Below the pieces are notes generated by a model. That model searched no databases and had not been told where the DNA came from. It was given only the letters and a program-made list of their open reading frames with translations. From assembly GCA_039588295.1 (NCBI GenBank), contig JBDHAB010000014.1, positions 8,312-72,311 on the forward strand: a stretch of DNA of 64,000 nucleotides, given 5' to 3'. Below, one piece after another: positions 1 to 64,000 of this stretch. The stretch comes from Gemmatimonadota bacterium. GTDB taxonomy: Bacteria > Gemmatimonadota > Gemmatimonadetes > Gemmatimonadales > GWC2-71-9. Numbering within the stretch: position 1 is the stretch's first letter; every line of letters begins with the position of its first letter. The position numbers were made by a program, and so were the translations under genes.

Positions 1-3000
1 GTGATTCCCGTCACCTCCGGACCCACCGAAAAAGATGATGTCGGTCCCGTTACCAGCGTTGTTGGGGGAAGCACCCTCATCAGCGGCGCCGCCGTTGCCT
101 CCAAGGAAGTTGAAGGTTCCTGCAGCACCGCCATCGCCCGTCAGGTTGAGGCCGCCGCTACCGGAGAACAGAAGAAGATCAGCGCCATCGCCACCGTCAA
201 TGACACCGGCTCCAGCGCTTCCGTCAATACCTGAGCCCACAGACACGCTTGCGCCGACGTAAGTGGTACCCGCTCGTCCGCCCACCCCTGCCGTGACGGA
301 TCCAGGCGCGATGCCCACGTCGCCACCAGCCGTTCCAACACCGCCAACGGTCTCGTCACCCGCAACGACGTCTACGGAACCACCAGTTCCGGTACCGAGA
401 TCCTCACCGCGGATCTTGTCGCCATCGGTGAACTCGATATCGTTGCCGTTGGTGATGTCCCCCGCACCGAGAACATCCTCCAAAGGCGAAATGCCACCGC
501 CTCCACCACCAAGCCCGACCACGGAATCGACCACGTCGGCACGCGTGATGATGCTGGAGAAGTAGAAATCCAGCGTTCGAGGCGTCGTAGAAACGGCACT
601 CGCCAACCCGACGAACGGCCGCGTGGCAAGCGATAGATCAGGAAGTACGAACCCTACATCCGGCTCTGTGTGCGTTGCCAGACCGCCATTGGAGATTGTA
701 ACGCCATCGGAGTCGAACACCGTGAAGGTGACATCTCCGCTGGAAGCACTCGCATCGATCTGGAGATAATGAACGAGCCCATCATTGGGGAGGGCAAACA
801 CGTTCACCATCGCCCCACCGGAACCCTGAGCGATAAACTCAAAGGTGACTCCGCCGAGGGACTGGTACAGGCCCATGTATTGCAGTCCGCCCACGGGGGC
901 AGGTGATGCAAGCATCGTGGCGGGGGTCGTCAGAGAGGCATCATCGGTGAACCCGATGAAAATACGTTCATCTGTGTGGGCCGGGGAGGAGCTCTGGAAC
1001 TTGAAAAGAGCCTTGAACTGTTGGTCCCGACTGATCGTCAGATCCGCAGTGGACTCGTATGCCTGCGCTCCAGCGACTGCGCCCAACGACAGAACCAAAA
1101 GAGGACCGTCAGGATCAGTTCCGAACGTGATCGCGCCCGGAGGATCAACGTCGAAGTTGACGGAGCCGCCGTAGACGCCGTAGCTCTCGGGGCCACCAAT
1201 CGGGTTGCCCGGACCCATGAACCCGTAACCGGAAATCAGCAGCGCATCGAGGAACCCGAGACCACCACCGATGGCCGTGGAGAGGTTCAGATCACCACCG
1301 GTGTTCGTGAAGATCAGTTCGCCGGAGTTGTTGACCCAGATGCCGCCTTCGCTGCCCGCTGGCGTGAAAGGCACCACCCCCGAGCTCGACATCAAGAGCC
1401 CAGGCGGATCAATCATGCCGCCGACAGTCAGCTTGCCGCTGATGTCCACATCACCGACGACGAGGAGCTTACCGTCCACCCCGCCGCCGTTACCGATCCC
1501 GAGCGACACGATGAAGCTGCCACCGTCCCCACCACCAGCTCCACCGGCTCCGGTCGTGTACAGAACGCCGCCACCGTTGCCCGTGCCGTCACCAGCACCC
1601 GTGATGACGTTGAAACGACCACCGGCAGCGCCGCTACCGACGCCTCCCGATCCGGTCGTGAAATTAACGGCTCCCGCGAAACTGCCGATGCCGGGGCCGC
1701 TGTCGCCCGCCGTCAAACTCCAGATACCGCCGGAGCCGGTGCCAGCGCCGTCACCCAAGGCGGTGAGGATGCTGCCCCCCGAACCTCCGCCAGGACCGCC
1801 GGGCCCCAGAGTGATGCTCAGGTCCCCACCGTCGCCGGTGCCGGCACCCCCTCCCGTCGCCATGACGAGATTGCCGGCTCCTCCGATGCCCGCTGGATCA
1901 GGCGCGCCACCCGTGAAAAGGATGTCGCCTCCAGCCCCGCCTCCGCCCGTTGAAGTACCGCCCGCGAGGGACAGGTCAACACCCGAGCCTGCACCGCTGT
2001 CGTCACCTTGAATGGTGAGGCCACCCGTTTCGCGGCCAAATCCAAGAACGGATGCGAGGTCTTGGTTTCCTCCACCGCCCCCGATAGCTCCCAGGAGATC
2101 AGCACGCGTGATGCATGTGACCGACCAGATCGACATGAATCGGGCGACCGCATCGCGGGACCTGACGGCAGCCATGTGGCTGAGGAGTGTCGCGGGGGAC
2201 GGCAACTGCGCGTTGAACGTCGTCGCCGCCAGCAAATTCCGATCCACGTCGTACAGACTCAGGGTGATGGCACCAACCACCGTCGAATCGATGTCGATCC
2301 AAAACGCGGTTGATCCCGAGGGAAGGATCCCCGTGTCCACCGTGAGCGGTGCCCCGGACGCGTTGTCCGTGACGAAGTGAAGGTTGATCTGGCCCTGATC
2401 GTCGACGAGCTGGACGCCCACGTAGTCTTCATTCGGCGTCCCAGGGAAAGCGAGCTGATCCGCGAAAGGTGTGCCGCCGCTGGCCGTGGTGAGGCCAGCG
2501 AACATGTTGTAAGCGCCTCCAACCCCCGTCACGAATTTGATGGACGTGAAGTACTTCGAATCGTCGGCTACGGTCGAACCGGTAATCTGCAGCCCCGCAT
2601 CGCTGTCAGCGACTCCTAGCGTGACATAGCTGGCCTGGACACCGTTGAGAGTTGAGACGGTGGTGCCCGGTCCTGGGGAAGGCTCCAGTGGCGGGACAGT
2701 CCCGAAAAAACCTGTGATGTTAGGAAGACCGCCCCCGATGGGAACGGCACCGGTGTCGATGGCCACCCACTGACCGAACTGCATCTGTGCAAAGGCTTCG
2801 GCGAAAGTGCCACCGCCTCCACCACCCCCGGGCTGGAAACTGAGCTGCCCAGCGCCGTTCGTCGTAAGTACCTGGCCGGCGACCCCATCAGCTTCAGGCC
2901 AAAGAAGACCGTCGATGATGACGGCGTTGCCCCCGGCCACGGCGGGGTCGAGAGTCAGATTGCCGTCCGACGTGATCCGGGACCCGAGACTGTCCTCGAC

Positions 3001-6000
3001 GACGATCGGCAGATTACCCGTGGTGTTACCCGCCACCAGGATCGTATCGAGCGGAGCTCCACCGAAGCCAACCGCGTTCACCCACTGAAGGGCTCCGTTG
3101 AGCATCAGGACTTCGCCGGGCGCAGGCGCAGCGATGGTCACATCCGTCAGGTCATTGAGCGCCGTGGCCCCACCACCGGTGGTGATGTTGTTGTCCCCGT
3201 CGGAGTTCGTGTAGATCAGTTGGCCGCTTGGGCCCGTGTTATCGACCCACAGGGTCCCCTGGCTGGCATTGGGAATGACCTCCGGAGGAATGATGGCCTG
3301 TCCCTCCAAAAGGAGGGCGGTCGGATCGATCGCACCCGTGACCGTCAACTTGCCGTTGACGATGACCGCACCGTTGCCGAGACCGCCGGTGCCCGGCGTG
3401 AGGCTGATGTCGCCTCCCAACGCAGCAGCGTCAGAGGTGTCGCCCGCCGCCACCGTGATGTTCGAGCCAGCGCCGCTTGTCGAGTCCCCAACGGAAACGA
3501 TGATTGTGCCGCCCGTACCGTTACCCGCCGTACCGGTCGCGATCCCGAGGAACCCCGTGTTACCGGCAATGGCATCTCCGGTTCGGATGTTGAGGAACCC
3601 CGAATCACCGGCATTTATCCCGCCGTCTCCGGTCGAGAGTTCTACCCTCCCAGAGTTTCCGTCGAGATTCACGTCGAATGTCTCGACGATGATGTCGCCC
3701 GTATCTCCCGTAGCCCCAGAGGCTTCACCAGAGAAGATCAGGACATCACCACCGGTCACGCCAGCAAGCGACGTACTGCCGCCCTTCATGACGATCGTGC
3801 CCGTGGTCGTAGCCGGGTTCGGAACAGTGGTGCCCGGAGCGATCAGGACGCTGCCTTGGGTGCCGCTGACCGCAAGAACACCAGTGGTGATGAGAACGTC
3901 ACCGGTGGTTCCGGTTTCGGCGTTTCCGCTGAGCAAACTGAGGTCACCGGTGTCGCCACTACCCGCTGTGAAGCCGGTGCCGACGATGGTTGTCCCGGTA
4001 TCGCCAGTAGAGGGGCCATCAAACTGCCCACCGCTCAACATCTGGAGGGTGTTCGTGTTGCCGGAACCCCCGACGAAGATACGGCCAGCACTCCCGATCG
4101 CCATGAAGCCGGTGTCGTTGCCGGCGAGGCTCGTGAACCCACTGAATACGTTGACGTTGGCGCCGTCACCACCGTTGCCGTCAAGTTCTCCAGCGATGCC
4201 GAAACTGTTACGGAAAACGATGTTGTTGAGGCCCGACTCGTTGCCGTTGATCAGGACTTCGGCGAGAGTCAGCCCACCGGTAGCCACTCCAGCGCCGTCC
4301 GCAACGGTGCCTTTTTGGTTGACGACCGTGGAGTGCCCGACAAATACATTTCCGCCACCGGGGTTGATGCGCCGGCTCCCGATGATCATGCCCATATTGA
4401 CGAGGGCGCCAGGAACGGAGGTGCTGAGGGTGTTCGACGAAAGGAGATTGAGGCTTTCGTCGAAAATGAAAAACTGGATGGTCGGGTACTGCGACGTGTC
4501 GATGATGAAGTGCCAAACATCGACCGACGAAGTGGACGCAATCGTCACCCCTGTCGAAGAGGGGCCGTCCGTTGGGCCACCAGGGCCACGCGCAATAACA
4601 CGCCAGTTCGGATTCGTTCCGGGATCGGCCACGAACCCGATGTATTCCTCCGCACCCGCCGGGTCCGCGTTGTTAACCGCGAGTTGGGAGAACCCCGTTG
4701 CGGTCGAGAATCCCATGAAGATTCGCGTGTCCGAAGTGTCCGTGGTGAACAGGGAAAAATGAGCCGCGAACTTGTACGACGCGCGATGCGGGAACAGTCC
4801 AGCACCGGCATCCATGTCGAACGCCGCAAAATCGTTGGGCGCGGGGAGCGAGAACGAGTTGACGCTTCCGGACTGAAACGTATGCGCGCGACTGATCGTG
4901 CCGGCGGTACCGCCGTCATCGAACTGGATCTGATTGAGGATGCCCGAGGAATCAAACTCGAACTGAGCGCCGCCACCGACGTTCTTGGCAGCCGGGGACA
5001 AGTAGCCCCACTGCATCTGATTGAAGCTCTCGATGAAGTCTCCGGCGAACGCGAGTTGGAGCCACCCCGTCGCGGACCCGTTCTTGTTCACCCAGAGCTC
5101 ACCAATCCCCGTGTCGAGACGTTGGTAAACATCTCCTTCGTCGCCGGGAGTACCTCCCCCGGCGTTGGGGTCTCCGGTGCCGCGCTTGATGTTGTCGGAT
5201 TGGAAAATCCCGTCAGCTTGAACGATCCCATCGTCCGCGCCTCCCCCTCCGCTTCCTGGACGCAAACGAATGACTCCGCCCTCACCACCACCCGGCCCTC
5301 CCGAGCCAGCTTGTAATACGATCCATCCTCCGTCTACAGCATCAGCCGAGTTACCTCCCCACAGGTTGACGTTGCCGCCTTGTCCGGCGTTGAAGACGTT
5401 CGAGATCGCAGGAGGAGTGGTCGCGCTACCACCGACGATGTTGATGCTGGCGCCGTCCCCTGTGCTGAGGCTATCGCCTCCCCACAGACCAATACGTCCG
5501 CCACGATCGGTGCCCGTAGGTCCGGCACCACCGTAGAGGTTGACCTCTCCACCTTGAGCACCACCACCGCTTCGAAGGGTGATCTCTCCGCCGTTCCCAC
5601 CAACGAGACTGGTGCCCGTTTGAACGAGAACCCCTCCGCTGCTTCCACTGCCTCCTGGAGTCGGAGTCGTGAACTGGAGATTCCCGGTATCGCCCCCGAC
5701 AGTCGTACCGCTCGTGAGCGTGATGCGACCGCCGTCACCGGTCACGCCGGTAGCCGGACCACCAACGATGTTGACCGTGGCACCGGCCCCACCAACCGAG
5801 TTCTCCGCACCAATGATGGAGTCACCGCTGGTGATGACGATGTTCTGGCCGCCGGTGAAATCACCGATCGCCAAGGTCTCGGAGAGGTTCTCGCCCCCGA
5901 GGTCGTCGGAGATCTGCACCCAGGTCGTGTCGTCAGCCTGGATCTGCCACAGGCTCGGGGTGCCCGTGCTGGCGTAAAACGAACCGGGACCCACACCGGA

Positions 6001-6303
6001 GATCAGGCCATTCGGATCAGCCTCGACCCCGACGTGAAACCCCGCGACCGTCACCGGATTGGTGGGATCCACGCCCAGCGCCATCACGAAAATGGGCTGT
6101 CCGATGTCGTCGATCCGGTTGGCGAAGATCAGATTCGAGACGGTCTGATCGATCTCACTTTTGCCGTTCGTAACGAGTAGGTCGCACGGCAACGGAGGCG
6201 GCAGTGTTTGGTCCCCCGCGGGTACGTCATACCCACGGACCCAGGTTCCCTGGAAAATGTCGGCGTCTACGCCTGGGCGTCTATTGACGGGAGGATTGGC
6301 CAT
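1..6303 (-). CDS. Giant Gly-rich tail fibre/adhesin-like virion protein, partial (>2100 aa, runs off the left edge)
   Basis: ATG at 6303 (MANPPVNRRPGVDADIFQG). The same frame reads as protein at both ends and the track lists no stop-terminated ORF in it. Fibre-type motifs LNDLTDVTIAAPAPGEVLMLNGALQWVN and WPEADGVAGQVLTTNGAGQLSF. Confidence 0.8.
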   Translation of the reverse strand, partial: MANPPVNRRPGVDADIFQGTWVRGYDVPAGDQTLPPPLPCDLLVTNGKSEIDQTVSNLIFANRIDDIGQPIFVMALGVDPTNPVTVAGFHVGVEADPNGLISGVGPGSFYASTGTPSLWQIQADDTTWVQISDDLGGENLSETLAIGDFTGGQNIVITSGDSIIGAENSVGGAGATVNIVGGPATGVTGDGGRITLTSGTTVGGDTGNLQFTTPTPGGSGSSGGVLVQTGTSLVGGNGGEITLRSGGGAQGGEVNLYGGAGPTGTDRGGRIGLWGGDSLSTGDGASINIVGGSATTPPAISNVFNAGQGGNVNLWGGNSADAVDGGWIVLQAGSGGPGGGEGGVIRLRPGSGGGGADDGIVQADGIFQSDNIKRGTGDPNAGGGTPGDEGDVYQRLDTGIGELWVNKNGSATGWLQLAFAGDFIESFNQMQWGYLSPAAKNVGGGAQFEFDSSGILNQIQFDDGGTAGTISRAHTFQSGSVNSFSLPAPNDFAAFDMDAGAGLFPHRASYKFAAHFSLFTTDTSDTRIFMGFSTATGFSQLAVNNADPAGAEEYIGFVADPGTNPNWRVIARGPGGPTDGPSSTGVTIASTSSVDVWHFIIDTSQYPTIQFFIFDESLNLLSSNTLSTSVPGALVNMGMIIGSRRINPGGGNVFVGHSTVVNQKGTVADGAGVATGGLTLAEVLINGNESGLNNIVFRNSFGIAGELDGNGGDGANVNVFSGFTSLAGNDTGFMAIGSAGRIFVGGSGNTNTLQMLSGGQFDGPSTGDTGTTIVGTGFTAGSGDTGDLSLLSGNAETGTTGDVLITTGVLAVSGTQGSVLIAPGTTVPNPATTTGTIVMKGGSTSLAGVTGGDVLIFSGEASGATGDTGDIIVETFDVNLDGNSGRVELSTGDGGINAGDSGFLNIRTGDAIAGNTGFLGIATGTAGNGTGGTIIVSVGDSTSGAGSNITVAAGDTSDAAALGGDISLTPGTGGLGNGAVIVNGKLTVTGAIDPTALLLEGQAIIPPEVIPNASQGTLWVDNTGPSGQLIYTNSDGDNNITTGGGATALNDLTDVTIAAPAPGEVLMLNGALQWVNAVGFGGAPLDTILVAGNTTGNLPIVVEDSLGSRITSDGNLTLDPAVAGGNAVIIDGLLWPEADGVAGQVLTTNGAGQLSFQPGGGGGGGTFAEAFAQMQFGQWVAIDTGAVPIGGGLPNITGFFGTVPPLEPSPGPGTTVSTLNGVQASYVTLGVADSDAGLQITGSTVADDSKYFTSIKFVTGVGGAYNMFAGLTTASGGTPFADQLAFPGTPNEDYVGVQLVDDQGQINLHFVTDNASGAPLTVDTGILPSGSTAFWIDIDSTVVGAITLSLYDVDRNLLAATTFNAQLPSPATLLSHMAAVRSRDAVARFMSIWSVTCITRADLLGAIGGGGGNQDLASVLGFGRETGGLTIQGDDSGAGSGVDLSLAGGTSTGGGGAGGDILFTGGAPDPAGIGGAGNLVMATGGGAGTGDGGDLSITLGPGGPGGGSGGSILTALGDGAGTGSGGIWSLTAGDSGPGIGSFAGAVNFTTGSGGVGSGAAGGRFNVITGAGDGTGNGGGVLYTTGAGGAGGGDGGSFIVSLGIGNGGGVDGKLLVVGDVDISGKLTVGGMIDPPGLLMSSSGVVPFTPAGSEGGIWVNNSGELIFTNTGGDLNLSTAIGGGLGFLDALLISGYGFMGPGNPIGGPESYGVYGGSVNFDVDPPGAITFGTDPDGPLLVLSLGAVAGAQAYESTADLTISRDQQFKALFKFQSSSPAHTDERIFIGFTDDASLTTPATMLASPAPVGGLQYMGLYQSLGGVTFEFIAQGSGGAMVNVFALPNDGLVHYLQIDASASSGDVTFTVFDSDGVTISNGGLATHTEPDVGFVLPDLSLATRPFVGLASAVSTTPRTLDFYFSSIITRADVVDSVVGLGGGGGGISPLEDVLGAGDITNGNDIEFTDGDKIRGEDLGTGTGGSVDVVAGDETVGGVGTAGGDVGIAPGSVTAGVGGRAGTTYVGASVSVGSGIDGSAGAGVIDGGDGADLLLFSGSGGLNLTGDGGAAGTFNFLGGNGGAADEGASPNNAGNGTDIIFFGGSGGDGNH

Positions 6304-6308
6304 GGTCG

Positions 6309-6884
6309 CTAGGGCTCCGTCTTGGGCGGAGGCGACCCGTTGGGGGCCGTCTCCTGCCTAGGGGTGCCCATAGGCTCTTTCGCGGAACCCTCCGACTGAT
6401 CGAGAAAACCCGCCGAGCTCGCCAAAACTTGACCCTGGGGGATGCCCGTCCGGGACTCGGCCACGGCCACGGCCTTCTCGCCGCTCACAGCGAGCCCACG
6501 AGCCCGGGACGTTGCCATGATGGCTTCCTGCTTGAGCGTCTCCTCCAGGGCTGAGATGGCCGACAGGGACCCCTCCTGCCTGAGAATCCCCTCCTTGGCC
6601 TGCTCTTGGAGGCTCACCATGTTTTTCACGGCCTCCTCCAGCCCTTCTTGGACCATTTTCGAAGGAGGCTCCTCAGCCGTCTCGAAGGACTGCTTGCGTT
6701 GGGCCAGAACTTGCTGCCCCAACGTGAAAATCTCCATCATCAAACGAAACTTCGCGAGGTCCCGTTCGGCAAACTCTTTTCGTTCGGTCGCGATTTTGCG
6801 GTGACTTTCCGCAACGCCCGCTTGGGTCTCCGCGCGCAGCTTGTGCTCGTCCACTTGCTCTCGAAGTCGAGTTCCGTCTTGCAT
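6309..6884 (-). CDS. Coiled-coil hypothetical protein (possible fibre chaperone)
   Basis: Start MQDGTRLREQ with GGAG upstream; E/K/A-rich helical sequence between two fibre genes. Confidence 0.7.
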   Translation of the reverse strand: MQDGTRLREQVDEHKLRAETQAGVAESHRKIATERKEFAERDLAKFRLMMEIFTLGQQVLAQRKQSFETAEEPPSKMVQEGLEEAVKNMVSLQEQAKEGILRQEGSLSAISALEETLKQEAIMATSRARGLAVSGEKAVAVAESRTGIPQGQVLASSAGFLDQSEGSAKEPMGTPRQETAPNGSPPPKTEP

Positions 6885-6924
6885 CTGTTTTTCTCCATCC
6901 GTCTGTGTGTGTGTTTGACAGCCC

Positions 6925-6957
6925 AAAGAGGTCCTCCACATCAATGTGGAGGACCTT
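6925..6957 (-). terminator. Strong hairpin, possible terminator or processing site
   Basis: Perfect inverted repeat AGGTCCTCCACAT/ATGTGGAGGACCT followed by CTTT on the minus strand. Confidence 0.5.
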
Positions 6958-6969
6958 CGTTCGCTATGA

Positions 6970-9900
6970 CTACGCCGTGGTGTTCGTCGCGTTCTGGGTG
7001 TAAGAGATGGTGACGACATCACCGGCCGAGAACGTGGGGCCAGCAGCCGATACATCGATCGTATTGCCAACGCCACTCGACACATCGCCGCCCGCGTTCA
7101 TCAACAGCAGCCCATTCAGGTAAATCTGGGCATCGAAGTTGAAGTCGAAATCGGTTGTCGGCTTCACCGCGATCACACCTCCGGTGAAATCCGACGCAGA
7201 AAGGTTGCCGCTCGGCCCCACCCCAGCACCCGTGATGGTGTCCTGGAAGAAGTTTTTCGTAACCGCGGTCCCAGAGGTAGTGATCGGTTCCCAAGTTGAG
7301 CCATCGTCGCCACCACCGGAAGCATCGATCTGCACGTACAGAGTGTTTCCGGTCGCACCGGCCCCTGTGTTGAGGCAGAAAAGCGATCCACCCGGAGCGG
7401 TGTGGGTCGGAATCGTATCGCCCGCGTAAACCTTGGAGTTACCGCTGCCACCGCCCGTAGCGGCCAGAGCGATGAAGGCTTCGTCGTTGTCCTGGACACC
7501 CAGGATCTGAAACTCACCATGAGCTCCCGTCGTGAAGCCATCACCCGGAGTCATCCGGATATCAGGGCCATCGGCAGTGCCCGCCGTCGAATCTCCTGTC
7601 GTGACCGCATAGATATTGCCCGAAGCGTCGGCCGCATTGGCCGTGGTGAAAGCCATCGTGGTGCCGGCGTCCACGGACATCGCCGTCGTCGCTTCGATGG
7701 AGATGGTCGTCACCGCGAGCATGTCGATGGCGGCCCCCGCGTCGATGTCCATGCTGTCCACCGAGTTGAGGATCACGTTGCCGGTCGTGAGAGTGGCGAA
7801 CGTATTGTTGCCGCTCGTGGCCGTGAAGTTACAGGCGCCGACACCGTCGGCAGTCAAGGACCCTGTGGAGTTCAGGTCCAACCCAAGAGTGCCTCCGTCC
7901 ACGGTGGTGAGGGACGTCGTGTTGGTCGATCCGATGGTGGTGGTCTTGATGCCCGCACCGGTATTGAAGTTGGCGGCCTGGGTGAACGCACCGGTACCGA
8001 GATTGAGAGTGGCGCTATTCTCTTCACCGATGTTGATCGTGGCACTCCCACCACCGACCCCGGACCTCAAAGCCTGGACCGAGACGATCGAGCTGCCCGC
8101 CGTCCCGTTAGAGTTAATAGCCTCCAACCGGGTGGTGGCGAGATCCCCGTTGGTCGTTACGTCCGTTTTGAGGGTGAGGGTGGACGAAGCCGCCCCGGTG
8201 ATCGTGAAGTTCGATGCCGTGGCCGTCGAATCGAGAGACACAGGCCCCGTGGCGTCGGCCAAGATGCCGGCCGTACCACCCGCGATAGTCACCCCATTGG
8301 CGAGATTGGCCTCACCGATGTTGACAATGTCTGCACCAACGGCCGGCGCGAAACGAAGGAGCCGGTGGCCGCCCGTCGCACTGCTCCATTCCAGGAACTC
8401 GGCATCGTTGATGAACCATTCGAAGCTGTCACCCGACACCGAACCCTGTGTGGCCGAGGAACCACCCGTCGTGGCGACCACCGAAACGAGATCACCACCC
8501 GCGGTGACGATGTTCACGTAAGTGGCCAGACCAATGTCGTTGAACGCCCGTGCGACCAAAACCTCGCCAGTCGTGTCCACGCGCTCGGCCGTGATGGTCG
8601 CGCGACGCACGGTAGCCGTGAGCCCCGTTTGTGACGTGACCTGATTGTTGAAAAACTCGAAACCGGCCCCGGGGGCCGCGTCCAAAGTCAGGGCCGTGCC
8701 TGCGATGCCAGCGACAACAAACAACCCACGGTTCTCCTCAAAGGTCGATCCGCCAGGATCAGTCACGAGGAGGACCTCACCGACCGAGTACAGGCCGCCC
8801 GTCGTCAGGACAGCGGTGGGATTGGTGGCTGCTCCGTTATTCGTGAACGAAGTGATCTCGTCCACCGTGTCTGACGACACGACACTGATCGTGTAGTTGT
8901 TCGTCGCGACTCCCGCGTCGTTGCCGGTTCCCGAGAAGAGGGCAACGTTTCCCTCGTTCTGGTTCTCCAGGTAGAAGGAAGAAACCTCGTGGCGGGCCAC
9001 GCCAGGTGCAACAGTGTCATTACGGTCGAGTTGCGTTGCCTGTGCGAGGAACTTGTTCGGGAAATTGTAAGTCCAACCTTTCTCTGCGGCGGCGGCAGTA
9101 GAGGATCCTGCCGTCCAGTTCAAGGTCGTGTCAGCGTCCGCGTTACCGACGTTGAGCGTGTTGTCCACGCCAACACCCGTGAGGATGTTGGCCGTGTTGG
9201 CACCGACGGTGCCCGTAGCGACGTTGACGGTACCGAGTTCCTGCGTCTGAATGTTGACGACACCAGGGTCCCCGATGAGCGCGGAGGTAGCGTCGATGTT
9301 TACCGCCGGGGTGCCCCCCGCGGCATTACTAGCCGTCGCGACGAGATCGAGATTGGCGACACCAGCAGCCCCGGTGTTGTCGACGGTGAAGGTCAGTACC
9401 GCAGTACCACCAGCGGTGGTTTGCGTGATGCTCGAATCCGTGATCGAATCGATCGTGAAGTTACCACCCGAATTGAGGTCGAGATCCCCCGACCCCGCGT
9501 TGATCGTGGTGTCCGAGCTCGTGTTTTCCGATCCGAGAGTGGTGCTCTTGACCCCCGCACCCGTGTTGAACATGGCCGTCTGGGTGAAGGGACCCGTTCC
9601 GACATTGACTGCGGCACCCTGAGTGGTCGCCATGTTGATGGTGATGGCACCGCCACCAGCACCCGCACGCTCGGCCTCTAGGTTGAGCGTCGCGGTGCCG
9701 GCCGTGACGTTGGTGGACTCAGCCAGGACAGTCACCGTTCCGGTGTTCCCGTTGCCATCGGCCGAACCGGTAACCGTCACCGTCGCGTCACCCGTAGAGG
9801 TGTTCTCGGCCTCCACGAGCATCGTAGAGGTGGTCGCGGTGCCGCTAGTGGCTTTGACGGTCCCGGTTTCGAAACCATCGGTCTCGAAAGCACTAGCCGC

Positions 9901-12900
9901 CCCGCTACCCGTGAAGGTCACGTCAGCGCCAGAATCCGGGATGACGGTGAAACCACCGTCCGCGCCGACCGTGAGGTGATTGAGGATGCCGTCCGTGCAG
10001 CGGAAAGCGTGCGAGCTCGACGTATTCAAGATGGCGACCCCTGGGCCGTCCCCGAGAAGATTGTTCACCTGGAAGGCGGTGCCCGACTCGGTCGAGTTGC
10101 CGTTGACCTCGACCAGAGAACCACTGCCGTTCGGCGTGCCCGTGATCGAGAGGGCCGTGGTCGGTGTCGGCGTCGTGTGGGTCGGCACCGTGATGGTAGC
10201 CATGTCGGCGAGGACAGAGTCGATGGTGCCCGCGATGGCGAAGGGACCATCCGCAGCCGTCGTGGTAAACGACGGAGTGTTGGGCGAACTCGTGTTGTAG
10301 ACCTCTTGGAAGGTCGAGTTTCCACTCGCCACGGTGGTGTAGGTCACAACACCGCCCGTAACACCCTCAGCAAATTCGAAGACTCCCGCGTTCTGACGCC
10401 AGATCGAGAGCTCGACCTCCCGGACAGCCGCGCTGGCGTCCGCGCCACCCACGACGTTCGAGGCCAGCCACGCCTCGGTGACGGGGGTGCCACCCACCCC
10501 GTAGAGGGTGAGCACGTCCGCGGCGATTCCGGCGATGCGGAAGATCTTGCTGTTGTTCAGGTTGGCAGACGAGAAAACGGCGATGAAGTTACCGACGGTG
10601 AAGGTGGCGCCTTCGCCCACCCCGACCGTGATGGAAGGCGCGTTCGTGGCCGGCCCGATGCCAGCAGTGAACGAGACCGAGGTGCCGGTCCCGGCCCCGG
10701 TGATGCTGACGATGTGGACGTCGCCGCTCGTGGTGTCAACGGCGGAGTCGTAGCCGTCCGAACCCGCGCCCCAACTGACGTAGGCGTCACCGAACGTGCT
10801 GTTGTTGTAGGCCATGAAGCCAGCGGTGGCCTCGTAGGTGCCGACGGCGGTGTCCGACGTCGGGTCGTTGTTGGACATCTGGATGATCCAACCGTGTTGG
10901 CCATTCACCGCAACAGCGCCCGGGGAGGTGTCCGTGATCTCAGTCCCGGTCGTGGCATTGCCGCGGGCGATCGTGTTGGCGAAACCTCCGGTCCCGGTAT
11001 TGATATCGGTCGCGGTGGTGGTACCGACGTTCACGCTGCCCGAGGGGCCTCCGGCGATATTGGTAGCCGACGTGGTCGTAACCGAACCGAGGTTCGCTGT
11101 GGTAACCGGAGCTCCGTTACCGAGGTTGAGCTCCATAGAAACAGCCAACGCCGCCGTCCCGACGTTGACCACTCCAATCCCCGACATGCTCCCACTCGTG
11201 TGGAGGTTGGCCGTAGCGGTGCCCGTGGCGTTGACGACGACAGGGTCGAAGACCAGATTGGCCTCAGTAGCCGCAGAACCCCCCGACCCGGTGACCGTGA
11301 TCTCTCCCAGGGCCACGGCCGTCGCCGAATCCGACGTATTGGTGATGAGGATCCTTGTGTTGACCTCCCCCGAGCTCTCCGCTCCCGAGGTGGTGAGCGT
11401 CATGTTTCCAGTACCGGCGTTGAGGGCCGTGGACGACGGGCCGGTAATGGAGCCCATCGTGACGATGTTGGTGTTCACTCCCGTGCTGAAGTTACTCGTG
11501 TTGGTCGTGCTGCCGGTGTTGGTGTTAACGTTGACGACGCTGGCACCCGCGATACCGTTGTCGGCCTGGATGTTGACGTTCCCGGTGCCGGAGGTCGACG
11601 TCACGTTGGAGTAGACATCGAGGTTCGACGTCGTCACGGCGGTGGCGCCAGTGGCCTCCGCCGTGAACATCGCGCTGGCGACGGCCGCCGCCGTGTTGTC
11701 CGCATTGACGACCGCGATGTCGTTGGCGATGGTGCCCCCCGTGCTGCCCGAAGAGGTGACGGTGAAACCGCCGGTGACCGTCGTGAAATCGATGGCTCCC
11801 GCGCCGAGGGCGTCGACCGTGAAAGAGGACCCTGACGTCATGTCGAAGTCGATGCCACCGGCCGCCGTCCAGACGGCGATGTTCGTGCTCCCGTCCCGGA
11901 ACTCGGCGATGTTGCCGGTGCCTGTCGAATCAACGATCAGACCGATCCCATCGCCCGAGGTACCGATAACCGCGGACGCGGCACCCTCATCGGACGGGTT
12001 CGTGATCGTGAAAAGGTCCCCGCTGTTCAGGTCGTCGCCGGCCAGGTTCAACAACGGCTGGGCGGTGGCGGCCGTCATCACACCGTTTTCGAGCCCCATG
12101 ACCGTAACGGTCCCGTCGATCTCGCCTGCGATGTTGAAAGAGGAATCCGCCGCCGTCACGACGAACATCGGGTCATCGCCGGTGCTGGCCGAATAGGTTG
12201 CCGCGAAGTCCGATCCTGCGGCGGTCGCAAGAGGAACGAACGAGGTTGCGGAATCGCTGTCGCCGTCCGCTACCTCCCAAGTACCGGAACCGGTGCATCG
12301 CATGACGCAAAGGTCGGCCTTGAGAAGGGTTCCGGACGCGGTCGCCTCTGCCTGGATAGCCGTCTTGAACCATGGGTACGTCGGGGTCGTGTCGATGGTG
12401 ATGAGGCTATCGGCAATTGCCCCGACCACATACAGGCCGTTGATGCACTCGAAGTTGCTGCCGACGGCAATGATGTAGTCGCCAACCGACAGAACCGGAG
12501 CACCCGCATCCACCGTGAAAGTCGTGGCCGTAGTTGCCGAGTAAGTGTCACCAGGCGTGTACGTGGTGGCCGCAGAAACAATCACCGTACCACCTGAGAG
12601 ACCCGTGGTGTTGGCCTGAGCGTTCAGCGTGATGAAGTTCTGACCGTTACCACCCGCACCGAAGTAGTGGTGCAGGTTGGAGTCCCGGATGTGATCCGAA
12701 GTGTCCGACCCGACGGAGGACAGGATACAAGCCCCCGAGTCGAAAAAGATCTCTTCCCCGGACGTCAGAATAACGTCGCGGGTCGCCGTCGCCGTAACGT
12801 CCTGGCTGGCCGTAAGGGCCACGTCAGCACCGGTCGTGGCCGTGTCCCCGGTGGAGAGGATGATGCCGCCATCCACCGTCGAACCATCACCGCCAGAGAC

Positions 12901-14850
12901 GGCGAAGGTGCCTCCGAGGCCACCCGTCGATGTTCCCATCGAGACACCGATTCCGCCGCCCGTACCCGTACCAACGACATCACCAAGGTTGATGTTGAAA
13001 TCACCAGCGTTGAAGTTGCCCGTGACATCACCCGTCGCCACCGTCACATCGGCGGTTGCGGCAGACAGAGCCGCCGTCGCCAACGAGATGGTGCCACTAC
13101 CAGAGGAGATGCCGACCGAGGTCGTACCGAGAAGGTTGCCGATGGCGACGGTGCGGCCCGTGGTCGTCCCCGCGCCAAGGGACACGTTCCCATCGTCCGC
13201 ATCCGAGCCGATCAGGATGTTGCCTCCACTGGAGTCGACGGTCAGGGCATCCGTGGCCTGGAAATCCGCCGTTCCGGCCGAGATGAGATTCAGAGCTCCA
13301 CTCGTCACCGTCTGGAAGGTGGCGGCTGCACCGGTAGCCTGAACCGTCAACGCAGCGGCACGGTTGATGATGCCCGCGGTCTCCATGACCTCCAGGCCCG
13401 TGGCCGCAGAACCGACCGTGATGCCATTCAGGAAATCAGTGTCGACCTGATCGAAATCAGCGACATCGACATCCACCGAGTAATGGATTGTCGTCGTACC
13501 ACCACCGGAACCTTCGGTGACGGTGAAAAGATCCGCACTCAGCACATCCCCGAGAATCCACTCAAAGCCAGTACCCAGATCGATTGTGTTGCTGCTCAAC
13601 GTGGTGAACGCAACGCCAGCCTGGTTCGCGTAAACCGATTCGAGGGTGTCCACCACGGCGGCGCCGTCGGTGAAGCCATCCGACAGGAACCCTTCCTCGG
13701 GGCAGTCCTCGAACGCATCACGACGCACGTATGCGAAGTCGGCCGTCACCGTGGCAGCGAGATCGCCATCAGTGAGTTCCACGAGATCATCGTTGGTGCC
13801 ATTGCGAACCACCAAACTCATCTGGAGTTGGTCAGGGTCGATACCCGTGATCGTCGATCCATCGACGGCGCTCTGACACTGCATCAGACCAAAGACCTGG
13901 TCACCGTTGATATCCGTCAACAGTTCGCCATCGGCCGAATTGACCAGGACCGCCAGGCTCTTGGGCTGGAGAGGATTGGGGCCCGCAACCTCTTCAAGAC
14001 CGCTGGATCCGAAAGTTCCCGCCGTGGCGCACACGAGACCGAGAGTGGTCACGGCACCGATAGCAGCGGTTGTGGCGGTGGGAAGCTGGTCCGGAGACAG
14101 CACCAATGCGCCAACCCCTCCTCCGAGAGTGCTGCCGCCGCCTGCCAACGTACCGGCACCCCACGAGAGAGTGACGGCTATCTCGGTACTGGCGATCGAG
14201 TTACCGCCAGCTCCTTGAGTTTTTGCCGTACCGACGAGCGTCGTCGCGGTGATGGCCGACGAATAGACGGTCGGGTGAATGGTCGTCGCGAGCGCGTAGT
14301 CGGTGCCCGGAGTACCCGTAAGGTTGATCGCTCCGGCAAGGTTGGAAAGACTGAGCGCAGCGGATCCACCGATCTGCACGTTGCCGTCCACGTTTGTCAG
14401 CGTGGTCTGGAACGTGTAAGTCTTGACGTCGATCGTGACCGTATCGCCGTTGGAAACGTTGACTCCGGTCGAAGTCAGCGTGCCTGTCGCGGCACTCGCG
14501 GTCGGGATGTCGACCCCGACCCGACTGACGCGCTTGAGGATGCGCTTGCGCTCCAGGTCATGGAGATCGTCGTTGAGAGACTGGGAACCACGGATCGCTC
14601 CTCCCTCGAAAGTGACGGGAGCCGACAACGCTTGGTACCAATCGTTGCCCGCCTTCGTACCGTTGATGAGCATGTTGAGCTGACTGATCACCGCCTGGAA
14701 GTTGGCGGCGAGCGAATCGCCCGTCGTCTGCATCGCCCCAATAGAGCTGACAACCTGATCGTCGTAGTTGGTTGCGCCGCCGTCACCGAGAGCACCGCCG
14801 AGGTCAACGATTTGAATGAATGGATCGAGATGGGTCTTGCCGATAGCCAT
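6970..14850 (-). CDS. Giant 2626-aa Gly/Thr/Ala-rich tail fibre/adhesin-like protein
   Basis: Long open frame with beta-rich repeats; recurring TLESVY/DFAATY/TFQEVY blocks; C-terminal IYLNGLLL...DVVTISY module. Confidence 0.8.
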   Translation of the reverse strand: MAIGKTHLDPFIQIVDLGGALGDGGATNYDDQVVSSIGAMQTTGDSLAANFQAVISQLNMLINGTKAGNDWYQALSAPVTFEGGAIRGSQSLNDDLHDLERKRILKRVSRVGVDIPTASAATGTLTSTGVNVSNGDTVTIDVKTYTFQTTLTNVDGNVQIGGSAALSLSNLAGAINLTGTPGTDYALATTIHPTVYSSAITATTLVGTAKTQGAGGNSIASTEIAVTLSWGAGTLAGGGSTLGGGVGALVLSPDQLPTATTAAIGAVTTLGLVCATAGTFGSSGLEEVAGPNPLQPKSLAVLVNSADGELLTDINGDQVFGLMQCQSAVDGSTITGIDPDQLQMSLVVRNGTNDDLVELTDGDLAATVTADFAYVRRDAFEDCPEEGFLSDGFTDGAAVVDTLESVYANQAGVAFTTLSSNTIDLGTGFEWILGDVLSADLFTVTEGSGGGTTTIHYSVDVDVADFDQVDTDFLNGITVGSAATGLEVMETAGIINRAAALTVQATGAAATFQTVTSGALNLISAGTADFQATDALTVDSSGGNILIGSDADDGNVSLGAGTTTGRTVAIGNLLGTTSVGISSGSGTISLATAALSAATADVTVATGDVTGNFNAGDFNINLGDVVGTGTGGGIGVSMGTSTGGLGGTFAVSGGDGSTVDGGIILSTGDTATTGADVALTASQDVTATATRDVILTSGEEIFFDSGACILSSVGSDTSDHIRDSNLHHYFGAGGNGQNFITLNAQANTTGLSGGTVIVSAATTYTPGDTYSATTATTFTVDAGAPVLSVGDYIIAVGSNFECINGLYVVGAIADSLITIDTTPTYPWFKTAIQAEATASGTLLKADLCVMRCTGSGTWEVADGDSDSATSFVPLATAAGSDFAATYSASTGDDPMFVVTAADSSFNIAGEIDGTVTVMGLENGVMTAATAQPLLNLAGDDLNSGDLFTITNPSDEGAASAVIGTSGDGIGLIVDSTGTGNIAEFRDGSTNIAVWTAAGGIDFDMTSGSSFTVDALGAGAIDFTTVTGGFTVTSSGSTGGTIANDIAVVNADNTAAAVASAMFTAEATGATAVTTSNLDVYSNVTSTSGTGNVNIQADNGIAGASVVNVNTNTGSTTNTSNFSTGVNTNIVTMGSITGPSSTALNAGTGNMTLTTSGAESSGEVNTRILITNTSDSATAVALGEITVTGSGGSAATEANLVFDPVVVNATGTATANLHTSGSMSGIGVVNVGTAALAVSMELNLGNGAPVTTANLGSVTTTSATNIAGGPSGSVNVGTTTATDINTGTGGFANTIARGNATTGTEITDTSPGAVAVNGQHGWIIQMSNNDPTSDTAVGTYEATAGFMAYNNSTFGDAYVSWGAGSDGYDSAVDTTSGDVHIVSITGAGTGTSVSFTAGIGPATNAPSITVGVGEGATFTVGNFIAVFSSANLNNSKIFRIAGIAADVLTLYGVGGTPVTEAWLASNVVGGADASAAVREVELSIWRQNAGVFEFAEGVTGGVVTYTTVASGNSTFQEVYNTSSPNTPSFTTTAADGPFAIAGTIDSVLADMATITVPTHTTPTPTTALSITGTPNGSGSLVEVNGNSTESGTAFQVNNLLGDGPGVAILNTSSSHAFRCTDGILNHLTVGADGGFTVIPDSGADVTFTGSGAASAFETDGFETGTVKATSGTATTSTMLVEAENTSTGDATVTVTGSADGNGNTGTVTVLAESTNVTAGTATLNLEAERAGAGGGAITINMATTQGAAVNVGTGPFTQTAMFNTGAGVKSTTLGSENTSSDTTINAGSGDLDLNSGGNFTIDSITDSSITQTTAGGTAVLTFTVDNTGAAGVANLDLVATASNAAGGTPAVNIDATSALIGDPGVVNIQTQELGTVNVATGTVGANTANILTGVGVDNTLNVGNADADTTLNWTAGSSTAAAAEKGWTYNFPNKFLAQATQLDRNDTVAPGVARHEVSSFYLENQNEGNVALFSGTGNDAGVATNNYTISVVSSDTVDEITSFTNNGAATNPTAVLTTGGLYSVGEVLLVTDPGGSTFEENRGLFVVAGIAGTALTLDAAPGAGFEFFNNQVTSQTGLTATVRRATITAERVDTTGEVLVARAFNDIGLATYVNIVTAGGDLVSVVATTGGSSATQGSVSGDSFEWFINDAEFLEWSSATGGHRLLRFAPAVGADIVNIGEANLANGVTIAGGTAGILADATGPVSLDSTATASNFTITGAASSTLTLKTDVTTNGDLATTRLEAINSNGTAGSSIVSVQALRSGVGGGSATINIGEENSATLNLGTGAFTQAANFNTGAGIKTTTIGSTNTTSLTTVDGGTLGLDLNSTGSLTADGVGACNFTATSGNNTFATLTTGNVILNSVDSMDIDAGAAIDMLAVTTISIEATTAMSVDAGTTMAFTTANAADASGNIYAVTTGDSTAGTADGPDIRMTPGDGFTTGAHGEFQILGVQDNDEAFIALAATGGGSGNSKVYAGDTIPTHTAPGGSLFCLNTGAGATGNTLYVQIDASGGGDDGSTWEPITTSGTAVTKNFFQDTITGAGVGPSGNLSASDFTGGVIAVKPTTDFDFNFDAQIYLNGLLLMNAGGDVSSGVGNTIDVSAAGPTFSAGDVVTISYTQNATNTTA

Positions 14851-14882
14851 GGTGTGCTCTCCGGTACGCGCCTAAGCGCTTC

Positions 14883-15599
14883 CTACTCAGGCAGATACCT
14901 GATCGTGATGAGGTCACTCGTGGGAGGGGTGACGGTGAAAGTAATTGTCGCGCTAGCTCCGCCAAAAACGACCGTGTAATCGTCGCCGCCGCCTTCCCTC
15001 TGCAGCACGCCGTTCCAAAAAACAGCGAGGTTCTCGACCCCGAGCGCAACGGGATCGTCGAACACTGCGCGACTGGTAATGAACGACGCCGCCCCAACCG
15101 ATACAAAGTTTTCGAATACCGAGGGTCCCATCGGGCACCAACCCGTGTTGCCCGCTCCGGCCTGCTTGCTGTACAGCGCGTTCCCTGCTCCGCCATCCGT
15201 GCGGCAGTAGATCGTGCTGATGGGCGCGACCTCGGAACCTTCGGGAGAACCAGATCCTTCACGAAGATGGCTCAGTGTCAGGCTTCCAGTAATTTCCAGA
15301 TCGCCGTTGATCTTGACGATGCCCGGAACCCCTCCGCCGAACCCCATTCCTGGCGTGAGCTCGATGTTGCCGCCATTAAAAAGGCCGCCACCAGCGTCAC
15401 TGCCGAAAAGGTTGAGAACACCCCCCGCACCAGCCGGGTTGTCCTCCGCGACAATCCCGTCCGAGGACGTGACAACGTCGAACTGGATGTCGTTGCCGCC
15501 GGTGAAATTACCGACCCCCAACACAGTATCCAGATCTCCAACACCACCTCCGCCGGTGCTAACCAGGCGGACTGCCTCGTAGTTGGTTGCTTGGACCAT
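14883..15599 (-). CDS. Small fibre-related structural protein
   Basis: Shares LDTVLGVGNFTGG, GSGSPEG...YCRTDGG...W and VFWNGVLQ motifs with the giant neighbours. Confidence 0.7.
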   Translation of the reverse strand: MVQATNYEAVRLVSTGGGGVGDLDTVLGVGNFTGGNDIQFDVVTSSDGIVAEDNPAGAGGVLNLFGSDAGGGLFNGGNIELTPGMGFGGGVPGIVKINGDLEITGSLTLSHLREGSGSPEGSEVAPISTIYCRTDGGAGNALYSKQAGAGNTGWCPMGPSVFENFVSVGAASFITSRAVFDDPVALGVENLAVFWNGVLQREGGGDDYTVVFGGASATITFTVTPPTSDLITIRYLPE

Positions 15600-15689
15600 C
15601 AGTCGCCTCTGGTAGAGGACCCCCTATCAACCGAAAACCGAGGGTCCTTCTATTGGGGCGCCCGATAGGCAAATCAGCGACACAACACG

Positions 15690-15724
15690 AAAAAAGCGCA
15701 CCCCGCGGTCATGCGGAGTGCGCT
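15690..15724 (-). terminator. Rho-independent terminator
   Basis: Minus strand AGCGCACTCCGC-ATGACC-GCGGGGTGCGCT followed by a T-run, just after the 15750 stop. Confidence 0.7.
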
Positions 15725-15749
15725 CGATGCGTCGAACCGGGGCTGATTT

Positions 15750-16562
15750 TTACGCGGCGATCACTTGCGGAACGTGAATCTTGTACTTGCGCAACTTTTC
15801 GCGAAGTATCTCGGTCTGCCGAGTGGTCGGAGATTTTCCATTGCGGACTCGACTACGCACGTTGCCGCTCGCGAACTTGACGGTCCACTCATCCTTGGCC
15901 CCTTCCGCCCTCGCTTCCAACCGATCCAGTGCGTGGGACAACGCCAACTGCTCACGGCCCGTCAACCCTTTGGTCGATGCGCGGGGAGTTCCCGTTTTCT
16001 TGCTCGGCTTCTTGCTGGATTTGCGTCGAGGGTTGACGAACTTCCAAACGGCCGTCTCCTGGTTCGGCGTCAGCCACTTTCCATCGAGCACCGCGTTGCG
16101 GCAGTCCACCAGGATGTTGAAGTTGAAGTAGTCACGAACGCCTTCGATGCGAGCTACCCACTCCTGCGCGTACTCAGCCTGAGTCTGTTGCGCGAGCAGG
16201 TTGTAGTGATCGCGGTTTCGTTTGAAGGACGCGAACATCTCCTTGAGAGCGGTGCGCCAGTTGAGGAGCCACCCCTTCGTTCGGTTGCACTTTCGGAAGT
16301 TCGCGTCGTCGGGAGCACCAGGAGCCTTGCGAAGGCTACGTCCAGTGTGCCGACTGACCAACGTCATCTTGCAGGAGGCATCTCCCGCGGCCATGACCTT
16401 GCTCGTGCGACCAATCGACGAGCTCACCTTCACGGAAACGTGACGGGATAGAGGACACAGGTAGATGCCCTGCGTCTTCTCGTCGCGCTCGAACACGGGG
16501 CAGATATCGAACAGCCAGTCCTCGAACTGGAGGCGAGTGATCTTCACGTAGGTCGCAGCCAT
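15750..16562 (-). CDS. Hypothetical basic protein
   Basis: Start MAATYVKITR with GAGGAG upstream; followed by a terminator. Confidence 0.7.
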   Translation of the reverse strand: MAATYVKITRLQFEDWLFDICPVFERDEKTQGIYLCPLSRHVSVKVSSSIGRTSKVMAAGDASCKMTLVSRHTGRSLRKAPGAPDDANFRKCNRTKGWLLNWRTALKEMFASFKRNRDHYNLLAQQTQAEYAQEWVARIEGVRDYFNFNILVDCRNAVLDGKWLTPNQETAVWKFVNPRRKSSKKPSKKTGTPRASTKGLTGREQLALSHALDRLEARAEGAKDEWTVKFASGNVRSRVRNGKSPTTRQTEILREKLRKYKIHVPQVIAA

Positions 16563-16620
16563 GCCTTCTCCTCGGGAGATACACGGAGAGACCGCAGATT
16601 TTACATGGCCTTCGTGAAAT

Positions 16621-17448
16621 TCAACGACGGCGCTGGAACGGCCCGTTTTCGGCGAATTCCTGGGCCATAGACCACCCCTGACGGGGGTTTCGCAAGCGCG
16701 GAGCACGCAACGGGAAATCAGCAAGCTCACGCGCAAGGCCCATGGGCACATCGCGCAGTATCCACAGGTCGAACGGAGGGTCGGTCTGGTACGTCCACCA
16801 GCGCGGCGTCCGGACGCCCACCTTCCGAGCGTCGCGTGCCCCCAGGAGCTCCCTGTTGGCTCTCACGGCAGCTACCATGTCCACGGTCGGAGCAGCCGTG
16901 TGGATGCAGCTCGCGTGCTTGCAACCGCACCCTCCGCCCGGTGACGAGCTTTGTTGCTGCGGGTCTTCGACCTGCGCGGATACGAACGAACCATCGTCAA
17001 AATAGATGTCCGCCGTGCCGACCTGGCGAACGATCCGCTCTACGCGACGACCGATCTGCGGAAGACTGGTAGCGTCGTTCATGAGACACGCGATGGCCTT
17101 GCGCACCGCGGCCTTCTTGGTGTCCATCCAGTCGGCAGCGGGCTCAGCCCAATTGGTGTCCTCACTGTCACCGCCGTCCTCAACGTCGTCTTCTTGAGGC
17201 TGGTCCTCTTCGTCGTAGGCCAACCACTCCGCTGCGACACGGCGCGCTAGTAGCTTCGGATGGTCAGACGCAGGTGACCCACTCCGCCCGGAACTCCCAC
17301 CGTCGTCCGTAGCTTGTACGGATTGTTGGGGTTCATCGGAGGCACGACGATCCGCGACGGTTTCCGACGCCCTCCCACGATCTTCTTGGGCTTTTTGGAT
17401 TTGGCTTCGGGCATAGCGCTCGGCCACTCGCTGAACCACGGAGGGCAT
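16621..17448 (-). CDS. Hypothetical protein with SWIM-like CxC...CxH motif
   Basis: CGCKHASCIH; acidic linker; CCCCTATAG motif upstream. Confidence 0.6.
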   Translation of the reverse strand: MPSVVQRVAERYARSQIQKAQEDRGRASETVADRRASDEPQQSVQATDDGGSSGRSGSPASDHPKLLARRVAAEWLAYDEEDQPQEDDVEDGGDSEDTNWAEPAADWMDTKKAAVRKAIACLMNDATSLPQIGRRVERIVRQVGTADIYFDDGSFVSAQVEDPQQQSSSPGGGCGCKHASCIHTAAPTVDMVAAVRANRELLGARDARKVGVRTPRWWTYQTDPPFDLWILRDVPMGLARELADFPLRAPRLRNPRQGWSMAQEFAENGPFQRRR

Positions 17449-17478
17449 CCTTCTAAGAGAAGCCCAGCTATAGGGGCT

Positions 17479-18087
17479 TCACCGCCCAGTGGCTTTCTTC
17501 TTCTTCTCAGTGGCTTTGCGGGCTTCTGCGGCCGTTATTTCACGAACCGCCTTCTCACCAGCCCTCGTCTGGGCAAGTAGCCGTTGGCCTTGGAGATCGA
17601 GGTGCATGTTGCCTTGGCGCGTGGTCAGACCGACCTGTTTCGCCTTCACCTCTTTGACGATGGCCGGATCGATGTGGTCAATGCCGATGTCGAGCGCGAA
17701 GTCGTTGAAAGCTCCCGCCACAATCTGGATCGGTTTGCCGTAGGACTCGGTCGGCATCCGGTGTTGGTACAAGAGATGGCCCAGTGCCCAGAGCTCCATG
17801 TCGAAGTACCAGTTCGGCGTCGGCACGGCGGGAGCGTTGTAGTCCAACCGGAACGTGAACGAGATCCGTTTATCACCGATGGTGACGATGGACTCTCCTT
17901 GGTAGAGACCGGGCCCTGGATACTTGCCGACCTTGAACCCGGTGAGGGTGAGCCCAAGATCCTTGACGACGAGTTTGTACTCACCGGCGTCTGCGAGACG
18001 GAACAGGACTTCCATCTCGTCGTCGGTCAAAGGCACGTACATACCGTGCGGGTTCTTCCCTCCGAAGGGATTTCGTTTCTCGTCCAT
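17479..18087 (-). CDS. Hypothetical protein
   Basis: 202-aa ORF overlapping the upstream stop. Confidence 0.7.
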   Translation of the reverse strand: MDEKRNPFGGKNPHGMYVPLTDDEMEVLFRLADAGEYKLVVKDLGLTLTGFKVGKYPGPGLYQGESIVTIGDKRISFTFRLDYNAPAVPTPNWYFDMELWALGHLLYQHRMPTESYGKPIQIVAGAFNDFALDIGIDHIDPAIVKEVKAKQVGLTTRQGNMHLDLQGQRLLAQTRAGEKAVREITAAEARKATEKKKKATGR

Positions 18088-18536
18088 CAGTTATCTCCGG
18101 TCAATGACACGTAGCAGGCTCGTGTACGGCCCTGGCGAAATCCCTCGAAGAACGTGACCTCCATCCCCGGCATGGGGAGGCGTCCGTCGGTCATCTCCGA
18201 CCTGTGCAAATAGTGAGAGCGGCCATCCTCGGTCTTGATGAAACCGTACCCACGAGACTCGTTGAAGTCCTCGACGACCCCGAAAGATGCCCTCGGCTCG
18301 CTGAGTCGGTAAATGTGTCGAGCCTTGGGAGCTTTCCCGTTGCTCGGGCCTCCGGGGTCGTACTCGACATCGACCTCCTCTCCGATGATGGGAGGAGGGT
18401 GAGTTCGGTAGTCGCCCCACACGAAGGCGCGAATGTGAAAAAAGACCTGCTGTCCCGACTCGTCAACGGCGAATCCGAATAGTTGCTTCGGCAGGTACTT
18501 CAGCACCCGCATCCGTTGGCGGACGAGGTTTCCCAC
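18087..18536 (-). CDS. Tandem cold-shock-domain protein
   Basis: Two CSD signatures: LFGFA...VFFHIRAF and FNESRGYGFIKTEDGRSHYLHRSEM. Confidence 0.85.
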   Translation of the reverse strand: MGNLVRQRMRVLKYLPKQLFGFAVDESGQQVFFHIRAFVWGDYRTHPPPIIGEEVDVEYDPGGPSNGKAPKARHIYRLSEPRASFGVVEDFNESRGYGFIKTEDGRSHYLHRSEMTDGRLPMPGMEVTFFEGFRQGRTRACYVSLTGDN

Positions 18537-18566
18537 AGCGCAAAAAATCCGGGAGCTCCCGGCGGT

Positions 18567-18947
18567 TTAGAGCACTGCTCCGACTACCGCCTTCAAGATC
18601 GTACCGAGAGTTTGGCCAATCGCGCGGAGCCACTTACGGGCCCGCTCTTTGCGCTCCATCTCAGCTCGTTGAAGTTGAGCCACCAGGTTGCTGGCGATCA
18701 GGATGTTCTTGGTGACCTTCCGAATATCGGTGTCGTCACCATCCAACATCCTCTCCACCGCATTTTGGGCCATTTGGAAGCCCTCGGGCCCGTGGCGCCG
18801 AGCACCGTCAGCCATGAGATCGAGGATGGTTCGCTTCCAGGGTTCATCGGCCTCGGCGGCCTCTTTGTCGAGGACTCCTGCGAGCTCCTCGACTCCCTTT
18901 TCACCAATCTTCGAGGTCAGGTTCGACAATTTCCGCTTGTACGACAT
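18567..18947 (-). CDS. Hypothetical helical protein
   Basis: Start MSYKRKLS; amphipathic C-terminus. Confidence 0.6.
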   Translation of the reverse strand: MSYKRKLSNLTSKIGEKGVEELAGVLDKEAAEADEPWKRTILDLMADGARRHGPEGFQMAQNAVERMLDGDDTDIRKVTKNILIASNLVAQLQRAEMERKERARKWLRAIGQTLGTILKAVVGAVL

Positions 18948-18954
18948 TGTTTGA

Positions 18955-19335
18955 TCAGCCCTCCGGGCAGAGTGAAGCCATGTCGTCCTCGGAGACGGGC
19001 GGCTCCTCGCCAGGGTTCTCTTCGGTGAGGCCACCGAGGTACATCATCGCGTCGACGTGCCACTTGAGACGCGCACGCATCGTCACGACATTGAGCGCAG
19101 ATGTCTCACATACCTCGTTGTTCCAGTTGCCGTCCTCGTCACAGGAACAGGACCCATCCGCGATGTGCTCCGCGAGCAGTTCCGTGTCCTGCTCGATGAC
19201 CATCTCGAACAGGTAAATCTCGTTCTTGTAGGTATCCGGGTCACGCAGGATGACCTTCGGCTTCTTGCAGCCGGTGGTCATCCCAAGCGACGCCGTAACA
19301 ACAGCTCCGAGCACGATGTACTTTACCCATCTCAT
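18955..19335 (-). CDS. Putative lipoprotein
   Basis: Signal peptide ending GMTTG-C; GGAGG upstream. Confidence 0.65.
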   Translation of the reverse strand: MRWVKYIVLGAVVTASLGMTTGCKKPKVILRDPDTYKNEIYLFEMVIEQDTELLAEHIADGSCSCDEDGNWNNEVCETSALNVVTMRARLKWHVDAMMYLGGLTEENPGEEPPVSEDDMASLCPEG

Positions 19336-19349
19336 GACGGCGCACCCTC

Positions 19350-19844
19350 CTACTTGGAAGCCTTTTTCTCGGCCTTCTTGATCTGTTTGATGATCCAGTC
19401 CTTGGTGTCACGCGAGTTGACGGACAGATCGAGCTTCTTCGCGATCTTGTAGAGCTTGTCCCGCTTGTCGTCGGGCGACCACTTCGGGAATTTCGGCTTC
19501 GCGGCTTTCTTCGCGGCCTTCTTGGCAGGCTTCTTGACGGCCTTGGCGGCTTTCTTCGCGGCCTTCTTGGCAGTCTTCTTGGCTGCTTTCTTCGTGGTCT
19601 TCTTTGCCGTCTTGGCAACCGTCTTGGCCGCCTTGTCGGTTTCCTTCTTCTTGGCCGCCTCTTCCTTCTTCTTGGCAGCGGCCCGCATCTTGTCGTCCTT
19701 GGCGCGCACTTCCGCAGCCGCCTTTTCAGCCTTTGCGGATTCCTTCTGGCGGTCCTCTTCCGACTTGGGACGAACCGTGACAGCTCGCTGTTGCGTCACA
19801 CGCTTGCGAACGTTGCCGTACATGGGAGGTACAAATCGTGGCAT
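19350..19844 (-). CDS. Histone H1-like Lys/Ala-rich protein with C-terminal helix-extension-helix domain
   Basis: KKAAKKTAKKAAKK repeats; DKLYKIAKKLDLSVNSRDTKDWII. Confidence 0.75.
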   Translation of the reverse strand: MPRFVPPMYGNVRKRVTQQRAVTVRPKSEEDRQKESAKAEKAAAEVRAKDDKMRAAAKKKEEAAKKKETDKAAKTVAKTAKKTTKKAAKKTAKKAAKKAAKAVKKPAKKAAKKAAKPKFPKWSPDDKRDKLYKIAKKLDLSVNSRDTKDWIIKQIKKAEKKASK

Positions 19845-19845
19845 C

Positions 19846-20193
19846 TTACTTGTCTCCTTCTCCGTTGCTCATGTCGCCGTTGTTCGTGTCACCTTTGCCC
19901 ATGGTGATCTTCGCGACGCGAATGTACTTGTCGAGGGCAGCTTGTCCGAGGATGTATCCTGTTGCTAGAAAACCAGAAGTGACGGCGAGGACCATGAACG
20001 CCACGTTCTCACCAATCTTGGCCATCTCCTGCTCGTAGATCATCGCCCCCATCAGGACAAAGAACCCCAGCTCGGTCGCCATGAAGGCAATGAACTTCTT
20101 CGACTGCCACCACGCTTTCTCGTGCGCGTGGTCAGCAGGCTCGATCATCTTCTCGATGACCGTGTTGCCCGGGGAGGAGTCTTCGTCAGCCAT
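19846..20193 (-). CDS. Holin-like two-TM membrane protein
   Basis: WWQSKKF followed by two hydrophobic helices and YILGQAALD. Confidence 0.55.
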   Translation of the reverse strand: MADEDSSPGNTVIEKMIEPADHAHEKAWWQSKKFIAFMATELGFFVLMGAMIYEQEMAKIGENVAFMVLAVTSGFLATGYILGQAALDKYIRVAKITMGKGDTNNGDMSNGEGDK

Positions 20194-20648
20194 CACTTGC
20201 ATCCTTGCGGTTGCCGTTTGGGGGCCAGATGCGGTGGCATGTTCACGACTTGCGAGACGTGTCCCACAGGAAGCCTGAGCCCACCGCCGCGCCCGGCCGT
20301 ATGGACCGGGATGTTGTTCATCCGCCGCTGGAACGTGTCTTCGTAGTCCGTCTCACAGACCACGAGCCCCGTCAGGAACGGATTGTCCTCGAACAGGATA
20401 TCGAAACGTTCCTTCTCACACGGAAATAGCGACGGATACAGCAGACAGAAGTCGTCGCGAGCTTTTTGCGAATGCTGAATCGCGTGGAGAATGAAGCAGT
20501 CTTGGAGCCGGATGGGGTTATCCGGGTCGCACTCGCAGCCTTTGAGCTCGTTACGCCCCGACTCCGGCAAAATCCAGAAGTTCGATATGCAAGTGCATGG
20601 ATGCTGCGTGCACTGGGCGCAGACCCGGCAGTTGTTTATCAACGCCAT
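20193..20648 (-). CDS. Cys-rich hypothetical protein
   Basis: 151-aa ORF; TGATG coupling to the next gene. Confidence 0.55.
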   Translation of the reverse strand: MALINNCRVCAQCTQHPCTCISNFWILPESGRNELKGCECDPDNPIRLQDCFILHAIQHSQKARDDFCLLYPSLFPCEKERFDILFEDNPFLTGLVVCETDYEDTFQRRMNNIPVHTAGRGGGLRLPVGHVSQVVNMPPHLAPKRQPQGCK

Positions 20649-20677
20649 CTACCAAATAGGGGCCCATAGGACGATTC

Positions 20678-21523
20678 TCACTGCTTGGGCGGATCAGAGT
20701 TCAGGAGCTCCCCGATGTCCACGCCTTTGCTCTCCTTGTGGAGCTGACGCAGATTCGGCTTCGTCCCCTCTTCGGCCTGTAATTTCGCAGGTTTGGCCGC
20801 TTTTGCCGGGGCCGGCTCGACCTCCTCTGCGGGCTCGGCACTGACCACGACCGGCTTCGAAACCGCTTCCGACGTTTTCACGAATCCACGCTTTTTGGGC
20901 GCCGGCTTCGGAGATTCAGGAACGGGAGACACCCGGGTCTCATCGGGCCCGGCAGACATCGGTCCTGGATCATCGTCCGGAGGGTCGTTGGCCGTCTGGA
21001 TCGCAACGTCCTTCTTCTTGGTCTTTCGCTTGGAGCCCTTCTTGGCTGCTTTCGCCTTGATCTCCCCGCTTTCGACCTTCTCCAGATACTCCGCGATGCT
21101 CTTGCGCTTGATCCCGAGTTCCTCGGGAATCTCGACCCCGAGCTTTGCCGCTTTGGCCCGCAGCTCGGGCATCAACGGCACCTTGCGACTAGGCTCCTGG
21201 GGGGCCCGGATGTGCCGCGCAGGGTGCTCCTCGTAGCTGATGTAGAGCTCGACCTGGCCGTTCTCGGTGACCGCGATCTCGGCGTTCCCACGCCGGTTCA
21301 GCTTGGTAGCGAGGTGCTCGGCGATGATGGCCGCAAACTCGTTCCCTTCGAGCAAAAGATTGGCCCGTTGGACTACAGCCTCAAGTTGAGCGGCAGCGCG
21401 GAACAGAGCATCTCCGAGGAGAAGTTCTTCGTCACCGATGGTTTGATGTTCGCCGGTGCTGTTGAGCACCTGACGAGCAAGAGCTTCATCGACCGGACCA
21501 GAGTATGGTTTTGCCTTCGGCAT
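20678..21523 (-). CDS. Hypothetical protein
   Basis: 281-aa ORF; GAGG upstream; low-complexity C-terminus. Confidence 0.7.
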   Translation of the reverse strand: MPKAKPYSGPVDEALARQVLNSTGEHQTIGDEELLLGDALFRAAAQLEAVVQRANLLLEGNEFAAIIAEHLATKLNRRGNAEIAVTENGQVELYISYEEHPARHIRAPQEPSRKVPLMPELRAKAAKLGVEIPEELGIKRKSIAEYLEKVESGEIKAKAAKKGSKRKTKKKDVAIQTANDPPDDDPGPMSAGPDETRVSPVPESPKPAPKKRGFVKTSEAVSKPVVVSAEPAEEVEPAPAKAAKPAKLQAEEGTKPNLRQLHKESKGVDIGELLNSDPPKQ

Positions 21524-21529
21524 TTTTCC

Positions 21530-22018
21530 TCACACGATTCTGACGCGGGCATCAAGCTCGACGAGGAACTCGTACAGGCGTCTGGTCACTTCGCCGACCA
21601 CGGTAATAGGAGTTGCTCGGGTCCGAATTTTTGAGATCCTCTCCACGACATCCGGATTGGTCGTATCGAAAAACCCCGACCATCCCTGCGTGGTACGGAA
21701 ATCCACGCGAAAACACAGCCGGTTGTCTTTCTTCATCCGGGTCATCCTCGTAACGGTGATGGGGAACGATCGACGCTCCCCGTCGCCAGGGGGCGGAGTC
21801 ACCGTACCGGCCCGCGTCGCCCTGTGATGACCTTCCAACGCTTCGGCAAAGCGATGGAGATCGTCGATAGCCGGGTCCTCGGGCCGGTTGCCCAAAACGG
21901 CTGCCAGGACGCGCACATGCAGGTCGTCCGATTCTTCCAGTTCTTGTAAAGCCCACCACTGTTGCGGATTTTCTTTCCTCCACGTTTCTACCCGGTCATC
22001 CTGGAGGAGAGTTTTCAC
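21530..22018 (-). CDS. Hypothetical protein (possible OB-like C-terminus)
   Basis: GTG start overlapping the upstream stop (GTGA). Confidence 0.6.
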   Translation of the reverse strand: MKTLLQDDRVETWRKENPQQWWALQELEESDDLHVRVLAAVLGNRPEDPAIDDLHRFAEALEGHHRATRAGTVTPPPGDGERRSFPITVTRMTRMKKDNRLCFRVDFRTTQGWSGFFDTTNPDVVERISKIRTRATPITVVGEVTRRLYEFLVELDARVRIV

Positions 22019-22653
22019 GATGGTGCCCTCCAGCAAGTTCGGTGAATCCACATCAAGTTCGCGCCGGCCCAAATTGGAGGGTCCTCGAAGCGGTGAGCCT
22101 TCCGACAGAAGGCACAGTGAGGAGTTTCGGCCAGTGGGATGGCCTCCTCCATCGGTAGGACGGACGGCACCGGGAGCCCCGTCCGAGAAAACCGCTCCGG
22201 CGGATCGAACAACTTGGAAACGGGGAGCTTGTCGCGGCGAGGATCACCCCAACGCCAACCGATCCTCGGGTCGGCTTCGTAGAACTTGTGCGCGCTCCCC
22301 AGTAACCCTTCCCTCAACCACGTCGCAAACATCTCGGGGACACGTTTCCGGAACTCCACGACCACCGAATCTGGTACCGAGAAATCCAGCACGAATTTCC
22401 GGCCGTGCTTGAGCCCCACCATCCGAACGTGACGGTCGTGCTCGACACGTCGCTGGTGGACCTCTAGCTTCACCGTCATCGTGAAAAGAAAACGGGCTTC
22501 GACCATATCCCGCGCAGCCGTGGCCGTGAACTTCATCCACGGCTGACGTTTCACGCTCCCAAGCAGGTCGTCTATGACCGCTTGCGCCAGTGTGGAGAAG
22601 TGAAACTCCCTCAAAAACCCGTTTGGGCTCTTAAACGTCTCGACTACGGACAC
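22015..22653 (-). CDS. Hypothetical protein with C-terminal CxxC...HxxC
   Basis: 212-aa ORF. Confidence 0.6.
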   Translation of the reverse strand: MSVVETFKSPNGFLREFHFSTLAQAVIDDLLGSVKRQPWMKFTATAARDMVEARFLFTMTVKLEVHQRRVEHDRHVRMVGLKHGRKFVLDFSVPDSVVVEFRKRVPEMFATWLREGLLGSAHKFYEADPRIGWRWGDPRRDKLPVSKLFDPPERFSRTGLPVPSVLPMEEAIPLAETPHCAFCRKAHRFEDPPIWAGANLMWIHRTCWRAPS

Positions 22654-22721
22654 AAAAAGGCCCCTTCAAGCACTATACGCACGAAGGGGTCTCCTCGAAC
22701 GGGAGGTTTTTCCTCCCTAGA

Positions 22722-22928
22722 CTAGCCGTTCAAACGCGGAACGTAGAAAAACTGCGTGTTGCTGTTGTTGGGGACCGGGGCCGTGCACATGTTCGGGCCG
22801 ACCGGCCTCTGCGTCGCTGGATCGCTGTTGATGGCCTTGTAGCGGCCGATGTTGTGATACGCGCCGGCCTGCGTCGTGTAGTTCGGCGGGATGGGCTGAA
22901 ACTGGGAAGTGGTGGATCGTACGGCCAT
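22722..22928 (-). CDS. Small hypothetical protein
   Basis: GAGGAG SD and CCCCTATAG motif upstream. Confidence 0.6.
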   Translation of the reverse strand: MAVRSTTSQFQPIPPNYTTQAGAYHNIGRYKAINSDPATQRPVGPNMCTAPVPNNSNTQFFYVPRLNG

Positions 22929-22990
22929 GTGAGCTCCTCTTGCTGATCAGGGTCAGCTATAGGGGCGCTACCGCTGCGATCCCCGAGGCT

Positions 22991-23374
22991 TCACGAATCC
23001 CGGAACTGAGCCTCTCGCCATTCCCAGAGTTTCACAAAGAGCTGTCCGCAAACTTGGAACTCAACTGCGTCCCGGAGACGAGGCACCGGTGGCACCGGCA
23101 ACTGCTGCGTCAACTCGTCGCGTAACCACGCAACACGACGATGTGGAGCTCCCTCCCTGAGCTTGTTGAGTTCCGCCGTGAACCCCTTCTTCCACTCTTC
23201 GGTCGCAGCCACATACTTCAGGTAAGGCTTGCGTTCCCGAGCAGCAGCGTACTCGACCTCAAGATCCGCGCGAGCCACCGCAACTGACCGTTCGGCAATC
23301 CGTTTCTCGCGTCCACGAGCTCGGTCCCAGAAATCCAGGACCACGTAGTTCCAGAAATTGCGTGCGAAGCTCAC
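22991..23374 (-). CDS. Hypothetical protein
   Basis: GTGA overlap with the upstream gene. Confidence 0.55.
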   Translation of the reverse strand: MSFARNFWNYVVLDFWDRARGREKRIAERSVAVARADLEVEYAAARERKPYLKYVAATEEWKKGFTAELNKLREGAPHRRVAWLRDELTQQLPVPPVPRLRDAVEFQVCGQLFVKLWEWREAQFRDS

Positions 23375-24108
23375 GACTCTTGCTGACGCTTGTGGTGCTT
23401 GGCCCAGTCGTCCATGTAGTCGAAGGGGTCTCGACGATTCCGGATTCGTTCTTCGACTCGGAGCGCCCTGACACAGTCATGCAGGTAGGGCAGCATCAGA
23501 AGTGCCGACAGTCGTTTGTTCTTGAACCAGAAAATCCCGGCCATGGCAGCCCCCACCCCGAGACCTACGTTCCGGGTCAGCATGCTCCCCCGGTCCCATC
23601 CGTACTTCTTGATAGCCCACGCACGGAAAACGCGACCACCGTCCAGAGGGTAGATCGGCAGCATGTTGAACAGAAACAGGAGCAGGTTGATGGCGCACGC
23701 TCCCACGATAGGGAGGAACGCAGAGGACCCGTCGAAACCGCTGTAGTACAGGATCACGGCAACGGGGAGCAGAACGATCCCAACCACCAAATTCACGACG
23801 GGCCCCGCGAGCGAGATCCACATATCGTCCGAAGCAGTCTGTGGACGCGGCTCCATCACGGCGCGTGCCCCCATCGGTTCGAACAAGACGAAGTGCGCGG
23901 TGTACTTGAGCCTCTGCCCCATGATGACGTGGCCGTACTCGTGCACGCCCATGGAAACCATCAGCACCACGGGGAGCCACCAGGGTGCGAGCCATCCCAA
24001 CATCAGAAACCACCCGATCGCCAACGGCGTGATGGCGAGTTGGATGCCACGGACCTTCCCCATCGGGAGTGGGTCGCTCACTTTCTGGATGATGTCTATC
24101 AGGAGCAC
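23371..24108 (-). CDS. Site-2 protease (peptidase M50)
   Basis: HEYGH, ISLAGP, FNMLPIYPLDGGR; multiple TM segments. Confidence 0.92.
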   Translation of the reverse strand: MLLIDIIQKVSDPLPMGKVRGIQLAITPLAIGWFLMLGWLAPWWLPVVLMVSMGVHEYGHVIMGQRLKYTAHFVLFEPMGARAVMEPRPQTASDDMWISLAGPVVNLVVGIVLLPVAVILYYSGFDGSSAFLPIVGACAINLLLFLFNMLPIYPLDGGRVFRAWAIKKYGWDRGSMLTRNVGLGVGAAMAGIFWFKNKRLSALLMLPYLHDCVRALRVEERIRNRRDPFDYMDDWAKHHKRQQES

Positions 24109-24428
24109 TTTGCCCCCTCTGGCTTCGGCACCGTCACGTCATGCACCCAAAAGGCGGCATCGTAGAGTTTGAACATGGCAAGGACCTGCATCAACGGGTG
24201 ACCGACCATGTTGTGGACGAACCATTTGTGCTTGGCCCATCGAAGTCGCTTGCTTTCCAGGGCCGAAGGTCGCAGAGCCATCGCGGACTCCAACGCGTCG
24301 ATGCCGGTGATGCGAATCTTCTGGCCTTGAAACCCAACGACAAGAACGAGCTCCTCGATGCTTGAATAGTCCGCCCAGTCGATGCGGTCTACTGCGATCA
24401 GGTGCGTACCGTTCTTGACGAATCTCAA
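24099..24428 (-). CDS. Hypothetical protein
   Basis: 109-aa ORF with HN..GHP...HD motif. Confidence 0.55.
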   Translation of the reverse strand: MRFVKNGTHLIAVDRIDWADYSSIEELVLVVGFQGQKIRITGIDALESAMALRPSALESKRLRWAKHKWFVHNMVGHPLMQVLAMFKLYDAAFWVHDVTVPKPEGAKCS

Positions 24429-24469
24429 TATCTATCCCTCCAAGAGACGGAACAGCGGACCCCGAAGGG

Positions 24470-24916
24470 TTATTCCACGAAGGTAATCTCTTTCCCCGTC
24501 AGAGCCATAGCGATGTCCCTGGCGACGTTTTCACACACGAGGTCGGCCTCGCGTGTGAGCTCTTCCTCGCGGTCGAGCATTTCCTGCGACGGCTGGCGAT
24601 CCCAGTGCGGTCCTTGCTGCCGGCCCCCCAGGTACGGCATCGCAGTGTCGATGCGCGTGATGAGATGCTCGATTTTGGCTCGGGTCACGTCGCCCGCGCC
24701 GCAGAACAGCATCTCGGTGAAGTGCCGGTCGGTGTCCTTGAGCCCCATCCAGGTAGCCTGCGTTTTAAGAAGTTCGAGACGCCTCCGATACGCGTGCCGT
24801 TGCTCGGCAGTTGCAGGAGGGGGAGGCTGACACCCCTTGTGACACGGCATCTCTTGAGAGGTACGCCAATCGATGAATCCCGTGTTGTAGCAGTCCTTGC
24901 AAATCTGGTCGCTCAT
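24470..24916 (-). CDS. Hypothetical protein with N-terminal CxxC
   Basis: ATGA overlap; GGAGG SD. Confidence 0.6.
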   Translation of the reverse strand: MSDQICKDCYNTGFIDWRTSQEMPCHKGCQPPPPATAEQRHAYRRRLELLKTQATWMGLKDTDRHFTEMLFCGAGDVTRAKIEHLITRIDTAMPYLGGRQQGPHWDRQPSQEMLDREEELTREADLVCENVARDIAMALTGKEITFVE

Positions 24917-25374
24917 ACATCCTCCGTCTGCACTCGTATTCGTTCGTCCGCCATGACCTTCTTGGCCATCTGGTCAACGCGCCTGTTGAGCCACACATCA
25001 ACCCCGGCGCCTTCACGGTGACCCTTCACCCACCGCGAAATGAGCCTCACGTCGTGCCCGTCTTGGATCTTCTGGATACGCTCCACAAGCCGACGACCAG
25101 CGTCGCTCCGAGGTCGGTAACGACCCTCCATCCAATGAAGGGCAGTCGTGCAGTCCGACCGCACGAGAACTGCCTCCGTTTCGGGCCACTTGGTGGCAGC
25201 CCGATAGATACCTGCGTAAATGGCCGCAAGCTCGGCGTGATTGGAGAAACGGCAATAATCGGGCGTCGGGCCGCTCTCGACGTGTCGACCGAGCTCACTA
25301 CGAAGCCACACGGCCCACCCACCAACGCGGGTGTGAGGACAGAACGAAGCGTCGCAGTAGAGCGTGGTCAGCAT
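24913..25374 (-). CDS. rnhA: Ribonuclease H (type 1)
   Basis: LYCDAS, NHAELAA, VRSDC, WVKGH, NRRVDQMAK catalytic pattern. Confidence 0.88.
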   Translation of the reverse strand: MLTTLYCDASFCPHTRVGGWAVWLRSELGRHVESGPTPDYCRFSNHAELAAIYAGIYRAATKWPETEAVLVRSDCTTALHWMEGRYRPRSDAGRRLVERIQKIQDGHDVRLISRWVKGHREGAGVDVWLNRRVDQMAKKVMADERIRVQTEDV

Positions 25375-25871
25375 GAGGCGCCCTTGAACGCAGCCAGAGC
25401 CTTCTCCAACCGTGCCGTGGGGTCGAGTAGATTCTCGGGCTTGGGCTCTCCCAAACGCCACCAGACGCTCTCTCGCGTCCCGTGTGTGTAGAGCTCGAAA
25501 TGCAGCATGGTCCGGGGACGCCCTTTGTCCTGGCGCAGTACTGCTTTTACCCCTCCCAGGTACTGTTCGAACTCGATGGGGCTCCCGATTTTGAGCCCTT
25601 TCTCCACTGTGAGCTCGCCATAGCAGACTACGCCCGATTCTCCCTCGACCAGGATTGCCTGGGTGTCGTTCCACCACGGTGATCCCGCTTTGGGGCCAGT
25701 GAACTTCTCGATGCCGACCACGACGCCGGGCTCGACAGCGAGCACGGACATCCCAGGGTACGTGTAGAGATCGACGCCCGTGTGAACGTCGTGTTTGCGA
25801 ATGGCACCGAACCGGCCGGGCTCGTCAGGAAGCTCGGCCGGTCCAGCCCACAAGGGCCAGCGCCACGACAT
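25368..25871 (-). CDS. M23 family peptidase
   Basis: HTGVDLY and LHFELY motifs, ending LLDP. Confidence 0.85.
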   Translation of the reverse strand: MSWRWPLWAGPAELPDEPGRFGAIRKHDVHTGVDLYTYPGMSVLAVEPGVVVGIEKFTGPKAGSPWWNDTQAILVEGESGVVCYGELTVEKGLKIGSPIEFEQYLGGVKAVLRQDKGRPRTMLHFELYTHGTRESVWWRLGEPKPENLLDPTARLEKALAAFKGASC

Positions 25872-26323
25872 CAGCAAATCTCACGCACGCTGTTGGACAG
25901 TTTGACCAGCAGCTTCTCTTGTTCACGCCACGAGGGCATCGCCGAGATACGGCGGAATGCCGTGTCCCGTTGTTCCCCGAGCATGTAGCTCCCCAGCGTC
26001 ATCCTCTGCCGCGGGTTAAGAAACAGGACGTTGATGGGCTTTTGCGTCCCCGGCTCCTTGTAGATGAAGGCCCCGGCGACTTCGACGAGCTGGCAATCCA
26101 GCAGATCGAGAAGACCACGGTGCGGACAACCGGGCTCCGTTTCGAGAAAGTCCACGAGCATCCGGATCTGGGGTGGGGTTGGCAGAAGATCATCTGCCAA
26201 CCACTCCGCAGTCTCGGTCCACGTCACGGCGAGAATGTCGATCAACTGCTCGCCCCACGTCATGAGGTCACCGGGACTCGGCGTTTGGAACAGGGGACTC
26301 AGGGCTTCGGAGAGAGGACTCAT
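25871..26323 (-). CDS. Hypothetical protein
   Basis: Translationally coupled on both sides. Confidence 0.6.
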   Translation of the reverse strand: MSPLSEALSPLFQTPSPGDLMTWGEQLIDILAVTWTETAEWLADDLLPTPPQIRMLVDFLETEPGCPHRGLLDLLDCQLVEVAGAFIYKEPGTQKPINVLFLNPRQRMTLGSYMLGEQRDTAFRRISAMPSWREQEKLLVKLSNSVREIC

Positions 26324-27759
26324 ACGGGCGCCTCCAGACTGACGGGACCACCCGTCTTGGCTTCAAGGTCCCAGTGCCTCTCGATGAGCTCGATCACGAG
26401 ATCGGGATTCGTCGTCCGCGAGAAGCAGATATTGGGGCCGTGTTCGTCGAGCATCACCACTTTGATGTGGTCTTCATCGGACATGTGGAGAGGATGTCCG
26501 CCAGGCCGTACCAGGACTCCGGGCACCCACTGGAATTCTCGTAACCCTTCCGACGTGTTCCGACCACACTCGTGGCTCCCGCACTCGTAAGGACGCTGCT
26601 CACGAACAGGCACCACGCCAACGCCATTATCCTCACGCTCATCGATAGGACGTAACGGAACGTGGGCGTGAACGATGCAGTCCACGTCGGGGTGCTGGTC
26701 GAAAATGATGCGCTGGCTCTGCCCACCCACACTCGGTTTGGCACCGTGCGCGATCACCTGGTCCGCACCCACCGTGTCGATACGGAGCAACCCATCCTTG
26801 GCGAGCTTGTTGAAATCCGATTTGCGGCGGCTCGTGTAGATGATGCCGTCCTTCGGACCCCGGGTAGCAAAGTGCCCGACCGTCTTCCCTTGGAACGGTT
26901 TGTAGGCCCCGCGCTTGATGCAGTGGTCCACGACGGCCCGGAGATTCTCCGGAATCTCGTCGCCATCCCACGGGATGGGATCCCCTTCGACCACGGTAGA
27001 TCGGGTAAAGTGCAGCTCAGATCGCATCACGATCATCTGGCACAGCCCCTCGATGGCCTCGGCCCTGTCCTTGGTGACGTGATACTTGGCCTCTTCCGGC
27101 GTGATCACCATGTTCCGGTGCTCCTGCACGTCGTTGGCAAGCACGAGATTGCACGAGGCGTTTTTAAGCAGGTGGAGCCCGGTGATGTACTGCTCCTGTT
27201 CGGACTGGCCTGTGGTGGCTTTGAAGCCCACGAGGAAGATGTCCTTGCGTGCCTGCCGGACCTTGCCGATCAACTTGTCGGTCGGGTCCATCCACATGAA
27301 GCGCTGTCCCCCCAGGGTACGAAGCCGCTGCGTTTTCTTGCCAAACTCCGTGACCCTATCGATCTCCTGCGGGAGGTGGACCGAATCGATCTGCGCAGGC
27401 TGCCAATCGCAGACGGCCACAGCCAGGACGATGCCCTTCGTCTCCGGTTGCCGAACCAGGTAGTCGATGACCTTCAGCAGGTCCTCGTTGGTTTCCAGGT
27501 ACGGGATCCCTGCGCCTTTGAACACAGCAGCTTCGCCGGGCAGTTTCTCCTCCCGGCCGAATGCCATCTTCGTTCGGATCAGATGGACCTCGTGGTCTGC
27601 CTCAACTCCGTTGGCTTCGGCCTCCAACATGAACGCCTTTTCCAGGCCATGTTCGAGGTCGTAACCTACCTTGCCGTATGCAGGTGCGCAGAGTGAGAAG
27701 TGCGGGGCGACGTGGACCATGGTCCCGCCGCTGATGACGTAGAAGCGTCTTGCTCCCAT
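26320..27759 (-). CDS. CoaB/DFP-like domain fused to class II aldolase-like domain
   Basis: VISGGT, IVLAVAVCDW, FLVGFKA, NLVLANDV (CoaB-like); KPS, HPDVDCIVHAH, CGS, LDEHG (aldolase II-like). Confidence 0.7.
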   Translation of the reverse strand: MGARRFYVISGGTMVHVAPHFSLCAPAYGKVGYDLEHGLEKAFMLEAEANGVEADHEVHLIRTKMAFGREEKLPGEAAVFKGAGIPYLETNEDLLKVIDYLVRQPETKGIVLAVAVCDWQPAQIDSVHLPQEIDRVTEFGKKTQRLRTLGGQRFMWMDPTDKLIGKVRQARKDIFLVGFKATTGQSEQEQYITGLHLLKNASCNLVLANDVQEHRNMVITPEEAKYHVTKDRAEAIEGLCQMIVMRSELHFTRSTVVEGDPIPWDGDEIPENLRAVVDHCIKRGAYKPFQGKTVGHFATRGPKDGIIYTSRRKSDFNKLAKDGLLRIDTVGADQVIAHGAKPSVGGQSQRIIFDQHPDVDCIVHAHVPLRPIDEREDNGVGVVPVREQRPYECGSHECGRNTSEGLREFQWVPGVLVRPGGHPLHMSDEDHIKVVMLDEHGPNICFSRTTNPDLVIELIERHWDLEAKTGGPVSLEAPV

Positions 27760-27818
27760 TTTGCTTTCCTCCGTGGCCGTCTTGGCCGGTGAGTAGTCGT
27801 CTGACTATTTGGTTGTTG

Positions 27819-28046
27819 TTACTGAGACAGTAGCATCTCGATCAGGCTGTAGCCCGCGCCGACCGTGAGGCCGGCACATACGAACGCGAGGATGGCCCCG
27901 AAAGGCTGCATCACGCGATGGTGGAACTTCTGCATACGGGTGTCCGGAAGCTGCACACGACGCCCTCCGAGCACTGACTGCGCGACCGAGTAGGTCAGCC
28001 ATCCGAACACGATCGTCCAACCGAACTGCCACAACACCGGAGTCAT
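27819..28046 (-). CDS. Small membrane protein
   Basis: Two hydrophobic segments; ATGA overlap. Confidence 0.55.
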   Translation of the reverse strand: MTPVLWQFGWTIVFGWLTYSVAQSVLGGRRVQLPDTRMQKFHHRVMQPFGAILAFVCAGLTVGAGYSLIEMLLSQ

Positions 28047-28393
28047 GCTTTCCCTCCGAAGATGCGGAACACGGCCCCGGCACACAGAGAGCTCAAGGCC
28101 ACGAGCGCGAAGTAACTGACGATCAGGTCGGGCCACTCACGCCCGGTCGAGATCAGCAGCGGCTTGTAGACAAACATGGCCGCGAGGGCGATCCAGTGCG
28201 CCATGCAGTACGGGCAGTCGAACAGCTCGTTCAGCCAGCCGAACGGCCGCCGCAGGAACCCACGCGGTTTCCGGGCCCGACGGTCGATCCACGCTCGGAG
28301 CCATTCGAAGACATTGGCCTTCGTGATGGTGAGAGACACAGCCCCGATGGCGAGCGCCAGGACTCCGAGCTCTCTGTAGGCCAGGATCTCCAT
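28043..28393 (-). CDS. DUF1360-like membrane protein
   Basis: FEWLRAW...ELFDCPYCMAHW plus TM segments. Confidence 0.7.
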   Translation of the reverse strand: MEILAYRELGVLALAIGAVSLTITKANVFEWLRAWIDRRARKPRGFLRRPFGWLNELFDCPYCMAHWIALAAMFVYKPLLISTGREWPDLIVSYFALVALSSLCAGAVFRIFGGKA

Positions 28394-28654
28394 CTACGCA
28401 GCCATGCCGTTCTCGGCGAAGAACTCCCGGAGGGTCTTGTCGCCGTCACACTCGATCGCGAATCCGTACTTGGGGGGCTTGCCCTCCCGAGGACACACCT
28501 TCGCCTTGTCCAAAAGTTCATCGACGGTGCTCGTCGGTTGCCATTCGGGATCTGCGAAAGCTGCCTTCACCTTCTCCCAATCCTCGGGGCTGTTCACGTA
28601 GTTGAAGAAGCGGTTGCTCTCAAACCAGAAACGGGTCCATGTTGGTGTGGTCAT
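28394..28654 (-). CDS. Hypothetical protein
   Basis: GGAGG SD. Confidence 0.6.
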   Translation of the reverse strand: MTTPTWTRFWFESNRFFNYVNSPEDWEKVKAAFADPEWQPTSTVDELLDKAKVCPREGKPPKYGFAIECDGDKTLREFFAENGMAA

Positions 28655-28687
28655 CGTAGTCAGTACCTCCGGAAACCGAGCTCTATT

Positions 28688-28960
28688 TCAGCCGCACGTC
28701 TTCACTTCGCGCTGGTAGATCTCGTCGCACGTCTTGATGCGCTTGGAGGTTGTGAACACCGCTCCGACCCCACCGTTGAGGCATCGTTCCTTCTCGGCGT
28801 GCGCCCGTTCGATGCACTCGGCTCGAATCTGAGCGGGGTCGGGGCCCCAGATGTGGTCAGCCATGCTGGAGCCGAACCCGTACAGGAGAGCCCCGATGCC
28901 CAGGAGGATGAGGATGACCCACGTAGCGGGGTGAAAGAGTGCTTCAATCTCAGCGACCAT
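28688..28960 (-). CDS. Small membrane-anchored protein
   Basis: N-terminal TM; AGGAG SD. Confidence 0.55.
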   Translation of the reverse strand: MVAEIEALFHPATWVILILLGIGALLYGFGSSMADHIWGPDPAQIRAECIERAHAEKERCLNGGVGAVFTTSKRIKTCDEIYQREVKTCG

Positions 28961-28969
28961 GACTGACTC

Positions 28970-29716
28970 CTAATCGTTGCTGACGGACGACCCGCCGGGC
29001 ATGAAGCGCAGCAGGTAAAGAAAGAGGTTCACGAAATCGAGGTACAGCGACAGCGCACCCCAAATGGCGAGGCCGTGATGGGCCCCGTTCTTGTAGTAGT
29101 AGCCCTTGATCTTCTGCGTGTCGTAGGCGGTGAGACCCGCGAAGATCACGACCCCGATCAGGTGGTAGGCGAAACTCACCGACGCACTCTGGAACACGAA
29201 AGCGTTGAGGATGCTCACCGCGATCAGCCCCCACAGGGCGGCGATGAAGAAGTTCCCCATCGCGCTCAGATCTTTCTTGGTGATCCATCCGGTGAAGGAC
29301 ATCCCCACGAACATGACGACCGTCACCGCCAGGGTTTCGAACACAGCGGTGGCGAACGCGGGATCTTCACTGGCCTGGACGGCGATGCCGGTCAACCAGG
29401 TCCCCATGATGCCGGTCATCAGCAGATACCAGAACGTGATCTCAGCCGGTGCGCCCTTCTCCATGCGAGCAGCGAGCACGAAGATCAACACGAACGGCGT
29501 GAACAGAAGAACCCATCCCAGGGCGCCCCCGAACAGGGCGGTGATCAACTCAGGCTGTGTGCTGAGCCAGTACGCCACGATAGTCGAGAGACCGAGGCCC
29601 GTAGCCATCCAAGCGTAGACGGTCCCCATGAAGGCACCGACACCCGCCCGGACCTCCGGGGAAGCGTTGCGTGCTTGTTTGACGTAGTCGCGTCGTGCGT
29701 CTGCTCCGAGTTGCAT
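28970..29716 (-). CDS. Bax inhibitor-1/YccA family membrane protein
   Basis: VYAWM..GL, LTAYDTQKIK, GALSLYLDFVNLFLYLLR; about 7 TMs. Confidence 0.92.
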   Translation of the reverse strand: MQLGADARRDYVKQARNASPEVRAGVGAFMGTVYAWMATGLGLSTIVAYWLSTQPELITALFGGALGWVLLFTPFVLIFVLAARMEKGAPAEITFWYLLMTGIMGTWLTGIAVQASEDPAFATAVFETLAVTVVMFVGMSFTGWITKKDLSAMGNFFIAALWGLIAVSILNAFVFQSASVSFAYHLIGVVIFAGLTAYDTQKIKGYYYKNGAHHGLAIWGALSLYLDFVNLFLYLLRFMPGGSSVSND

Positions 29717-29756
29717 TTGAAAATCCTCGTGTTACCGAACAGTGGCGATCGTGAAC

Positions 29757-29972
29757 TTATTCCGAGTCATCGTGACCGAGTTCTTTGGCGCGCTCTTGCA
29801 GAGCGGCCCCGATGGCAACCATCAGGATGCCAAAGGCCGCCACCATGGCGCACATGAAAATCAGGACGTTGATCGGAAGCATCAGTAGACTCTTGGTTCT
29901 CTCGGGTTTTACGGGGAGAACCGGCCGACCGTCCTGGTCGAGCACTTCGACCTGCACGGGTTCCTCGGCCAT
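29757..29972 (-). CDS. Small membrane protein
   Basis: Single TM; TAGAAT 6 nt before ATG. Confidence 0.55.
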   Translation of the reverse strand: MAEEPVQVEVLDQDGRPVLPVKPERTKSLLMLPINVLIFMCAMVAAFGILMVAIGAALQERAKELGHDDSE

Positions 29973-29994
29973 GCCCCCATTCTACCCCCATTCG

Positions 29995-30366
29995 TCAGTC
30001 TCTCTTGGTCGGGTCCTTCGGCGTCACCACCGTGGTGCCCGTGGTTTCGGCCGTGGGCTTCTGGATCTCATCCACGAGAATCCCCATCAGACGGTTCAGG
30101 AGGACCTCCTCGTTGGGAGGCTCAGGCCCCAACCCTTTCTGTGAAAAGCGTGTGAGAGCTCCGTGATGGGCTCTGACAACGTGCCGAACAGCGTCGGCGA
30201 GGATGATCCCCCACACGCCGGGGTCGCCGTTCGTTGCACCGTCCGGGTACATGGCTGTGAACATCTCCTGGACATTGACGATCACGGTGGAGTTTTGCCC
30301 CTCCATGAAAATCTCGATGATCCGGGGCTTTGAAGTGAGATCTTGGATCTCGGGCTTGTCGTTCAT
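29995..30366 (-). CDS. Hypothetical protein (DUF5076-like)
   Basis: DPGVWGIILADAVRHVVRA motif. Confidence 0.55.
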   Translation of the reverse strand: MNDKPEIQDLTSKPRIIEIFMEGQNSTVIVNVQEMFTAMYPDGATNGDPGVWGIILADAVRHVVRAHHGALTRFSQKGLGPEPPNEEVLLNRLMGILVDEIQKPTAETTGTTVVTPKDPTKRD

Positions 30367-31145
30367 GCTGCTTCCTCTGCCTTCTTGCGCTGGACGATAT
30401 ACCGGTCCTGGGTGCGGATAGGCCAGCCATGCGTGTCGCTTTCCCTGGTCTTGACGTGCGCACCCCAGTAGGGCTCCGTGCGGCCCCGCTCCTTGTCGTC
30501 CTTGGTGAGGCGATCCGGGACGGGCTTGTCGGAGGGTTTGCCCTTCTTCGTGAAGAAGCCGAGCACTTCAATCCATCGACCGTGGTTCGCGATACGGTCG
30601 CCGATGCGAATGTCTTTCGGGTGCAGTTGGAGATACTCGACACCGTCACGGAACTCGCGGGCCCCCACGATCTCGCGCATCAAACTGAGAGCCCGCATGA
30701 AGGGCAGGATCTTCTTCCCGGGCTCACTGCCCAGAAGGAAGATGGCCTCGTCACGGAGGATGCACTCCAGGCCGTCGATGTCGTCTTGGTCTGGAAGATC
30801 CTTGGCGGCGCGCTTGGGCTTCTTGAACTCCCTGTCCTGCTCGACGCGCGAGAACCCGAGGGATTCTCCGAGCTGGTGCAGGAGTGCCAACACGGTGCGC
30901 GCGTTGTCCTTTCCTAGCAGTGAGTACAGAGCCATCTCGCTAAAAAACGGAAGGTCGTCCTGCTTGCCGCCGCGCTCCTTCCACTCCTTTGCGAGCTCCT
31001 CGTTCTCGATCCACTCCAGTTGCATGGTGGCGAGCTTCTTGAACTTCTCGCGTGCGGCTCCCATACCGCCGTCGAGCAGGTCGCTCATTTCACGGGAGTG
31101 TCGAAGTGCCAGGGCGGCGATTGCTGCTTCTCGTCGTTGATCCAT
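30363..31145 (-). CDS. Hypothetical protein
   Basis: Long ORF in a coupled run. Confidence 0.65.
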   Translation of the reverse strand: MDQRREAAIAALALRHSREMSDLLDGGMGAAREKFKKLATMQLEWIENEELAKEWKERGGKQDDLPFFSEMALYSLLGKDNARTVLALLHQLGESLGFSRVEQDREFKKPKRAAKDLPDQDDIDGLECILRDEAIFLLGSEPGKKILPFMRALSLMREIVGAREFRDGVEYLQLHPKDIRIGDRIANHGRWIEVLGFFTKKGKPSDKPVPDRLTKDDKERGRTEPYWGAHVKTRESDTHGWPIRTQDRYIVQRKKAEEAA

Positions 31146-31146
31146 T

Positions 31147-31836
31147 TTAGGCGCTTTCCAGGTCCGCAAAGACCTCCTTCATCTTCTTGCGCAACTTGAC
31201 GGTGTCCGAGAAAGGATGCTTCTCGTTCCACGTCGCGTAGGACACGTCCGGCAAATCCGCTTTGCCAAACCGCTTGTCCAGGTCTTTCAGGATTCGTTTG
31301 GCGAGTCGCTGGTTGCGAGCGAGATCTTTGCCTTCCGTTTCCTCGAAAGGACACGCCAGGATCAGAGCGCACATCTCCCGAGCGCCCATGACCCAATCGG
31401 CGGGGCAGTCTTTCGGGACATGTTGGATCGGTGCCGTCCCCTTGTTCAGGAGGCCATAGAAATGGTGCTCGACCAGACAGGGTTCCCCGCTGGCGCGCTC
31501 TTCCAGGTTGTCGAGCACGTCCTTGATGGTGGCGACCTTCTCCTCGTAGAATTCGTCACACCACGCCAGATCCCTCTTGAGGGACTCCGGGTCTACATTT
31601 TCCAGCCTCTCGGCCCTTGATCTCTCGTACTGCTCCTTGGCCCGAACCAGAGGATGCTTGGCCGCATAGGCGGCCTCACTCTCCACGTTTTCGTAGGCGT
31701 TGCCGATGTCACCATCGTCGGTCCAGTAGGTACCGCTGCCGAAGTGCATGAACAGGCCATCGAGCGCGCGGGCTCGCGTCCAGTACAGGCTCGGATGGGT
31801 GCGCATCAAATGGCGCACGGATTCTTCGAACGTCAT
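31147..31836 (-). CDS. Hypothetical protein
   Basis: 229-aa ORF; ATGA overlap. Confidence 0.65.
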   Translation of the reverse strand: MTFEESVRHLMRTHPSLYWTRARALDGLFMHFGSGTYWTDDGDIGNAYENVESEAAYAAKHPLVRAKEQYERSRAERLENVDPESLKRDLAWCDEFYEEKVATIKDVLDNLEERASGEPCLVEHHFYGLLNKGTAPIQHVPKDCPADWVMGAREMCALILACPFEETEGKDLARNQRLAKRILKDLDKRFGKADLPDVSYATWNEKHPFSDTVKLRKKMKEVFADLESA

Positions 31837-32237
31837 GGAGCCCTCCGACTACCCACCGCCAGGTCGGCCAGGTCTTTGTGCGGGTCGAGCAGTCGCACGC
31901 GCTCGCCATCGACCTCGACGGTGAACGCTTCGTGAAGCTCGTGAATGATGATCTGCTGGATGGCGAGCCACGCCGTGAACACCACTCCGGTGTCCGGAGT
32001 GCCCGATGCGATGAACCACTCGCGCCCGTACCCGACGCCCTGCTCGGAGAATTCTCCGTTCACATCGGGGCGTTCGAACGAGCAGCGAACGAGCCATCCC
32101 CGCTCGCCATCTTCGTAGTTCATCTCGGTCACCGTCTCCATCGCCCACCCGAAGCGCCAGTCCTCCAGCCGAGTACCGACCATCTGGATGCTCTCCAGGA
32201 GATCCATCAGTTGCGTGCCGTCGGTGATTGCCTTCAT
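31833..32237 (-). CDS. Hypothetical phage protein
   Basis: GYGREW...HELHEAF...DPH motif. Confidence 0.65.
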   Translation of the reverse strand: MKAITDGTQLMDLLESIQMVGTRLEDWRFGWAMETVTEMNYEDGERGWLVRCSFERPDVNGEFSEQGVGYGREWFIASGTPDTGVVFTAWLAIQQIIIHELHEAFTVEVDGERVRLLDPHKDLADLAVGSRRAP

Positions 32238-32911
32238 ACCGGCAACACCCCCGTTACGGGCAACTTCCCCGGCTGCCACAACGGGTCACTGGCACTCAGC
32301 TTCTCGCCGGCTTTGAACTCGGCGTTCACATGTTTGCCTACGAGCGTCGCGAAGAACTCGTTGTCGAACGCCTGCAACGGACGCACGACGACACCTTCGA
32401 CTCGCGGGCCCCAATGGGAGCGCGTCGAAGCGTAGTAGATAACGCGATCTCGTAGCTCGTCCCCGGTGTCGAAAACGCCGACCTGCATCAACGGTGCGAC
32501 GGCACAGTTGAGACGGCCCGCCCACTGATATAGGTACTGCCAGTCGGTCCAGGTTCCGCGCTCGTCGTGACGTGCTCCGATGATGAACAACCGCGGAAAT
32601 TCGTCGCCGACGTACTCGATCGAGTGGACGGCGTAGCACCACTCCGCGAAAATCGAATAACCCTCGGGGATCAAATGCCGAACGTTCGCGTGGTACGCCT
32701 TGAGCTCATTGAACTGGCGTCCCGTCGCGGGTCCCGAATGGGAACGAGCGAACACCTGCTCGTTGGTGAGACAGACGTTGGCGCCGTCCATCTTCTCCAT
32801 GAGGACCACTGGGTAGCCCAGGAACTTGCCCCACCTCTCCATCCGCACGTCGTCGGGCGTCGCGCCCGGCGAGGACGGCAAATGCGCGATTCGCGGAAAC
32901 TTGTCACTCAT
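32234..32911 (-). CDS. RNA ligase family nucleotidyltransferase
   Basis: KFPRIAHLP.SPG..DD, EKMDGAN (motif I), FARSH, EW.YAVHSIEY, EGVVVR, terminal K.V. Confidence 0.85.
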   Translation of the reverse strand: MSDKFPRIAHLPSSPGATPDDVRMERWGKFLGYPVVLMEKMDGANVCLTNEQVFARSHSGPATGRQFNELKAYHANVRHLIPEGYSIFAEWCYAVHSIEYVGDEFPRLFIIGARHDERGTWTDWQYLYQWAGRLNCAVAPLMQVGVFDTGDELRDRVIYYASTRSHWGPRVEGVVVRPLQAFDNEFFATLVGKHVNAEFKAGEKLSASDPLWQPGKLPVTGVLPV

Positions 32912-32986
32912 GGCATAGGAGGCACGGAGCCTCTGCACTTTTTACACAAACCGGGCCCCCAAACTTCACGAAAGAGTAGAAACCCT

Positions 32987-33781
32987 GTGAGCACCAAGGT
33001 CTATACGGCATATCGGGTCCAGAAGGGCGTTGATCCCTTTACGCTGCTTTGGGACCTCAAACAGCGCGGTCAGCTTGAGGCCAAAAAACGCCTCAAGTTG
33101 ATCTTCGACGACATCCTCAACGGCAAAGCGGAGGAAGCTGCCCGCCGAATCCACCAGCAGAATGTGGAGTTCCGCGAGTGGGCCGAAGCCAACGACCATG
33201 AGATCACCAAGGCAAATCTGTTCCCGCTGTTCAATACCTGGGTGGAGGAACACTGCGCGCCCGAGCTCAAGAAAAAGAACGGGGCCGTGATGGCAGTGAC
33301 GCACCAGAAAATCCTGACGGACATCGGACGTGAAGAGGATGCCAAAGGAAACGGTGTGAAAGCGGGTGCCTTCGACATCGACCGATGGATCCACCTGAAC
33401 TACGGCCAGCAGCTCACCAATCTCCAACGGAACCCGTGGGCGCTCGACGTGACGATCACACTGCGTCGGTACCGGACGCGCTACTACATCATCCCGTACT
33501 GCGACACCGCCTGCGCCGTAACGGGTAGCCTCGACTTCCTCGCCACTGACGAACGGCTGGAGGAGTTCGGGTACTGGGACAACTCCGACAAGCCCGACGA
33601 AGTGACCGATCATGAATGGGCTTGGCGAAGTACCGTTTGGAACGATCTCACCAAACCCGAGCTATGGGGTCAGTTCGTCGCGGTCGACGTGGTGAGCTGG
33701 ACCGGCTACGACGCCGTGAGCCCAGCTCTGGAGATCGCACAAGAGCTGGCACGACCGGAGACGCAGGACGTCCCCGAGTGA
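32987..33781 (+). CDS. Hypothetical protein
   Basis: GTG start (MSTKVYTAYR) after a TAGAAA box. Confidence 0.65.
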   Translation: MSTKVYTAYRVQKGVDPFTLLWDLKQRGQLEAKKRLKLIFDDILNGKAEEAARRIHQQNVEFREWAEANDHEITKANLFPLFNTWVEEHCAPELKKKNGAVMAVTHQKILTDIGREEDAKGNGVKAGAFDIDRWIHLNYGQQLTNLQRNPWALDVTITLRRYRTRYYIIPYCDTACAVTGSLDFLATDERLEEFGYWDNSDKPDEVTDHEWAWRSTVWNDLTKPELWGQFVAVDVVSWTGYDAVSPALEIAQELARPETQDVPE

Positions 33782-33838
33782 GATGCGTTTCGTGAAAAGC
33801 GCCCGACGGTAGCTGGCCTATCTGCTCCCCCTCAGTAG

Positions 33839-34009
33839 ATGACGGACAAAGGCAAAGAGACGGACGCGGCGACCAAGGCGAAGTTCGCTCAGAAGTTCCC
33901 GGCCCTCGTACGCAACATCGCAAAAACCGCTGGCGGGGCCCAGGAACAGGCGGACCAATTCGGGGCCAAAGCCGACGCCATCTTCGCGGGCTACGCGCCC
34001 CAAGAGTAG
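33839..34009 (+). CDS. Small hypothetical protein (56 aa, not in track)
   Basis: MTDKGKETDAATKAKFAQKFPALVRNI...; CCTATC motif upstream. Confidence 0.5.
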   Translation: MTDKGKETDAATKAKFAQKFPALVRNIAKTAGGAQEQADQFGAKADAIFAGYAPQE

Positions 34010-34117
34010 AGATCTCCCCTGGGGGTCATGTGACAAATTTCCGAAGGGGCGTTCTTCGGGGGTTCATGGTCTTTCTGCGGACGTCGCGCTCAGTCTCCCG
34101 GCGGTACAAGTGAAGGT

Positions 34118-34306
34118 ATGGGGATGCCCGCACCTTCCCACGGTCGAGCTCGAAATCGGGCGAAAGAGATCGTGGAATTCTGGCGCAACCGAGCATGGCT
34201 CTCAGGTAGCTCGGCACCTCTGCATGTTCATCCGCTCGATCTCGACAAGCTCGAAGAGCTGATCGCGACGGCGCTGATTCCCGAGTTCGACCCCGACGGG
34301 AAGTGA
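34118..34306 (+). CDS. Small hypothetical protein
   Basis: 62-aa ORF with GAAGG upstream. Confidence 0.4.
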   Translation: MGMPAPSHGRARNRAKEIVEFWRNRAWLSGSSAPLHVHPLDLDKLEELIATALIPEFDPDGK

Positions 34307-34307
34307 C

Positions 34308-35045
34308 CTACTCGGTGTCGGTGCCCTTCGTGAGTTCCTCACGCTTGAGCATCGAACGAACCTGTTTGCGCGTGAGAGGGTTCCGACCATCCCACGGAAA
34401 CTCCTTGCTCCACAACAAACCCCATTCGAGGTCCAGTCCTTTGCCGCGCGAGTAGGGCGTCATATCCGACACGGAACGGAAGGTCGTGTCCCCCTTGGGG
34501 TCCACGATGATCCGTGCTCGGGGTTCACCCTTCGTGTAGTAGAAGCCCATGATGCCCGCCGCAGCCTGGTAGATCACGAATTCCTGATTGTACTTGTGAC
34601 CGAGTTGGAACAGGTCCTCGGGACGAACATTGTTTACGAGCAAGGAATCATCAGGAACCAGATTCCACTCACCCCGAAGAGGCGACACCTTGCGGTATCC
34701 AAGCCGGCTCAGATCAGCGATGAGCTGTGCACGCAGGATTTTGTTTTTGTCGCCGGACCCACCTTGATTCGCGGAGATAACCCCGAAGCGTGGACCGTAC
34801 TCCATCAGCTTCGTGAACTCCTTCTGGTCCATCTGTTTCGTGTCTTGCTTCTTGGCCGCGATGACGTAGAGCAGCGGCTGCAGCGAGTCACGAAACTCAG
34901 GACGCTCGTTGGCAAGACGGATGATCCGAGAGGACAGCGCAGTGTCGATCGTCCCGACCACGACTGGGCTATTTTCACGCTTCGTGAAACTCGTCGCGCC
35001 TGGCTCGCGGCCTCCAGGTGAAGTCGGCGTCTTCATCTGCATCAT
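34308..35045 (-). CDS. Protein with DUF3293-like domain
   Basis: FGVISAN...L..LG...GEW...SLLV...LGHKYNQEFVIY pattern. Confidence 0.55.
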   Translation of the reverse strand: MMQMKTPTSPGGREPGATSFTKRENSPVVVGTIDTALSSRIIRLANERPEFRDSLQPLLYVIAAKKQDTKQMDQKEFTKLMEYGPRFGVISANQGGSGDKNKILRAQLIADLSRLGYRKVSPLRGEWNLVPDDSLLVNNVRPEDLFQLGHKYNQEFVIYQAAAGIMGFYYTKGEPRARIIVDPKGDTTFRSVSDMTPYSRGKGLDLEWGLLWSKEFPWDGRNPLTRKQVRSMLKREELTKGTDTE

Positions 35046-35067
35046 GAAAGGCCCTGGGATAGGACGA

Positions 35068-35415
35068 CTACCGCTCCGAGCGACGCACGAGGACCGATCC
35101 TGCGCTGGAAGTGATCCCACTCCTGGGACGCAAGATCGTGACCTCGGGCATCGTAGGGTTCACCTGAACGACCTCCGGGGCGTCTTTCTCGGGCTCTTGG
35201 AGGTGGCCCAGGACTCCCTTGAGGTGTCGAAGGCGCTCGGTCTCCCCGCGAACGTACTGATCTAGCAGACGAATCCCAAGCTCGCGAGCTTGGAGCTCCT
35301 CCTCCAGCTTGGTCCCAGTTCGGTTCAAAGCACCGGTCAAAGCCCGAATTACGGTCTTGAACTCGTGGCCGGCCAAATCGAGCTGAACATGTGGTTTTGG
35401 TATGGCGTGACTCAT
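35068..35415 (-). CDS. Hypothetical protein
   Basis: AAGGAG SD. Confidence 0.6.
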   Translation of the reverse strand: MSHAIPKPHVQLDLAGHEFKTVIRALTGALNRTGTKLEEELQARELGIRLLDQYVRGETERLRHLKGVLGHLQEPEKDAPEVVQVNPTMPEVTILRPRSGITSSAGSVLVRRSER

Positions 35416-35526
35416 CGTGAAACTCCTTTCTTGGTAGATGTGCGGGTCGACCCCGAAGTGTAAAAACGGAGTCCAAAAAACATGGGACAGCTCGACCCCC
35501 AACGAGCCGATCTCCCACTTACATAC

Positions 35527-35598
35527 ACACCGGCACGGCCGGTTCTGTTAACCCCTCCCTCAGATAAACACCGGCACGGCCGGTTTTGATAACCCCTC
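35527..35598. repeat. Two 31-bp direct repeats, each with the palindrome ACCGGC-acg-GCCGGT
   Basis: 35527-35557 and 35568-35598, two mismatches, in a divergent intergenic gap. Confidence 0.85.
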
Positions 35599-35806
35599 AC
35601 TACTAAGGGGGGTGTCACGGGGCCGAAGCGGACATCGACCCTCACCTTTTCAAGGGGGTCAAGAGACCGGTTTCGTTACCGAGGGCTGCTCCCTTTCTCC
35701 TATGTACGCGACAACGCTGAGAATTGCAGACGTGAGGAAAAAACCGTGCCTGGTGGGTAATGTGACTCCAGGCCCGAGGGGGCCGATCCAACAGGAGACA
35801 CACCAC

Positions 35807-36226
35807 ATGCCACAGATCACCATCAAAGAGGCCATCCAGGAAATCGGGAGTCTGACGGACGACAAGCCCATCATCGACATCCTCCGACCATGGATGGCGA
35901 TCACGGGGCTCACGTTCAAAGACGCCCTACACCTGTCACACGGCGAAGCCATCGAGGGGCTGAAAGCCGTCCACAACAAACTCGGTGAAGTACTCGACGT
36001 GCTCGACGAGGACCAGCTTCAAGAAGCTGCGTGTCGGTGCCTCAAGGACATCACCGTGTACGGCGAGATGATGAGTCACGGGGACGTGACCGTGCGCCAC
36101 GGGCAGAATCTCAACTGGGACGGGACGGCGTGGATCTACATCTCCGACCCGAAACTGCGCCAACGCGACTCATCGAAGTCGTACGCCGAAGCTCTGAAGA
36201 TCGTTCGCGAGATCGTCGACAGCTAG
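35807..36226 (+). CDS. Hypothetical protein
   Basis: AGGAG SD; start MPQITIKE. Confidence 0.65.
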   Translation: MPQITIKEAIQEIGSLTDDKPIIDILRPWMAITGLTFKDALHLSHGEAIEGLKAVHNKLGEVLDVLDEDQLQEAACRCLKDITVYGEMMSHGDVTVRHGQNLNWDGTAWIYISDPKLRQRDSSKSYAEALKIVREIVDS

Positions 36227-37260
36227 GTTCGAAGCAGGTCGTAGGTCAGGGCCCACCAAGTGTCCCAGTCCATCACGGTGTCAGCCGGGAGCGCATGCTT
36301 CGTCTTGAAATCCAAAAGGTAGCTCTCGGTCTTGTCACCCATCAGGCCATCGGGCAAACCGTTCGAGCCGGTGAGCCCCTTGGGCCCGTACTTGTGGGAC
36401 AGCAGGAGCCCCTGCACGCGTGCCACGTAGTCCGAGTAGGATCCCCGTAGGGTGTTCAGGTCGATCTGCTCCGGCGGTCTCGGCCACGACACCGGCTCCA
36501 CGGGCGGTGGCTCGACGCCTTCAGCGTTGGCGAGTTCACGGAGACGTTCGTTGTCTCCGTTGAGACGGTTCACGTCCGCGATGCCACTGGGGATGCCAGC
36601 GATGGGCCCAAACTGCCGGTAGTAGTACGCGTAGTCGCCCCCGCCGCTCCACTGCCACAGAGTCCAATTCCAGTAGGGCTCATCAGGCTCGTTCTTCGGC
36701 ATCCGAATCGGGTTCGAATCGGGGTTCGTTCCCTGCGAACTGTACGTGACCTCCCACAACGGCCATGCGTTGAACTGGGTGGTGTTGCTGACCTCGTACA
36801 TCCACACGTTCGGGCCCGTGTAGATCATCCCTTCGCGGCCGGTCTCGTTCTGGAGGACATCGAGGAAGCCCTCGATCCACGGGATGTTGGTGGTGCCGTT
36901 CTCGTCGGTGTACTTTTCGAAATCCAGCGCGGGCTCCAAAAAGTCCTCTTGGATCGAGAAGCCAAACTGCTCGGCAGTCTCGTTCAGAACCTTGGAGAAC
37001 CAACGTCCCTCAGTCTCGCCACCGGAACGCCCGGTGCGATTGTCGGGTCGGGCGAAGTGATAGGCCCCTGCGTAGAAGGAGGGATCAGTCGCCCGGAGCT
37101 CGGCGATCTTTTCCATGTTTTCACGAAATCGAGGATCCTCGTAGTCGGCGCCTTCCGTAGCTTTGCAGATACAGAAGCGAAAGCCGTCTCCTGCGACCTC
37201 CGAGAAGTTGATGTTCCCCTGGTGGTGCGCAACGTCCAAACCCTGAATCAATTCGGCCAT
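36223..37260 (-). CDS. Endolysin: GH25 muramidase plus C-terminal peptidoglycan-binding domain
   Basis: GLDVAHHQG, KATEG, GAYHFARP, LDFE, LWQW; VARVQGLL...DGLMGDKT...DTVMDWDTW. Confidence 0.92.
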   Translation of the reverse strand: MAELIQGLDVAHHQGNINFSEVAGDGFRFCICKATEGADYEDPRFRENMEKIAELRATDPSFYAGAYHFARPDNRTGRSGGETEGRWFSKVLNETAEQFGFSIQEDFLEPALDFEKYTDENGTTNIPWIEGFLDVLQNETGREGMIYTGPNVWMYEVSNTTQFNAWPLWEVTYSSQGTNPDSNPIRMPKNEPDEPYWNWTLWQWSGGGDYAYYYRQFGPIAGIPSGIADVNRLNGDNERLRELANAEGVEPPPVEPVSWPRPPEQIDLNTLRGSYSDYVARVQGLLLSHKYGPKGLTGSNGLPDGLMGDKTESYLLDFKTKHALPADTVMDWDTWWALTYDLLRT

Positions 37261-37294
37261 CAGTCACCGAGGACCGATAGGCGTATAATCAGGG

Positions 37295-37828
37295 ATGGCC
37301 GAACCCGCCGAAAATCTGGAACCCTCCGAAGTCACCTACACCACAGGCGACGCGACGAAGCCCGAGGGGGAAGGACTCAAGATCATCGCCCACTGCTGCA
37401 ACAACATAGGCGGCTGGGGGAAAGGATTCGTCCTGGCTTTGAGCAAAAAGTGGCCGCGCCCCGAGCAGGAATATCGGGAGTGGTACGAGCGCCACGGAAC
37501 TGTGAAATTCCGCAAGATGCTCGGTGCCATGCAGCTCGTCCCCGTCGAGAACGACATCTACGTCGCCAACATCATCGGGCAGCACGGCACCGGGGGCGGC
37601 GAAAAGCCTCCCATCCGCTACGAAGCAATCGGCAAAGGCTTCAAGTTCATCGCGCAGCACGCCATGGCGCACCCCGAGAAGAAGGTCAGCGTGCACATGC
37701 CACGCATCGGGTGCGCGCTCGCAGGGGGCTCCTGGTCAGAAATCGAAATCCTGATCGACCAGTACTTCGTGACGAACGGAATCCCCGTGACCGTCTACGA
37801 CTGGCCCGGCGGGACGTTCAACCCCTAG
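37295..37828 (+). CDS. Macrodomain (ADP-ribose processing) protein
   Basis: GDAT, IIAHCCNNIGGWGKGF, MPRIGCALAGG.W. Confidence 0.9.
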   Translation: MAEPAENLEPSEVTYTTGDATKPEGEGLKIIAHCCNNIGGWGKGFVLALSKKWPRPEQEYREWYERHGTVKFRKMLGAMQLVPVENDIYVANIIGQHGTGGGEKPPIRYEAIGKGFKFIAQHAMAHPEKKVSVHMPRIGCALAGGSWSEIEILIDQYFVTNGIPVTVYDWPGGTFNP

Positions 37829-38133
37829 TCCTTCCAACCGGTCTCGGGGTCCCAACGCTCGTCGGGCTTGTAGGGACCCCACCCCATGATCTCGTTTCGC
37901 TTGTTGCACGCCTCGATGTACGAGGATGCCATGAAGCGATGCAGGACGACGTGCCGCTCCTCGAAACTCAACAGCTTGTGGCCACCAGGCTTCGTCGAAC
38001 ACAGGGAGAGGTTGTTCGGTTCGTCGTCGGGGTCCCCTTTGAGGTATCCCTCGCAGACGAGCCATTCGACCGGTGATCCGTCGTGTTCCTCGGCAAACCA
38101 CCGGTCGAATTCAGAGTAGTAGCGGTCGCTCAT
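37825..38133 (-). CDS. Hypothetical protein
   Basis: ATGA overlap with the RNase Z gene. Confidence 0.55.
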   Translation of the reverse strand: MSDRYYSEFDRWFAEEHDGSPVEWLVCEGYLKGDPDDEPNNLSLCSTKPGGHKLLSFEERHVVLHRFMASSYIEACNKRNEIMGWGPYKPDERWDPETGWKD

Positions 38134-38978
38134 ACTCGATCCCCTCCATCGAAGAAATGGATTCGATCAAGCATCGCCGCAGGAAACCGCTTCTTGGCGA
38201 TCTCCTCGATCTCGGCCCGCTTGTACCGCATGGAGCGGTGACACAACACGAGAGCTTCGCCTTCGAACTTCTCGCAGTGCTCCACCATCTCAGCGATGTG
38301 GGTGTGGCCGAAGTTCCGACACCCTTCGACGTTGTTGAAACCCTCGTCCCAGACGGTGACCTCGTGAACGAGGATCTTGGCCTTGCGGGCGAGCTCCTGA
38401 TTGAGCAGGAACTCGATCTGCGTGTCACCGGGAACAGCGAGGATCGGAGCCGTCTTGGCGTCCGTGATCTCGACTCCATTCTTGCGGAGACGGCCGAGCT
38501 CTTGGCCTTCGACCCCGACGAACTCCGGCTTGATCTTGCGAGTGGTGCGCTCGATGACGTACCCGACCGAGGGTGCACGGTGGATGGTTTCGAGAACCTG
38601 GGCCGTGTACTCCTTGTCGATCTTGATGGAGTCCCCAGGCTTGACGCCCACGACCTCCAATGTGGAGTCAGGATTTCGGTCACCGAACAAGGTGCCCAAC
38701 GTGTTGAGCACAGTCTGGACCATCTCCAGGATCTGCTCTGGCACGTAAACGGTCAGAGGAGTCTTTGCACTCCTGGTGCTTCTCTTCCCCACGATGTGGG
38801 GAAGCGCCATGAAGTGGTCGGGGTGACTGTGCGTGATGAAGAAACGATCAGCAGTCACGCCCGGAAGGACGCAGCCGGCATCGAACACCGAACGCACTTC
38901 GGGGCAGTAGACCGAAGTCTGCACGCCTCCTTGCGCAAACCCCTGTAGGGTCACGCCTGCTACGGTGAATTTCTCCAT
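38130..38978 (-). CDS. rnz: RNase Z-type metallo-beta-lactamase (tRNA 3' processing)
   Basis: FDAG, THSHPDH, H...SVGY, exosite-like arm, GDT, HEVT, GHTH, HRSMRY; directly after a tRNA cluster. Confidence 0.8.
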   Translation of the reverse strand: MEKFTVAGVTLQGFAQGGVQTSVYCPEVRSVFDAGCVLPGVTADRFFITHSHPDHFMALPHIVGKRSTRSAKTPLTVYVPEQILEMVQTVLNTLGTLFGDRNPDSTLEVVGVKPGDSIKIDKEYTAQVLETIHRAPSVGYVIERTTRKIKPEFVGVEGQELGRLRKNGVEITDAKTAPILAVPGDTQIEFLLNQELARKAKILVHEVTVWDEGFNNVEGCRNFGHTHIAEMVEHCEKFEGEALVLCHRSMRYKRAEIEEIAKKRFPAAMLDRIHFFDGGDRV

Positions 38979-39017
38979 GACGGTACTGCACGATGCTCAT
39001 GTAAATTTTACAGGGAT

Positions 39018-39114
39018 TGGTGCCCAGGGACTGGATTCGAACCAACGACGCACGGTGGTTTAGGACCGCCGCTCTACCACGAAGACCCGAAAGTCCTCTC
39101 TGAGCTACCTGGGC
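39018..39114 (-). tRNA. Atypical tRNA with a hairpin inserted in the D-loop; anticodon ambiguous
   Basis: GCCCAGG/CCTGGGC-A-CCA, GCTC/GAGC D-stem around GAGGACT-TTCG-GGTCTTC, TTCGAAT T-loop; anticodon arm GGCGGTCCTAAACCACCGT. Confidence 0.6.
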
Positions 39115-39335
39115 AGGTGAGTCGCTCTTTATACGCCAACCGGTTCACCGGTTCGAGGATCGACCCAATACCACCCGATGAACTCCTCCGGATACATGTA
39201 GCCGCGGGCTCGCTGTTCTGGCGTGGGCCGACGTTTCACGTAACCAACCTCGATCAGATGCTCACGGCACCAGATCGATCTGGGCATCGTTGGGTGGCTA
39301 CATGCTCTGCAAATCCCGGCATTGTGGTGATCCTT

Positions 39336-39411
39336 TGGTGGTCAGACCTGGAATTGAACCAGGGACACGCGGATTTTCAGTCCACTGCTCTACCAACTGA
39401 GCTACCTGACC
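39336..39411 (-). tRNA. tRNA-Phe(GAA)
   Basis: Canonical 76-nt cloverleaf, loop CTGAAAA, CCA. Confidence 0.92.
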
Positions 39412-39611
39412 ATACGGGTGGGACGCCGACCAGCCATTTGGCTGACCGGCTCCGTAAAGGTCTCGGTGTTGCGGACAGGCTTGCTATCGGGTTGCACGGT
39501 TCGGCCGCAGCGTACGCATGTACGACTCCCGTCCTCGGCAGTTTTACTGCCGAGCATCCCGTCGTGGTTGCACGCGTGCGTGCGATCGTAGTGAGTGAAA
39601 ATTAGTGACAT
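39402..39611 (-). CDS. Small Zn-finger-like ORF between the Phe tRNAs
   Basis: CNH...CVRCG; the stop lies inside the tRNA 5' end. Confidence 0.35.
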   Translation of the reverse strand: MSLIFTHYDRTHACNHDGMLGSKTAEDGSRTCVRCGRTVQPDSKPVRNTETFTEPVSQMAGRRPTRMVR

Positions 39612-39629
39612 CGTTCTGTTCTTTCGACT

Positions 39630-39707
39630 TGGTGCCTCGGGACGGAATCGAACCGCCACCTTCCCGGCTTCAACGGGACGCTTGCGTACCAAGTCAGCTT
39701 CCGAGGC
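39630..39707 (-). tRNA. tRNA-Phe(GAA), variant
   Basis: TCCCG-TTGAAGC-CGGGA, atypical D-arm, CCA. Confidence 0.8.
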
Positions 39708-39763
39708 GTGCAGATATGGCTTAGGCCGGGACGGCTCGCTCCAACAGGAACAAGCAGCCTCGG

Positions 39764-39928
39764 CTAGCTAAACTGCACGCCAACGGCGTTTTTGGGGTGC
39801 GTGACGGGATTTGAACCCGCGACCTCTGCATTCACAGTGCAGCGCTCTACCTGCCGAGCTCCACGCACCATAGGATGGTGATGGTCTTCGCCCTCAGAGA
39901 GGGGCTCGGTATGGAGTTGCGTCAACAT
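39764..39928 (-). CDS. Putative His/Phe-sensing leader ORF reading through tRNA-His
   Basis: MLTQLHTEPLSEGEDHHHP...QFS*; HHH ends 5 nt before the tRNA-His 5' end. Confidence 0.55.
   Translation of the reverse strand: MLTQLHTEPLSEGEDHHHPMVRGARQVERCTVNAEVAGSNPVTHPKNAVGVQFS
39793..39869 (-). tRNA. tRNA-His(GTG)
   Basis: Cloverleaf with G-1:C73, loop CTGTGAA, CCA. Confidence 0.92.
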
Positions 39929-39947
39929 GGTGAACCTTGAGATGGGC

Positions 39948-39975
39948 AGAATACTCGTGTGAGACGCCCTGTCAA
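39948..39975 (-). promoter_or_regulatory. Sigma70-like promoter of the His/Phe tRNA unit
   Basis: TTGACA-16 nt-TATTCT. Confidence 0.6.
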
Positions 39976-40024
39976 GAGGAGATGTTCAAAAACAGGCCCC
40001 GACCGGTACGATTACACAGAGGTC

Positions 40025-40399
40025 ATGCGGAACTTCGTCTACTGGAACATCTACGACAAGGTGTTCACCGTCCAGAACCGAGAGACCGGTCGAGTACGTC
40101 GGCACACCCCGAACATCACCCTCCGAGATGTCGATTTTGAGATCGACCAAAAGGAGCGGGAGCGGATGCTCAGAGAAAATCGGAAGACCCTCCACGCCGG
40201 GGTCCGGGGGGAGATCATCCCAACCGACCCGGAAAACCTAGAAGGCTGGACACAGGTGATCTACGACCCCGGCAGACACACCACCTTCGTCACCATCGAG
40301 GACGAGAAGCCGGTGTTCAGAGCCGAGCTCGTGCACATGTTCGTGAAGAACCAGCGAGCCCAGGTCTACGCGAAGGGCCTCACCTACGAGTTCGTGTAG
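40025..40399 (+). CDS. Hypothetical phage protein
   Basis: GAGG SD; start MRNFVYWNIY. Confidence 0.65.
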   Translation: MRNFVYWNIYDKVFTVQNRETGRVRRHTPNITLRDVDFEIDQKERERMLRENRKTLHAGVRGEIIPTDPENLEGWTQVIYDPGRHTTFVTIEDEKPVFRAELVHMFVKNQRAQVYAKGLTYEFV

Positions 40400-40717
40400 C
40401 TCGCCTTCGGGCGACACTTCCACATCACGTCACGCAGGAGGTGGCGTCGAGTGGGCCTCGTGGTGCATGCCGGGCACGGAGAGGAACGTCCGGCGCTATG
40501 GTGTATGACGAGCTCGTCATCGCAGCGCCAACAGACGACACCCGGAGGGGATGCCATCTCCTCCGGGTGTTCGTAGTCATCCATGAAATTGGCGGCCCGG
40601 GATCCCGTACAAGGTTGGGCGTCCCCTAGCCCCGAGCGGCCCTCGACATTCCCCGCAAGCCGTCGCCTGCGGGTTCCGTCGGGAGCATCGTGGGCCTCCC
40701 TGGCCATATTGTGTAGG

Positions 40718-40794
40718 TGGTAGCGGGAACGAGATTTGAACTCGTGACCTCCGGGTTATGAGCCCGGCGAGCTACCTGACTGCTCCATCCCGCA
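40718..40794 (-). tRNA. tRNA-fMet(CAT)
   Basis: Unpaired 1:72, GGG/CCC anticodon stem, CTCATAA, CCA. Confidence 0.9.
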
Positions 40795-40920
40795 TCAGGT
40801 TGAGAAAATACGAGACCAGCCTGTCACGTCGCCCATCGGCGGCTGTTCTCGGGATTGTGATTTGCTACGAAAGGGGTTCCCCGGGCGCTCCTGTGAGCGC
40901 CGCGCGGGGAGGGAAAAGTT

Positions 40921-41071
40921 GATCAACGCCGAGTGAATAACCTTGAGTTGCGTTTTCACGCCAGATTTACATGTCTGGTGGCTTTACCAATTTGCCTATC
41001 TGCCCTTAGTGGTGGGCAGAGTTGGACTCGAACCAACAATTGCTTGTGAGATTGTTCTGTTGGCGTTGATC
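40921..41071 (-). ncRNA. Circularly permuted tRNA-mimic RNA A (Y-RNA-like)
   Basis: Terminal stem GATCAACGCC/GGCGTTGATC; then CACAAGCA, T-arm, loop-closed acceptor TCTGCCC-ACCACTAA-GGGCAGA, D-arm, anticodon arm. Confidence 0.8.
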
Positions 41072-41079
41072 GAAAAGTT

Positions 41080-41211
41080 ACGAAGCGACCGAGTTGAAGA
41101 GCTTGTTTGGTTGCAAAGCTGGAATCGAACCAGCGACCTACTGTGTCATTGACAGTTGCTCTAACCGAATGAGCTACTTGCTTGTGAGCCCTGCTGTGGT
41201 GGTTGCTTCGT
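41080..41211 (-). ncRNA. tRNA-mimic RNA B (long stem continues from the acceptor stem)
   Basis: ACGAAGCAACC/GGTCGCTTCGT enclosing CACAA-GCAAG, D-arm, ACTGT-CAATGAC-ACAGT and T-arm. Confidence 0.8.
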
Positions 41212-41342
41212 GGCGCCGGATCCAGGAGTCGAACCTGGCAGTTGCTTGTAGACATTCACCCGTGAGCTCCCCGGAGGGAGCGAGTGGCGGTGTCGGATCT
41301 AGCCGATCTGAAAAATCGGTGACCCCCACGGGTCAATCCGGC
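41211..41342 (-). ncRNA. tRNA-mimic RNA C (giant variable arm, CCA end)
   Basis: GCCGGAT/ATCCGGC-G-CCA, 6-bp D-stem, loop TTTTCAG, about 60-nt variable arm ending TACAAGCA. Confidence 0.8.
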
Positions 41343-41420
41343 AAGTGGGGTGTTCGCTTGAGGGAGTTCCCTCTTCTCCCCCGAAGGGAAAGGGCAGCGA
41401 AACGGTGCCCTGAAAAAGTT

Positions 41421-41554
41421 GCGAAGTGACCGAGGGGAGAGGCTGTTTTGGTGCAAGGAGCAGGATTTGAACCCGCGACCTTCTGGTTATCGACCAGACG
41501 CTCAACCGACTGAGCTATCTTTGCTTGTGAGCCTAACTGGAGTGGTCACTTCGT
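41421..41554 (-). ncRNA. tRNA-mimic RNA D (paralog of B; encloses an Ile(GAT)-like tRNA at 41449-41524)
   Basis: ACGAAGTGACC/GGTCACTTCGC, CACAA-GCAAAGA, loop TCGATAA, internal ACCA. Confidence 0.8.
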
Positions 41555-41556
41555 AG

Positions 41557-41692
41557 TGGAGGACCCTGGATTCGAACCAAGAGTTGTTTAGCTTGTGGAC
41601 ATTCGCCGAGAGCTCCCGTGAAGGAGCGAGTGGTGGTGTCGGTTTCTACCGATTTACCGTCGGGTTGACCCTCCATTAGGGCCGTGTCCTCC
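41557..41692 (-). ncRNA. tRNA-mimic RNA E (paralog of C)
   Basis: GGAGGAC/GTCCTCC-A, GGCCCT/AGGGTC D-stem, loop CGGTAAA, giant variable arm ending CACAAGCT. Confidence 0.8.
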
Positions 41693-41845
41693 ATGTTGTT
41701 CAGGGTAGTTCCGAGTACGTGGTCTGGGGGGCTTCAAGGTCCCGACCGCTACTGGGTCGGGGTTGTGCTTGTTAGACCTGCGTGTATGGAACAGCCGTGA
41801 GTTCGGGATACTGCGCGCAGTCATACACGCTGTCAAGACCCTTTC

Positions 41846-42418
41846 TCAGATTTTCTCAACTCCGGCCGGCGAAATCGAGTAGCCGGTCTTGCGGCCGGCC
41901 TTGATGAACCGCTGCGCCGCGTAGGCGATGTAGGTCGCGGTGAGCTGGATGAACGGCAGGAACTCCCCGTCCTCGCAGGTCGGAGCTCCAGCGTCGCCCA
42001 CGTCGTCGATGACGAAGTCCTCGTCCCAAATGGCCCGCCCAAAGCCCCCATCGGCCGCAAGAGCCCCGTGGAGGCACGGGACCCCGTGCTCCCGAGCGAA
42101 CTTCTGAACGATCCTACGGGCCTCTCCGTTGTCCAGGCAGTCGATGAGTAGATCCGCCCCGCCGAGAAGCTGATTCTCGTTGTCGGCCGTCAGCTTGTTG
42201 CTCACGACCTCGATCTTACGGCCATAGCAGAACTGCATGGCCGCCTTGAGAGCCTCAGTCTTCTTCTTGCCCACCCCATTCTTGAAATGGAACTGAGAAG
42301 CGACGTTCTTCATCTCCACCCGGTCGAAGTCGATGACCTTGATGGTCACCTCCTCGTTCCGGAGGGTCTGCACCAGATGGGAACCCAGTGCGCCGACGCC
42401 GATGATCGTGATTTTCAT
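41846..42418 (-). CDS. ThiF/E1-like adenylyltransferase
   Basis: IIGVGALGS, IDFDRVEMKN..SQ, GKKK, DCLDN, candidate catalytic Cys in PTC. Confidence 0.92.
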   Translation of the reverse strand: MKITIIGVGALGSHLVQTLRNEEVTIKVIDFDRVEMKNVASQFHFKNGVGKKKTEALKAAMQFCYGRKIEVVSNKLTADNENQLLGGADLLIDCLDNGEARRIVQKFAREHGVPCLHGALAADGGFGRAIWDEDFVIDDVGDAGAPTCEDGEFLPFIQLTATYIAYAAQRFIKAGRKTGYSISPAGVEKI

Positions 42419-42432
42419 GATGAGGTCTCCTT

Positions 42433-42792
42433 TTACTTGTCGCCCTTTTTCTGCTTCAGGATCTCGTCGGCCACCATCCCCAGGAATTCGTCCTTGCGTT
42501 GCTCTCGACGAACCTCACCCCTCCGAAGGGTCTCTCGCAAGAAATCCACGGTGGACTCGCGAGCCTGACTGACCGCCTGTTGGAGACGATCCGTATTCTT
42601 GATGGCATCCAGGACCGAAGTGGACGGCCCCTTGGCAGTGAACGTGAACTTGTCCCCGTCCTTCACCAAACGGGAACTCCCTCCCGCGGATTGGTGGAGC
42701 TTCCGCAGAGCTCGGAACCCCTCCATCGTTTTCGACCACATCGACTCCGGAATTTGGAGGGTGACGGTGTGTTCGATTATGTCGTTGCTCAT
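42433..42792 (-). CDS. Hypothetical protein within the Ubl operon
   Basis: 119-aa ORF between Ubl and E1. Confidence 0.65.
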   Translation of the reverse strand: MSNDIIEHTVTLQIPESMWSKTMEGFRALRKLHQSAGGSSRLVKDGDKFTFTAKGPSTSVLDAIKNTDRLQQAVSQARESTVDFLRETLRRGEVRREQRKDEFLGMVADEILKQKKGDK

Positions 42793-42828
42793 CGGGATCT
42801 TGAACCGGGTTTGTTACCTCTATTCCCG

Positions 42829-43092
42829 TTAGCCCCCGAACGGAGTCTTCGGACGAACCTGAATCAGGTTGTAGTCCCGATCGGCGTTCGCCGAAAAACG
42901 GTCCACCACGAAATCGGCGAAATCCGGATCCGCGTCGGCCGGAATGCCCGGGATCGACCCATTGGAAACGGCCTCCGAAACCCAGGTCTTGATGTCGCCA
43001 TCGACGGCATCGAAGAACACAGGATCCGGGAGATCCCCGTTCTCTCCCTTGTAGGTGATGTTGAGACGTGCTTGCGTGTTATCCATGTCCAT
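42829..43092 (-). CDS. Ubiquitin-like protein with C-terminal GG
   Basis: 87 aa ending LIQVRPKTPFGG; AAGGAG SD; lies between JAB and E1. Confidence 0.8.
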   Translation of the reverse strand: MDMDNTQARLNITYKGENGDLPDPVFFDAVDGDIKTWVSEAVSNGSIPGIPADADPDFADFVVDRFSANADRDYNLIQVRPKTPFGG

Positions 43093-43465
43093 GACGATTC
43101 TCCTTTGAGTAGTCGCGGAGCTGTGCAGCCCAGTCGGGCTCGTCCGCGAGAAAATGGTTGTAGTCGTGCTTCTTGGGTCCTTCGTAGTTCAAGCCGATCA
43201 CACGATCGGAACTCGTGATCCACCAGGTCAGGCGTCGCCCGAGCCCGAGCTCTACGGCGGCGAAGGTGGTGATGTCGGTCCAGGAAGGGCCGGGCAGACC
43301 CGACCCCGGGTGACTGTGTGCGAACCCCAGGAATGCTTCCCTTCGGTGCTCCCACAGAACGTCCCACAGATCCCGACTGTCGGGGAGACTGCCTCCCGTT
43401 CGGCCGTTTGGCAAATGCCAATGGACGACTCCTGCACCCGTAATGACTGCGCCTGCTTCGATCAT
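43079..43465 (-). CDS. JAB/MPN metallopeptidase
   Basis: N-terminal E and GFAHSHP.....GPSWTD JAMM motif. Confidence 0.88.
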   Translation of the reverse strand: MIEAGAVITGAGVVHWHLPNGRTGGSLPDSRDLWDVLWEHRREAFLGFAHSHPGSGLPGPSWTDITTFAAVELGLGRRLTWWITSSDRVIGLNYEGPKKHDYNHFLADEPDWAAQLRDYSKENRHGHG

Positions 43466-43548
43466 CGCTTCCTCCAAGGAACATGCGTGAACGCCAAAAT
43501 GAGCACGCAGATCAGCATGAACACGAGCACTACGGGTGAAAAATTCAT
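43462..43548 (-). CDS. 28-aa membrane peptide
   Basis: MNFSPVVLVFMLICVLILAFTHVPWRKR; ATGA overlaps at both ends. Confidence 0.55.
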   Translation of the reverse strand: MNFSPVVLVFMLICVLILAFTHVPWRKR

Positions 43549-44123
43549 CGTTTCCTCTTCTTGATAACTCGTGGAATCTCGTCGAGAGTCGCCAGAACTT
43601 CCTCGTTCTGACGTTTCTGCCATCCCTGGAGCCTTACCGAGGTCTTCAGGTAGTAGGGATGCTTGAGCCAGTCAGCGTACTGAATGTTGCCTCGCACCTT
43701 GTTGCACTTGCGGCAAGCCGACACGAGGTTGGCTTCGGTGGACGGCCCTCCGTCCTCCCAGAGCACGAGGTGGTCCACGGTGAGCGGGACCTCCTTGTTG
43801 TTGCAGTAACGGCAGGCGTACCCATCACGCCGATAGACGTTCCAGGAGACACCCTGCTCGATGTTGCGTTGGCACTTGCGGGCGACGGACTTGTACAGCT
43901 TCCCGTCCTCGGCCTTCTCCAGCACTTCGGTCTCGACGAGGTCGGACTGACGGATGAGTTTTTGCCATTCCTCGGTCGTCGGGGTGAGGACACGGATGTC
44001 CCCTTCATGCTCTCCGAATTCGGGGAACACGACGACGAGGGTCTGATCGTTGCCAGCCCACACCCCACCCACCAGGAGAATCTCCTGGCCAACGGTCTTG
44101 ATATCGAGGTCTTTGAATTCCAT
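43545..44123 (-). CDS. HNH endonuclease
   Basis: RDGYACRYC...LTVDHL...GG....NLVSACRKCN. Confidence 0.9.
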   Translation of the reverse strand: MEFKDLDIKTVGQEILLVGGVWAGNDQTLVVVFPEFGEHEGDIRVLTPTTEEWQKLIRQSDLVETEVLEKAEDGKLYKSVARKCQRNIEQGVSWNVYRRDGYACRYCNNKEVPLTVDHLVLWEDGGPSTEANLVSACRKCNKVRGNIQYADWLKHPYYLKTSVRLQGWQKRQNEEVLATLDEIPRVIKKRKR

Positions 44124-45055
44124 CAGACATGCCTCCATACGACGAGCTTGTGCTCGCGGATCGCTTGGCGAATAACTGCGGGCAGAGATTCCAGAGTGAA
44201 GTAGGTGTCGCCCTTCTCATCGGTGCCGTGATCTGTAAGACAAACACCGGCATCGATGATTTGGAGGTTCGTGTCGCACACGCACTCCAGGCGCTGCCCA
44301 TCGACGCGGTACTTCACGGTCCACTCATTCTTGCGACCACTCTTACGGTGGTCCAGATACTGCGCACCGCCGACCGTGAGAGCCGCCTTGGCAGCCTCCT
44401 GGAAATCCTCCTTGGCCAGTTCACGCCGACCAGCACCATCCCCGAGCTTCTCCAGGAGCTCCGCACGACGAGCCACCTTGGCGAGACGGGCCTCCTCCTC
44501 GGCACGACGACGGATGAGCTCCTGACGACGAAGCTCTGCCTGCTGACGCTGGTAGACCTCCATGCGGAAGGCTGCATCGAGCGCGGGCACCACACTGCGG
44601 ATACCGAACGTGCTGATCTGGTTGTCGAGAAAAGCGTTCATGACTTCCTCTTCGGGACCGAGGGGAAAATCCTGCTCACAGAAAATGAGAGGCCCCTCGG
44701 GGTAAATGCGGCCAGCTCGCACACGCGAGAACCGGTCGAGGTCTTCGGGAAGGAGATAGACCTTCTCCGAGTAGTTGATGATCTTGCCCGGGTCGGGGTC
44801 GATCCGGGTGTCGTCGGGGACCAGACGGTCCCCGACCAGGTAGCCCTTGACCGAGCTCTTGAGAAGTTCAGGAGCCGGGTCAGCGGGCTTCGGGTCCTCG
44901 GCCTTGTTGCCTTCGATCTGGAAGGCGTACCAACCAAAATCCCGAGGCCGAGTCCCGAGCTTGAAAGTTCGGGACTCGGAGTGGAGAGACCCACCACCCG
45001 TCCAAGGAAGAGTAGTGGTCTCCCCCTCGGCCGTGAGTAGATCTCTCCAACCCAT
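44123..45055 (-). CDS. Candidate divergent E2-like protein
   Basis: C-terminal DAGVCL followed by FTLESLPAVIRQAI resembles the E2 G.[IV]CL active site and following helix; operon context. Confidence 0.5.
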   Translation of the reverse strand: MGWRDLLTAEGETTTLPWTGGGSLHSESRTFKLGTRPRDFGWYAFQIEGNKAEDPKPADPAPELLKSSVKGYLVGDRLVPDDTRIDPDPGKIINYSEKVYLLPEDLDRFSRVRAGRIYPEGPLIFCEQDFPLGPEEEVMNAFLDNQISTFGIRSVVPALDAAFRMEVYQRQQAELRRQELIRRRAEEEARLAKVARRAELLEKLGDGAGRRELAKEDFQEAAKAALTVGGAQYLDHRKSGRKNEWTVKYRVDGQRLECVCDTNLQIIDAGVCLTDHGTDEKGDTYFTLESLPAVIRQAIREHKLVVWRHV

Positions 45056-45064
45056 GGGGTCACC

Positions 45065-46957
45065 TCATGCCCATGCGGGCTTCTGGAGAAGCTCCGTTTG
45101 AAGGATTTGGTCCACGAGCGTCACACGAGGGCGCGCGCGACCAGCCACCGCTTCCCCAACCGGGGTTGCAGCGATCAGAGCCCGAATCGTCCGAGTGATC
45201 GCGTAGGGATCCTCGAAGGTACGGTCATCGAGCATGAGGCACGGGATACCGAGCCGGTTGGCCGTCTCTCGCACCGCGGTGCTGTTGTCCGCGCCATAGT
45301 GACGCGCACGCCAACCCGCGGCTCCCCCGAACGCAACCGTCTTGAGGAACCCGAAAGCGACCGGGCGCAGGCCCGAAGCCTCGACGGCCGTGTGGAAGGG
45401 ACGTGCCTCCTCATCACCAATGAAGATGATCAGAGAGTCCTCGTCATCCGCGGGCTTGTACTTCTGGAGCACACGGATCCCGGCACCGTAGTCAGTACCA
45501 CCGCCAGCGCCGATGCCACGGAAAGCCGCCTCCACACCCTTCGTCGAAGCGTGCTTGATGGTGACCTCCCGACCGTTCGTGTTGAACACGGCGACCTTCA
45601 CCTGGTCGAGCGGGAACGACTGGAGGAACTTGGCGATCAGAGGCTTTGCAGCATCCAGAGCACCCTGCATCGACCCCGAGATATCCACGAGGAACTTGAT
45701 CGACAAGCCACGGATGGTCTCCTCGACCACCTTCTGAGCCACCTTGTCGGCACCCTCCTCCATCGTCTCCTGGAGCTCCTTGGACCGAACGTTGCGGGCG
45801 ATGTTAGCCGCACGCATGTCGTCCGCCTTGGCGAGAGCCGCAGCGTGGCGCTCCTTGATTTCCTGGATCTTGAACAGGCCCAGGTCCTCCAGGGTCGGAG
45901 TCATGATGATGATGTCCTTGTCCGAAAGGGACCCGGCCTCGATGGCCGCAACCATCACTGCACGAGTGACTCCCACCTTCGGAGGAAGGAGACCCACGAT
46001 CCGCTTCCAGTTCGGCTTGGTCTTCTCGATGAGCTGGCAGATAGCCGCCTCGTTGAGATCGTCCCACGACTCGGCAGCCTTGACCGCCTTACCGATCGCC
46101 ATGCCACGCCGGCCGTCGTCGGCCTGCTTCTGCTTCCAGCGCAGAGCCTCGAAGAACTTGTCCGAGGTCGGCTTGTAGCCGATACGCCGAGCCATGGTCA
46201 TGACCGTGGTACGGAACCCGGCCTTGACGAGACCCTCCAGCATCTTGGGGTTCTCCTCACGGAACCGAAGCCACTTCTCGATGGCCTTGGGCCATCGACC
46301 GAGGAACGGACGCTTGGCCGACTTGCCGAAGCCGAGCTCGCGGTTGATCTCCGCGATCTCGGGCAGCATGAGCACGTCGTAGATCCGAAGCAGGAGCTTC
46401 GGGTTCAGATCCTTGCCCTTCTCCTGGAGAAGAAGCATGGCCTCACCGACGTTCCGGTAGTCGTCATCGTCGAACAGGTGCTCACCGCCGTCCATGACGG
46501 GGTCCCCCTTCCGAGACTGAACCAGAAGGAACGCAGCGAGCACGACCTTGAGGTCACGGTGCTCCTGACGGAAGGCGAACGAAGCCCACTTCGCAGCGAA
46601 CTCGTTGTCCATCTTCCAGACCTCAGCGACCTGCTTGTAGAACCACACCGCGACCTCGGGGAACAGACCGCTCTTGCGGTACAGCCCCACCTCGTTACGG
46701 CCGTTCCGAACGGTGTTGTCGCCGTTCATCGTGCCGATCTCGGTACGAACGTTCTTCTTCCCCGCCTTGCTGAGACGGAACACCTTCTTGACGCCGTCCG
46801 CCTCCTTGTGCGTGACGGGATCCCACCGCACGCCAATAGTGGCACGCGCGTCGGGAACCACAACGCCAGGGCGGTTGTGAACCATGTGATCTGAGTACGC
46901 CAGGAGAGACTGGATGATGGTCTCAGCGGGCCCGAGGTTTTCCTTGTTGTTCTCCAT
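45065..46957 (-). CDS. Ro60/TROVE-like helical protein with C-terminal vWA domain
   Basis: MIDAS DISGSM, GGGTDY, IFIGDEE after a long basic helical region; flanked by tRNA-mimic RNAs. The vWA call is solid, the TROVE call is inferred. Confidence 0.7.
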   Translation of the reverse strand: MENNKENLGPAETIIQSLLAYSDHMVHNRPGVVVPDARATIGVRWDPVTHKEADGVKKVFRLSKAGKKNVRTEIGTMNGDNTVRNGRNEVGLYRKSGLFPEVAVWFYKQVAEVWKMDNEFAAKWASFAFRQEHRDLKVVLAAFLLVQSRKGDPVMDGGEHLFDDDDYRNVGEAMLLLQEKGKDLNPKLLLRIYDVLMLPEIAEINRELGFGKSAKRPFLGRWPKAIEKWLRFREENPKMLEGLVKAGFRTTVMTMARRIGYKPTSDKFFEALRWKQKQADDGRRGMAIGKAVKAAESWDDLNEAAICQLIEKTKPNWKRIVGLLPPKVGVTRAVMVAAIEAGSLSDKDIIIMTPTLEDLGLFKIQEIKERHAAALAKADDMRAANIARNVRSKELQETMEEGADKVAQKVVEETIRGLSIKFLVDISGSMQGALDAAKPLIAKFLQSFPLDQVKVAVFNTNGREVTIKHASTKGVEAAFRGIGAGGGTDYGAGIRVLQKYKPADDEDSLIIFIGDEEARPFHTAVEASGLRPVAFGFLKTVAFGGAAGWRARHYGADNSTAVRETANRLGIPCLMLDDRTFEDPYAITRTIRALIAATPVGEAVAGRARPRVTLVDQILQTELLQKPAWA

Positions 46958-47100
46958 GGTGTCTCTTCCTCTCTAGTTTCGTGAAAAGTCGGGGCTGGCC
47001 CTTGTACCCCTGAGTTACGTGAAAATATGGGCCTTGCACGAAAGAGCCAAGGAACCTCAACTTTCCGGCCTTTTTGACCGGGCGCCGTTGATCCTTAGCT

Positions 47101-47177
47101 TGGTTGCGACGGTGGGAATCGAACCCACGACCTCTCCCTTATGAGGGGAATGCTCTGCCGGACTGAGCTACGTCGCA
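47101..47177 (-). tRNA. tRNA-CAT (Met or Ile2)
   Basis: Cloverleaf, CTCATAA, CCA. Confidence 0.88.
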
Positions 47178-47234
47178 AAAATGCCCGTTGCTGCACTGCG
47201 CTCGACTGGTACGGGCGGCCCGTCGAACTGAAAA

Positions 47235-47312
47235 TGGTAGCGGGTCTCGGATTTGAACCGAGGTCTCGGGATTATGAGCCCCGCGGGGACAACCGGACTC
47301 CCCCAACCCGCA
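47235..47312 (-). tRNA. tRNA-fMet-like (CAT)
   Basis: Unpaired 1:72, G-rich anticodon stem, CCA. Confidence 0.85.
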
Positions 47313-47465
47313 AAATTTAGTGAACCTGTGACAGCGTGAGGTTCTTGCGCCCACGGATGCGGCGAAGTGCTCGACTAGGGCTCTGCTTTTTCCCGAGTCC
47401 TAGTTGAGCTCGGACGAGCTGTTCGAGACGGAGGAACTCGTCCTCCGTCAGCTCGTCCTCCGTCG

Positions 47466-47501
47466 TTAGTAGATCTTGAAAACTTCGTTCGTCATCCCCA
47501 T
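47466..47501 (-). CDS. Putative leader peptide MGMTNEVFKIY upstream of the Met tRNAs
   Basis: GAGG SD; followed by alternative hairpins. Confidence 0.4.
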   Translation of the reverse strand: MGMTNEVFKIY

Positions 47502-47521
47502 CGTGTCGTCCTCGACTTTCT

Positions 47522-47599
47522 TGGTGGACGTAGGTGGATTTGAACCACCGACCTTCCGCTTATCAGGCGGCTGCACCGACCAGGCTGTGCTACACGTCC
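47522..47599 (-). tRNA. tRNA-Ile(GAT)
   Basis: Cloverleaf, CTGATAA, CCA. Confidence 0.9.
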
Positions 47600-47603
47600 T
47601 CGG

Positions 47604-47677
47604 TCGGCCTGGAAGGAGTTGAACCTTCGACCTCGCACTTATCAGGCGCGCGCTCTAACCAACTGAGCTACAGACCG
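47604..47677 (-). tRNA. tRNA-Ile(GAT)
   Basis: Cloverleaf, CTGATAA, followed by CCG rather than CCA. Confidence 0.9.
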
Positions 47678-47720
47678 AGTAGATAATCGGTCCAATGTCA
47701 CTCTCGTCTTCGTTTTCCAT
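47655..47720 (-). CDS. Ile-containing leader ORF reading into tRNA-Ile
   Basis: AAGAAAGGAGCAG SD; MENEDESDIGPIIYSVCSSVG*. Confidence 0.6.
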   Translation of the reverse strand: MENEDESDIGPIIYSVCSSVG

Positions 47721-47751
47721 CTCGGTCTGCTCCTTTCTTGGTTGATGTTCT

Positions 47752-47826
47752 TGGTAGCCTCGGACGGGATTGAACCGACGACCTTCACCGTGTCGAGGTG
47801 CTGCTCTGCCACTGAGCTACGAGGCT
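47752..47826 (-). tRNA. tRNA-Val(GAC)
   Basis: Cloverleaf, loop TCGACAC, CCA. Confidence 0.85.
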
Positions 47827-47831
47827 GTGTT

Positions 47832-47905
47832 TGGTACCGAGTGAAGGACTCGAACCTTCGCTTCCATCGTGTGAAAATGGCACTCTACCTCTGAGTTAAC
47901 CCGGC
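47832..47905 (-). tRNA. tRNA-Val(CAC)
   Basis: Cloverleaf, loop TTCACAC, CCA. Confidence 0.88.
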
Positions 47906-48571
47906 ATAGTTTTTGAGTTGGTCCATCCATCCTTCGATGCGAGCTCGGAAAAGTGTGTCGTGAACCGCGACCTCCAAACACCCGTAGGGATGCCCTTTCC
48001 GTTTTCCTTTGTTGGTTTTGTTCAAATTCTTCGTGGCCTTGATCTTGGAAGACGCCACTCCAGACACCCGGCTCCAGTACCGTTTAGCTTTGCTACCGTC
48101 CAGCGACGGGTGCAGACGAACCCGCAGTCTAATTTTGTCTTCGGGGACCTCACACTCCTCCCGTAGAAACTGGAGCACGAATCGAATCATGTCCGGGTCC
48201 GTGTTGCTGATTGAAAACGAGTTCCTTTCCTTTTTACCTTCACCCCAGTAGAGCGCAGCCATCACTCCCCGGAGGGTGCGACTGGAAAGGTCAACGGGAA
48301 TTTCCCTTCGACCTCGTACCCGAGCCTCTTCTCGTTTCTTGGCCCAGATTTGCTTAGGGGAGTTGGGGTGGGATGCTGCGGCGATGCGTCCTTTCAGACG
48401 CCCTTGTTCCTCCTTGTCTCGTAGTTGTTCGACCTGTTGCTTGGTAAGGGGGATGTCTCGGGTCCAACGACTGATTGAACTTTTGGCGCATCCCGTGTGA
48501 TTGGCGATCTCGGTGAGGGACTGTCCCTGACGACGCAGGTCTCTTGCTTCTTCTCGTTGATCAGGCTTCAC
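47885..48571 (-). CDS. HTH plus LAGLIDADG-like endonuclease
   Basis: SLTEIANHTGCAKSSISRW (HTH); ALYWGEG, FSISNTDPDMI..V..FL, YWS. Confidence 0.7.
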   Translation of the reverse strand: MKPDQREEARDLRRQGQSLTEIANHTGCAKSSISRWTRDIPLTKQQVEQLRDKEEQGRLKGRIAAASHPNSPKQIWAKKREEARVRGRREIPVDLSSRTLRGVMAALYWGEGKKERNSFSISNTDPDMIRFVLQFLREECEVPEDKIRLRVRLHPSLDGSKAKRYWSRVSGVASSKIKATKNLNKTNKGKRKGHPYGCLEVAVHDTLFRARIEGWMDQLKNYAGLTQR

Positions 48572-48634
48572 CGTTTCAGTATGGCAGAAATGGAACCGAC
48601 GGCCAAGGTGTCCTGTGCGGACCAGTGTAAAAAG

Positions 48635-48710
48635 CGGGGCGTACGGGATTTGAACCCGTGACCTCCTACGTGACAGGCAGGCGTCCTAAGCCAGACTAGA
48701 CCAACACCCC
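48635..48710 (-). tRNA. tRNA-Asp(GTC)
   Basis: Cloverleaf, CTGTCAC, G73, no encoded CCA. Confidence 0.9.
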
Positions 48711-48841
48711 ATGTTGGCGGAGCAGACGAGAATCGAACTCGCAACCTTCGGACAGACAATCCGTTGCGCTACCAATTGCGCCACTGCTCCGTACATATCG
48801 TCGGTATCGTCCGCATCATCGCTTTCGCTGTTGGTGTTCAT
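48686..48841 (-). CDS. Asp-rich leader ORF reading through tRNA-Asp
   Basis: AAGAAAGGAGCAG SD; MNTNSESDDADDTDDMY then enters the tRNA. Confidence 0.65.
   Translation of the reverse strand: MNTNSESDDADDTDDMYGAVAQLVAQRIVCPKVASSILVCSANMGCWSSLA
48715..48790 (-). tRNA. tRNA-Asp(GTC), variant loop
   Basis: Loop TTGTCTG, G73, CCA. Confidence 0.85.
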
Positions 48842-49083
48842 CGTGCTGCTCCTTTCTTGGGGTGAGTGGGTGTCTGGAAAGTTCGGCTGTTTGATCCCAC
48901 AGGCCGTCCGGTCGCCTGCTGTATCGCCCCTCGGTGCGGTGCGCTGTCGTGCACCTCGCTTCATCGAGGCGCGTTAGGATGGGATGGAAAAGTTGAGGCT
49001 TTTGTGTCTACCGGTCAGCCTCGGTGGCCGGCCATCACGGATCCTTGATCAGGGGACAACCTGGGACAGGATTGGAAAAGTTA

Positions 49084-49235
49084 GGGATGCAGGTGAGTGT
49101 GCAAGGTGGGTGTGCAGTCATTTGACCACTCCGGCATAAATGGAGCCGGAGCCTGGATTCGAACCAGGAGTCTTCTGTGAATGAAACAGATGTCTTTACC
49201 TTTTGCTTGTGACCTTAAACGGGGACCTGCGTCCC
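49084..49235 (-). ncRNA. Circularly permuted tRNA-mimic RNA F (opened in the D-loop)
   Basis: GGGACGCAGGT/ACCTGCATCCC; CACAAGCA, 3' half of D-arm, TCTGT-TTCATTC-ACAGA, T-arm, CTCCGGC-TCCATTTAT-GCCGGAG, 5' half of D-arm. Confidence 0.8.
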
Positions 49236-49275
49236 GGAGCCCACGGAGGGATTCGAACCCTCGACCTCAGACGTA
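49236..49275 (-). pseudogene. Isolated tRNA 3'-half fragment
   Basis: GAGGTC-GAGGG-TTCGAAT-CCCTC-CGTGGGCTCC with no 5' half. Confidence 0.6.
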
Positions 49276-49278
49276 CGG

Positions 49279-49353
49279 AGCCCGCGAGAGGATTCGAACC
49301 TCCGACTCCCTCATTACGAATGAGGTGCTCTAGCCGGACTGAGCTACACGGGC
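49279..49353 (-). tRNA. tRNA-Thr(CGT)
   Basis: Cloverleaf, TTCGTAA. Confidence 0.9.
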
Positions 49354-49390
49354 GATTGATGTTGGTGTTCTCCTGTTGAAGTGAAGTGCT

Positions 49391-49464
49391 TGGAGCTGGC
49401 GGTGAGAATCGAACTCACGTCTTCGGGTTACAAATCCGGAGCTCTGCCATTGAGCTACGCCAGC
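49391..49464 (-). tRNA. tRNA-Thr(TGT)
   Basis: Cloverleaf, TTTGTAA, CCA. Confidence 0.9.
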
Positions 49465-49563
49465 GATAAGGCCGGCGTGGCCAGTCCGTGTCGAGCAACC
49501 CTTCCGGGCTCCCCGGCGGGTTTCTTCACTCAGTTGGAGTTCGGTAAATCCGCCGGGAAATGC

Positions 49564-49659
49564 TCAACACGGGGTCATATCGCCCATAATGGGCAATACG
49601 ACGGCCACGACGACCAGATTGGTCGTTGTCGTGGCTGTGTATGTCGTGGAGCGTTTCAT
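49564..49659 (-). CDS. thrL-like leader peptide heading the tRNA operon
   Basis: MKRSTTYTATTTTNLVVVAVVLPIMGDMTPC*; the stop lies in the 5' strand of a long hairpin. Confidence 0.7.
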   Translation of the reverse strand: MKRSTTYTATTTTNLVVVAVVLPIMGDMTPC

Positions 49660-49707
49660 GGCGAAAAATCCGAAGCCGCTTTCCTGCCAAGGGAGGCGAC
49701 CTGTCCA

Positions 49708-49736
49708 GGTGTACGCGCGCTTCGACGGGCTGTCAA
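49708..49736 (-). promoter_or_regulatory. Sigma70-like promoter of the Thr-Asp-Val-Ile-Met tRNA unit
   Basis: TTGACA-17 nt-TACACC. Confidence 0.55.
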
Positions 49737-49760
49737 GCACCCTTGTTCACTTTTTTTGAA

Positions 49761-50540
49761 TCACCATCGCCACACGAACTCGTCGAGCCACTGCTTGCGG
49801 CTCTCGTCGTCGAGCGCGAGGAAAGCCTGCTCCTCCGCCATCATCTCCACGTTGAAAGCGTCGGCAATCTTGCGGTGTGCGGTGCCGGGGTCGAACGCCC
49901 AAGGCTGCCAGGGGTAGTGGGCCCCCAGGCGATACTGGTTCTCCACCTCGATGATGCAGTCGATCCACGGCTTCATAGACGCCCACGTCATCGTCTCACG
50001 GTCCATCTCGCGCTTGGCGAACTCCTGCCGGTGCAGGAGCTTGAGCGGGAGCGGGCTGTGCCCGAGGTTGTCGTTGATGGAACGCCCCGCGATGACGATG
50101 TTCGACTGGCCGTTACCGAGGCCGTTGTTGCGCTCGCATACGAGATGCTCCCGAGAGCACTCCCACGGAACGTAGTAGTGAAGAGCAATCCGGAGGTCCG
50201 TAGGGACGAGGTACATCTGGACGCCCGTGTACCAACATCGCTGGGGGAGGCCCGCATCGAGGCCGAACCGCTTAGCCATCTTCACCGAGACCCAGTCCCG
50301 GTTTTTATTGCGCTTTGCGATCTCGTCGTAGTGCATCCACACGAGCTCGGGGTCGTGCTGATCGCCCCCGGTCATCACCAGGAGCTCCCGGTCAGCGTAC
50401 TTCTTGTAGCGAAGGAGGCGTCCGGTCTCGGGGTCAACACGGTTTAACGCGGCAACGCGCATCCGCTCTTGAAATTCGGGATCGTGTTTCCCTTTCCACT
50501 CGCGGAGCTTATCCCGGTTCTTTCGACCGTGACGGCCCAT
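49761..50540 (-). CDS. HNH-like protein
   Basis: CWYTG...SREHL...NIV....IN pattern. Confidence 0.55.
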   Translation of the reverse strand: MGRHGRKNRDKLREWKGKHDPEFQERMRVAALNRVDPETGRLLRYKKYADRELLVMTGGDQHDPELVWMHYDEIAKRNKNRDWVSVKMAKRFGLDAGLPQRCWYTGVQMYLVPTDLRIALHYYVPWECSREHLVCERNNGLGNGQSNIVIAGRSINDNLGHSPLPLKLLHRQEFAKREMDRETMTWASMKPWIDCIIEVENQYRLGAHYPWQPWAFDPGTAHRKIADAFNVEMMAEEQAFLALDDESRKQWLDEFVWRW

Positions 50541-51817
50541 CAGTGTCGGGGAACATTCCCGGGGTCGACAGCGATCTTCGCCACGATCCTCTTGCACTCG
50601 GAACACGAAACCGTGAGGGCTCCGTTCTCGTAGGAGCACCAGGTGGGGGCACCGATGTGGCACTGGGGATGCAGGAACATCTCGGTGCTGTGGCTCTTGT
50701 GGTCACACCCCTCCACGGCGCACGTCATACCGTCGAGCGTCACCTGGGTCAGCGGCGGGAGGTTTTTGCGGCGCCCATTCTCCGCCTCGACCACTTCCTC
50801 GTCGTCCCCCTCGTGGTCATGGCTCCCATGCTTGTGGGACAGTATCGGCCCCAACGCCGGATAGAATTTCATGGCGTCGTTGGGCATCTGCGGAAACCCA
50901 GAGACCTGACCGTCACCGATCTCCATGATGATCCACTCGCCGTCTGCCGTCTGTGCGAGGTCCATGGAGAAGAACTGGCTGTCCACCTTCGCCGCCAGCG
51001 CGCCGAGAGTTTCGAACGAAGGGAGATCCTCGATGGATTTCGGGGCCGAAAAACTGCGAGGCATACTCTCCTCCCAACCACCGTCGGGCTCCGGGACCTC
51101 GTGGGTGACACGCTCGTAGGCGTCCTCGTCCCAGTACTCGCTGATGTTGATGCTGTGTCCGTTGAGCCAGAAGATTCGGAACTCCTCCGACATCGGCATC
51201 CCCGACTGAGGATGCTTGCCGATGGATTTGAGCGGCACGAACTGACGCAGGATCACACCCCCCTGGAGATCGTCACCCTGGCGCTCCAGGAAATTCGAGA
51301 TCACGGTCTGGGCCTTCTCCATGTTGGGGATGAAGCACGCCTCCTCCCACTCGTGTTTCCTACTTTTCACGTAGTCCTTGATGAGGATGCCGTGCTCGTA
51401 ACGACCGAGCATCTCCTGGGCAGTACGGAGGATCCTCTCGACACTGATCTCATGCTTCTGGATGATTGCGGAGTCGGGCGTCGAATCGACGAGATCGAGG
51501 TACCAACCGGGGAACTCGTGAGCCTTCCGATACTGGTGGGGGGTGTTGATGAGGTCCACCAGGCAAACCTGGAGCTTCTCGTAGAGCTTCTCGTACTGAT
51601 CGGACGTGAGCATCCACCCCCGGTAGATAGCCGGTGTGGGCTCCTCGAAATCAGGGACGTACTTCACGGCCGCTGCCGCATCGTCGTCGTTGACCAGGGA
51701 CTCCCAGTGCACGAAAGCGACCTGATAGCCACACTGCTTGGCGATGTCGGCTTCGGTGGCCCAATCTGGGTCGGGTTTTTTGGGCTCGAAGGGATCGGAT
51801 GGGAACAGGACGAGCAT
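50540..51817 (-). CDS. ATP-grasp protein (R2K clade) with C-terminal Cys/His domain
   Basis: YRGWML, KDYVKSRKHEW, EFRIF, FFSMD...EIGDGQVSG. Confidence 0.8.
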   Translation of the reverse strand: MLVLFPSDPFEPKKPDPDWATEADIAKQCGYQVAFVHWESLVNDDDAAAAVKYVPDFEEPTPAIYRGWMLTSDQYEKLYEKLQVCLVDLINTPHQYRKAHEFPGWYLDLVDSTPDSAIIQKHEISVERILRTAQEMLGRYEHGILIKDYVKSRKHEWEEACFIPNMEKAQTVISNFLERQGDDLQGGVILRQFVPLKSIGKHPQSGMPMSEEFRIFWLNGHSINISEYWDEDAYERVTHEVPEPDGGWEESMPRSFSAPKSIEDLPSFETLGALAAKVDSQFFSMDLAQTADGEWIIMEIGDGQVSGFPQMPNDAMKFYPALGPILSHKHGSHDHEGDDEEVVEAENGRRKNLPPLTQVTLDGMTCAVEGCDHKSHSTEMFLHPQCHIGAPTWCSYENGALTVSCSECKRIVAKIAVDPGNVPRH

Positions 51818-51852
51818 TACCTCGATTTTACCCCTATCGGGCCCCGTATCTG

Positions 51853-52869
51853 ATGGCACACGTCCATAAAGCACTCATTGTCCTGCTGTTTGCGCCTGCG
51901 TGCGACAAACAGGCTGACGACTCCGCAGCCAAGACTGATCCCGCTGCGAAGCTGGATGTCGGCGCAAAGCTCGATGTCGGGACCCCTGGGACGCACACGG
52001 TCAACTTCGTCAACCAGTGCTCCAGTGACATCTGGGTTGGATCAGTCGGCAATACCGGGTTCAGCGGTCTCAACAACGGCGGTTGGCAGATGGGAGCCAA
52101 GGGCTCCGGCACCGACAAGACCACCCTCCAAGTTGAAGTGGGATGGAGCGGTCGTTTCTGGCCACGTACCGGGTGCACGTTCAACGATAAGGACCTCTGC
52201 GACGGGTTCACGCCCTGCTGCACGAGTGGCTCTTGTCTGACTGCGGACAACAAAACCTTCGGCCTGGAGTGCGCATATTCTGGGAAAGCCCCGGTGGGGA
52301 TCGGCGAGTTCACGTTCGACGCCGCTGGAGGTCTCGGCCCCTATGACACCTACGATGTGAGCTTCGTTGATGGATGGGGGGAGTCCCTCTCTGTCGTGGC
52401 TGTGGCCGGCACCTTCAACCCGAAACCAGACCCAGGGTTGAAAGCTCCTTGGTGCACGGTGTCAGGATGCACTTCGGCGCCGACGTGTCCGAAGGGGCTC
52501 AGTGCCGGTGGCGATAGCTGCTGGAGCCCCTGTCAGAACGCGGTCAACAGCGGGGACCCCGATAGCACGCAGGCGAAACTCTGCTGCTCGTGCTCAATGA
52601 CGAGTCCCATCACCTGCGGAGAGGCCACATGCGCTGGCGGCTACGGCTGCTCTCCCTACACGCAACCTCCGTGGCCGGCGGACCAGGTGTGCAATCCCTG
52701 GAACACGGACAAGAGCCGAGCGTGGGACACCACGAGCCAGGACTACATCGCCAACGTCCACAAAACGTGCCCCGGGGTCTACGCCTGGCAGTTCGATGAT
52801 GTCAACGGAACGTACAACTGCCGCAAGACCAACGGCCTCGTGGACTACACCGTCACCTTCTGCCCGTAG
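51853..52869 (+). CDS. Thaumatin-like (PR-5 family) lipoprotein
   Basis: Lipobox-like FAPAC; NQC...IW, WSGRFWPRTGC, EFT, YDVSFVDG, C.SPC, CPGVYAWQFDD, YTVTFCP. Confidence 0.92.
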   Translation: MAHVHKALIVLLFAPACDKQADDSAAKTDPAAKLDVGAKLDVGTPGTHTVNFVNQCSSDIWVGSVGNTGFSGLNNGGWQMGAKGSGTDKTTLQVEVGWSGRFWPRTGCTFNDKDLCDGFTPCCTSGSCLTADNKTFGLECAYSGKAPVGIGEFTFDAAGGLGPYDTYDVSFVDGWGESLSVVAVAGTFNPKPDPGLKAPWCTVSGCTSAPTCPKGLSAGGDSCWSPCQNAVNSGDPDSTQAKLCCSCSMTSPITCGEATCAGGYGCSPYTQPPWPADQVCNPWNTDKSRAWDTTSQDYIANVHKTCPGVYAWQFDDVNGTYNCRKTNGLVDYTVTFCP

Positions 52870-52885
52870 CGGGTAGAGTGACGGC

Positions 52886-53575
52886 ATGCACATCGTCGAA
52901 CCTGGCTGGACCGTCCGCGCGTTCAGGCTCGACGGTACCTCTGTAGTAGGCACCGTCGAGTCAGGCCCTTACCGGGCCCAAGACGGGAAGATCGTGGACA
53001 AGACTGTCCGTCTGCACGACGGCTCCGAGCACCGTTCACATCTGTGCGAGCCCGCAGGAGAGACCTTGCGGACGTGGCCCGACAGCCATCCAACGAAGGT
53101 GCACTTCGACCCCATCGCGTACGGGGCCATCGACAAAATACTCGGAGGACACTGGAGCAGCCACCTCACCGAGTACGTCGACATCGACTGGGAGCGGCGT
53201 ACGATGAAGACCAATCAGCTCTCCACGTTTGTCGGGTCCACCAGGGTCTACGACAAAGACGGCTGCCTGGTGAAGGACGATGGTGATGTTCGGATGCCTG
53301 CAGAGGAGGTACTGGAAAAGCTGGCTCCGATTGCGTGGGCTTTCCAGGACGACGAGGTGGAGCGTCTCAAAGGCCCCATCACGGATGCCTTCCAAAACCT
53401 GCAAGCGCAAGGGATTGCCGTAGCCCACATCCATCTACCCCGATGGGCCAAAGGGATCTGGCCCGGGGAACGGGTCTTCGGAGTGCCCTTCTGCAAAGCG
53501 CCGTTCCCCATGGTCCTGTCACAGAAACACTACGGCCGCTTCGCAGCGATCATCGGCATCTTCGGGGCGCCCTAG
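52886..53575 (+). CDS. Hypothetical protein
   Basis: 229-aa ORF; TAGAGT 6 nt before ATG. Confidence 0.6.
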   Translation: MHIVEPGWTVRAFRLDGTSVVGTVESGPYRAQDGKIVDKTVRLHDGSEHRSHLCEPAGETLRTWPDSHPTKVHFDPIAYGAIDKILGGHWSSHLTEYVDIDWERRTMKTNQLSTFVGSTRVYDKDGCLVKDDGDVRMPAEEVLEKLAPIAWAFQDDEVERLKGPITDAFQNLQAQGIAVAHIHLPRWAKGIWPGERVFGVPFCKAPFPMVLSQKHYGRFAAIIGIFGAP

Positions 53576-53958
53576 AACAGACGGAGCTGGGCTCCCTCTT
53601 TGGTGAGCTTGTGGCTCGGGTCGTGGGCCTGGAGGGCAACCTCGACATCGTCCACCTGGGGCCAGTCAGACATTCCCTGATGGTTCTTGATCGAGTGCGC
53701 GGCCATCCACTCGGCGGCGGTATCGAACACCTCCTCGGCCACGACCTCGTAGTAGCCCTCCTGACCGACGATCTCGCACATCAACTTGAGATCCTCTGCG
53801 AGATCTCCGTCCCGCATCCAGAGCTCGCCGTTGAGCTTCATGATGTCGTTCATCCACGCGGCAACGCGGTCAGCCTTGGCTTTATCGGTGAAGACCCCTG
53901 CGGTCCAATAGCCGTCTCCGGTCTGCTCTCCGTGGAAATTGATACTGTAGATCTCCAT
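53572..53958 (-). CDS. Hypothetical acidic protein
   Basis: 128-aa ORF. Confidence 0.6.
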   Translation of the reverse strand: MEIYSINFHGEQTGDGYWTAGVFTDKAKADRVAAWMNDIMKLNGELWMRDGDLAEDLKLMCEIVGQEGYYEVVAEEVFDTAAEWMAAHSIKNHQGMSDWPQVDDVEVALQAHDPSHKLTKEGAQLRLF

Positions 53959-54009
53959 ATCGCTTCTACCCCTTGACAGGGGTATGACAGAGGGGTCAGT
54001 ATTTTCACG

Positions 54010-54261
54010 ATGGCCGACGTGCTCAACACCGGGCTCCTAGAGCTCGACGAAATCCTCTCCGGGGAGGGGACCTTGCGCCGTGGTGAGCTGTCGGTCTTCG
54101 TGGCAATGCCACCGACCTCCAAGACGATCTTCTGGCGACAACAGCTCGAACGCGCGATGGAGGACGGCAAGACTGCCGTCTACATCGACTACGAGATGAA
54201 ACCGACGGACAGCCTTTCGGACCTGGGGGCCACACCCCCGGACAAGCCGATCAAGGTCTAG
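54010..54261 (+). CDS. Short RecA/DnaB/KaiC-fold N-terminal fragment
   Basis: TGLLELDEIL.G...RGEL, degenerate Walker A (PPTSKT), VYIDYEM; only 83 aa. Confidence 0.6.
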   Translation: MADVLNTGLLELDEILSGEGTLRRGELSVFVAMPPTSKTIFWRQQLERAMEDGKTAVYIDYEMKPTDSLSDLGATPPDKPIKV

Positions 54262-54312
54262 CCCAGTCCGGAGCATAGAGCTGACAGGACTGGGCGGGCC
54301 GGAAAGGCCGTC

Positions 54313-54576
54313 ATGTCCAAGAGAGCTCTACGTCGTCATCACCGTGAGCGCATGCTTCAGCACTGCGCTCGCATCCTCAAGATCCGTTGGGACGAGTCAC
54401 TCGCCACCGGGGACATCACCTTCGATGACATCGAGCGGTGGTCTCGGCTTCGTCGGGACAACTTCTCGTTCTGTTCCTGCTGGATGTGCTGCAACCCGCG
54501 GCGCCTTCGGAACTCGAACGGTCCTTCACGCACCGTGCAGGAACTCCGGGCGATGCAGGAGGTGGATGATGAGTAG
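54313..54576 (+). CDS. Small basic Zn-binding protein, paralog 1
   Basis: RALRRHH...CSCWMCCNPRR...RTVQE. Confidence 0.7.
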   Translation: MSKRALRRHHRERMLQHCARILKIRWDESLATGDITFDDIERWSRLRRDNFSFCSCWMCCNPRRLRNSNGPSRTVQELRAMQEVDDE

Positions 54577-54835
54577 GGCACTACGCCGACACCACCGGCA
54601 ACGGATGGTGAACAGGGCTCGTGCGCTCTTCCGACGGTGGGGGGACACCGAGGAGAGGATCCGACACACGGCGCCTCGACTCGCGGACAACCTCTGCTGG
54701 TGCTCGTGCTACTCGTGCGGCAACCCGCGACGCCACTTTGGGTTCTGCATCTACGGCAAGACCAACAGTGTCCGAACCCGACAAGAGGTTTTCGCTGACC
54801 TCCAACTCCAAGAACAACTCGAAGAAATTGAATGA
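54569..54835 (+). CDS. Small basic Zn-binding protein, paralog 2
   Basis: RALRRHH...CSCYSCGNPRR...RTRQE; GGAGG SD. Confidence 0.7.
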   Translation: MSRALRRHHRQRMVNRARALFRRWGDTEERIRHTAPRLADNLCWCSCYSCGNPRRHFGFCIYGKTNSVRTRQEVFADLQLQEQLEEIE

Positions 54836-54840
54836 CTCGC

Positions 54841-54869
54841 TTGACACGAACGTCGAGCACGACTACAAC
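54841..54869 (+). promoter_or_regulatory. Sigma70-like promoter of the Lys tRNA/release-factor unit
   Basis: TTGACA-17 nt-TACAAC. Confidence 0.6.
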
Positions 54870-54878
54870 GGCAAGACC

Positions 54879-54911
54879 ATGTTCTGCATGAAACGCAAGA
54901 CCAAGCTGTAG
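54879..54911 (+). CDS. Lys-rich leader peptide MFCMKRKTKL
   Basis: AAA/AAG/AAG codons; the stop overlaps the base of hairpin 54911-54944. Confidence 0.55.
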   Translation: MFCMKRKTKL

Positions 54912-54963
54912 CCCGAGGGGACGGACGCAATCCGCCTCTTGGGCGTCGATAGCGTTTATCCCC

Positions 54964-55041
54964 GGGCCGGTAGCTCAGTCTGCGCAGAGCGGTGGGTTCT
55001 TACCCCATAGGTCGAAGGTTCGATTCCTTCTCGGCTCACCA
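54964..55041 (+). tRNA. tRNA-Lys(CTT), variant loop
   Basis: Loop TTCTTAC, CCA. Confidence 0.85.
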
Positions 55042-55131
55042 ACGGGACCACGAACGGTACGAAAGACCGGCCGTGACCCGGGTGCCAGGACACGCCCACT
55101 GATCGTGGGACCGTCACCCTGACACCACCCT

Positions 55132-55208
55132 GGGCCCATAGCTCAACCCGGCAGAGCGGCTGACTCTTAATCAGTAGGTTGTAGGTTCGATTCCTACTGG
55201 GCTCACCA
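55132..55208 (+). tRNA. tRNA-Lys(CTT)
   Basis: Canonical, CTCTTAA, CCA. Confidence 0.92.
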
Positions 55209-55269
55209 AGAAAGATCATCATGTTTCCAGCACACGACACTCTCAAACGCACCCTCGCTCCATCCCTTT

Positions 55270-55362
55270 GGGCGAGTTAAGCGTAGCCTGGCCGAACGCA
55301 CCGGACTTTTAATCCGGAGGACGAAAGTCCCACCGGGGGTTCGAATCCCTCCTCGCTCTCCA
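55270..55362 (+). tRNA. tRNA with TTT anticodon and a long variable arm
   Basis: CCGGA-CTTTTAA-TCCGG, variable hairpin GGAC-GAAA-GTCC, CCA. Confidence 0.8.
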
Positions 55363-55363
55363 A

Positions 55364-55440
55364 GGGCCACTAGCTCAACCTGGTAGAGCAGCGGGCTTTT
55401 AATCCGCGGGTTCCGAGTTCGATTCTCGGGTGGCCCTCCA
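55364..55440 (+). tRNA. tRNA-Lys(TTT)
   Basis: Canonical, CTTTTAA, CCA. Confidence 0.92.
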
Positions 55441-55444
55441 ACAA

Positions 55445-55526
55445 GGAAATAGGATGCACAAAGGGGTATGCCCCTGGGCATTGGGTGGGCGGGACACCGT
55501 CTGGGGTTCGACTCCCCCTGTTTCCG
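55445..55526 (+). ncRNA. tRNA-like RNA with 8/4 acceptor/T-stem geometry
   Basis: GGAAATAG/CTGTTTCC-G, GGGG-TTCGACT-CCCC, variable arm GGCGG-GACA-CCGTC; degenerate D and anticodon arms. Confidence 0.55.
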
Positions 55527-55650
55527 CAAAACGTCATGTCACTCTCCAAACACATCTTCTTCGGTTAGCCAGGTTCCAGCTTCGTTCACAAGAGCAGGAA
55601 CCTGAAACAGCTACTTGCGTTCACGCGCAAGAGGAAGTAGACAAATCGAC

Positions 55651-56332
55651 ATGGAAACGATCCTAGTAGAGATTCGCGCTGCGGAAGGGGGCCAAGACGC
55701 CAAGTCTTTGGTCACCGAGCAGTATCGCATCTACCAGAAGTACATGACGTTGGAGCGGCTTTGACCACGAACTGGTCGAGGTGCGCCCCGGCTTTTTGCT
55801 GATGCGCGTCTCCGGCAAGAACGCCGCGATTGCGTTCTGCCACGAAGCCGGCGGCCACCGTTTCCAACGCGTACCGCCAAACGAAAAAAGAGGCCGCGTC
55901 CACACCAGCACGGTGACGGTCGCAGTACTGGATGAGCCTTCCGAGCACGAGGTCCACATCGACCCGCGTGACCTGGAGGAATCGTTCACCCGCGGGAGTG
56001 GAAAAGGGGGCCAGCATCGGAACAAGACCGATAGCTGCGTCATCCTGACCCACACGCCCTCGGGCATCATGGTTCGGGTCGACGGTGGCCGGAGCCAACA
56101 CTTCAACCGACAGACGGCGATGGGGGTTCTCCGGGCTCGTCTGAAAGCTGCCGGTACCGACCGTCGCACCAAGGACCGGAACAACAACCGGCGCCGTCAG
56201 ATTGGCGGAGGTGCTCGCGGTGACAAAGTACGGACGATCGCCATCCAGCGTGACACCGTGCACGACCACGGCACCGGCAAAACGATGAAAGCCAAGGCGT
56301 ATCTCAGGGGCAACCTGAGTCTGCTCTGGTAA
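55651..56332 (+). CDS. Short class-I peptide chain release factor with programmed +1 frameshift (about 226 aa)
   Basis: [17 protein letters not shown]...L, then CTT TGA C at 55759-55765; +1 frame has [39 protein letters not shown]. Confidence 0.88.
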
Positions 56333-56825
56333 CGGGGAGCGCACCCAGCTTCCGGAGAATGGCAGGCACGAACTCGTCGTCATCGAATTGCAAGCAGTGG
56401 TCGCCCGTCGTCAGTATGTGCGCGATCGTCTTCCGACCCTCCGGCGTTTTCATCAAACGCCGGAGGGGTCCCTCGACATGCCAGTCACGGCTGTAGTGTC
56501 CGGGTGAACACCTCCAACCTTCCTTCACATGAACGAGCAGAACACTCTGGCGCTCCGTACCATCAGGTCGTGACCACCCGAAGGTTTCTTTGACACGCAT
56601 GTCGAAGGAAACCCATTCGCCTCCAAGGATAGTCATGGCTTGGAACATGTCGTGAACGTTCCCCCATCGCACCCCCGTGTCGATGTAATCCCTGAGTTTG
56701 GCCCACAGGCCCCGACGATAGCCGCCCATGCGGTGCGGATAGTCCCACAGCAGTGCGTACTCTCGGTACGCGTCGAAGCGGTTGTTCACCGGAGCCGTCA
56801 AAAAGGACGCCTCACCCTCGGACAA
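56304..56825 (-). CDS. Hypothetical protein
   Basis: 173-aa ORF; start uncertain. Confidence 0.55.
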
Positions 56826-56849
56826 ATCTCGAGAACAGTATCGGGTGTT

Positions 56850-57500
56850 TCATTCAGATTCAGCATTGTCCTCGTCCTTTTCGATGAGCTCTGCCTCCAC
56901 CGGAATCCCAACCACATCAATGATCTCGACCAGCTCCTTCGGGATCTGGACCACGCGACCCTTGCTCTCCACGGACTCCAGGGCCTTGCGCTCCTTGGCC
57001 GCTTCCGCGAGTTCGAAGATCTTCTGGGCGAGCGTCCCCATATCGATCTGCGTGACCGTCCCGACCTGCTCCTTGAGCGCCTTGTTCTCCTGTTCGAGCT
57101 GAGTGATGCGAGCTTCCATCGCTGCAGCCAGCGCGTACTGCTGTTTCTCGACCCGGTGAACCTGCTCGTTCGTGTGTTCGAGTGCTTCTGCGGTCAAGGT
57201 CTTTCCGTCCCCTGGACAAGACAGCTCAATGTTGGAGTCGATCCGTATCCCCGCTGCGTCCTCGTAGCGATACAAGCTGTCGGGCGTCCCAACCGTTGCG
57301 TTTGGGTTACCACGACGGAGCTCGATTACGCCACAGTGGATGCACGCCGGCTTGGAACCCATGCCGTAGTGCGTCGAAGGCATGTTGAAATGGTCGACAG
57401 TCCCCCATTGGTGCTCGACGAACTCGATATGCTCTCCGTCCTCAAACAGGAGCCTGATCGGAGGCACCTCTCCGGGGAGAGCTTTGAGCTCATGGGCCAC
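56850..57500 (-). CDS. Hypothetical protein with coiled coil
   Basis: CxxC followed by a heptad-rich region. Confidence 0.65.
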   Translation of the reverse strand: MAHELKALPGEVPPIRLLFEDGEHIEFVEHQWGTVDHFNMPSTHYGMGSKPACIHCGVIELRRGNPNATVGTPDSLYRYEDAAGIRIDSNIELSCPGDGKTLTAEALEHTNEQVHRVEKQQYALAAAMEARITQLEQENKALKEQVGTVTQIDMGTLAQKIFELAEAAKERKALESVESKGRVVQIPKELVEIIDVVGIPVEAELIEKDEDNAESE

Positions 57501-57704
57501 TTTTCATGATACCGGCCCACCAGGCTTTCCACCTTCGAACCATCAGGTCCCACCAGGGCACCCGTTGAAGCAATAGTTCGTTGCGCCCACGAGAACGGAC
57601 CTCGTTCCATCCCTTGGACTCCCCGTGATCGACGTAGATCAGGTCCCCCGGGTCAAAAGCTTTCCCGTCCGAGACGGGGTACCAGAATCTCTTTTTGCGC
57701 GGTT

Positions 57705-58316
57705 TCACCCCAACGCTCTGCGTAGAACGGCCGATGCCTCTTTCCACGCATCGGGGTTGGTTCCATCCGTGCGGACCCCGAAAATGTCGGGTGCCGTCTG
57801 CTTGATCTCGAACCCGGTGCCATGGCCTACAGCGAGCTCGGCCCTGGGATCCGTGGTGTAGAAAGGGAGCCAGCCTACGGGTTGGTGGTGAGAAGCCACT
57901 TTGCGGAACGCATCGAGTGACCCCCACGGCAGCGTGTAGCTGTCGTCCTGCATCACGTAGTCCTTACCGTCCTCGGGGTCTCGTAGAAGGAGCCCGCTAC
58001 CGCGGATCTTCTTGCCGTCCTCACGAAGATTGCTGAAAATCTGACCGAAATCCCGTTTGTCGAGGTCATGACCCGAACAGCTCGGTCCCGTCGGGATGCC
58101 CTTCTGATGAAGCCACCCCACGAGCGGGCGAACGGCTGGGTCGAGCGTCTTCGTGAAATTAGGGTCGGTAGGGAGCTTCCGGAGATCCTCACCCTCGTCG
58201 GTGGGAACTCGGTAGTACCAGGGCTCGTCGCCGGTCTCGTGGGGCACGAGCCACGCGAACTTGTCCCACGCCTCGTGGTCGATGAACTCCGGGGTGGCGA
58301 TGACGCTACGCATCAC
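57705..58316 (-). CDS. Hypothetical protein
   Basis: LDPAVRPLV.WL...GIPT..SCSGH motif. Confidence 0.65.
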   Translation of the reverse strand: MMRSVIATPEFIDHEAWDKFAWLVPHETGDEPWYYRVPTDEGEDLRKLPTDPNFTKTLDPAVRPLVGWLHQKGIPTGPSCSGHDLDKRDFGQIFSNLREDGKKIRGSGLLLRDPEDGKDYVMQDDSYTLPWGSLDAFRKVASHHQPVGWLPFYTTDPRAELAVGHGTGFEIKQTAPDIFGVRTDGTNPDAWKEASAVLRRALG

Positions 58317-58343
58317 CAGGGGCCGGCGATAGACGAGCTACCG

Positions 58344-59153
58344 CTAGTCGCCCAGCAGATCGAGGATGCCGCCTGTGGGCTTCGGGGCCTCTTCGACCAA
58401 TTTGCCGTCCCGAACCCAGTGAGCTTTTCGTTCGTGAAAATAGTCGAGCGCGGTTTGCTGGACATCGAAACCCAGGAAGTTGCGGTCGAGGTTGAATGAG
58501 GCTTCGCCACAGGATCCGCTGCCAGCGAACGGATCGACCACGAGATCACCTTCGAAGCTCGACTGACGGACCAAGGTCTCGATAAGATCGACCGGCTTCT
58601 CGGTCGGGTACGCACCTTTGCGCTTGATCCACGGAACTTGGAGGACATTCCGGACGCTCTTGTCTTCAGGGGGCTTCCGCTTCCCCTTCTGCGCCAGCAG
58701 GATCATCTCCCACTGAGATCGGAACGGGTAACCCATCCCCGGGGTCCCGGGCGTGTGACGCTCGCAGATGAACGTGCCGCACTTGGGACACTCGACGCGT
58801 TCGAGCTTGCCGACCTTGTGCCAAATGAGGCTCTTGCGCATGTCGAACCCGATGTCGCGCAGCATTGGCTTGAGGTTGTCGCCCGTCTCCTCGTCGCACA
58901 TCACGTACAGATGCGTGTGGAATTTGAGGACCCGGTAGCACTCCGCGAAGATCACCTTGAGCTGGTCGAACGTGAGCGTCGGGAACCACTTGTTGCTCGA
59001 CTGCTTGGAGTCCTTGAGCCGCGTTGTCGTTCCCATCTCACGCCACTTCTCCAGCGTGTCGTAGGGAGGATCCGTCACCACGAGATCAACGGATTTGTCC
59101 GGGAGTTCCCGCAGCCCGTCGAGCGCGGGCATCAGCTTGATCTCGTGAGACAT
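58344..59153 (-). CDS. DNA amino-methyltransferase (N6A/N4C, beta order) with Zn-ribbon insert
   Basis: VDLVVTDPPY, YPTEKP, VVDPFAGSGS; CPKC insert. Confidence 0.92.
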   Translation of the reverse strand: MSHEIKLMPALDGLRELPDKSVDLVVTDPPYDTLEKWREMGTTTRLKDSKQSSNKWFPTLTFDQLKVIFAECYRVLKFHTHLYVMCDEETGDNLKPMLRDIGFDMRKSLIWHKVGKLERVECPKCGTFICERHTPGTPGMGYPFRSQWEMILLAQKGKRKPPEDKSVRNVLQVPWIKRKGAYPTEKPVDLIETLVRQSSFEGDLVVDPFAGSGSCGEASFNLDRNFLGFDVQQTALDYFHERKAHWVRDGKLVEEAPKPTGGILDLLGD

Positions 59154-59157
59154 CCAT

Positions 59158-59412
59158 TCACTCCGGCTCTAAGCGATAGGTCCGATTCCAGATCCCAAGC
59201 ATCCGTTCCTCATGTAGCAGAGCCGTCATCACTTCGTGGCCTGGTGGGACATCCACCTCGATCGTGCCTTCTTCAAAAACAACTTCGAGCAAATCGTCAT
59301 GGCGCCCGAGGGAAGCCCACGCATGGATACCATCTTCTCGCTCATAAACGGTCGCCCTATACGTGCGAATACGCCAAGGCCATCGCCAAGTTGTCTCAAG
59401 CAGGCTCGACAT
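59158..59412 (-). CDS. Hypothetical protein
   Basis: Part of a coupled run. Confidence 0.5.
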   Translation of the reverse strand: MSSLLETTWRWPWRIRTYRATVYEREDGIHAWASLGRHDDLLEVVFEEGTIEVDVPPGHEVMTALLHEERMLGIWNRTYRLEPE

Positions 59413-59812
59413 CGTTGAGGTCCTTCAAGGTCTGCTCAACGTCACCGAGGTTGTTCTTCACAAAATGCTCTCGAAGAGGTCGTTCAACGCCTTTGCCATC
59501 TCCGAAAGGGAACACGTAGAGGAACGTCTCCCACCAGGGGAGTTCTTGACGGTTGAACGTGTGGAGCTCCAAGCCCTTCTCTTTCGCTACCTCGTCTGCC
59601 GTCTGCACCCACGCTTTGGCCCACGCCCGCGTCATCATCTCCTGGGCTCCAGGGATACGGTCCCGGTGCCCGGCCATGTAGTCGAACCCCCGCAAAAGGT
59701 GGGCCCAAAACCCTTTTGGGATTTGGGGTTCCGGGTGGTCTTCCATCCAATGCATCGCCCGTGAACGGGCCACGGAGAGCATGATCTTCAACCGGTGCCG
59801 TTCCTCGTCCAC
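59396..59812 (-). CDS. Hypothetical protein
   Basis: Part of a coupled run. Confidence 0.6.
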   Translation of the reverse strand: MDEERHRLKIMLSVARSRAMHWMEDHPEPQIPKGFWAHLLRGFDYMAGHRDRIPGAQEMMTRAWAKAWVQTADEVAKEKGLELHTFNRQELPWWETFLYVFPFGDGKGVERPLREHFVKNNLGDVEQTLKDLNDVEPA

Positions 59813-60070
59813 CTACCGGATAGTCCCTTCCAGAGTCCCCGTCCGGAACTTCGCGCGCAGCTCTTTCTCGTCAACCTCGATGTCGATCTCGCGCCACTGA
59901 TGGAGGTCAGAACCCCAAGATTTCTTGGCTTTCTCGCACTCCTCCTCGAACCCTTCACGGTTCTCGTCCACACAGTACTCGTCCCAGGCGACCATCAGTT
60001 CGATGGAGAGCTGGTCCAAGGAATGGCTCGGTTGACGGCTTCCGAATAGACAGTGGATCTTCATGTTCAA
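59813..60070 (-). CDS. Hypothetical protein
   Basis: Part of a coupled run. Confidence 0.6.
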   Translation of the reverse strand: MNMKIHCLFGSRQPSHSLDQLSIELMVAWDEYCVDENREGFEEECEKAKKSWGSDLHQWREIDIEVDEKELRAKFRTGTLEGTIR

Positions 60071-60073
60071 ATC

Positions 60074-60307
60074 CTATTCCAACAGGGTCGCTGGCCTCAC
60101 CTTGAGCGCGTGCGCAACCCGGCTGAGAAAATCCGTGGAGGGACTCGAAGCCGTGTTGAACACATTGAACAGTTGGCTTCTGGATACGCGCGCCTGTTTG
60201 GCTAGCTCATCCACCGTGATACTGCGCTGGTAAAGCTCACGTTGGATGTTCTGCGACACTCGGGACCGGGTGCGCTTTTCGATACGGCTGAGTGACCGTT
60301 CTGTCAT
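60074..60307 (-). CDS. XRE-family HTH protein
   Basis: ITVDELAKQARVSRSQLFNV...SPS...LSRVAHALKV. Confidence 0.8.
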   Translation of the reverse strand: MTERSLSRIEKRTRSRVSQNIQRELYQRSITVDELAKQARVSRSQLFNVFNTASSPSTDFLSRVAHALKVRPATLLE

Positions 60308-60697
60308 CTATTTGTCGTCCTTTTCTTCGAGGTACTCGTCTACGAGAATCTCCAGTCTATCGCACTGGTCAATCGTGAACTTGCCGATGTGGGCGTCGTC
60401 CTCCGAGAGCTCCATGACCTCCTGCATCCACACGTAGGCGTCCCCGCGGTCCATGTGCTTGCCCTTCCAGAGCTGGTCGAACGAGTCATGGGCACGGATC
60501 CTGGCCTTCTTGGTGGGACCGTCAGCCGGCGTGCCCAACGGATTCCCATCCTTGTGGGCGCCATGGGTCGCCTTGCACTTCGGGAACTCGGAGCATCCGT
60601 AGAACAGACCGTACTTGCTGTTGCGCAGGACCATTGCGCTGCCGCACTCCGGGCACGGATGCTTGAGCACGGTCCCGATGGGCAACGGATCATTCAT
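60308..60697 (-). CDS. Zn-ribbon protein (topoisomerase C4-type finger plus DUF3268-like part)
   Basis: CPECGSAMVLRNSKYGLFYGCSEFPKC; GTPA...R..AH..FD.LW...AY.W...HIG.F. Confidence 0.75.
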   Translation of the reverse strand: MNDPLPIGTVLKHPCPECGSAMVLRNSKYGLFYGCSEFPKCKATHGAHKDGNPLGTPADGPTKKARIRAHDSFDQLWKGKHMDRGDAYVWMQEVMELSEDDAHIGKFTIDQCDRLEILVDEYLEEKDDK

Positions 60698-61322
60698 CCG
60701 ACTCGTCCTTGACGGCACTCAGGTTGGCTTTCTCTTTCCCGACCCAGTTGCCTTCGTTGTCGTGCACGATCTCGCACCACGGGCATTCGTGGCGCCCATC
60801 GTGCCAGGACCCGATGTTCTGTTTCGGCGTTGGTTTGCGGCAGCCAGGGCAGAACACCTTGGGCCGCGTGTCGTAGGCTTCCTGGGCGATGGCGACGAAC
60901 TTCTCGAACCGCTTCGCCATGAGGCTGCGGTACTCGTTACGTTCCTCGTTGAACGTGAGGCTGCTGATCCAACTCTTGACTCCGTTCCAATCCCCCTCGA
61001 TCAGATTCTCGATCAGCGCCTCCGACAACCCCGTAGCCGAAATGTCGGCACTCACCAAGCGCTCCTGCTCGGCGCACAGCTCGATGAGACACTTCATCCG
61101 GCGTTTTTTCTCCTCCCGAGTCTGGTTCCCATACCACCGCTCGTACCGAAGGATGTCCATGGTCTTGGCCCACTCGGTAAACCCGAGGCCGCTGCCCATG
61201 AAGTTGGCGCCGTAGACATCGAGGAAAGTGCCGTGCAGGAGATTCTTGAGCTCTTTGCGATCCGGCATGCCGCCGTCTTTGACCTCCAGCTCGGGGGTGC
61301 GTTTTTCGTCGTCGTCGCTCAT
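60690..61322 (-). CDS. Hypothetical protein with C-terminal Zn ribbon
   Basis: CPGC...CPWC; AAGGAG SD. Confidence 0.65.
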   Translation of the reverse strand: MSDDDEKRTPELEVKDGGMPDRKELKNLLHGTFLDVYGANFMGSGLGFTEWAKTMDILRYERWYGNQTREEKKRRMKCLIELCAEQERLVSADISATGLSEALIENLIEGDWNGVKSWISSLTFNEERNEYRSLMAKRFEKFVAIAQEAYDTRPKVFCPGCRKPTPKQNIGSWHDGRHECPWCEIVHDNEGNWVGKEKANLSAVKDESDE

Positions 61323-61570
61323 GTGGTCTCCTTCGGTTTGTGTCGCTTCACGACGAGGTAGTACATGCCTTTCCATCCTCCGACGAACAGGACCATGCAC
61401 GGGATCATCATCCACTTCGGAGCCGACTCCCAAGCCTCCGCATTGTATAGGTCTACTCCCAGGTACTTCGCGAGAAACGTCGAGGCGAGGTATGGCACCA
61501 AGAGTGCCCCCATACCCGCCACGAACGCGGTATCCCGCGCTTTGTAGAGCTGTTCTTCAACCGACTTCAC
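61319..61570 (-). CDS. Small membrane protein
   Basis: Two TM segments; GTGA overlap. Confidence 0.55.
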   Translation of the reverse strand: MKSVEEQLYKARDTAFVAGMGALLVPYLASTFLAKYLGVDLYNAEAWESAPKWMMIPCMVLFVGGWKGMYYLVVKRHKPKETT

Positions 61571-62001
61571 TGGGTGACCGCCTCTCGCAGAGGGCACTCC
61601 TGGAAGTCCTCCTTGAACTTCTCGCTGCTCATCGAACCGGTAACCGCGTCATCGTCCCATCCATTCCCTTTGGCCAATCCAGCTCCACAGAGGCTGTCCA
61701 GATGGGGATCAAACCATGCACACTCGGGACACCGGATACACGGGAACGGTCGCTCGCCACCGAGCACCTGCATGATGTTCTGGCGCTCGGCGCTCTGCTC
61801 GGGAGTCTCCTGCGTAGAGTGGGAGGTCACCCGGCACCCATGTGCTTCCATCTCGACCACGAGAGCAGCGGCTTCCTTCTTGGTGCAGATCGAGCGAAGC
61901 AAAACCTCGTTGCCTCCGTCGTGCACCATGGCCGGATTGCCCTTCACCTGGAGCTTGAAAGACTCGCCGCCGGACACACGGAAAACCCAGAGCTGCTTCA
62001 T
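61567..62001 (-). CDS. Hypothetical protein
   Basis: ATGA overlap; Cys cluster. Confidence 0.55.
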   Translation of the reverse strand: MKQLWVFRVSGGESFKLQVKGNPAMVHDGGNEVLLRSICTKKEAAALVVEMEAHGCRVTSHSTQETPEQSAERQNIMQVLGGERPFPCIRCPECAWFDPHLDSLCGAGLAKGNGWDDDAVTGSMSSEKFKEDFQECPLREAVTQ

Positions 62002-62372
62002 GAGTTGATCCTCAACTCCCCGGCCCGCTCGCCCAATGTGATCGTGGCATCGGCCTTTTGTCGCCAACTATGGAGGGCAATTTCGTCCCGTGGGGTCAAG
62101 TGCCCATCGTAACCGAGGAACATGACCTGGAAACCCTCCCCGGTGACGAGGTGAGAGCCGCTCGTGACGGTCAGGCGCCCTCCCTCGGGCAGCAGAAGGG
62201 TTCGGCCGCCCACCTCGGCATCAGGCGGCCTGATGGCTGTGAGGGCCTTCTGGAGCGCTACAGGGAGTCCTCCAACGTCCGCTACGGCCACAACAACCCA
62301 CTCACCCGTCTCACGGATGTGGTCCAAAAGCGCGGAGAGCGCGAACGTATAGCTGGACGGTGTTTGGCCCAT
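61998..62372 (-). CDS. Hypothetical protein
   Basis: 124-aa ORF. Confidence 0.55.
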   Translation of the reverse strand: MGQTPSSYTFALSALLDHIRETGEWVVVAVADVGGLPVALQKALTAIRPPDAEVGGRTLLLPEGGRLTVTSGSHLVTGEGFQVMFLGYDGHLTPRDEIALHSWRQKADATITLGERAGELRINS

Positions 62373-62411
62373 CTACTCTGTATACCCAGTCCGGACCTGG
62401 GGCCCGGAGTT

Positions 62412-63491
62412 TCACGAATACAGAGTCGCGCGCCAACCGACTCTGCGGTCAGCGACGGCATTGATGGGCGTCACTACGAGCTCGTATTTCGCATCGCGAA
62501 CATCTTGGACTCGGAGTTCCCGGAGCAGTTTGTGGGTGAGTGATCGCGCGGCGGTGTCGATGAAGTTGAAGTTGGGGTTGCGTTCGTTCTGGCCACCGTC
62601 GATCTGCATCCCCCACTCGACCTCGGCAACAGGGTCACCGGCGTTGCGCTCCACGACGGCCAGTCCCTTGACCGACGGCACCAAAGCCTCCCACACCAAG
62701 CGAGCAATCACGGGCACCGCGGAACGACGACCCTGTGTACTGGTGAGTGCTTGATGCGCGAGCTCCTGGCGTTCCTTGAATGGCATCAAAGCCAGGTCGG
62801 TCCCGGTGGGGGCCACGACCTCGCGGATCTGCGCTTTCTGTCCGGGCGCGTACCCAGGGACGGCGACAGCCTTCTCGGTTTCTGCACGCACGATGGCCGA
62901 GATGGCGCCCCCAGTTTCGCCCGCAGCATTGAGCATGTTGGCAACCTTCGCGTCTTGGAGTGCTTGGGCTTCCCGGATTTCCTTGGTGACCTCATCGCTG
63001 GCGGTACGCAGCATGGCGCCAAGTGCCACCGGATTTCGAGCCACGCTTTTGACGGGGACCGCTGCTTTACCGCCTTCGGGGAGTCGGCCGGTGCGGAGCT
63101 CCGGGATATCGCCGTCGAACTGGATCAGTTCCACGATCATCCCCATCAGGAGCGGGTGCAGCATCTTGTAGCCGGGACGCTCCTCGAAAGGCTGGAAAAC
63201 GAGGTCCTCCGCGTCGAACCCCCAACGATCGAGCATATTCTGACGCTCAGGAAAATGGGCCAGATCGGTGGACCCTGGATCGATCTTGAAGGCATCGAAC
63301 AAAGCCTTCTCCACGTCGTCCTGGAAATCTCGGTTCTCTGCTGCGGCTCTCCAGATCTCCTTGACCACTTCCTTCGGGTCCATCGCACCGGCCCGAGCGG
63401 TCTCGATCCAATCGACAAGCCCCGGATGCTTGCTCAGGAACTCCTGGCCAAACCGTAAAACCGCATCGAGGAAAGCCTTCTCGTCACTCAT
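62412..63491 (-). CDS. Hypothetical protein
   Basis: GGAGG SD; start MSDEKAF. Confidence 0.7.
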   Translation of the reverse strand: MSDEKAFLDAVLRFGQEFLSKHPGLVDWIETARAGAMDPKEVVKEIWRAAAENRDFQDDVEKALFDAFKIDPGSTDLAHFPERQNMLDRWGFDAEDLVFQPFEERPGYKMLHPLLMGMIVELIQFDGDIPELRTGRLPEGGKAAVPVKSVARNPVALGAMLRTASDEVTKEIREAQALQDAKVANMLNAAGETGGAISAIVRAETEKAVAVPGYAPGQKAQIREVVAPTGTDLALMPFKERQELAHQALTSTQGRRSAVPVIARLVWEALVPSVKGLAVVERNAGDPVAEVEWGMQIDGGQNERNPNFNFIDTAARSLTHKLLRELRVQDVRDAKYELVVTPINAVADRRVGWRATLYS

Positions 63492-63945
63492 GGTGGCCTC
63501 CGATCTGTTTGAAGTACCGGGCCACGCCGCCACTGTCGTTCGGGTATTCCCGACTTTGATGGTCGTCGGCCAACCACGTTGTGCCTTTCACTTTGGCCTC
63601 AGCGCTTCGATCAGAACGAACACCGGTAACACTGGACTCGATGCCATCGAGCTGGACAACGGGGCAATCTCCCATGCACGTCTCTCGGCAATCGGGGCTG
63701 TGTTGCAACATGATGTTCGCAGGCCAGCGGCCTTCGACCTTAAATTCCATCTCGCGGCCACGCCCGTCGGTGAGTCCCGCCCGCCCGTCGGTGTAGCGCA
63801 TCTGGCTTACACCGCTTCCCTTGTAAGTGCGAGACTCGGCACCCACGCGGCACGCGTCGATGTTGACCACCCCACACCCCCACTCGACGACATTCGCTGT
63901 GGTGCTCCCAGGAATCGGCTTGCGCGTCACGGTCACGACCCTCAT
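63484..63945 (-). CDS. Stand-alone segment resembling the variable region of phage DNA methyltransferases
   Basis: RKP...NV.EWG.G.VNIDACRV...GRWPAN...SGG.ARYF; no DPPY or FxG motif. Confidence 0.55.
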   Translation of the reverse strand: MRVVTVTRKPIPGSTTANVVEWGCGVVNIDACRVGAESRTYKGSGVSQMRYTDGRAGLTDGRGREMEFKVEGRWPANIMLQHSPDCRETCMGDCPVVQLDGIESSVTGVRSDRSAEAKVKGTTWLADDHQSREYPNDSGGVARYFKQIGGHHE

Positions 63946-64000
63946 GTCTTTTTCTTCCCGCTTTTGACCGTCACGGTCGCCCCGGGCTCGACGATCTTGT

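What the first reader, a model, noticed from the sequence alone, without database searches (positions are those of the whole stretch)
39764..54944. tRNA genes preceded by leader ORFs rich in their own cognate codons
Seen in six places: HHH before tRNA-His, DDADDTDD before tRNA-Asp, I..II before tRNA-Ile, a Thr/Val run before the Thr...Val operon, KRKTK before four Lys tRNAs, and MGM before two CAT tRNAs. Three follow TTGACA promoters and three have SD sequences. Known: cognate-codon leaders control amino-acid biosynthesis operons (thrL, hisL, ilvL); I do not know of this logic applied to tRNA genes. Inference: ribosome stalling senses loss of a specific host tRNA (starvation or anticodon nuclease attack) and switches on the phage replacement.
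Basis: partly seen in the sequence, partly recalled or inferred. Interest (0 to 1): 0.9.

Follow-up and report, generated by a model that had tools for sequence, protein, structure and literature searches.

The report
Codon-matched leader mini-genes before phage tRNAs
A giant phage puts tiny reading frames, rich in the very codons that the next tRNA reads, directly in front of five of its tRNA gene groups, which looks like a ribosome-based gauge that adjusts tRNA output to demand, a control known so far for amino-acid genes.

Summary
Five of the six claimed leaders (Thr, Asp, Ile, His, Lys) are real and conserved. The sixth (MGM before tRNA-Met) is not.

- **Conservation:** the five recur in a clade of six jumbo-phage lineages: the window, metagenome contigs L028/L005, and four IMG/VR contigs of 83-619 kb.
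- **Cognate enrichment:** the cognate amino acid is the most enriched of 20 in 23 of 25 leader ORFs.
- **Chance test:** a frame-blind permutation over all 15 tRNA upstream regions of the window gives p=0.008. Host tRNAs show nothing (1 of 43).
- **Asp and Ile leaders:** they keep an AAGGAG-type ribosome site, an ATG and in-frame indels, and run straight into the tRNA.
- **Thr and Lys leaders:** they follow conserved TTGAC(A/T) promoters and end in or at conserved hairpins.
- **Not classical attenuation:** there is no U-tract terminator and no Rfam leader or T-box match.

Best reading (about 0.55): translated sensors of cognate aminoacyl-tRNA supply, where ribosome position decides whether the downstream tRNA folds and matures.

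Against this:
- Substitutions show no codon periodicity.
- One lineage has its His run out of frame.
- Thr and Lys lack clear ribosome sites.
- There are no expression data.

I found no paper describing this. Earlier notes of this scan describe the same Thr leader in a relative, and similar leaders in other phages.

The parts
49708..49736 (-). Promoter-like site of the Thr-Asp-Val-Ile-Met tRNA operon: TTGACA, 17 nt, TACACC
   Evidence: Read. The -35 TTGAC(A/T) and a TA-starting -10 recur in 5 relatives. It is not reported by the consensus scan.
49564..49659 (-). Thr leader ORF, 31 codons plus TGA. It has 8 Thr codons (codons 5-13 lie at 49621-49647) and also 5 Val, 3 Met, 1 Ile and 1 Asp.
   Evidence: Six lineages keep a 30-31 codon ORF with 7-9 Thr, and Thr ranks first of 20 in all six. 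There is no clear SD.
49487..49635 (-). Three conserved hairpins of the Thr leader: H1 49604-49635 (Thr arm paired with Val arm), H2 49574-49602, H3 49487-49572. The 5' strand of H3 holds the TGA stop.
   Evidence: MFE z=-7.06 and -5.56 in L028. RNAalifold on 6 sequences gives 53 pairs, 6 of them with compensatory changes.
49470..49482 (-). Anti-acceptor segment GGCCACGCCGGCC. It is complementary both to the Val arm of H1 (12 of 13) and to the 5' acceptor strand of tRNA-Thr (8 pairs).
   Evidence: Constraint folds. It pairs with the tRNA 5' strand in the free or at-stop state. It pairs with the Val arm when the Thr codons are masked, in 3 of 6 lineages. The segment is present in 5 of 6 lineages. 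No covariation is available.
49277..49464 (-). tRNA-Thr(UGU) and tRNA-Thr(CGU)
48791..48854 (-). Asp leader: AAGGAG (48849-48854), ATG at 48841, then 17 codons with 6 Asp (48797-48820). The last codon abuts tRNA-Asp, and the frame runs on to a stop inside the second tRNA-Asp.
   Evidence: All six lineages have SD plus ATG plus 6-7 Asp in 11-17 codons. ATG-to-tRNA distances are 51, 39, 45, 33, 36 and 33 nt. The region is not structured (z 0.8 and 0.3).
48634..48790 (-). Two tRNA-Asp(GUC). The first has a variant anticodon loop and the second a canonical one.
47678..47735 (-). Ile leader: AAGGAG (47730-47735), ATG at 47720, then 14 codons with 3 Ile. The frame runs into tRNA-Ile and stops in its D-loop. 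It is a paralogue of the Asp leader, sharing the SD context and the N-terminal part.
   Evidence: Four lineages have 2-4 Ile. ATG-to-tRNA distances are 43, 43, 40 and 37 nt.
47522..47677 (-). Two tRNA-Ile(GAU)
39948..39975 (-). Promoter-like site of the His-Phe tRNA operon: TTGACA, 16 nt, TATTCT
   Evidence: 10 of 12 matches. It is conserved in 4 relatives.
39869..39928 (-). His leader, 20 codons with 4 His (the run lies at 39875-39883). The last codon abuts tRNA-His. A weak AAGG sits 10 nt before the ATG.
   Evidence: Four of five lineages have 4-5 His, ranked first. In G404 the His codons lie out of frame (1 His, rank 7).
39793..39868 (-). tRNA-His(GUG)
54841..54869 (+). Promoter-like site of the Lys tRNA operon: TTGACA, 17 nt, TACAAC. 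It ends 9 nt before the leader ATG, so the mRNA would be nearly leaderless.
   Evidence: It is conserved in G401, G402 and G404 with a 9-10 nt gap to the ATG.
54879..54911 (+). Lys leader ORF MFCMKRKTKL plus TAG, with 3 Lys codons (54891-54905)
   Evidence: Four lineages read MF(C/V)MK(R/L)K(T/S/H)KL, Lys ranks first, and there are AAA/AAG synonymous flips. A partial copy is present in G403.
54911..54944 (+). Conserved 14-bp hairpin that starts at the G of the TAG stop codon
   Evidence: RNAalifold on 4 sequences, with one compensatory pair (A-U to U-A). No U tract follows.
54964..55440 (+). Four tRNA-Lys (CUU, CUU, UUU, UUU)
47466..47501 (-). MGM ORF (MGMTNEVFKIY). I reject it as a leader.
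   Evidence: It is present only in the window. The spacer is absent or different in L028, G404 and G402. It has only 2 Met including the start.

Best explanation
These are translated leader mini-genes that gauge how fast ribosomes can read the codons served by the tRNA gene that follows. They set how much of that tRNA matures.

In each unit a short ORF carries a cluster of cognate codons, mostly the rarer synonymous ones. It lies just upstream of an RNA structure that a passing ribosome must unwind.
- For Asp, Ile and His, that structure is the tRNA itself. The ORF has no stop before the tRNA and runs into it.
- For Thr and Lys, it is a conserved hairpin that contains or abuts the stop codon and lies next to the first tRNA.

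If the cognate aminoacyl-tRNA is scarce, the ribosome waits on the cognate codons. The downstream RNA then folds undisturbed and the tRNA can be processed. In the Thr leader, the freed Val-codon arm can capture an anti-acceptor segment that otherwise pairs with the tRNA's 5' acceptor strand.

If supply is ample, ribosomes run on. They either invade the tRNA sequence or restore the competing fold, and less tRNA matures. This would be a supply-and-demand feedback.

Shown: the ORFs, their conservation, the cognate enrichment, the start signals of two of them, the conserved hairpins, and the lack of terminators.

Inferred: translation, stalling, the sign of the effect, and any link to host tRNA loss.
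For: - **Cognate enrichment:** the cognate residue ranks first of 20 by binomial enrichment in 23 of 25 leader ORFs over five families and up to six lineages.
- **Chance test:** the window-wide, ORF-blind permutation over all 15 upstream regions gives p=0.008.
- **Ranking among candidate ORFs:** of 145 SD-plus-start ORFs upstream of tRNAs in all loci, the ten richest in cognate residues all belong to these leaders or to a second Lys leader in L010.
- **Asp leader across lineages:** the six lineages are hardly alignable, yet all keep SD, ATG and 6-7 Asp. Their ATG-to-tRNA distances all differ by multiples of 3. Ile behaves the same way in four lineages.
- **Paralogy:** the Asp and Ile leaders are paralogues with a shared 5' part and tRNA-specific 3' parts.
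- **Same SD as real genes:** the AAGGAG type is also used by the window's protein genes, at 20 of 48 crude starts against a 14% background.
- **Rare codons preferred:**
  - GAT 0.68 in leaders against 0.32 in the window's genes.
  - ATT 0.75 against 0.14.
  - CAT 0.67 against 0.25.
  - ACA 0.31 against 0.06.
- **Synonymous flips** occur at cognate positions.
- **Conserved structures at the ORF ends:**
- **Ribosome-position-dependent refolding:** it is predicted for the Thr leader in 3 of 6 lineages.
- **Controls:** host tRNAs 1 of 43 at p<=0.05. Distant relatives 6 of 149.
Against: - **No coding signature:** variable columns fall 22, 24 and 24 on codon positions 1, 2 and 3 in the His, Lys and Thr ORFs. 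So there is no coding signature apart from the cognate codons.
- **Exceptions:** in G404 the His run is out of frame (1 His, rank 7). In L028 the Ile leader has only 2 Ile (rank 3).
- **Weak start signals:** the Thr and Lys leaders lack a clear SD. The Lys leader needs near-leaderless initiation.
- **Structure as a partial explanation:** the Thr leader is a strongly structured RNA with covariation. That alone explains part of its conservation and the Val run.
- **Spacer composition:** tRNA spacers in this clade are CA-rich, which favours Thr and His codons in any frame.
- **Weak single cases:** His, Ile and Lys are individually near chance in the window (p 0.06-0.16).
- **Thr switch:** it is predicted in only 3 of 6 lineages, has no covariation, and one lineage (G403) lacks the anti-acceptor segment.
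- **Not general:** relatives at 50-65% protein identity lack the leaders.
Confidence: 0.55

Rival explanations
1. The leaders are untranslated, structured 5' leaders and spacers of tRNA precursors, serving as processing, stability or antitermination signals. The ORFs are incidental. The codon match comes from RNA-level or compositional causes: hairpin arms, CA-rich spacers and triplet-repeat slippage.
For: - The Thr leader has z=-7, three conserved hairpins and compensatory pairs.
- The Lys hairpin is conserved.
- Substitutions show no codon periodicity.
- The His run is out of frame in G404.
- Spacers are CA-rich, and (ACC)n and (CACCAA)n repeats lie before Thr tRNAs in relatives.
- In-frame indels in a GAY repeat could arise by slippage.
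Against: - It does not explain why the enriched residue matches the tRNA in all five families.
- The Asp and Ile leaders are unstructured. They still keep a gene-type SD and an ATG in frame with the cognate run in every lineage.
- Asp, Ile and Lys codons are not CA-rich.
Confidence: 0.22
2. The ORFs are translated, but for another purpose. For example, they may load ribosomes to shield long untranslated tRNA transcripts from Rho or nucleases, or they may yield small peptides. The cognate codons would then not act as a sensor.
For: - SD plus ATG are conserved.
- C-rich, G-poor spacers resembling Rho loading sites precede the Asp and Ile leaders.
- A genuine small protein ORF (39402-39692) also runs 10 nt into tRNA-Phe, so ribosomes approaching tRNAs may be ordinary in this phage.
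Against: - Shielding needs no cognate codons.
- The peptide sequences are not conserved beyond the cognate residues.
- Five different peptides each matching the next tRNA would be unexplained.
Confidence: 0.15
3. The match is chance, found by a reader who could choose among frames and regions.
For: His, Ile and Lys are individually near noise in the window. One of the six examples fails. There is no general enrichment over 149 regions of the wider family (6 at p<=0.05).
Against: - The permutation p is 0.008 with all negatives included.
- D and T runs of 6 of 8 occur only before their own tRNAs.
- Cognate richness is conserved in diverged lineages.
Confidence: 0.04

Closest known systems
Leader-peptide transcription attenuators of amino-acid operons (thrL, hisL, ilvL, pheL, leuL, trpL); names and peptides recalled, class described in PMC1183508 (abstract seen in the listing)
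   Same: A short ORF in the 5' leader carries clustered codons for the amino acid concerned, with rare codons preferred. The ORF overlaps RNA hairpins. The logic is that a slow ribosome changes the fold of the downstream RNA. The Thr leader even begins MKRSTT, much like E. coli thrL as I recall it.
   Different: The controlled genes are tRNAs. No stem-plus-U-tract terminator is present and there is no Rfam leader match. Three of the five ORFs have no stop before the tRNA and run into it, so the switched structure would be the tRNA itself.
pheM-pheST and other aminoacyl-tRNA synthetase leaders (recalled)
   Same: Cognate-codon leaders control a component of the decoding machinery for the same amino acid.
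   Different: Those act by terminator attenuation on protein genes. Here the product is the tRNA, which would close a direct loop between sensor and sensed molecule.
Translation-attenuation leaders such as ermCL and cat leaders (recalled)
   Same: A ribosome paused in a short leader ORF remodels a downstream hairpin without any terminator.
   Different: Those pause on drug-dependent arrest peptides and expose a ribosome-binding site. Here the pause would depend on tRNA supply and would free a tRNA fold.
T-box riboswitches
   Same: They sense the state of a specific tRNA and control decoding-related genes.
   Different: They work by direct RNA-tRNA pairing without ribosomes. There is no T-box match in 38000-57000 at E<=1.
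Phage lambda bar minigenes (recalled)
   Same: Very short phage ORFs whose translation bears on the pool of one tRNA.
   Different: bar minigenes are 2-3 codons long and deplete a tRNA by peptidyl-tRNA drop-off. They are not placed before tRNA genes.
Earlier notes of this scan (e1-5863220, e1-5863232, e1-6122130, e1-6153912)
   Same: They describe the same Thr leader family in a related giant phage, and codon-matched leaders before tRNA genes in unrelated marine phages.
   Different: They are unchecked AI notes on other DNA. Here there are five leader families in one clade, three of them running into the tRNA.

Membership tests
Leader-peptide transcription attenuator (thrL/hisL class) | Short leader ORF with clustered codons cognate to the regulated pathway | tested here: met
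   The cognate residue ranks first of 20 in all five window leaders and in 23 of 25 across lineages.
Leader-peptide transcription attenuator (thrL/hisL class) | Functional translation start of the leader ORF | tested here: inconclusive
   Asp and Ile have AAGGAG-type SD plus ATG in all lineages. His has a weak AAGG/GAGG. Thr has none. Lys would be near-leaderless. There are no expression data (one search listed no RNA holder).
Leader-peptide transcription attenuator (thrL/hisL class) | Mutually exclusive hairpins whose choice depends on ribosome position | tested here: inconclusive
   For the Thr leader, constraint folds switch between an anti-acceptor hairpin and a Val-arm:anti-acceptor pairing in 3 of 6 lineages. 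There is no covariation for the alternative pairs. For Lys, MFE shifts are inconsistent.
Leader-peptide transcription attenuator (thrL/hisL class) | Intrinsic terminator (GC stem plus U tract) between the leader ORF and the regulated genes | tested here: not met
   No terminator-like site lies on the tRNA strand in 49465-49563 or 54912-54963. The Asp, Ile and His ORFs abut the tRNA.
Leader-peptide transcription attenuator (thrL/hisL class) | Regulated genes encode amino-acid biosynthesis or aminoacyl-tRNA synthetase | tested here: not met
   The downstream genes are tRNAs.
Rfam Thr_leader / His_leader and other leader families | Covariance-model match | tested here: not met
   No such hit at E<=1 in 38000-57000.
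T-box riboswitch | Covariance-model match with specifier loop and T-box sequence | tested here: not met
   No T-box hit at E<=1.
Lambda bar-type minigenes | ORF of two or three codons followed by a stop | tested here: not met
   The leaders have 10-31 codons, and three have no stop before the tRNA.

The most novel reading that the evidence does not exclude
A clade of giant phages runs a per-amino-acid supply-and-demand circuit for its own tRNAs. Each codon-matched mini-gene lets the ribosome test the very tRNA species encoded next to it, and ribosome position directly gates folding and processing of that tRNA. In three of the five leaders the tRNA cloverleaf itself takes the place of the attenuator hairpin. 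The same operons carry paired variant-loop and canonical isoacceptors, so the circuit may serve as an inducible backup when host defences cut specific tRNAs.
Probability: 0.4. Interest if true: 0.9.

Novelty: new variant of a known kind. Interest (0 to 1): 0.8.

Why it matters
Regulation of tRNA genes by the decoding status of their own codons has not, as far as my four literature searches show, been described for any organism.

It would extend leader-peptide sensing from amino-acid supply to tRNA supply. It would also add a mechanism in which the regulated RNA fold is the product itself.

It would give a testable handle on a long-standing question: why phages carry tRNAs, whether for codon compensation or for replacement of tRNAs destroyed by host nucleases. 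The nuclease-evasion hypothesis is set out in PMC10264068 (abstract read). An inducible, tRNA-specific response fits that second view.

The elements are short (40-200 nt) and modular, so they are easy to test in reporters.

Tried and rejected
- **Phage records:** a distant blastn of the operon against INPHARED phages found only tRNA-sized matches.
- **Host phylum:** the Thr leader was found in none of 400 other genomes of the phylum that were searched.
- **Second flanking protein:** The search for related loci with the 300-aa protein gave no locus.
- **Short anchors in IMG/VR:** A longer Thr-leader pattern returned the same four contigs.
- **Expression:** no RNA holder was listed among the sequencing runs. 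I did not lay reads.
- **His leader hairpin:** I saw one by eye, but RNAalifold gives only 5 weak pairs without covariation. I dropped it.
- **Decoy idea:** I considered that the Thr anti-acceptor segment mimics the tRNA 5' strand. G404 keeps the segment although its acceptor stem differs, so I dropped this.
- **Direct codon-anticodon pairing (T-box-like):** rejected, because there is no T-box match and complementarity is only 3-5 nt.
- **His(AUG)-like tRNA at 41109:** the His-rich stretch before it comes from a shared CACAAGCAA motif, not from a leader.
- **Phe leader:** I considered one, but the ORF before tRNA-Phe is a conserved 69-96 aa frame without Phe enrichment.
- **630-aa vWA protein:** no PDB or NCBIfam relative.

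Full report
**Context**

The window is G000:C14:8312-72311. C14 is a 72-kb contig of 60% G+C inside a 4.5-Mb, 64% G+C assembly.

Its genes are phage-like:
- a GH25 lysin
- an HNH nuclease
- an L5 gp82-like protein
- a DNA methylase
- ThiF/JAB proteins
- an ATP-grasp protein
- an RNase Z-like hydrolase
- a short release factor

ARAGORN finds 19 tRNAs. Fifteen lie on the minus strand between 39336 and 49464, and four Lys tRNAs lie on the plus strand at 54964-55440. Rfam adds a tRNA at 39633-39707 (a Phe-like GAA anticodon by my reading) and one at 39021-39114.

Relatives of the adjacent 630-aa vWA protein lie on IMG/VR contigs of 85-221 kb and on metagenome contigs. Three of them lie in MAGs titled Myxococcales, Deltaproteobacteria and Haliangiales. 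So this is a fragment of a large phage, probably of Myxococcota.

**The observation**

- **Thr:** TTGACA at 49736, 17 nt, TACACC. The ORF is at 49564-49659 and reads MKRSTTYTATTTTNLVVVAVVLPIMGDMTPC. The tRNA-Thr starts at 49464.
- **Asp:** AAGGAG, ATG at 48841, MNTNSESDDADDTDDMY. The next base is the first of tRNA-Asp.
- **Ile:** the same AAGAAAGGAGCAG context, which occurs exactly twice on C14. ATG at 47720, MENEDESDIGPIIY, then tRNA-Ile one base later.
- **His:** TTGACA at 39975, 16 nt, TATTCT. ATG at 39928, MLTQLHTEPLSEGEDHHHPM, then tRNA-His.
- **Lys:** TTGACA at 54841, 17 nt, TACAAC, 9 nt, then ATG at 54879. It reads MFCMKRKTKL, stops, and tRNA-Lys follows 52 nt later.
- **MGM:** 47466-47501.

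**Is it more than chance?**

I scored every tRNA upstream region of at least 30 nt, up to 200 nt long. The score was the best count of an amino acid in any 8-codon window in any frame.

- **Runs of 6 or more of 8.** Over 149 regions from the window and 28 non-redundant loci, such runs occur 13 times.
  - Four are cognate, against 0.65 expected.
  - These four are Asp and Thr in the window and in its close relative L028.
  - The nine others are Arg, Ser and Ala, the many-codon residues of G+C-rich DNA.
- **Each family alone.** Asp and Thr have empirical p of 0.007-0.008. His, Ile and Lys are at 0.06-0.16.
- **Whole window.** I counted all 15 regions, negatives included, against 123 regions of distant relatives as background. 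Shuffling tRNA identities among regions gives p=0.008. Drawing random identities gives p=0.0015. An earlier, shorter 120-nt version that missed the Thr leader gave p=0.04.
- **Wider family.** There is no general effect: 6 of 149 regions at p<=0.05.
- **Host.** There is no effect: 1 of 43.

**Conservation**

Two metagenome contigs are close relatives. L028 shows 87% identity over the first 135 residues of the vWA protein and L005 shows 82%.

A pattern from the 5' end of tRNA-Asp found four IMG/VR contigs: G401 (619 kb), G402 (83 kb), G403 (96 kb) and G404 (147 kb). They carry 15-55 tRNAs each.

In this clade the leaders recur:

| Leader | Lineages | Peptides | Cognate count |
|---|---|---|---|
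| Asp | 6 | MNTNSESDDADDTDDMY, MNDDNDDDADDTY, MNIENDDCDDVDDTY, MEDDDDADDSY, MDSDDSDDRDLY, MDDDDDVHDPN | 6-7 Asp each |
| Ile | 4 | MENEDESDIGPIIY, MEDNSESDIGPITN, MEKEDSDISDIIY, MEIESDISDIIS | 2-4 Ile |
| His | 5 | 20 codons each | 4-5 His in four lineages; G404 reads MLTQAHTQLPDAGADYNTIM |
| Lys | 4, plus a partial copy in G403 | MF(C/V)MK(R/L)K(T/S/H)KL | 3 Lys |
| Thr | 6 | 30-31 codons | 7-9 Thr |

- **Asp:** every lineage has an AAGGAG-type SD 6-8 nt before the ATG. The ATG-to-tRNA distances are 51, 39, 45, 33, 36 and 33 nt.
- **Ile:** distances are 43, 43, 40 and 37 nt, and all four have an SD.
- **His in G404:** the CAC CAT CAT bases are there but lie in another frame.

Against the amino-acid composition of 45 ORFs of the window, the cognate residue is the most enriched of 20 in 23 of 25 leader ORFs. 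The exceptions are Ile in L028 (rank 3) and His in G404 (rank 7).

Among 145 ORFs with an SD-like motif and a start codon upstream of any tRNA in all loci, the ten richest in cognate residues are these leaders plus MKKKLKRSTAFPIF. That ORF lies before tRNA-Lys(UUU) in the distant relative L010. It is homologous to MKLKRSTARIL in L003 and to a Lys-poor remnant at 55209-55269 of the window.

The MGM ORF is not found in the corresponding spacers of L028, G404 and G402. I reject it.

**Signs of translation, and their limits**

For:
- The SD type of the Asp and Ile leaders is the one seen before protein genes of the window (20 of 48 crude starts against a 14% background).
- All length differences inside the ORFs are multiples of three (Asp, Ile, and one codon in Thr).
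- Indels outside the ORFs are not multiples of three.
- The Asp and Ile leaders are paralogues. The window's Asp leader and L028's Ile leader share a 14-nt stretch after the ATG, and they then diverge into an Asp-rich or an Ile-rich part.
- Cognate positions flip between synonymous codons.
- The leaders prefer the codons that the window's genes avoid: GAT 0.68 against 0.32, ATT 0.75 against 0.14, CAT 0.67 against 0.25, AAA 0.50 against 0.27, and ACA 0.31 against 0.06.
- A preference for slowly read codons is what a sensor would want, but relaxed G+C pressure in non-coding DNA could contribute.

Against:
- Variable alignment columns fall evenly on codon positions (22, 24, 24). Most variable codons change the amino acid, so the peptides as such are not under selection.
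- The Thr and Lys leaders have no clear SD.
- tRNA spacers in this clade are CA-rich. They include (ACC)n and (CACCAA)n-like repeats before Thr tRNAs in G403 and G404. That favours Thr and His codons in any frame.

**RNA structure**

The Thr leader is strongly structured, with z=-7.06 in the window and -5.56 in L028. RNAalifold on six lineages gives three hairpins with 53 pairs, 6 of them with compensatory changes.
- H1 pairs the Thr-codon arm with the Val-codon arm.
- H2 covers codons 20-29.
- H3 starts at codon 30, and its 5' strand holds the TGA.

Between H3 and the tRNA lies GGCCACGCCGGCC (49470-49482). It is complementary to the Val arm (12 of 13) and to the tRNA's 5' acceptor strand (8 pairs). 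I folded with the 30 nt around a chosen codon forced single-stranded.
- In the free and at-stop states, this segment pairs with the tRNA 5' strand.
- With a ribosome on Thr codons 6 or 10, it pairs with the Val arm and the acceptor stem forms.
- This holds in the window, L028 and G404, but not in G401 or G402. G403 lacks the segment.

This is attenuator logic with a tRNA-misfolding hairpin in place of a terminator. It rests on MFE predictions without covariation.

The Lys leader ends at a conserved 14-bp hairpin that begins with the G of TAG and has one compensatory pair. MFE changes with ribosome position were inconsistent.

The Asp leader is unstructured, with z of 0.8 and 0.3.

The Asp, Ile and His ORFs have no stop before the tRNA:
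- Ile stops at tRNA position 21-33.
- His stops 24-27 nt beyond the tRNA.
- Asp stops inside or beyond the second tRNA.

No terminator-like site lies on the right strand between any leader and its tRNA. No Rfam leader or T-box model matches.

**Mechanism**

The simplest account of a tRNA-specific codon cluster placed in frame behind a start signal, just before a structure that a ribosome must unwind, is ribosome-mediated sensing.
- A ribosome waiting for the cognate aminoacyl-tRNA leaves the tRNA, or the hairpin next to it, free to fold.
- A running ribosome invades or re-routes it.

I put this at about 0.55. The sign of the effect, the role of RNase P, and any link to host tRNA loss are inferred.

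Rivals:
- untranslated structured leaders (0.22)
- translation for another purpose, such as shielding from Rho (0.15)
- chance (0.04)

**Comparison with what is known**

It works like leader-peptide attenuation and like terminator-free translation attenuation. It fails two defining features of the classical family, the terminator and the kind of gene controlled, so I do not file it there.

Four full-text searches found no paper on leader peptides before tRNA genes. Most subscription journals are not in that library.

Earlier notes of this scan describe the same Thr leader in a related giant phage (e1-5863220, e1-5863232). They also describe codon-matched leaders before tRNAs in other phages (e1-6122130, e1-6153912). 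These are unchecked notes and not independent evidence.

**Context that fits a counter-defence role, untested**

In 5 of 6 lineages the first tRNA-Asp after the leader has a variant anticodon loop, UU[GUC]AG or UG, and the second has the canonical CU[GUC]AC of the host. The tRNA-Lys(CUU) genes show similar pairs.

Phage tRNAs with altered anticodon loops have been proposed to escape host anticodon nucleases (PMC10264068, abstract read).

**Verdict**

This is a new variant of a known kind of control. The evidence is computational only.

Noticed in passing
window 55651-56332 (+): A short class-I release factor gene lacking domain 1 is split at CGG CTT TGA C (about 55757-55766), with GGAG 3 nt upstream. 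As I recall it, this is the layout of the RF2 programmed +1 frameshift site. The upstream ORF matches PCRF positions 96-131. The downstream ORF matches PCRF 155-194 plus the RF-1 domain. It lies next to the Lys tRNA operon.
   Followed up: partly
window 38130-38978 (-): An RNase Z-like metallo-beta-lactamase gene (NCBIfam RNase_Z, E 3e-24, below the cut-off) lies beside the tRNA clusters. It is a possible phage tRNA 3'-processing enzyme.
   Followed up: partly
window 48634-48790, 54964-55208; L028, L038, L042, L044: Isoacceptors come in pairs. The first tRNA-Asp has the loop UU[GUC]AG or UG, and the second has the canonical CU[GUC]AC as in the host, in 5 of 6 lineages. The tRNA-Lys(CUU) pairs differ at position 38. 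Some Val and Ile tRNAs have C at position 33.
   Followed up: partly
window 49152-49270 (-), 41109-41183 (-), 40954-41067 (-), 55311-55415 (+): These places hold tRNA 3'-half-like fragments and an odd tRNA-like gene with anticodon AUG. They also hold weak YrlA (Y RNA-like) hits, well below the gathering score. A CACAAGCAA motif precedes several of them. They lie near a 630-aa protein (45065-46957) with a C-terminal vWA domain and no PDB or NCBIfam relative.
   Followed up: no
window 39402-39692 (-): A conserved ORF with Cys/His pairs (CNH...CVRCG) overlaps the 5' end of tRNA-Phe by 10 nt. Its stop codon is the TAG inside the tRNA. Homologous frames precede tRNA-Phe in L005, G401 and G404.
   Followed up: partly
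window 47885-48571 (-): A 228-aa helix-turn-helix ORF (weak IS630-like N-terminus) sits inside the tRNA operon between tRNA-Asp and tRNA-Val and overlaps tRNA-Val at 47905. G404 has a similar insert. L028 instead has a different Cys-rich ORF between its Met tRNAs.
   Followed up: no
L010 5635-5688; L003 about 2487-2520; window 55209-55269: A second leader family lies before tRNA-Lys(UUU): MKKKLKRSTAFPIF (4 Lys, strong SD) in L010 and MKLKRSTARIL in L003. The window's counterpart MFPAHDTLKRTLAPSL has one Lys.
   Followed up: partly
L041 about 1679-1740 (-); L038 about 8564-8612 (+): Simple repeats lie before Thr tRNAs in relatives. About 15 ACC units precede tRNA-Thr(AGU) in G403, and a CACCAA-like repeat precedes tRNA-Thr(GGU) in G404.
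   Followed up: no
window 41846-43477 (-), 50540-52869: ThiF-like E1 and JAB-like genes lie in a row, and an R2K ATP-grasp gene sits next to a thaumatin-family gene. This is unusual cargo for a phage.
   Followed up: no

What the first reader, a model, noticed from the sequence alone, without database searches (positions are those of the whole stretch)
41846..46957. Phage-encoded E1/E2-like/JAB/Ubl operon headed by a TROVE-like vWA protein
Seen: a co-oriented, mostly tightly coupled operon with ThiF/E1 motifs, an 87-aa protein ending PFGG, a JAMM motif, and a 310-aa protein with DAGVCL plus a helix resembling the E2 active site. Known: bacterial E1/E2/JAB/Ubl sets are mostly described in host defence (type II CBASS, Bil). 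No sulfur-transfer pathway genes are adjacent. Inference: a virus-encoded protein-conjugation system tied to RNA/tRNA conflict. The E2 assignment is tentative.
Basis: partly seen in the sequence, partly recalled or inferred. Interest (0 to 1): 0.82.

Follow-up and report, generated by a model that had tools for sequence, protein, structure and literature searches.

The report
Phage ubiquitin-like cassette with tRNA-mimic RNAs
A giant bacterial virus carries a conserved five-gene cassette, shared with many other giant phages and some myxobacteria, that pairs a likely ubiquitin-like protein-tagging kit with a previously unassigned family of tRNA-mimicking RNAs, which would make it an RNA-linked tagging machine.

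Summary
The operon is real. It lies on a jumbo-phage fragment binned into a bacterial MAG. The core is five genes in fixed order: vWA - 310-aa Cys protein - JAB - small Gly-ended protein - minimal E1 (67 of 76 well-flanked loci). The HNH and 119-aa genes are passengers. The cassette is also chromosomal in Myxococcota (7 of 301 genomes).

Corrections: 'PFGG' is not a di-glycine. The conserved end is PFG plus a variable tail; all 8 JAB-less loci end at that Gly, against 18 of 112 loci with JAB. The E2 call is unproven: Cys272 is invariant, but UBC/RWD folds score only Z 3.2-4.0. TROVE homology and the beta-grasp fold were not confirmed.

They share a covarying module (CUCG / ACA[AC]GC) in three permuted layouts and flank 61 of 72 loci.

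Best reading: a reversible Ubl conjugation relay (E1 Cys148 to Cys272) coupled to a vWA/tRNA-mimic particle; no activity is shown. The scan reported this cassette twice before on other DNA. My literature searches did not find it.

The parts
45065..46957 (-). 630-aa protein: about 415-aa basic N-terminal region of unassigned family plus C-terminal vWA domain with intact MIDAS; predicted RNA-binding scaffold (Ro60-like architecture, homology unproven). Core gene 1.
   Evidence: Pfam VWA_2; D425, S427, S429, T488, D515 in 106 of 106; median net charge +7 over residues 100-300; TROVE tests inconclusive
44123..45055 (-). 310-aa protein (g310): two OB-like beta-barrels, a long helix, and a C-terminal alpha/beta domain with invariant Cys272; predicted Ubl carrier in the E2 position. 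Core gene 2.
   Evidence: AF2 pLDDT 86.6; weak OB/CSD matches Z up to 5.3; C272 in 137 of 137 and 131 of 131 divergent representatives; UBC/RWD rows Z 3.2-4.0 only
43545..44138 (-). HNH endonuclease; accessory insertion, not core
   Evidence: Pfam HNH E 5.8e-11; between g310 and JAB in 18 of 121 loci
43079..43477 (-). JAB/JAMM metallopeptidase (likely start ATG 43465); predicted to trim the Ubl tail and to reverse conjugates. Core gene 3.
   Evidence: Prok-JAB E 9.3e-5; Glu 116/116, His 115/115, His 115/115, Ser 115/115, Asp 114/115
42829..43092 (-). 87-aa small protein ending RPKTPFG plus one-residue tail; predicted ubiquitin-like modifier with reactive Gly86. Core gene 4.
   Evidence: Conserved end and variable tail; tail absent in 8 of 8 JAB-less loci; no family match
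42433..42792 (-). 119-aa ORF, accessory, no family
   Evidence: 2 of 160 loci; no Pfam or PHROG hit
41846..42418 (-). 190-aa minimal ThiF/MoeB-type E1 with invariant Cys148; no Zn motif, no rhodanese, no N-terminal extension. Core gene 5.
   Evidence: Pfam ThiF; profile to MoeB 1jw9 E 3e-16, Cys148 aligned to MoeB Cys187 by my count; C148 102 of 102
41553..41692 (-). tRNA-like RNA, layout 2: cloverleaf with the CUCG / ACA[AC]GC module in the variable-arm position
   Evidence: Sequence; fold; family covariation; not called by ARAGORN or Rfam
41422..41553 (-). Layout 3: tRNA-Ile(GAT)-like core whose leader and trailer pair to form the same module
   Evidence: ARAGORN 41449-41524; fold; CTCG in the trailer of 62 of 76 motif-led tRNAs vs 144 of 834 others
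41210..41342 (-). tRNA-like RNA, layout 2 (second copy)
41080..41211 (-). Layout 3: tRNA-like core with ATG anticodon (ARAGORN 'His') enclosed by the module
40921..41071 (-). tRNA-like RNA, layout 1: circularly permuted (T arm, acceptor hairpin, D arm, anticodon hairpin), ends paired in the module; YrlA-like order
   Evidence: Rfam YrlA 23.1 bits, E 0.32, gathering 69; family covariation 0.688 vs 0.225 shuffled

Best explanation
This is a conserved five-gene cassette with its own tRNA-mimicking RNAs that likely works as a reversible ubiquitin-like protein-tagging relay attached to an RNA-protein particle. Shown: fixed gene order, conserved catalytic residues, a conserved Gly end whose tail disappears when JAB is lost, and a covarying RNA family next to the genes. 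Inferred steps: (1) JAB cuts the tail after Gly86 (strongest inference). (2) The minimal E1 adenylates Gly86 and takes the modifier onto Cys148. (3) The modifier passes to Cys272 of g310, which fills the E2 role whether or not it is a true UBC homologue. (4) The vWA protein binds the CUCG / ACA[AC]GC module and displays the tRNA-like domain, while g310's OB folds contact RNA. (5) Proteins that grip tRNA-shaped RNA (host anticodon nucleases or tRNA toxins, or translation factors) are drawn in, tagged on lysines and disabled or redirected; JAB removes the tag. Steps 4-5 are the weakest. In phages this would protect translation and the adjoining tRNA array; in myxobacteria it would be a translation-stress module.
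For: Order kept in 67 of 76 loci. E1 Cys148 102/102 and aligned with MoeB Cys187. JAMM residues near-invariant. Tail-free Ubl in 8 of 8 JAB-less loci vs 18 of 112 with JAB (Fisher p 1.9e-6; within MAG loci 8/8 vs 3/17, p 1.5e-4); JAB-less loci are scattered, 7 changes on the tree, at least 2 forced by well-supported branches. BilA has the same single-Gly-plus-tail logic (10.1101/2023.09.26.559546, passages). Cys272 is the only invariant Cys of g310; C258 becomes Ser in 5 of 5 divergent chromosomal copies, C260 66/131, H276 61/131, so not a Zn site. 10 of the top 50 VIA rows are UBC/RWD-type chains (my label, recalled), including the Cap2 E2 region (Z 3.5, rmsd 4.0, 80 aligned). RNAs: orphan T-arms 0.95-1.23 per kb beside the cassette vs 0.06-0.22 elsewhere, none antisense; motif before 152 of 214 of them vs 20 of 951 tRNA T-arms; present at 61 of 72 loci; covariation 0.654 and 0.688 vs 0.206 and 0.225 shuffled. 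RNAs persist at chromosomal loci with no ARAGORN tRNA.
Against: No activity or expression was observed. The g310 C-terminal domain gives no Foldseek hit at E<=0.001; its best VIA score is Z 4.5 to an unrelated protein, and dsRBD/ribosome-hibernation-factor folds score as well as E2s; it has no HPN or YPxxP motif (recalled motifs). No member matched an E2 model in Pfam (87 scanned) or PADLOC (101 scanned). The Ubl matches no beta-grasp profile. The E1 has Ser at MoeB Arg73 and lacks the Zn motif. TROVE homology outside the vWA strand is at shuffled level. 11 of 72 loci lacked a motif RNA within 2.5 kb. One locus (L114) has a tailed Ubl and a JAB whose last Asp is Tyr. No target gene is conserved nearby.
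Confidence: 0.5

Rival explanations
1. Self-contained switch: g310 (or the vWA protein) is the final acceptor. Cycles of Ubl attachment and JAB removal load, gate or remodel the RNA-protein particle for RNA repair or decay, as Ro60-Y RNA particles do with PNPase; no outside protein is tagged.
For: No conserved target or E3 gene; no convincing UBC fold; eight Lys of the vWA protein are at least 85% conserved; RtcB-like ligase genes lie near 5 loci (my reading of the motif) and an RNA ligase at window 32234-32938.
Against: A Cys-linked adduct is labile and JAB proteases cut peptide/isopeptide bonds (established knowledge); g310 has no conserved Lys.
Confidence: 0.2
2. Sulfur relay: the small protein becomes a thiocarboxylate (ThiS/MoaD/Urm1-like) and g310 uses its OB folds and Cys272 to thiolate tRNAs or the tRNA-like RNAs.
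For: The closest E1 structures are MoeB, Uba4, ThiF; JAB plus tailed carriers also occur in sulfur pathways (PMC1779556, passages); cassette sits among tRNAs in 47 of 53 viral loci of 10 kb or more.
Against: No rhodanese on E1; no sulfur-donor or thiolase gene recognised among the 45 commonest neighbour clusters (read by eye); no profile match to ThiS or MoaD.
Confidence: 0.13
3. The modifier is attached to RNA rather than protein: Ubl-Cys272 thioester is discharged onto the 3' end or a base amine of tRNA or the tRNA mimics, capping or blocking them.
For: g310 joins nucleic-acid-type OB folds to the Cys domain; layouts 2 and 3 keep an acceptor stem with free ends.
Against: Layout 1 has its acceptor stem closed by a loop; I know no precedent (recall).
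Confidence: 0.09
4. E2-free conjugation (archaeal sampylation type) by E1, Ubl and JAB alone; g310 and vWA form a separate RNA-binding pair that merely shares the operon.
For: UBC fold not shown; UbaA model hit E 1.5e-13 and desampylase model E 0.065, both far under their cut-offs.
Against: g310 sits between vWA and JAB in fixed order and keeps one invariant Cys even in the most divergent copies.
Confidence: 0.08

Closest known systems
Bil (BilABCD) bacterial ubiquitination system
   Same: Separate Ubl, Cys carrier, JAB and E1 genes; Ubl with one conserved Gly and a short tail removed by JAB (10.1101/2023.09.26.559546, passages).
   Different: BilD is IAD-AAD-CYS with a Zn site, about 500 aa; here E1 is a bare 190-aa adenylation domain. 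Order differs (Ubl-E2-DUB-E1 vs vWA-g310-JAB-Ubl-E1). BilB is a clear E2 fold; g310 is not shown to be. Bil is host defence and has no vWA protein or RNA.
Bub (6E/DUF6527) operons and type II CBASS Cap2/Cap3
   Same: E1-, E2-, JAB-type parts outside eukaryotes (10.1101/2024.11.21.623953, part 1 of 6).
   Different: Bub uses Tyr/Ser oxyesters, fused genes and DUF6527; CBASS tags a cyclase. Here genes are unfused, both candidate carriers are Cys, and no DUF6527 or cyclase gene was seen.
Ro60/Rsr with Y RNAs (YrlA)
   Same: Large N-terminal region plus vWA domain encoded beside several tRNA-mimic RNAs on the same strand; layout 1 has YrlA's T-AS-D order; found in bacteria and phages (PMC4201824, passages; PMC7824862, passages).
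   Different: TROVE homology not detected beyond the vWA strand; GNCGAAN0-1G near only 19 of 152 RNAs; the shared module is CUCG / ACA[AC]GC in the variable-arm position and the anticodon arm is kept; three permutations; linked to an E1/JAB/Ubl set.
ThiS/MoaD-ThiF/MoeB sulfur relays with JAB; archaeal SAMP/UbaA/JAMM (names partly recalled)
   Same: Minimal MoeB-like E1 with the Cys187-equivalent, small Gly-ended partner, JAB.
   Different: No GG end, no rhodanese, no ThiS/MoaD profile match, no metabolic enzyme in the cassette; an extra invariant-Cys protein.

Membership tests
ThiF/MoeB/E1 adenylyltransferases | GxGxxG, ATP-site Asp/Lys/Asp and crossover-loop Cys | tested here: met
   Pfam ThiF 88.9 bits over cut-off 28.1; D30, K53, D93, C148 conserved; C148 aligned to MoeB Cys187; MoeB Arg73 is Ser and the Zn motif is missing
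JAB/JAMM peptidases | Glu plus HxH-x7-S-x2-D | tested here: met
   Residues near-invariant in 115-116 sequences; Prok-JAB 22.7 bits, just under cut-off 25
Ubiquitin-like (beta-grasp) modifiers | Beta-grasp fold | tested here: inconclusive
Ubiquitin-like (beta-grasp) modifiers | Conserved C-terminal Gly exposed directly or by a protease | tested here: met
   PFG end with variable tail; tail-free in 8 of 8 JAB-less loci vs 18 of 112
E2/UBC conjugating enzymes | UBC fold | tested here: inconclusive
   Helix, 3-4-strand meander, Cys loop, helix; UBC/RWD rows at Z 3.2-4.0, tied with unrelated folds
E2/UBC conjugating enzymes | Single invariant catalytic Cys after the meander, before the last helix | tested here: met
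   C272 137/137 and 131/131; other Cys variable. Residue-level equivalence with the E2 Cys could not be read from the tool output
E2/UBC conjugating enzymes | Accepts Ubl from E1 as a thioester | not testable with these tools
   Needs biochemistry; the complex-prediction queue was full
Bil (BilABCD) | E1 with IAD-AAD-CYS architecture and Zn site; order Ubl-E2-DUB-E1 | tested here: not met
   190-aa single-domain E1 without CxxC; order vWA-g310-JAB-Ubl-E1
Bub (6E/DUF6527) | DUF6527 protease, fused Ubl-E2 / JAB-E1 or E2-E1, no catalytic Cys | tested here: not met
   Unfused genes, invariant Cys in E1 and g310, no DUF6527 hit among cassette proteins
Ro60/Rsr (TROVE-vWA) | C-terminal vWA with intact MIDAS | tested here: met
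   106 of 106
Ro60/Rsr (TROVE-vWA) | TROVE HEAT-repeat ring | tested here: inconclusive
   Full-length hhalign 65%, E 6e-5, but N-terminal part alone 0.3%, E 0.21, within shuffles; TROVE not among the 25 Pfam families shown for 68 members; Atlas feature hits to TROVE clusters 0.91-0.93 at ranks 14 and 19; not folded
YrlA Y RNAs | Permuted tRNA-like domain (T, acceptor hairpin, D) encoded within 4 kb of the vWA protein, same strand | tested here: met
   Layout 1, 36 sequences, 92.5% of cells paired; in this window it lies about 4 kb from the vWA gene's end
YrlA Y RNAs | GNCGAAN0-1G motif and Rfam RF02553 gathering score | tested here: not met
   Motif near 19 of 152 RNAs; best window score 23.1 bits vs 69

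The most novel reading that the evidence does not exclude
An RNA-baited ubiquitin-like ligase: jumbo phages and myxobacteria assemble a vWA/tRNA-mimic particle whose interchangeable RNAs (three permutations, many anticodon loops) lure tRNA-attacking or tRNA-handling proteins to a non-UBC Cys carrier that covalently tags them. It would be a phage-encoded ubiquitin-like counter-defence in which RNA does the E3's job.
Probability: 0.25. Interest if true: 0.93.

Novelty: new variant of a known kind. Interest (0 to 1): 0.8.

Why it matters
Characterised bacterial ubiquitin-like pathways (CBASS II, Bil, Bub) are host-side and RNA-free in the papers I read. This cassette is widespread in 300-600 kb phages, and it ties an E1/JAB/Ubl set to an unassigned Cys carrier, an unassigned vWA protein and an RNA family that Rfam does not hold. 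It gives a small, fully encoded system (five proteins, 130-150 nt RNAs) in which three open questions can be tested directly: whether phages run their own Ubl conjugation, how E3-less systems choose targets, and what tRNA mimics beside phage tRNA arrays do. The natural JAB-loss/tail-loss pattern already fixes the mature C-terminus for such work.

Tried and rejected
Di-glycine reading of PFGG: rejected. Zn site from C258/C260/C272/H276: rejected, since C260 and H276 vary and C258 is Ser in divergent copies. HNH and 119-aa genes as core: rejected. Phage-only distribution: rejected. TROVE support: withdrawn after the control. No UBC protein among the Foldseek rows shown for either g310 model or in the pdb_via second look. 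Weak enterotoxin-B-chain profile hits for the g310 C-terminal domain (E 0.03 or worse) and PADLOC RmrT (24 of 101, best E 4e-4): taken as chance. P0256, a 2168-aa repeat protein, is a false hit of the profile. ESM Atlas gave no usable hit for a homologue's C-terminal domain. A Prok-E2_B set for profile comparison could not be gathered (1 weak match in 301 genomes); Prok_Ub was not compared. The sigma-70 scan found no promoter in 40800-47200; the TTGACA after E1 is a by-eye lead only. Sequencing runs: no RNA holder listed. Complex prediction: queue full, no verdict. JAB search in five JAB-less genomes found nothing but had no positive control. No formal baseline for tRNA proximity was computed (one search listed 150 of 266 matches).


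Full report
1. Observation. Seven minus-strand ORFs lie at the coordinates given. Pfam calls ThiF, Prok-JAB, HNH and vWA, and leaves the 310-, 87- and 119-aa proteins unassigned. NCBIfam and PADLOC give only sub-threshold ThiF/E1, JAB and HNH matches.

2. Source. The window is most of contig C14 (72 kb) of a 4.5-Mb MAG. C14 has GC 0.604 against 0.625-0.660 for the other 39 contigs listed, and 19 ARAGORN tRNAs. PHROGs finds endolysin, holin-like, RNA ligase and DNA methyltransferase genes among 58 proteins, but no capsid or terminase. Window 14001-34000 has 64-79% DNA matches, largely collinear, in 4 of 5 IMG/VR records, including a 618,736-nt record estimated 92% complete. It is therefore a jumbo-phage fragment; the MAG need not be the host.

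3. Conservation. The 310-aa protein has 1600 homologues and its C-terminal profile finds 423 clusters at 50% identity; the best 150 are nearly all about 300 aa. I fetched 160 loci: 55 IMG/VR, the best 80 of 438 metagenome matches, and 25 GTDB genomes. Iterated profiles show vWA-g310-JAB-Ubl-E1 in that order in 67 of 76 well-flanked loci; 3 lacked E1 in view, 3 lacked vWA in view, 3 lacked JAB. HNH and the 119-aa gene are passengers. No other protein neighbour is common: the largest cluster is HNH-like/mobile by eye, the rest occur in 12 loci or fewer. In Myxococcota 7 of 301 genomes match. Five divergent copies lie on contigs of 0.14-3.2 Mb; four show all five genes and one (L276) is partial. 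Flanks of MAG loci look like ordinary cellular genes by eye. On a quick tree of 99 g310 rows (even-numbered metagenome loci left out) phage and MAG copies are interleaved, with 10 changes and at least 3 forced; direction of transfer was not tested.

4. E1, JAB and the modifier. The E1 profile matches MoeB (E 3e-16) with invariant Cys148 opposite MoeB Cys187. MoeB Arg73 is replaced by Ser, the CxxC is missing, and Arg33 and Lys37 are near-invariant and may compensate (inference). JAMM residues are near-invariant. The small protein ends in a conserved RPKTPFG followed by 0 to more than 50 unconserved residues. Of 141 hits, 120 distinct complete ones were counted; Gly follows in 8. All 8 loci without a JAB gene end at the Gly, against 18 of 112 with JAB (two loci missed by my motif filter were moved to the JAB group after inspection; one of them, L114, has Tyr for the last Asp and keeps a tail). 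JAB-less loci are scattered on the tree. This matches the BilA/BilC logic and is the best functional evidence here. The beta-grasp fold itself was not demonstrated.

5. The 310-aa protein. AlphaFold (pLDDT 86.6) gives two small beta-barrels, a 48-residue helix and a C-terminal alpha/beta domain. The barrels match OB/cold-shock domains weakly (ribosomal S17-type Z 5.3, RNase II 4.7, Mpa OB pair 4.6). The C-terminal domain alone (pLDDT 87.9) has no Foldseek hit at E<=0.001. In the wide VIA search its best Z is 4.5. FANCL (Z 4.0, rmsd 3.8, 76 aligned), Ctf19 (3.8), Cap2 residues 7-148 (3.5, rmsd 4.0, 80 aligned) and the CdnG-E2 entry (3.2) cover the whole domain but do not stand above unrelated rows; dsRBD and hibernation-factor folds do as well. 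Cys272 is invariant (137/137; 131/131 divergent representatives), with D283, E289 and R308 near-invariant, while C258, C260 and H276 vary. Verdict: a likely catalytic Cys carrier in the E2 position; membership in the E2 family is open.

6. The vWA protein. MIDAS is intact in 106 of 106 and the N-terminal region is basic. Against a 41-sequence Ro60 alignment hhalign gave 65%, E 6e-5, but the vWA strand alone gives that score and the N-terminal region alone falls within 40 shuffles. Atlas features put TROVE clusters at 0.91-0.93, behind the family's own viral and Myxococcota clusters. 'TROVE-like' stays a lead.

7. The RNAs. Five tRNA-like units fill 40921-41692. Across loci, T-arms outside ARAGORN tRNAs occur at 1.14, 1.23 and 0.95 per kb next to the cassette (viral, metagenome, MAG) against 0.20, 0.22 and 0.064 elsewhere, with none on the antisense strand. 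YACAHGS precedes 152 of 214 of them against 20 of 951 tRNA T-arms. 61 of 72 complete loci have such an RNA within 2.5 kb, and the 4.5-Mb MAG has 5 such sites, 3 of them here. One module (stem, internal loop with CUCG, stem, then ACA[AC]GC) occurs in three layouts. Layout 1 is permuted like YrlA, with ends in the module (36 hand-picked sequences; 92.5% paired, covariation 0.688 vs 0.225 shuffled and at most 0.142 slid). Layout 2 has the module in the variable arm and ends at the acceptor stem (56 picked from 95 candidates plus the window's two; 84% paired, 0.654 vs 0.206 and at most 0.232). Layout 3 wraps the module round the ends of a normal-looking tRNA (CTCG in the trailer of 62 of 76 vs 144 of 834; 64 of 76 within 2.5 kb of the cassette). 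The structures were derived from these alignments and the sequences are related, so the controls overstate certainty, but the margins are wide. The YrlA motif GNCGAAN0-1G (PMC4201824) is near only 19 of 152, and Rfam YrlA scores 23 bits. Expression was not observed.

8. Mechanism. Shown: parts, order, conserved residues, tail/JAB coupling, RNA family. Inferred, in falling order of confidence: JAB exposes Gly86; E1 adenylates it and forms a Cys148 thioester; transfer to g310 Cys272; vWA (with g310's OB folds) binds the RNA module; tRNA-shaped bait brings tRNA-binding proteins to be tagged. I put protein conjugation coupled to this particle at 0.5, a self-contained switch at 0.2, a sulfur relay at 0.13, RNA as acceptor at 0.09 and E2-free conjugation at 0.08. 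The cassette lies among tRNA genes in 47 of 53 viral loci of 10 kb or more, which fits a role in protecting translation.

9. Known systems and novelty. It works like Bil in Ubl maturation and like Ro60-Y RNA in layout, but fails the membership tests for Bil, Bub and YrlA; E2, TROVE and beta-grasp tests are inconclusive. Searches of the held library found no description of the cassette. Read: 10.1101/2024.11.21.623953 part 1 of 6; passages of PMC7159879, PMC1779556, PMC4201824, PMC7824862 and 10.1101/2023.09.26.559546; the other hits as listings only. Supplements were not read, and operon tables there, or subscription papers, could list it. The scan noted the cassette twice before on other DNA; those notes were leads, not evidence.

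10. Verdict. Real, conserved and larger than first described. New variant of a known kind, interest 0.8; an RNA-baited ligase (probability 0.25) would be a new kind of system.

Noticed in passing
window 47101-49464 and 39021-40794 (minus), 54964-55440 (plus): tRNA array flanking the cassette, with repeated isotypes (Met, Ile, Val, Asp, Thr, four Lys); Rfam adds tRNA-like hits at 39633-39707, 39021-39114 and 49152-49207 that ARAGORN misses.
   Followed up: partly
window 38130-38978, 37295-37828, 32234-32938, 50540-51874: RNA-handling and conflict genes nearby: metallo-beta-lactamase (RNase Z-like by my reading), a macro-domain-like protein (PHROG 335; label recalled), an RNA ligase, and an R2K ATP-grasp protein.
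   Followed up: no
window 51799-52869 (+): Thaumatin-family protein with a lipoprotein-like start in a phage genome (Pfam E 1e-27).
   Followed up: no
window 6970-14850 (-) and C14 6878-14668 (-): Two proteins of about 2600 aa rich in Gly/Thr repeats, no PHROG hit for the one scanned; possibly tail-fibre or virion proteins.
   Followed up: no
L026, L044, L045, L047, L079, L104, L113 (Ubl genes): Some Ubl tails are Cys-rich zinc-ribbon-like peptides of 14-33 residues that JAB would release; others are 45-60-residue domains.
   Followed up: no
L273 (G408:C2:2491000-2505000): On a 3.2-Mb myxobacterial contig the cassette sits inside a dense tRNA array, like the phage copies.
   Followed up: partly
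L007, L008, L013, L015, L095: RtcB-like RNA ligase genes within 8 kb of the cassette (identified by eye from a recalled motif).
   Followed up: no
L143: Ubl and JAB are swapped in order, and the Ubl has no tail.
   Followed up: partly
window 43462-43623 (-): 53-aa ORF with a hydrophobic end overlapping the HNH stop and JAB start; GC3 0.50, probably not a gene.
   Followed up: no

Follow-up and report, generated by a model that had tools for sequence, protein, structure and literature searches.

The window, by which we mean the whole stretch of 64,000 nucleotides analysed here, carries on its minus strand a block of tRNA genes headed by a predicted promoter and a structured leader with a short open reading frame (ORF). 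The elements of this locus are as follows.

49731..49736, minus strand: -35 box TTGACA of a predicted sigma70-type promoter; TTGAC stands at the same spacing in 20/20 homologues
49708..49713, minus strand: -10 box TACACC, at a 17-nt spacer; conserved in homologues
49675..49700, minus strand: 5' hairpin P0, which contains an invariant 11-mer (49693-49683)
49564..49659, minus strand: leader ORF of 31 codons, MKRSTTYTATTTTNLVVVAVVLPIMGDMTPC*; ATG and stop are 90 or 93 nt apart in 20/20 homologues
49645..49663, minus strand: segment 1 (start region), predicted to pair with segment 2 in ribosome-free nascent RNA, where it can mask the start codon
49642..49647, minus strand: codons Thr5-Thr6 (ACG/ACA, ACA), immediately 5' of hairpin 1; invariant in 20/20
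49604..49635, minus strand: hairpin 1, Thr run with Val run; its 3' strand (49614-49603) can pair with segment X instead
49575..49601, minus strand: hairpin 2, codons 20-28; two-sided changes in 3 of 10 pairs, 92.5% of cells paired
49487..49571, minus strand: hairpin 3, segment 2 (49571-49551, across the stop codon) with segment 3 (49518-49487)
49471..49482, minus strand: segment X, predicted to pair with nt 1-11 of tRNA-Thr or with the Val-run strand
49391..49464, minus strand: tRNA-Thr(TGT), the first gene and proposed switch output; the first downstream tRNA wherever sequence is available
47101..49353, minus strand: remaining block (putative), with Thr(CGT), Asp(GTC) x2, an HTH-containing ORF, Val(CAC), Val(GAC), Ile(GAT) x2 and Met-type(CAT) x2

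A preliminary description had placed a thrL-like, multi-amino-acid attenuator at 49487..49736. The element is there, but it runs on through 49471 into the first 11 nt of tRNA-Thr. Its attenuator-like features, namely a conserved and very probably translated leader ORF, cognate codons and competing RNA folds, are borne out, whereas segment X and the sister leaders of Lys and His blocks had been missed. Our translation of 49659-49564 (minus strand) gives the same peptide as before. The Thr codons read, in order, ACG ACA ACA ACG ACA ACG ACC, with a second ACC at codon 29, and the Val codons GTC GTC GTG GTC GTA; counting thus confirms the earlier statements that six of the first seven Thr codons are ACG or ACA and that most Val codons (four of the five) are GTC or GTG. 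The proposed correspondence of leader codons to the tRNA types behind them is likewise upheld, as the downstream tRNAs on the same strand are Thr, Asp, Val, Ile and Met-type, and it extends to the tRNA blocks of related phages.

The window lies on a 72-kb contig (C14) of a 4.5-Mb bin. The GC content of this contig is 0.604, compared with about 0.64 in the other large contigs of the bin, 19 of the bin's 68 tRNA calls sit on it, and its genes encode an endolysin-like protein, an RNA ligase and a release-factor-like protein. A 630-aa VWA protein encoded there shares 76% identity with proteins of two IMG/VR records of 619 and 497 kb, which are rated 92% and 94% complete. The leader is absent from 60 genomes related to the bin, in which matches were tRNA-sized only, and this is consistent with a phage contig having been placed in the bin. 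The window is thus very probably a megaphage fragment misplaced in a bacterial bin.

Several other features of the window merit description in their own right. It lacks a tRNA for the leader's two ACC codons, and right after Thr(CGT) there is a duplicated tRNA 3' half (49280-49240, minus strand) at the site of an intact Thr(GGT) in homologues. The 228-aa HTH-containing ORF between the Asp and Val tRNAs (48571-47885, minus strand), missing there in most homologues, is possibly a homing-endonuclease-like mobile gene. At 49215-49110 (minus strand) lies a tRNA-like element of permuted order, with an anticodon-like arm, a T arm, a loop-closed acceptor-like stem and a D-arm-like piece; it has a partial tRNA match only in Rfam (22.9 bits), and we take its layout to resemble that of Y RNA (YrlA). 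An array of odd tRNA-like units with long anticodon-arm insertions spans 41700-40954 (minus strand) and repeats the motif CTCACAAGCAA, which is present three times exactly in the array and once, nearly identical, at 49213, a number no higher than chance allows when one mismatch is permitted; a weak YrlA match (23 bits, E 0.086) falls at 41067-40954, and a similar array is found in the phage locus L127. The VWA protein (46957-45065, minus strand) has 1,442 relatives among 8,000 scored and adjoins tRNA arrays in many jumbo phages; it gave no TROVE/Ro60 match in Pfam or PDB, but might still be distantly Ro60-like in function, next to units that resemble Y RNA. Two further tRNA-like genes, at 39707-39633 and 39114-39021 (minus strand), score 53 and 33 bits with Rfam and were missed by ARAGORN; the second, with an extended D arm and an anticodon loop that suggests CTA, is a possible amber suppressor. 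Genes of the thaumatin family (51799-52869, plus strand) and the Bax-inhibitor-1 family (29716-28970, minus strand) are unusual in a phage.

Homologous leaders were collected by several routes. Within viral sequences, two of nine matches to a hairpin pattern were true homologues, as were two of 24 and two of five in other pattern scans, and the true matches of the three scans were the same two contigs each time. A search for neighbours of the VWA protein, blind to the leader, returned 39 loci, six of which (five distinct) have the leader, the remaining ones having tRNA arrays in another order or none. A first VWA-protein scan had led to three distant phages with tRNA arrays lacking the leader, all three GTDB pattern matches were chance hits with neither ORF nor tRNA, and the upstream 300-aa ORF used as a query found no locus. 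A 19-base pattern around the stop codon yielded 25 metagenome matches, all true, one of which ends before the ATG and another before the tRNA; since the pattern includes the stop codon, its conservation in these matches holds by construction, while the ATG and the frame are independent of it. De-duplication left 20 distinct full leaders with pairwise identities of 55-99.6%, and their mutual relatedness means that p-values computed across them are overstated. Wherever downstream sequence exists, the leader (20/20) stands immediately upstream of tRNA-Thr(TGT). Next come Thr(CGT) and, with few exceptions of which the window is one, Thr(GGT), then Asp and Val, in many cases with Ile and Met as well. 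Among the public runs listed as containing the leader none was of RNA; four of them, of DNA or unstated type, supplied only additional leader variants, and the leader peptide had no match in PHROG. The first tRNA-Thr of one homologue (L089) is interrupted in its anticodon arm by about 600 nt (about 2917-2300, minus strand), possibly a self-splicing intron.

Conservation across these leaders suggests that the ORF is read by ribosomes. The promoter boxes are kept as TTGAC-N18-TA in 20/20 homologues, though they fail a consensus scan of the window, and the P0 11-mer is likewise invariant, with an inner 3-bp stem that never varies and an outer stem that is 72% paired. The flanks vary in length (six lengths of 32-72 nt before the ATG and 13 lengths of 81-114 nt after the stop), yet 14 leaders have 93 nt between ATG and stop and the other six 90 nt. 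Indels within the ORF come in threes, the flanks differing by single bases; among the 12 of 33 indels listed, the sole one inside the ORF measures 3 nt, and in L052 a codon-sized insertion follows the ATG with the stop still in frame. Thr occupies codons 5 and 6 in all 20, just 5' of hairpin 1, and ACA, the codon read by the first tRNA of the block, accounts for 59 of the 163 Thr codons in the leader ORFs, against about 4% in 12 long ORFs of the window. The peptides contain T, V, D and an internal M in 20/20 and I in 18/20. The Val run itself is not conserved, L052 and L087 having only two Val residues (L087 reads TAGGMFASVIV instead), and its replacement in several homologues indicates that base pairing to the Thr run accounts for it in part.

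The same data could be read as an untranslated structured RNA, such as a processing signal, a protein-binding site or a small RNA, with the peptide arising as a by-product of ACG/CGT-repeat hairpins. No Shine-Dalgarno site is evident upstream of the leader ATG and pairing constrains a large part of the ORF, both of which speak against translation; the Val run would follow from pairing with the Thr run, and the invariant 5' 11-mer could bind a protein. This reading, however, does not account for ORF lengths that change in threes next to flanks that differ by single bases, or for the matching in-frame mini-ORFs that recur ahead of unrelated blocks, and we consider it highly improbable. The leader ORF is very probably translated.

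Those mini-ORFs, which provide the strongest evidence, were found in 14 regions comprising most other tRNA blocks of the two near-complete phages, among the tRNA matches listed. Most tRNA blocks in the 619- and 497-kb phages have a TTGAC-type promoter followed by a mini-ORF written in the block's own codons: MALWLQQQQI* and MRRQQDQT* precede Gln blocks, MFVMKRKHKL* precedes the Lys block in relatives, a His run precedes His/Phe, and Glu/Asn-rich, Pro/Arg/Leu-rich and Arg/Ser/Gly/Ala/Trp/Cys-rich mini-ORFs each precede their own block. The match reaches individual codons, as AGG closes the mini-ORF ahead of a tRNA-Arg(CCT) block, the counterpart ahead of Arg(CCG) and Val(GAC) contains a Val run and has CGG as its last codon, and TTA/TTG codons stand before Leu(TAA/CAA). 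Two sister leaders are present in the window.

54841..54963, plus strand: Lys-block sister leader, promoter at 54841, ORF 54879-54911 (MFCMKRKTKL*); 6 homologues
39869..39975, minus strand: His/Phe-block sister leader, promoter at 39975, ORF from 39928, His-His-His at 39883-39875

In the Lys leader a long stem is predicted to capture nt 1-4 and the D-arm strand of tRNA-Lys. In the His leader the His-His-His region pairs with the 5' end of tRNA-His in a fold that is not significant against shuffles (z -1.0), and the His run is in frame in 4/5 homologues, one of which requires GTG as start codon, and out of frame in L054. Immediately ahead of the Lys promoter (54313-54835, plus strand) sit two small ORFs in tandem, both rich in Arg and Cys and alike at their starts, and the Leu/Tyr tRNA block of the 497-kb phage encloses what appears, by eye, to be an EF-Tu gene (L052, about 850-2050, plus strand).

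When leaders were assigned to blocks at codon level, the true pairing was the best of 362,880 for nine blocks in one genome (G061) and the best of 40,320 for eight blocks in the other (G062). In this test starts were hand-set for the Gln and Leu leaders of G061 and the His and Ile2/Val/Arg leaders of G062, the Ile/Met tRNAs 5.8 kb downstream in G061 were assigned to the Thr block, and blocks with no evident leader (L118, L122 Asn, the L127 Ala/Met group and window 41524-40718) were left out. The CAT tRNA heading the Ile2/Val/Arg block of G062 and its G061 counterpart we took to be an AUA-reading Ile tRNA, in keeping also with a conserved ATA codon. A more mechanical test used seven leaders per genome. 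Five of them were defined by always taking the first ATG behind the promoter; for Thr we used the start given by the alignment, and for His a manually chosen one. The true pairing again ranked best of 5,040 in both genomes, even though the rule took the wrong frame for one Gln leader. Cognate codons are more frequent in the ATG frame than in either other frame in 20/20 leaders compared, which form about nine families and are not independent. Judged by these codon matches, the Thr leader appears to be one of a genome-wide set of codon-matched leaders in these phages, and it is likely to be a codon sensor.

How such sensing could be converted into an output is suggested by the competing helices of the leader. 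The whole leader fold has a z of -6.43, with 0/200 shuffles equally stable. The earlier description had recognised the pairing of the Thr run with the Val run, which corresponds to hairpin 1 (49635-49604), and had placed the stop codon in a long hairpin, which is hairpin 3 (49571-49487, z -6.46). Scored over the 20 aligned rows, the ground-state fold (P0, hairpins 1-3 and X:tRNA) has 87.5% of cells paired, compared with 35-49% in slid controls, and two-sided changes in 10 of 58 pairs, mainly in hairpins 1 and 2 (hairpin 1: 5 of 12); hairpin 3 has one-sided changes only. RNAalifold on the automatic alignment found the start:stop helix, whereas misaligned columns kept it from detecting hairpin 1 and the outer stem of hairpin 3. 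This start:stop duplex (segments 1:2), which excludes hairpin 3, reaches -16 to -21 kcal/mol and is significant against shuffles in 20/20 (p<=0.027); its 16 pairs are 94% paired with zero two-sided changes. In the folding model it forms in short ribosome-free transcripts, hairpin 3 prevailing later in most rows. An invariant 5' loop that reads the tRNA 3' end in T-box fashion and a 4-bp pseudoknot over the start codon were also considered and dropped for want of covariation.

Segment X has two complementarities. Against shuffles it pairs better with the Val-run strand in 14/20 leaders and with the tRNA 5' end in 13/20 (p<=0.05), and when X is slid along the leader, its best window overlaps the 3' strand of hairpin 1 in 17/20. 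Two-sided changes affect 3 of 7 pairs of the X:Val-run helix and just 1 of 7 of the X:tRNA helix. The anti-acceptor hairpin of X with nt 1-11 of tRNA-Thr is predicted at -18.2 kcal/mol in the window, where it is not significant by dinucleotide shuffle (z -1.71, 13/200), and it is weak in 7/20 leaders (L087, 089, 092, 094, 102, 104, 107). For capture of tRNA nt 1-7, medians for leaders are -8.8 (n=20) and -7.2 (n=19) and those for controls -5.2 (n=38), -4.6 (n=57) and -3.8 (n=239), with broad overlap between leaders and controls, 63% of the bin's tRNAs also reaching -5.

Folding under a simulated ribosome had been proposed as a check. We modelled the ribosome as a 28-nt mask, with equilibrium folding that excludes tertiary structure and kinetics. 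A mask at codons 6-11 moves X to the Val strand clearly in the window and in L050, L086, L088, L106 and L087, but the shift is small or absent in six others (L051, L093, L095, L100, L102, L104). The median cost of forming the acceptor stem is 0 with the ribosome at codon 10, 2.5 at the stop and 3.6 with no ribosome. Taking the best of codons 6, 8 and 10, this cost is lower than at the stop in 14/19, equal in four and higher in one, whereas for codons 17, 20 and 24 it is lower in 10, equal in three and higher in six; choosing the best of three positions biases both tallies towards 'lower', and L089 is outside them because its tRNA has an insertion. Sensing of several amino acids alike is only partly supported: the residues present in the peptides favour it, but the Val run is unconserved and in part the pairing partner of the Thr run, and sensing of Val, Ile, Met and Asp is less well supported than that of Thr. 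For Lys, His and Arg, the modelled partner strand of the tRNA 5' end is located in or next to the cognate codons near the end of the leader, and masking these codons sets the tRNA free; the models of the Gln, Glu and Pro leaders gave no tRNA release with cognate codons masked. The stall row of the L055 His leader is outside this comparison.

Given these alternatives, we propose a model in which the host ribosome would translate the leader ORF and thereby set the fold of the first tRNA. In the OFF state, when the ribosome passes quickly over the Thr codons, the rare ACA in particular, or when the ORF is untranslated, hairpin 1 would occupy the Val-run strand and X would lie on nt 1-11 of tRNA-Thr, so that no cloverleaf forms. 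When charged or intact tRNA-Thr is scarce, a ribosome delayed at about codons 5-12 would open hairpin 1, and the Val-run strand, once free, would take X across hairpins 2 and 3, allowing the tRNA to fold (ON). The least certain step follows: a folded first tRNA might be cut by RNase P and the transcript survive or continue, while a misfolded one might stay unprocessed and be Rho-terminated or degraded, and control would in this way reach the Asp, Val, Ile and Met tRNAs. Capture of one tRNA alone does not explain control of the whole block. With no U-tract terminator and no phage Rho, the switch would have to be read by host RNase P, Rho or decay. There is a precedent in a mouse tRNA, for which PMC8915964 reports that alternative folds of the precursor resist RNase P. 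As a caution, PMC1262725 describes ilvB regulation in Streptomyces coelicolor as unaffected by mutating candidate regulatory codons. On the modelled folds, the chances that the output is the folding of the first tRNA, followed by lost processing or Rho termination, seem evenly balanced, and the explanation as a whole, a ribosome-read sensor of phage tRNA supply in which the first tRNA is part of the switch, is in our judgement about as likely to be right as wrong.

The same codon sensor could instead act through hairpin 3, with transcription termination, not tRNA folding, as its output. Segments 1:2 would pair when no ribosome is loaded and 2:3 while the ribosome precedes about codon 27, and a ribosome at the stop would expose segment 3 together with C-rich RNA, on which Rho or a terminator lacking U could act, so that any stall, at Thr, Val, Ile, Met or Asp, would give read-through. 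The universally significant 1:2 duplex fits this scheme, as does the behaviour of hairpin 3 under the mask, which keeps 18-21 pairs in 19/20 leaders with the ribosome at codon 6 and collapses to 0-3 pairs with one at the stop. It also accounts for the invariant start and stop regions and for T, V, M and D in 20/20, would explain multi-amino-acid sensing better, and agrees with a C-rich start region (C 21-28 vs G 9-14 per 60 nt in 20/20, in a stretch that is short, partly paired and without a control set) and with Glu leaders of similar repeat layout. However, neither a fourth conserved segment nor a terminator hairpin could be identified. In line with the earlier remark that no U-tract terminator is evident, no terminator-like site was detected on the minus strand from 49736 to the tRNA, and only 3/20 leaders have an 8-nt window with six T, the other 17 having at most four. 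Moreover, the 1:2 helix shows no two-sided change, the C-rich stretch is short, a Rho RNA-binding domain was found in neither of the two phage records (0/2; it is present in the bin, G000, which is not necessarily the host), and the dual complementarity of X stays unexplained. We regard termination set by hairpin 3 as rather unlikely to be the sole output, although the start:stop region and hairpin 3 could form a second layer in which late-codon stalls may count too, and the hairpin-3 and tRNA-fold layers may act together.

Translation might also serve merely as a constitutive folding aid or timer, with no graded response to tRNA supply or one of opposite sign, the passing ribosome preventing the trapping of the tRNA or shielding the non-coding transcript from Rho. 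In most of the Lys and Arg leaders the 5' end of the tRNA comes free with a ribosome at or near the stop, an effect that simple translation would have too, and the modelled energy differences are small (only 1-4 kcal/mol). Yet such an aid gives no account of block-specific codons, rare ones included, standing in frame, and we think it improbable.

Compared with known systems, the proposed sensor of tRNA supply combines features of several classes. In E. coli, thrL, ilvL, hisL and pheM are leader-peptide transcription attenuators of amino-acid operons, and actinobacterial trp and leuS examples appear in PMC1262725. Like these, the phage leader has a short ORF of cognate codons right after the promoter, with several amino acids per leader. 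Its helices are predicted to compete according to ribosome position; they covary in part, and the modelled switch is clear or weak depending on the homologue. Unlike the thrL type, it precedes phage tRNA genes, not biosynthetic or synthetase genes, it has no GC hairpin with a U-tract, the regulated tRNA is itself a pairing partner, and its preference for rare codons points to isoacceptor supply. The kinship with enterobacterial thrL proposed earlier does not survive, as no Rfam Thr leader family match was obtained over 46900-49900 up to E 10 or at the gathering score; with no terminator, no Rfam match and tRNA targets, the leader falls outside that type. Leader peptides can also work with no intrinsic terminator, as in E. 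coli tnaC, which uses Rho. The same was proposed for actinobacterial cys leaders (PMC1262725). The phage leader resembles tnaC and the cys leaders in its cognate-codon ORF, C-rich leader and lack of a U-tract terminator, but differs in its conserved alternative helices that reach into the tRNA. In the LEU element upstream of actinobacterial leuA, a regulatory codon run pairs with the Shine-Dalgarno box, the target being translation initiation of a protein gene, and the authors doubt attenuation there (PMC1262725). The His and Lys leader codon regions similarly pair with a downstream functional site, here the tRNA 5' end, although the target in phage leaders is a tRNA acceptor stem. T-box riboswitches sense the state of a tRNA through leader RNA, using a Stem I specifier loop and a T-box antiterminator. 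We propose that tRNA state is likewise sensed through leader RNA here, yet the sensing appears to be mediated by translation, and the T-box models of Rfam gave no match in the window. A full-text search for T-boxes ahead of tRNA genes returned no paper. Among the main texts of open-access papers searched, judged at abstract level, none described leader-peptide control of tRNA genes. The folding of a tRNA as a regulatory output was not found in that literature and is possibly a new output type.

The reasons for which large phages carry near-complete tRNA sets, and the occasions on which these are used, are an open question; one current view is that phage tRNAs stand in for those that host defences destroy (PMC12409363). 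With codon-specific sensors ahead of its tRNA blocks, a phage would have supply on demand, and the sorting of tRNAs into blocks by amino acid would find an explanation. More tentatively, since we hold it to be somewhat short of an even chance, these leaders could constitute a genome-wide feedback on the tRNA pool, with tRNA folding gated by the ribosome: every leader would hold the first acceptor strand until a ribosome waiting for that tRNA frees it, with RNase P as the reader and no terminator. In that case the tRNA would be signal and switch output at once, and the phage would replace exactly those isoacceptors lost to starvation or to tRNA-cutting defences of the host. The 270-nt leader with one tRNA is a compact test bed, and if its output is tRNA folding and not termination, it could act as a reporter of isoacceptor shortage.
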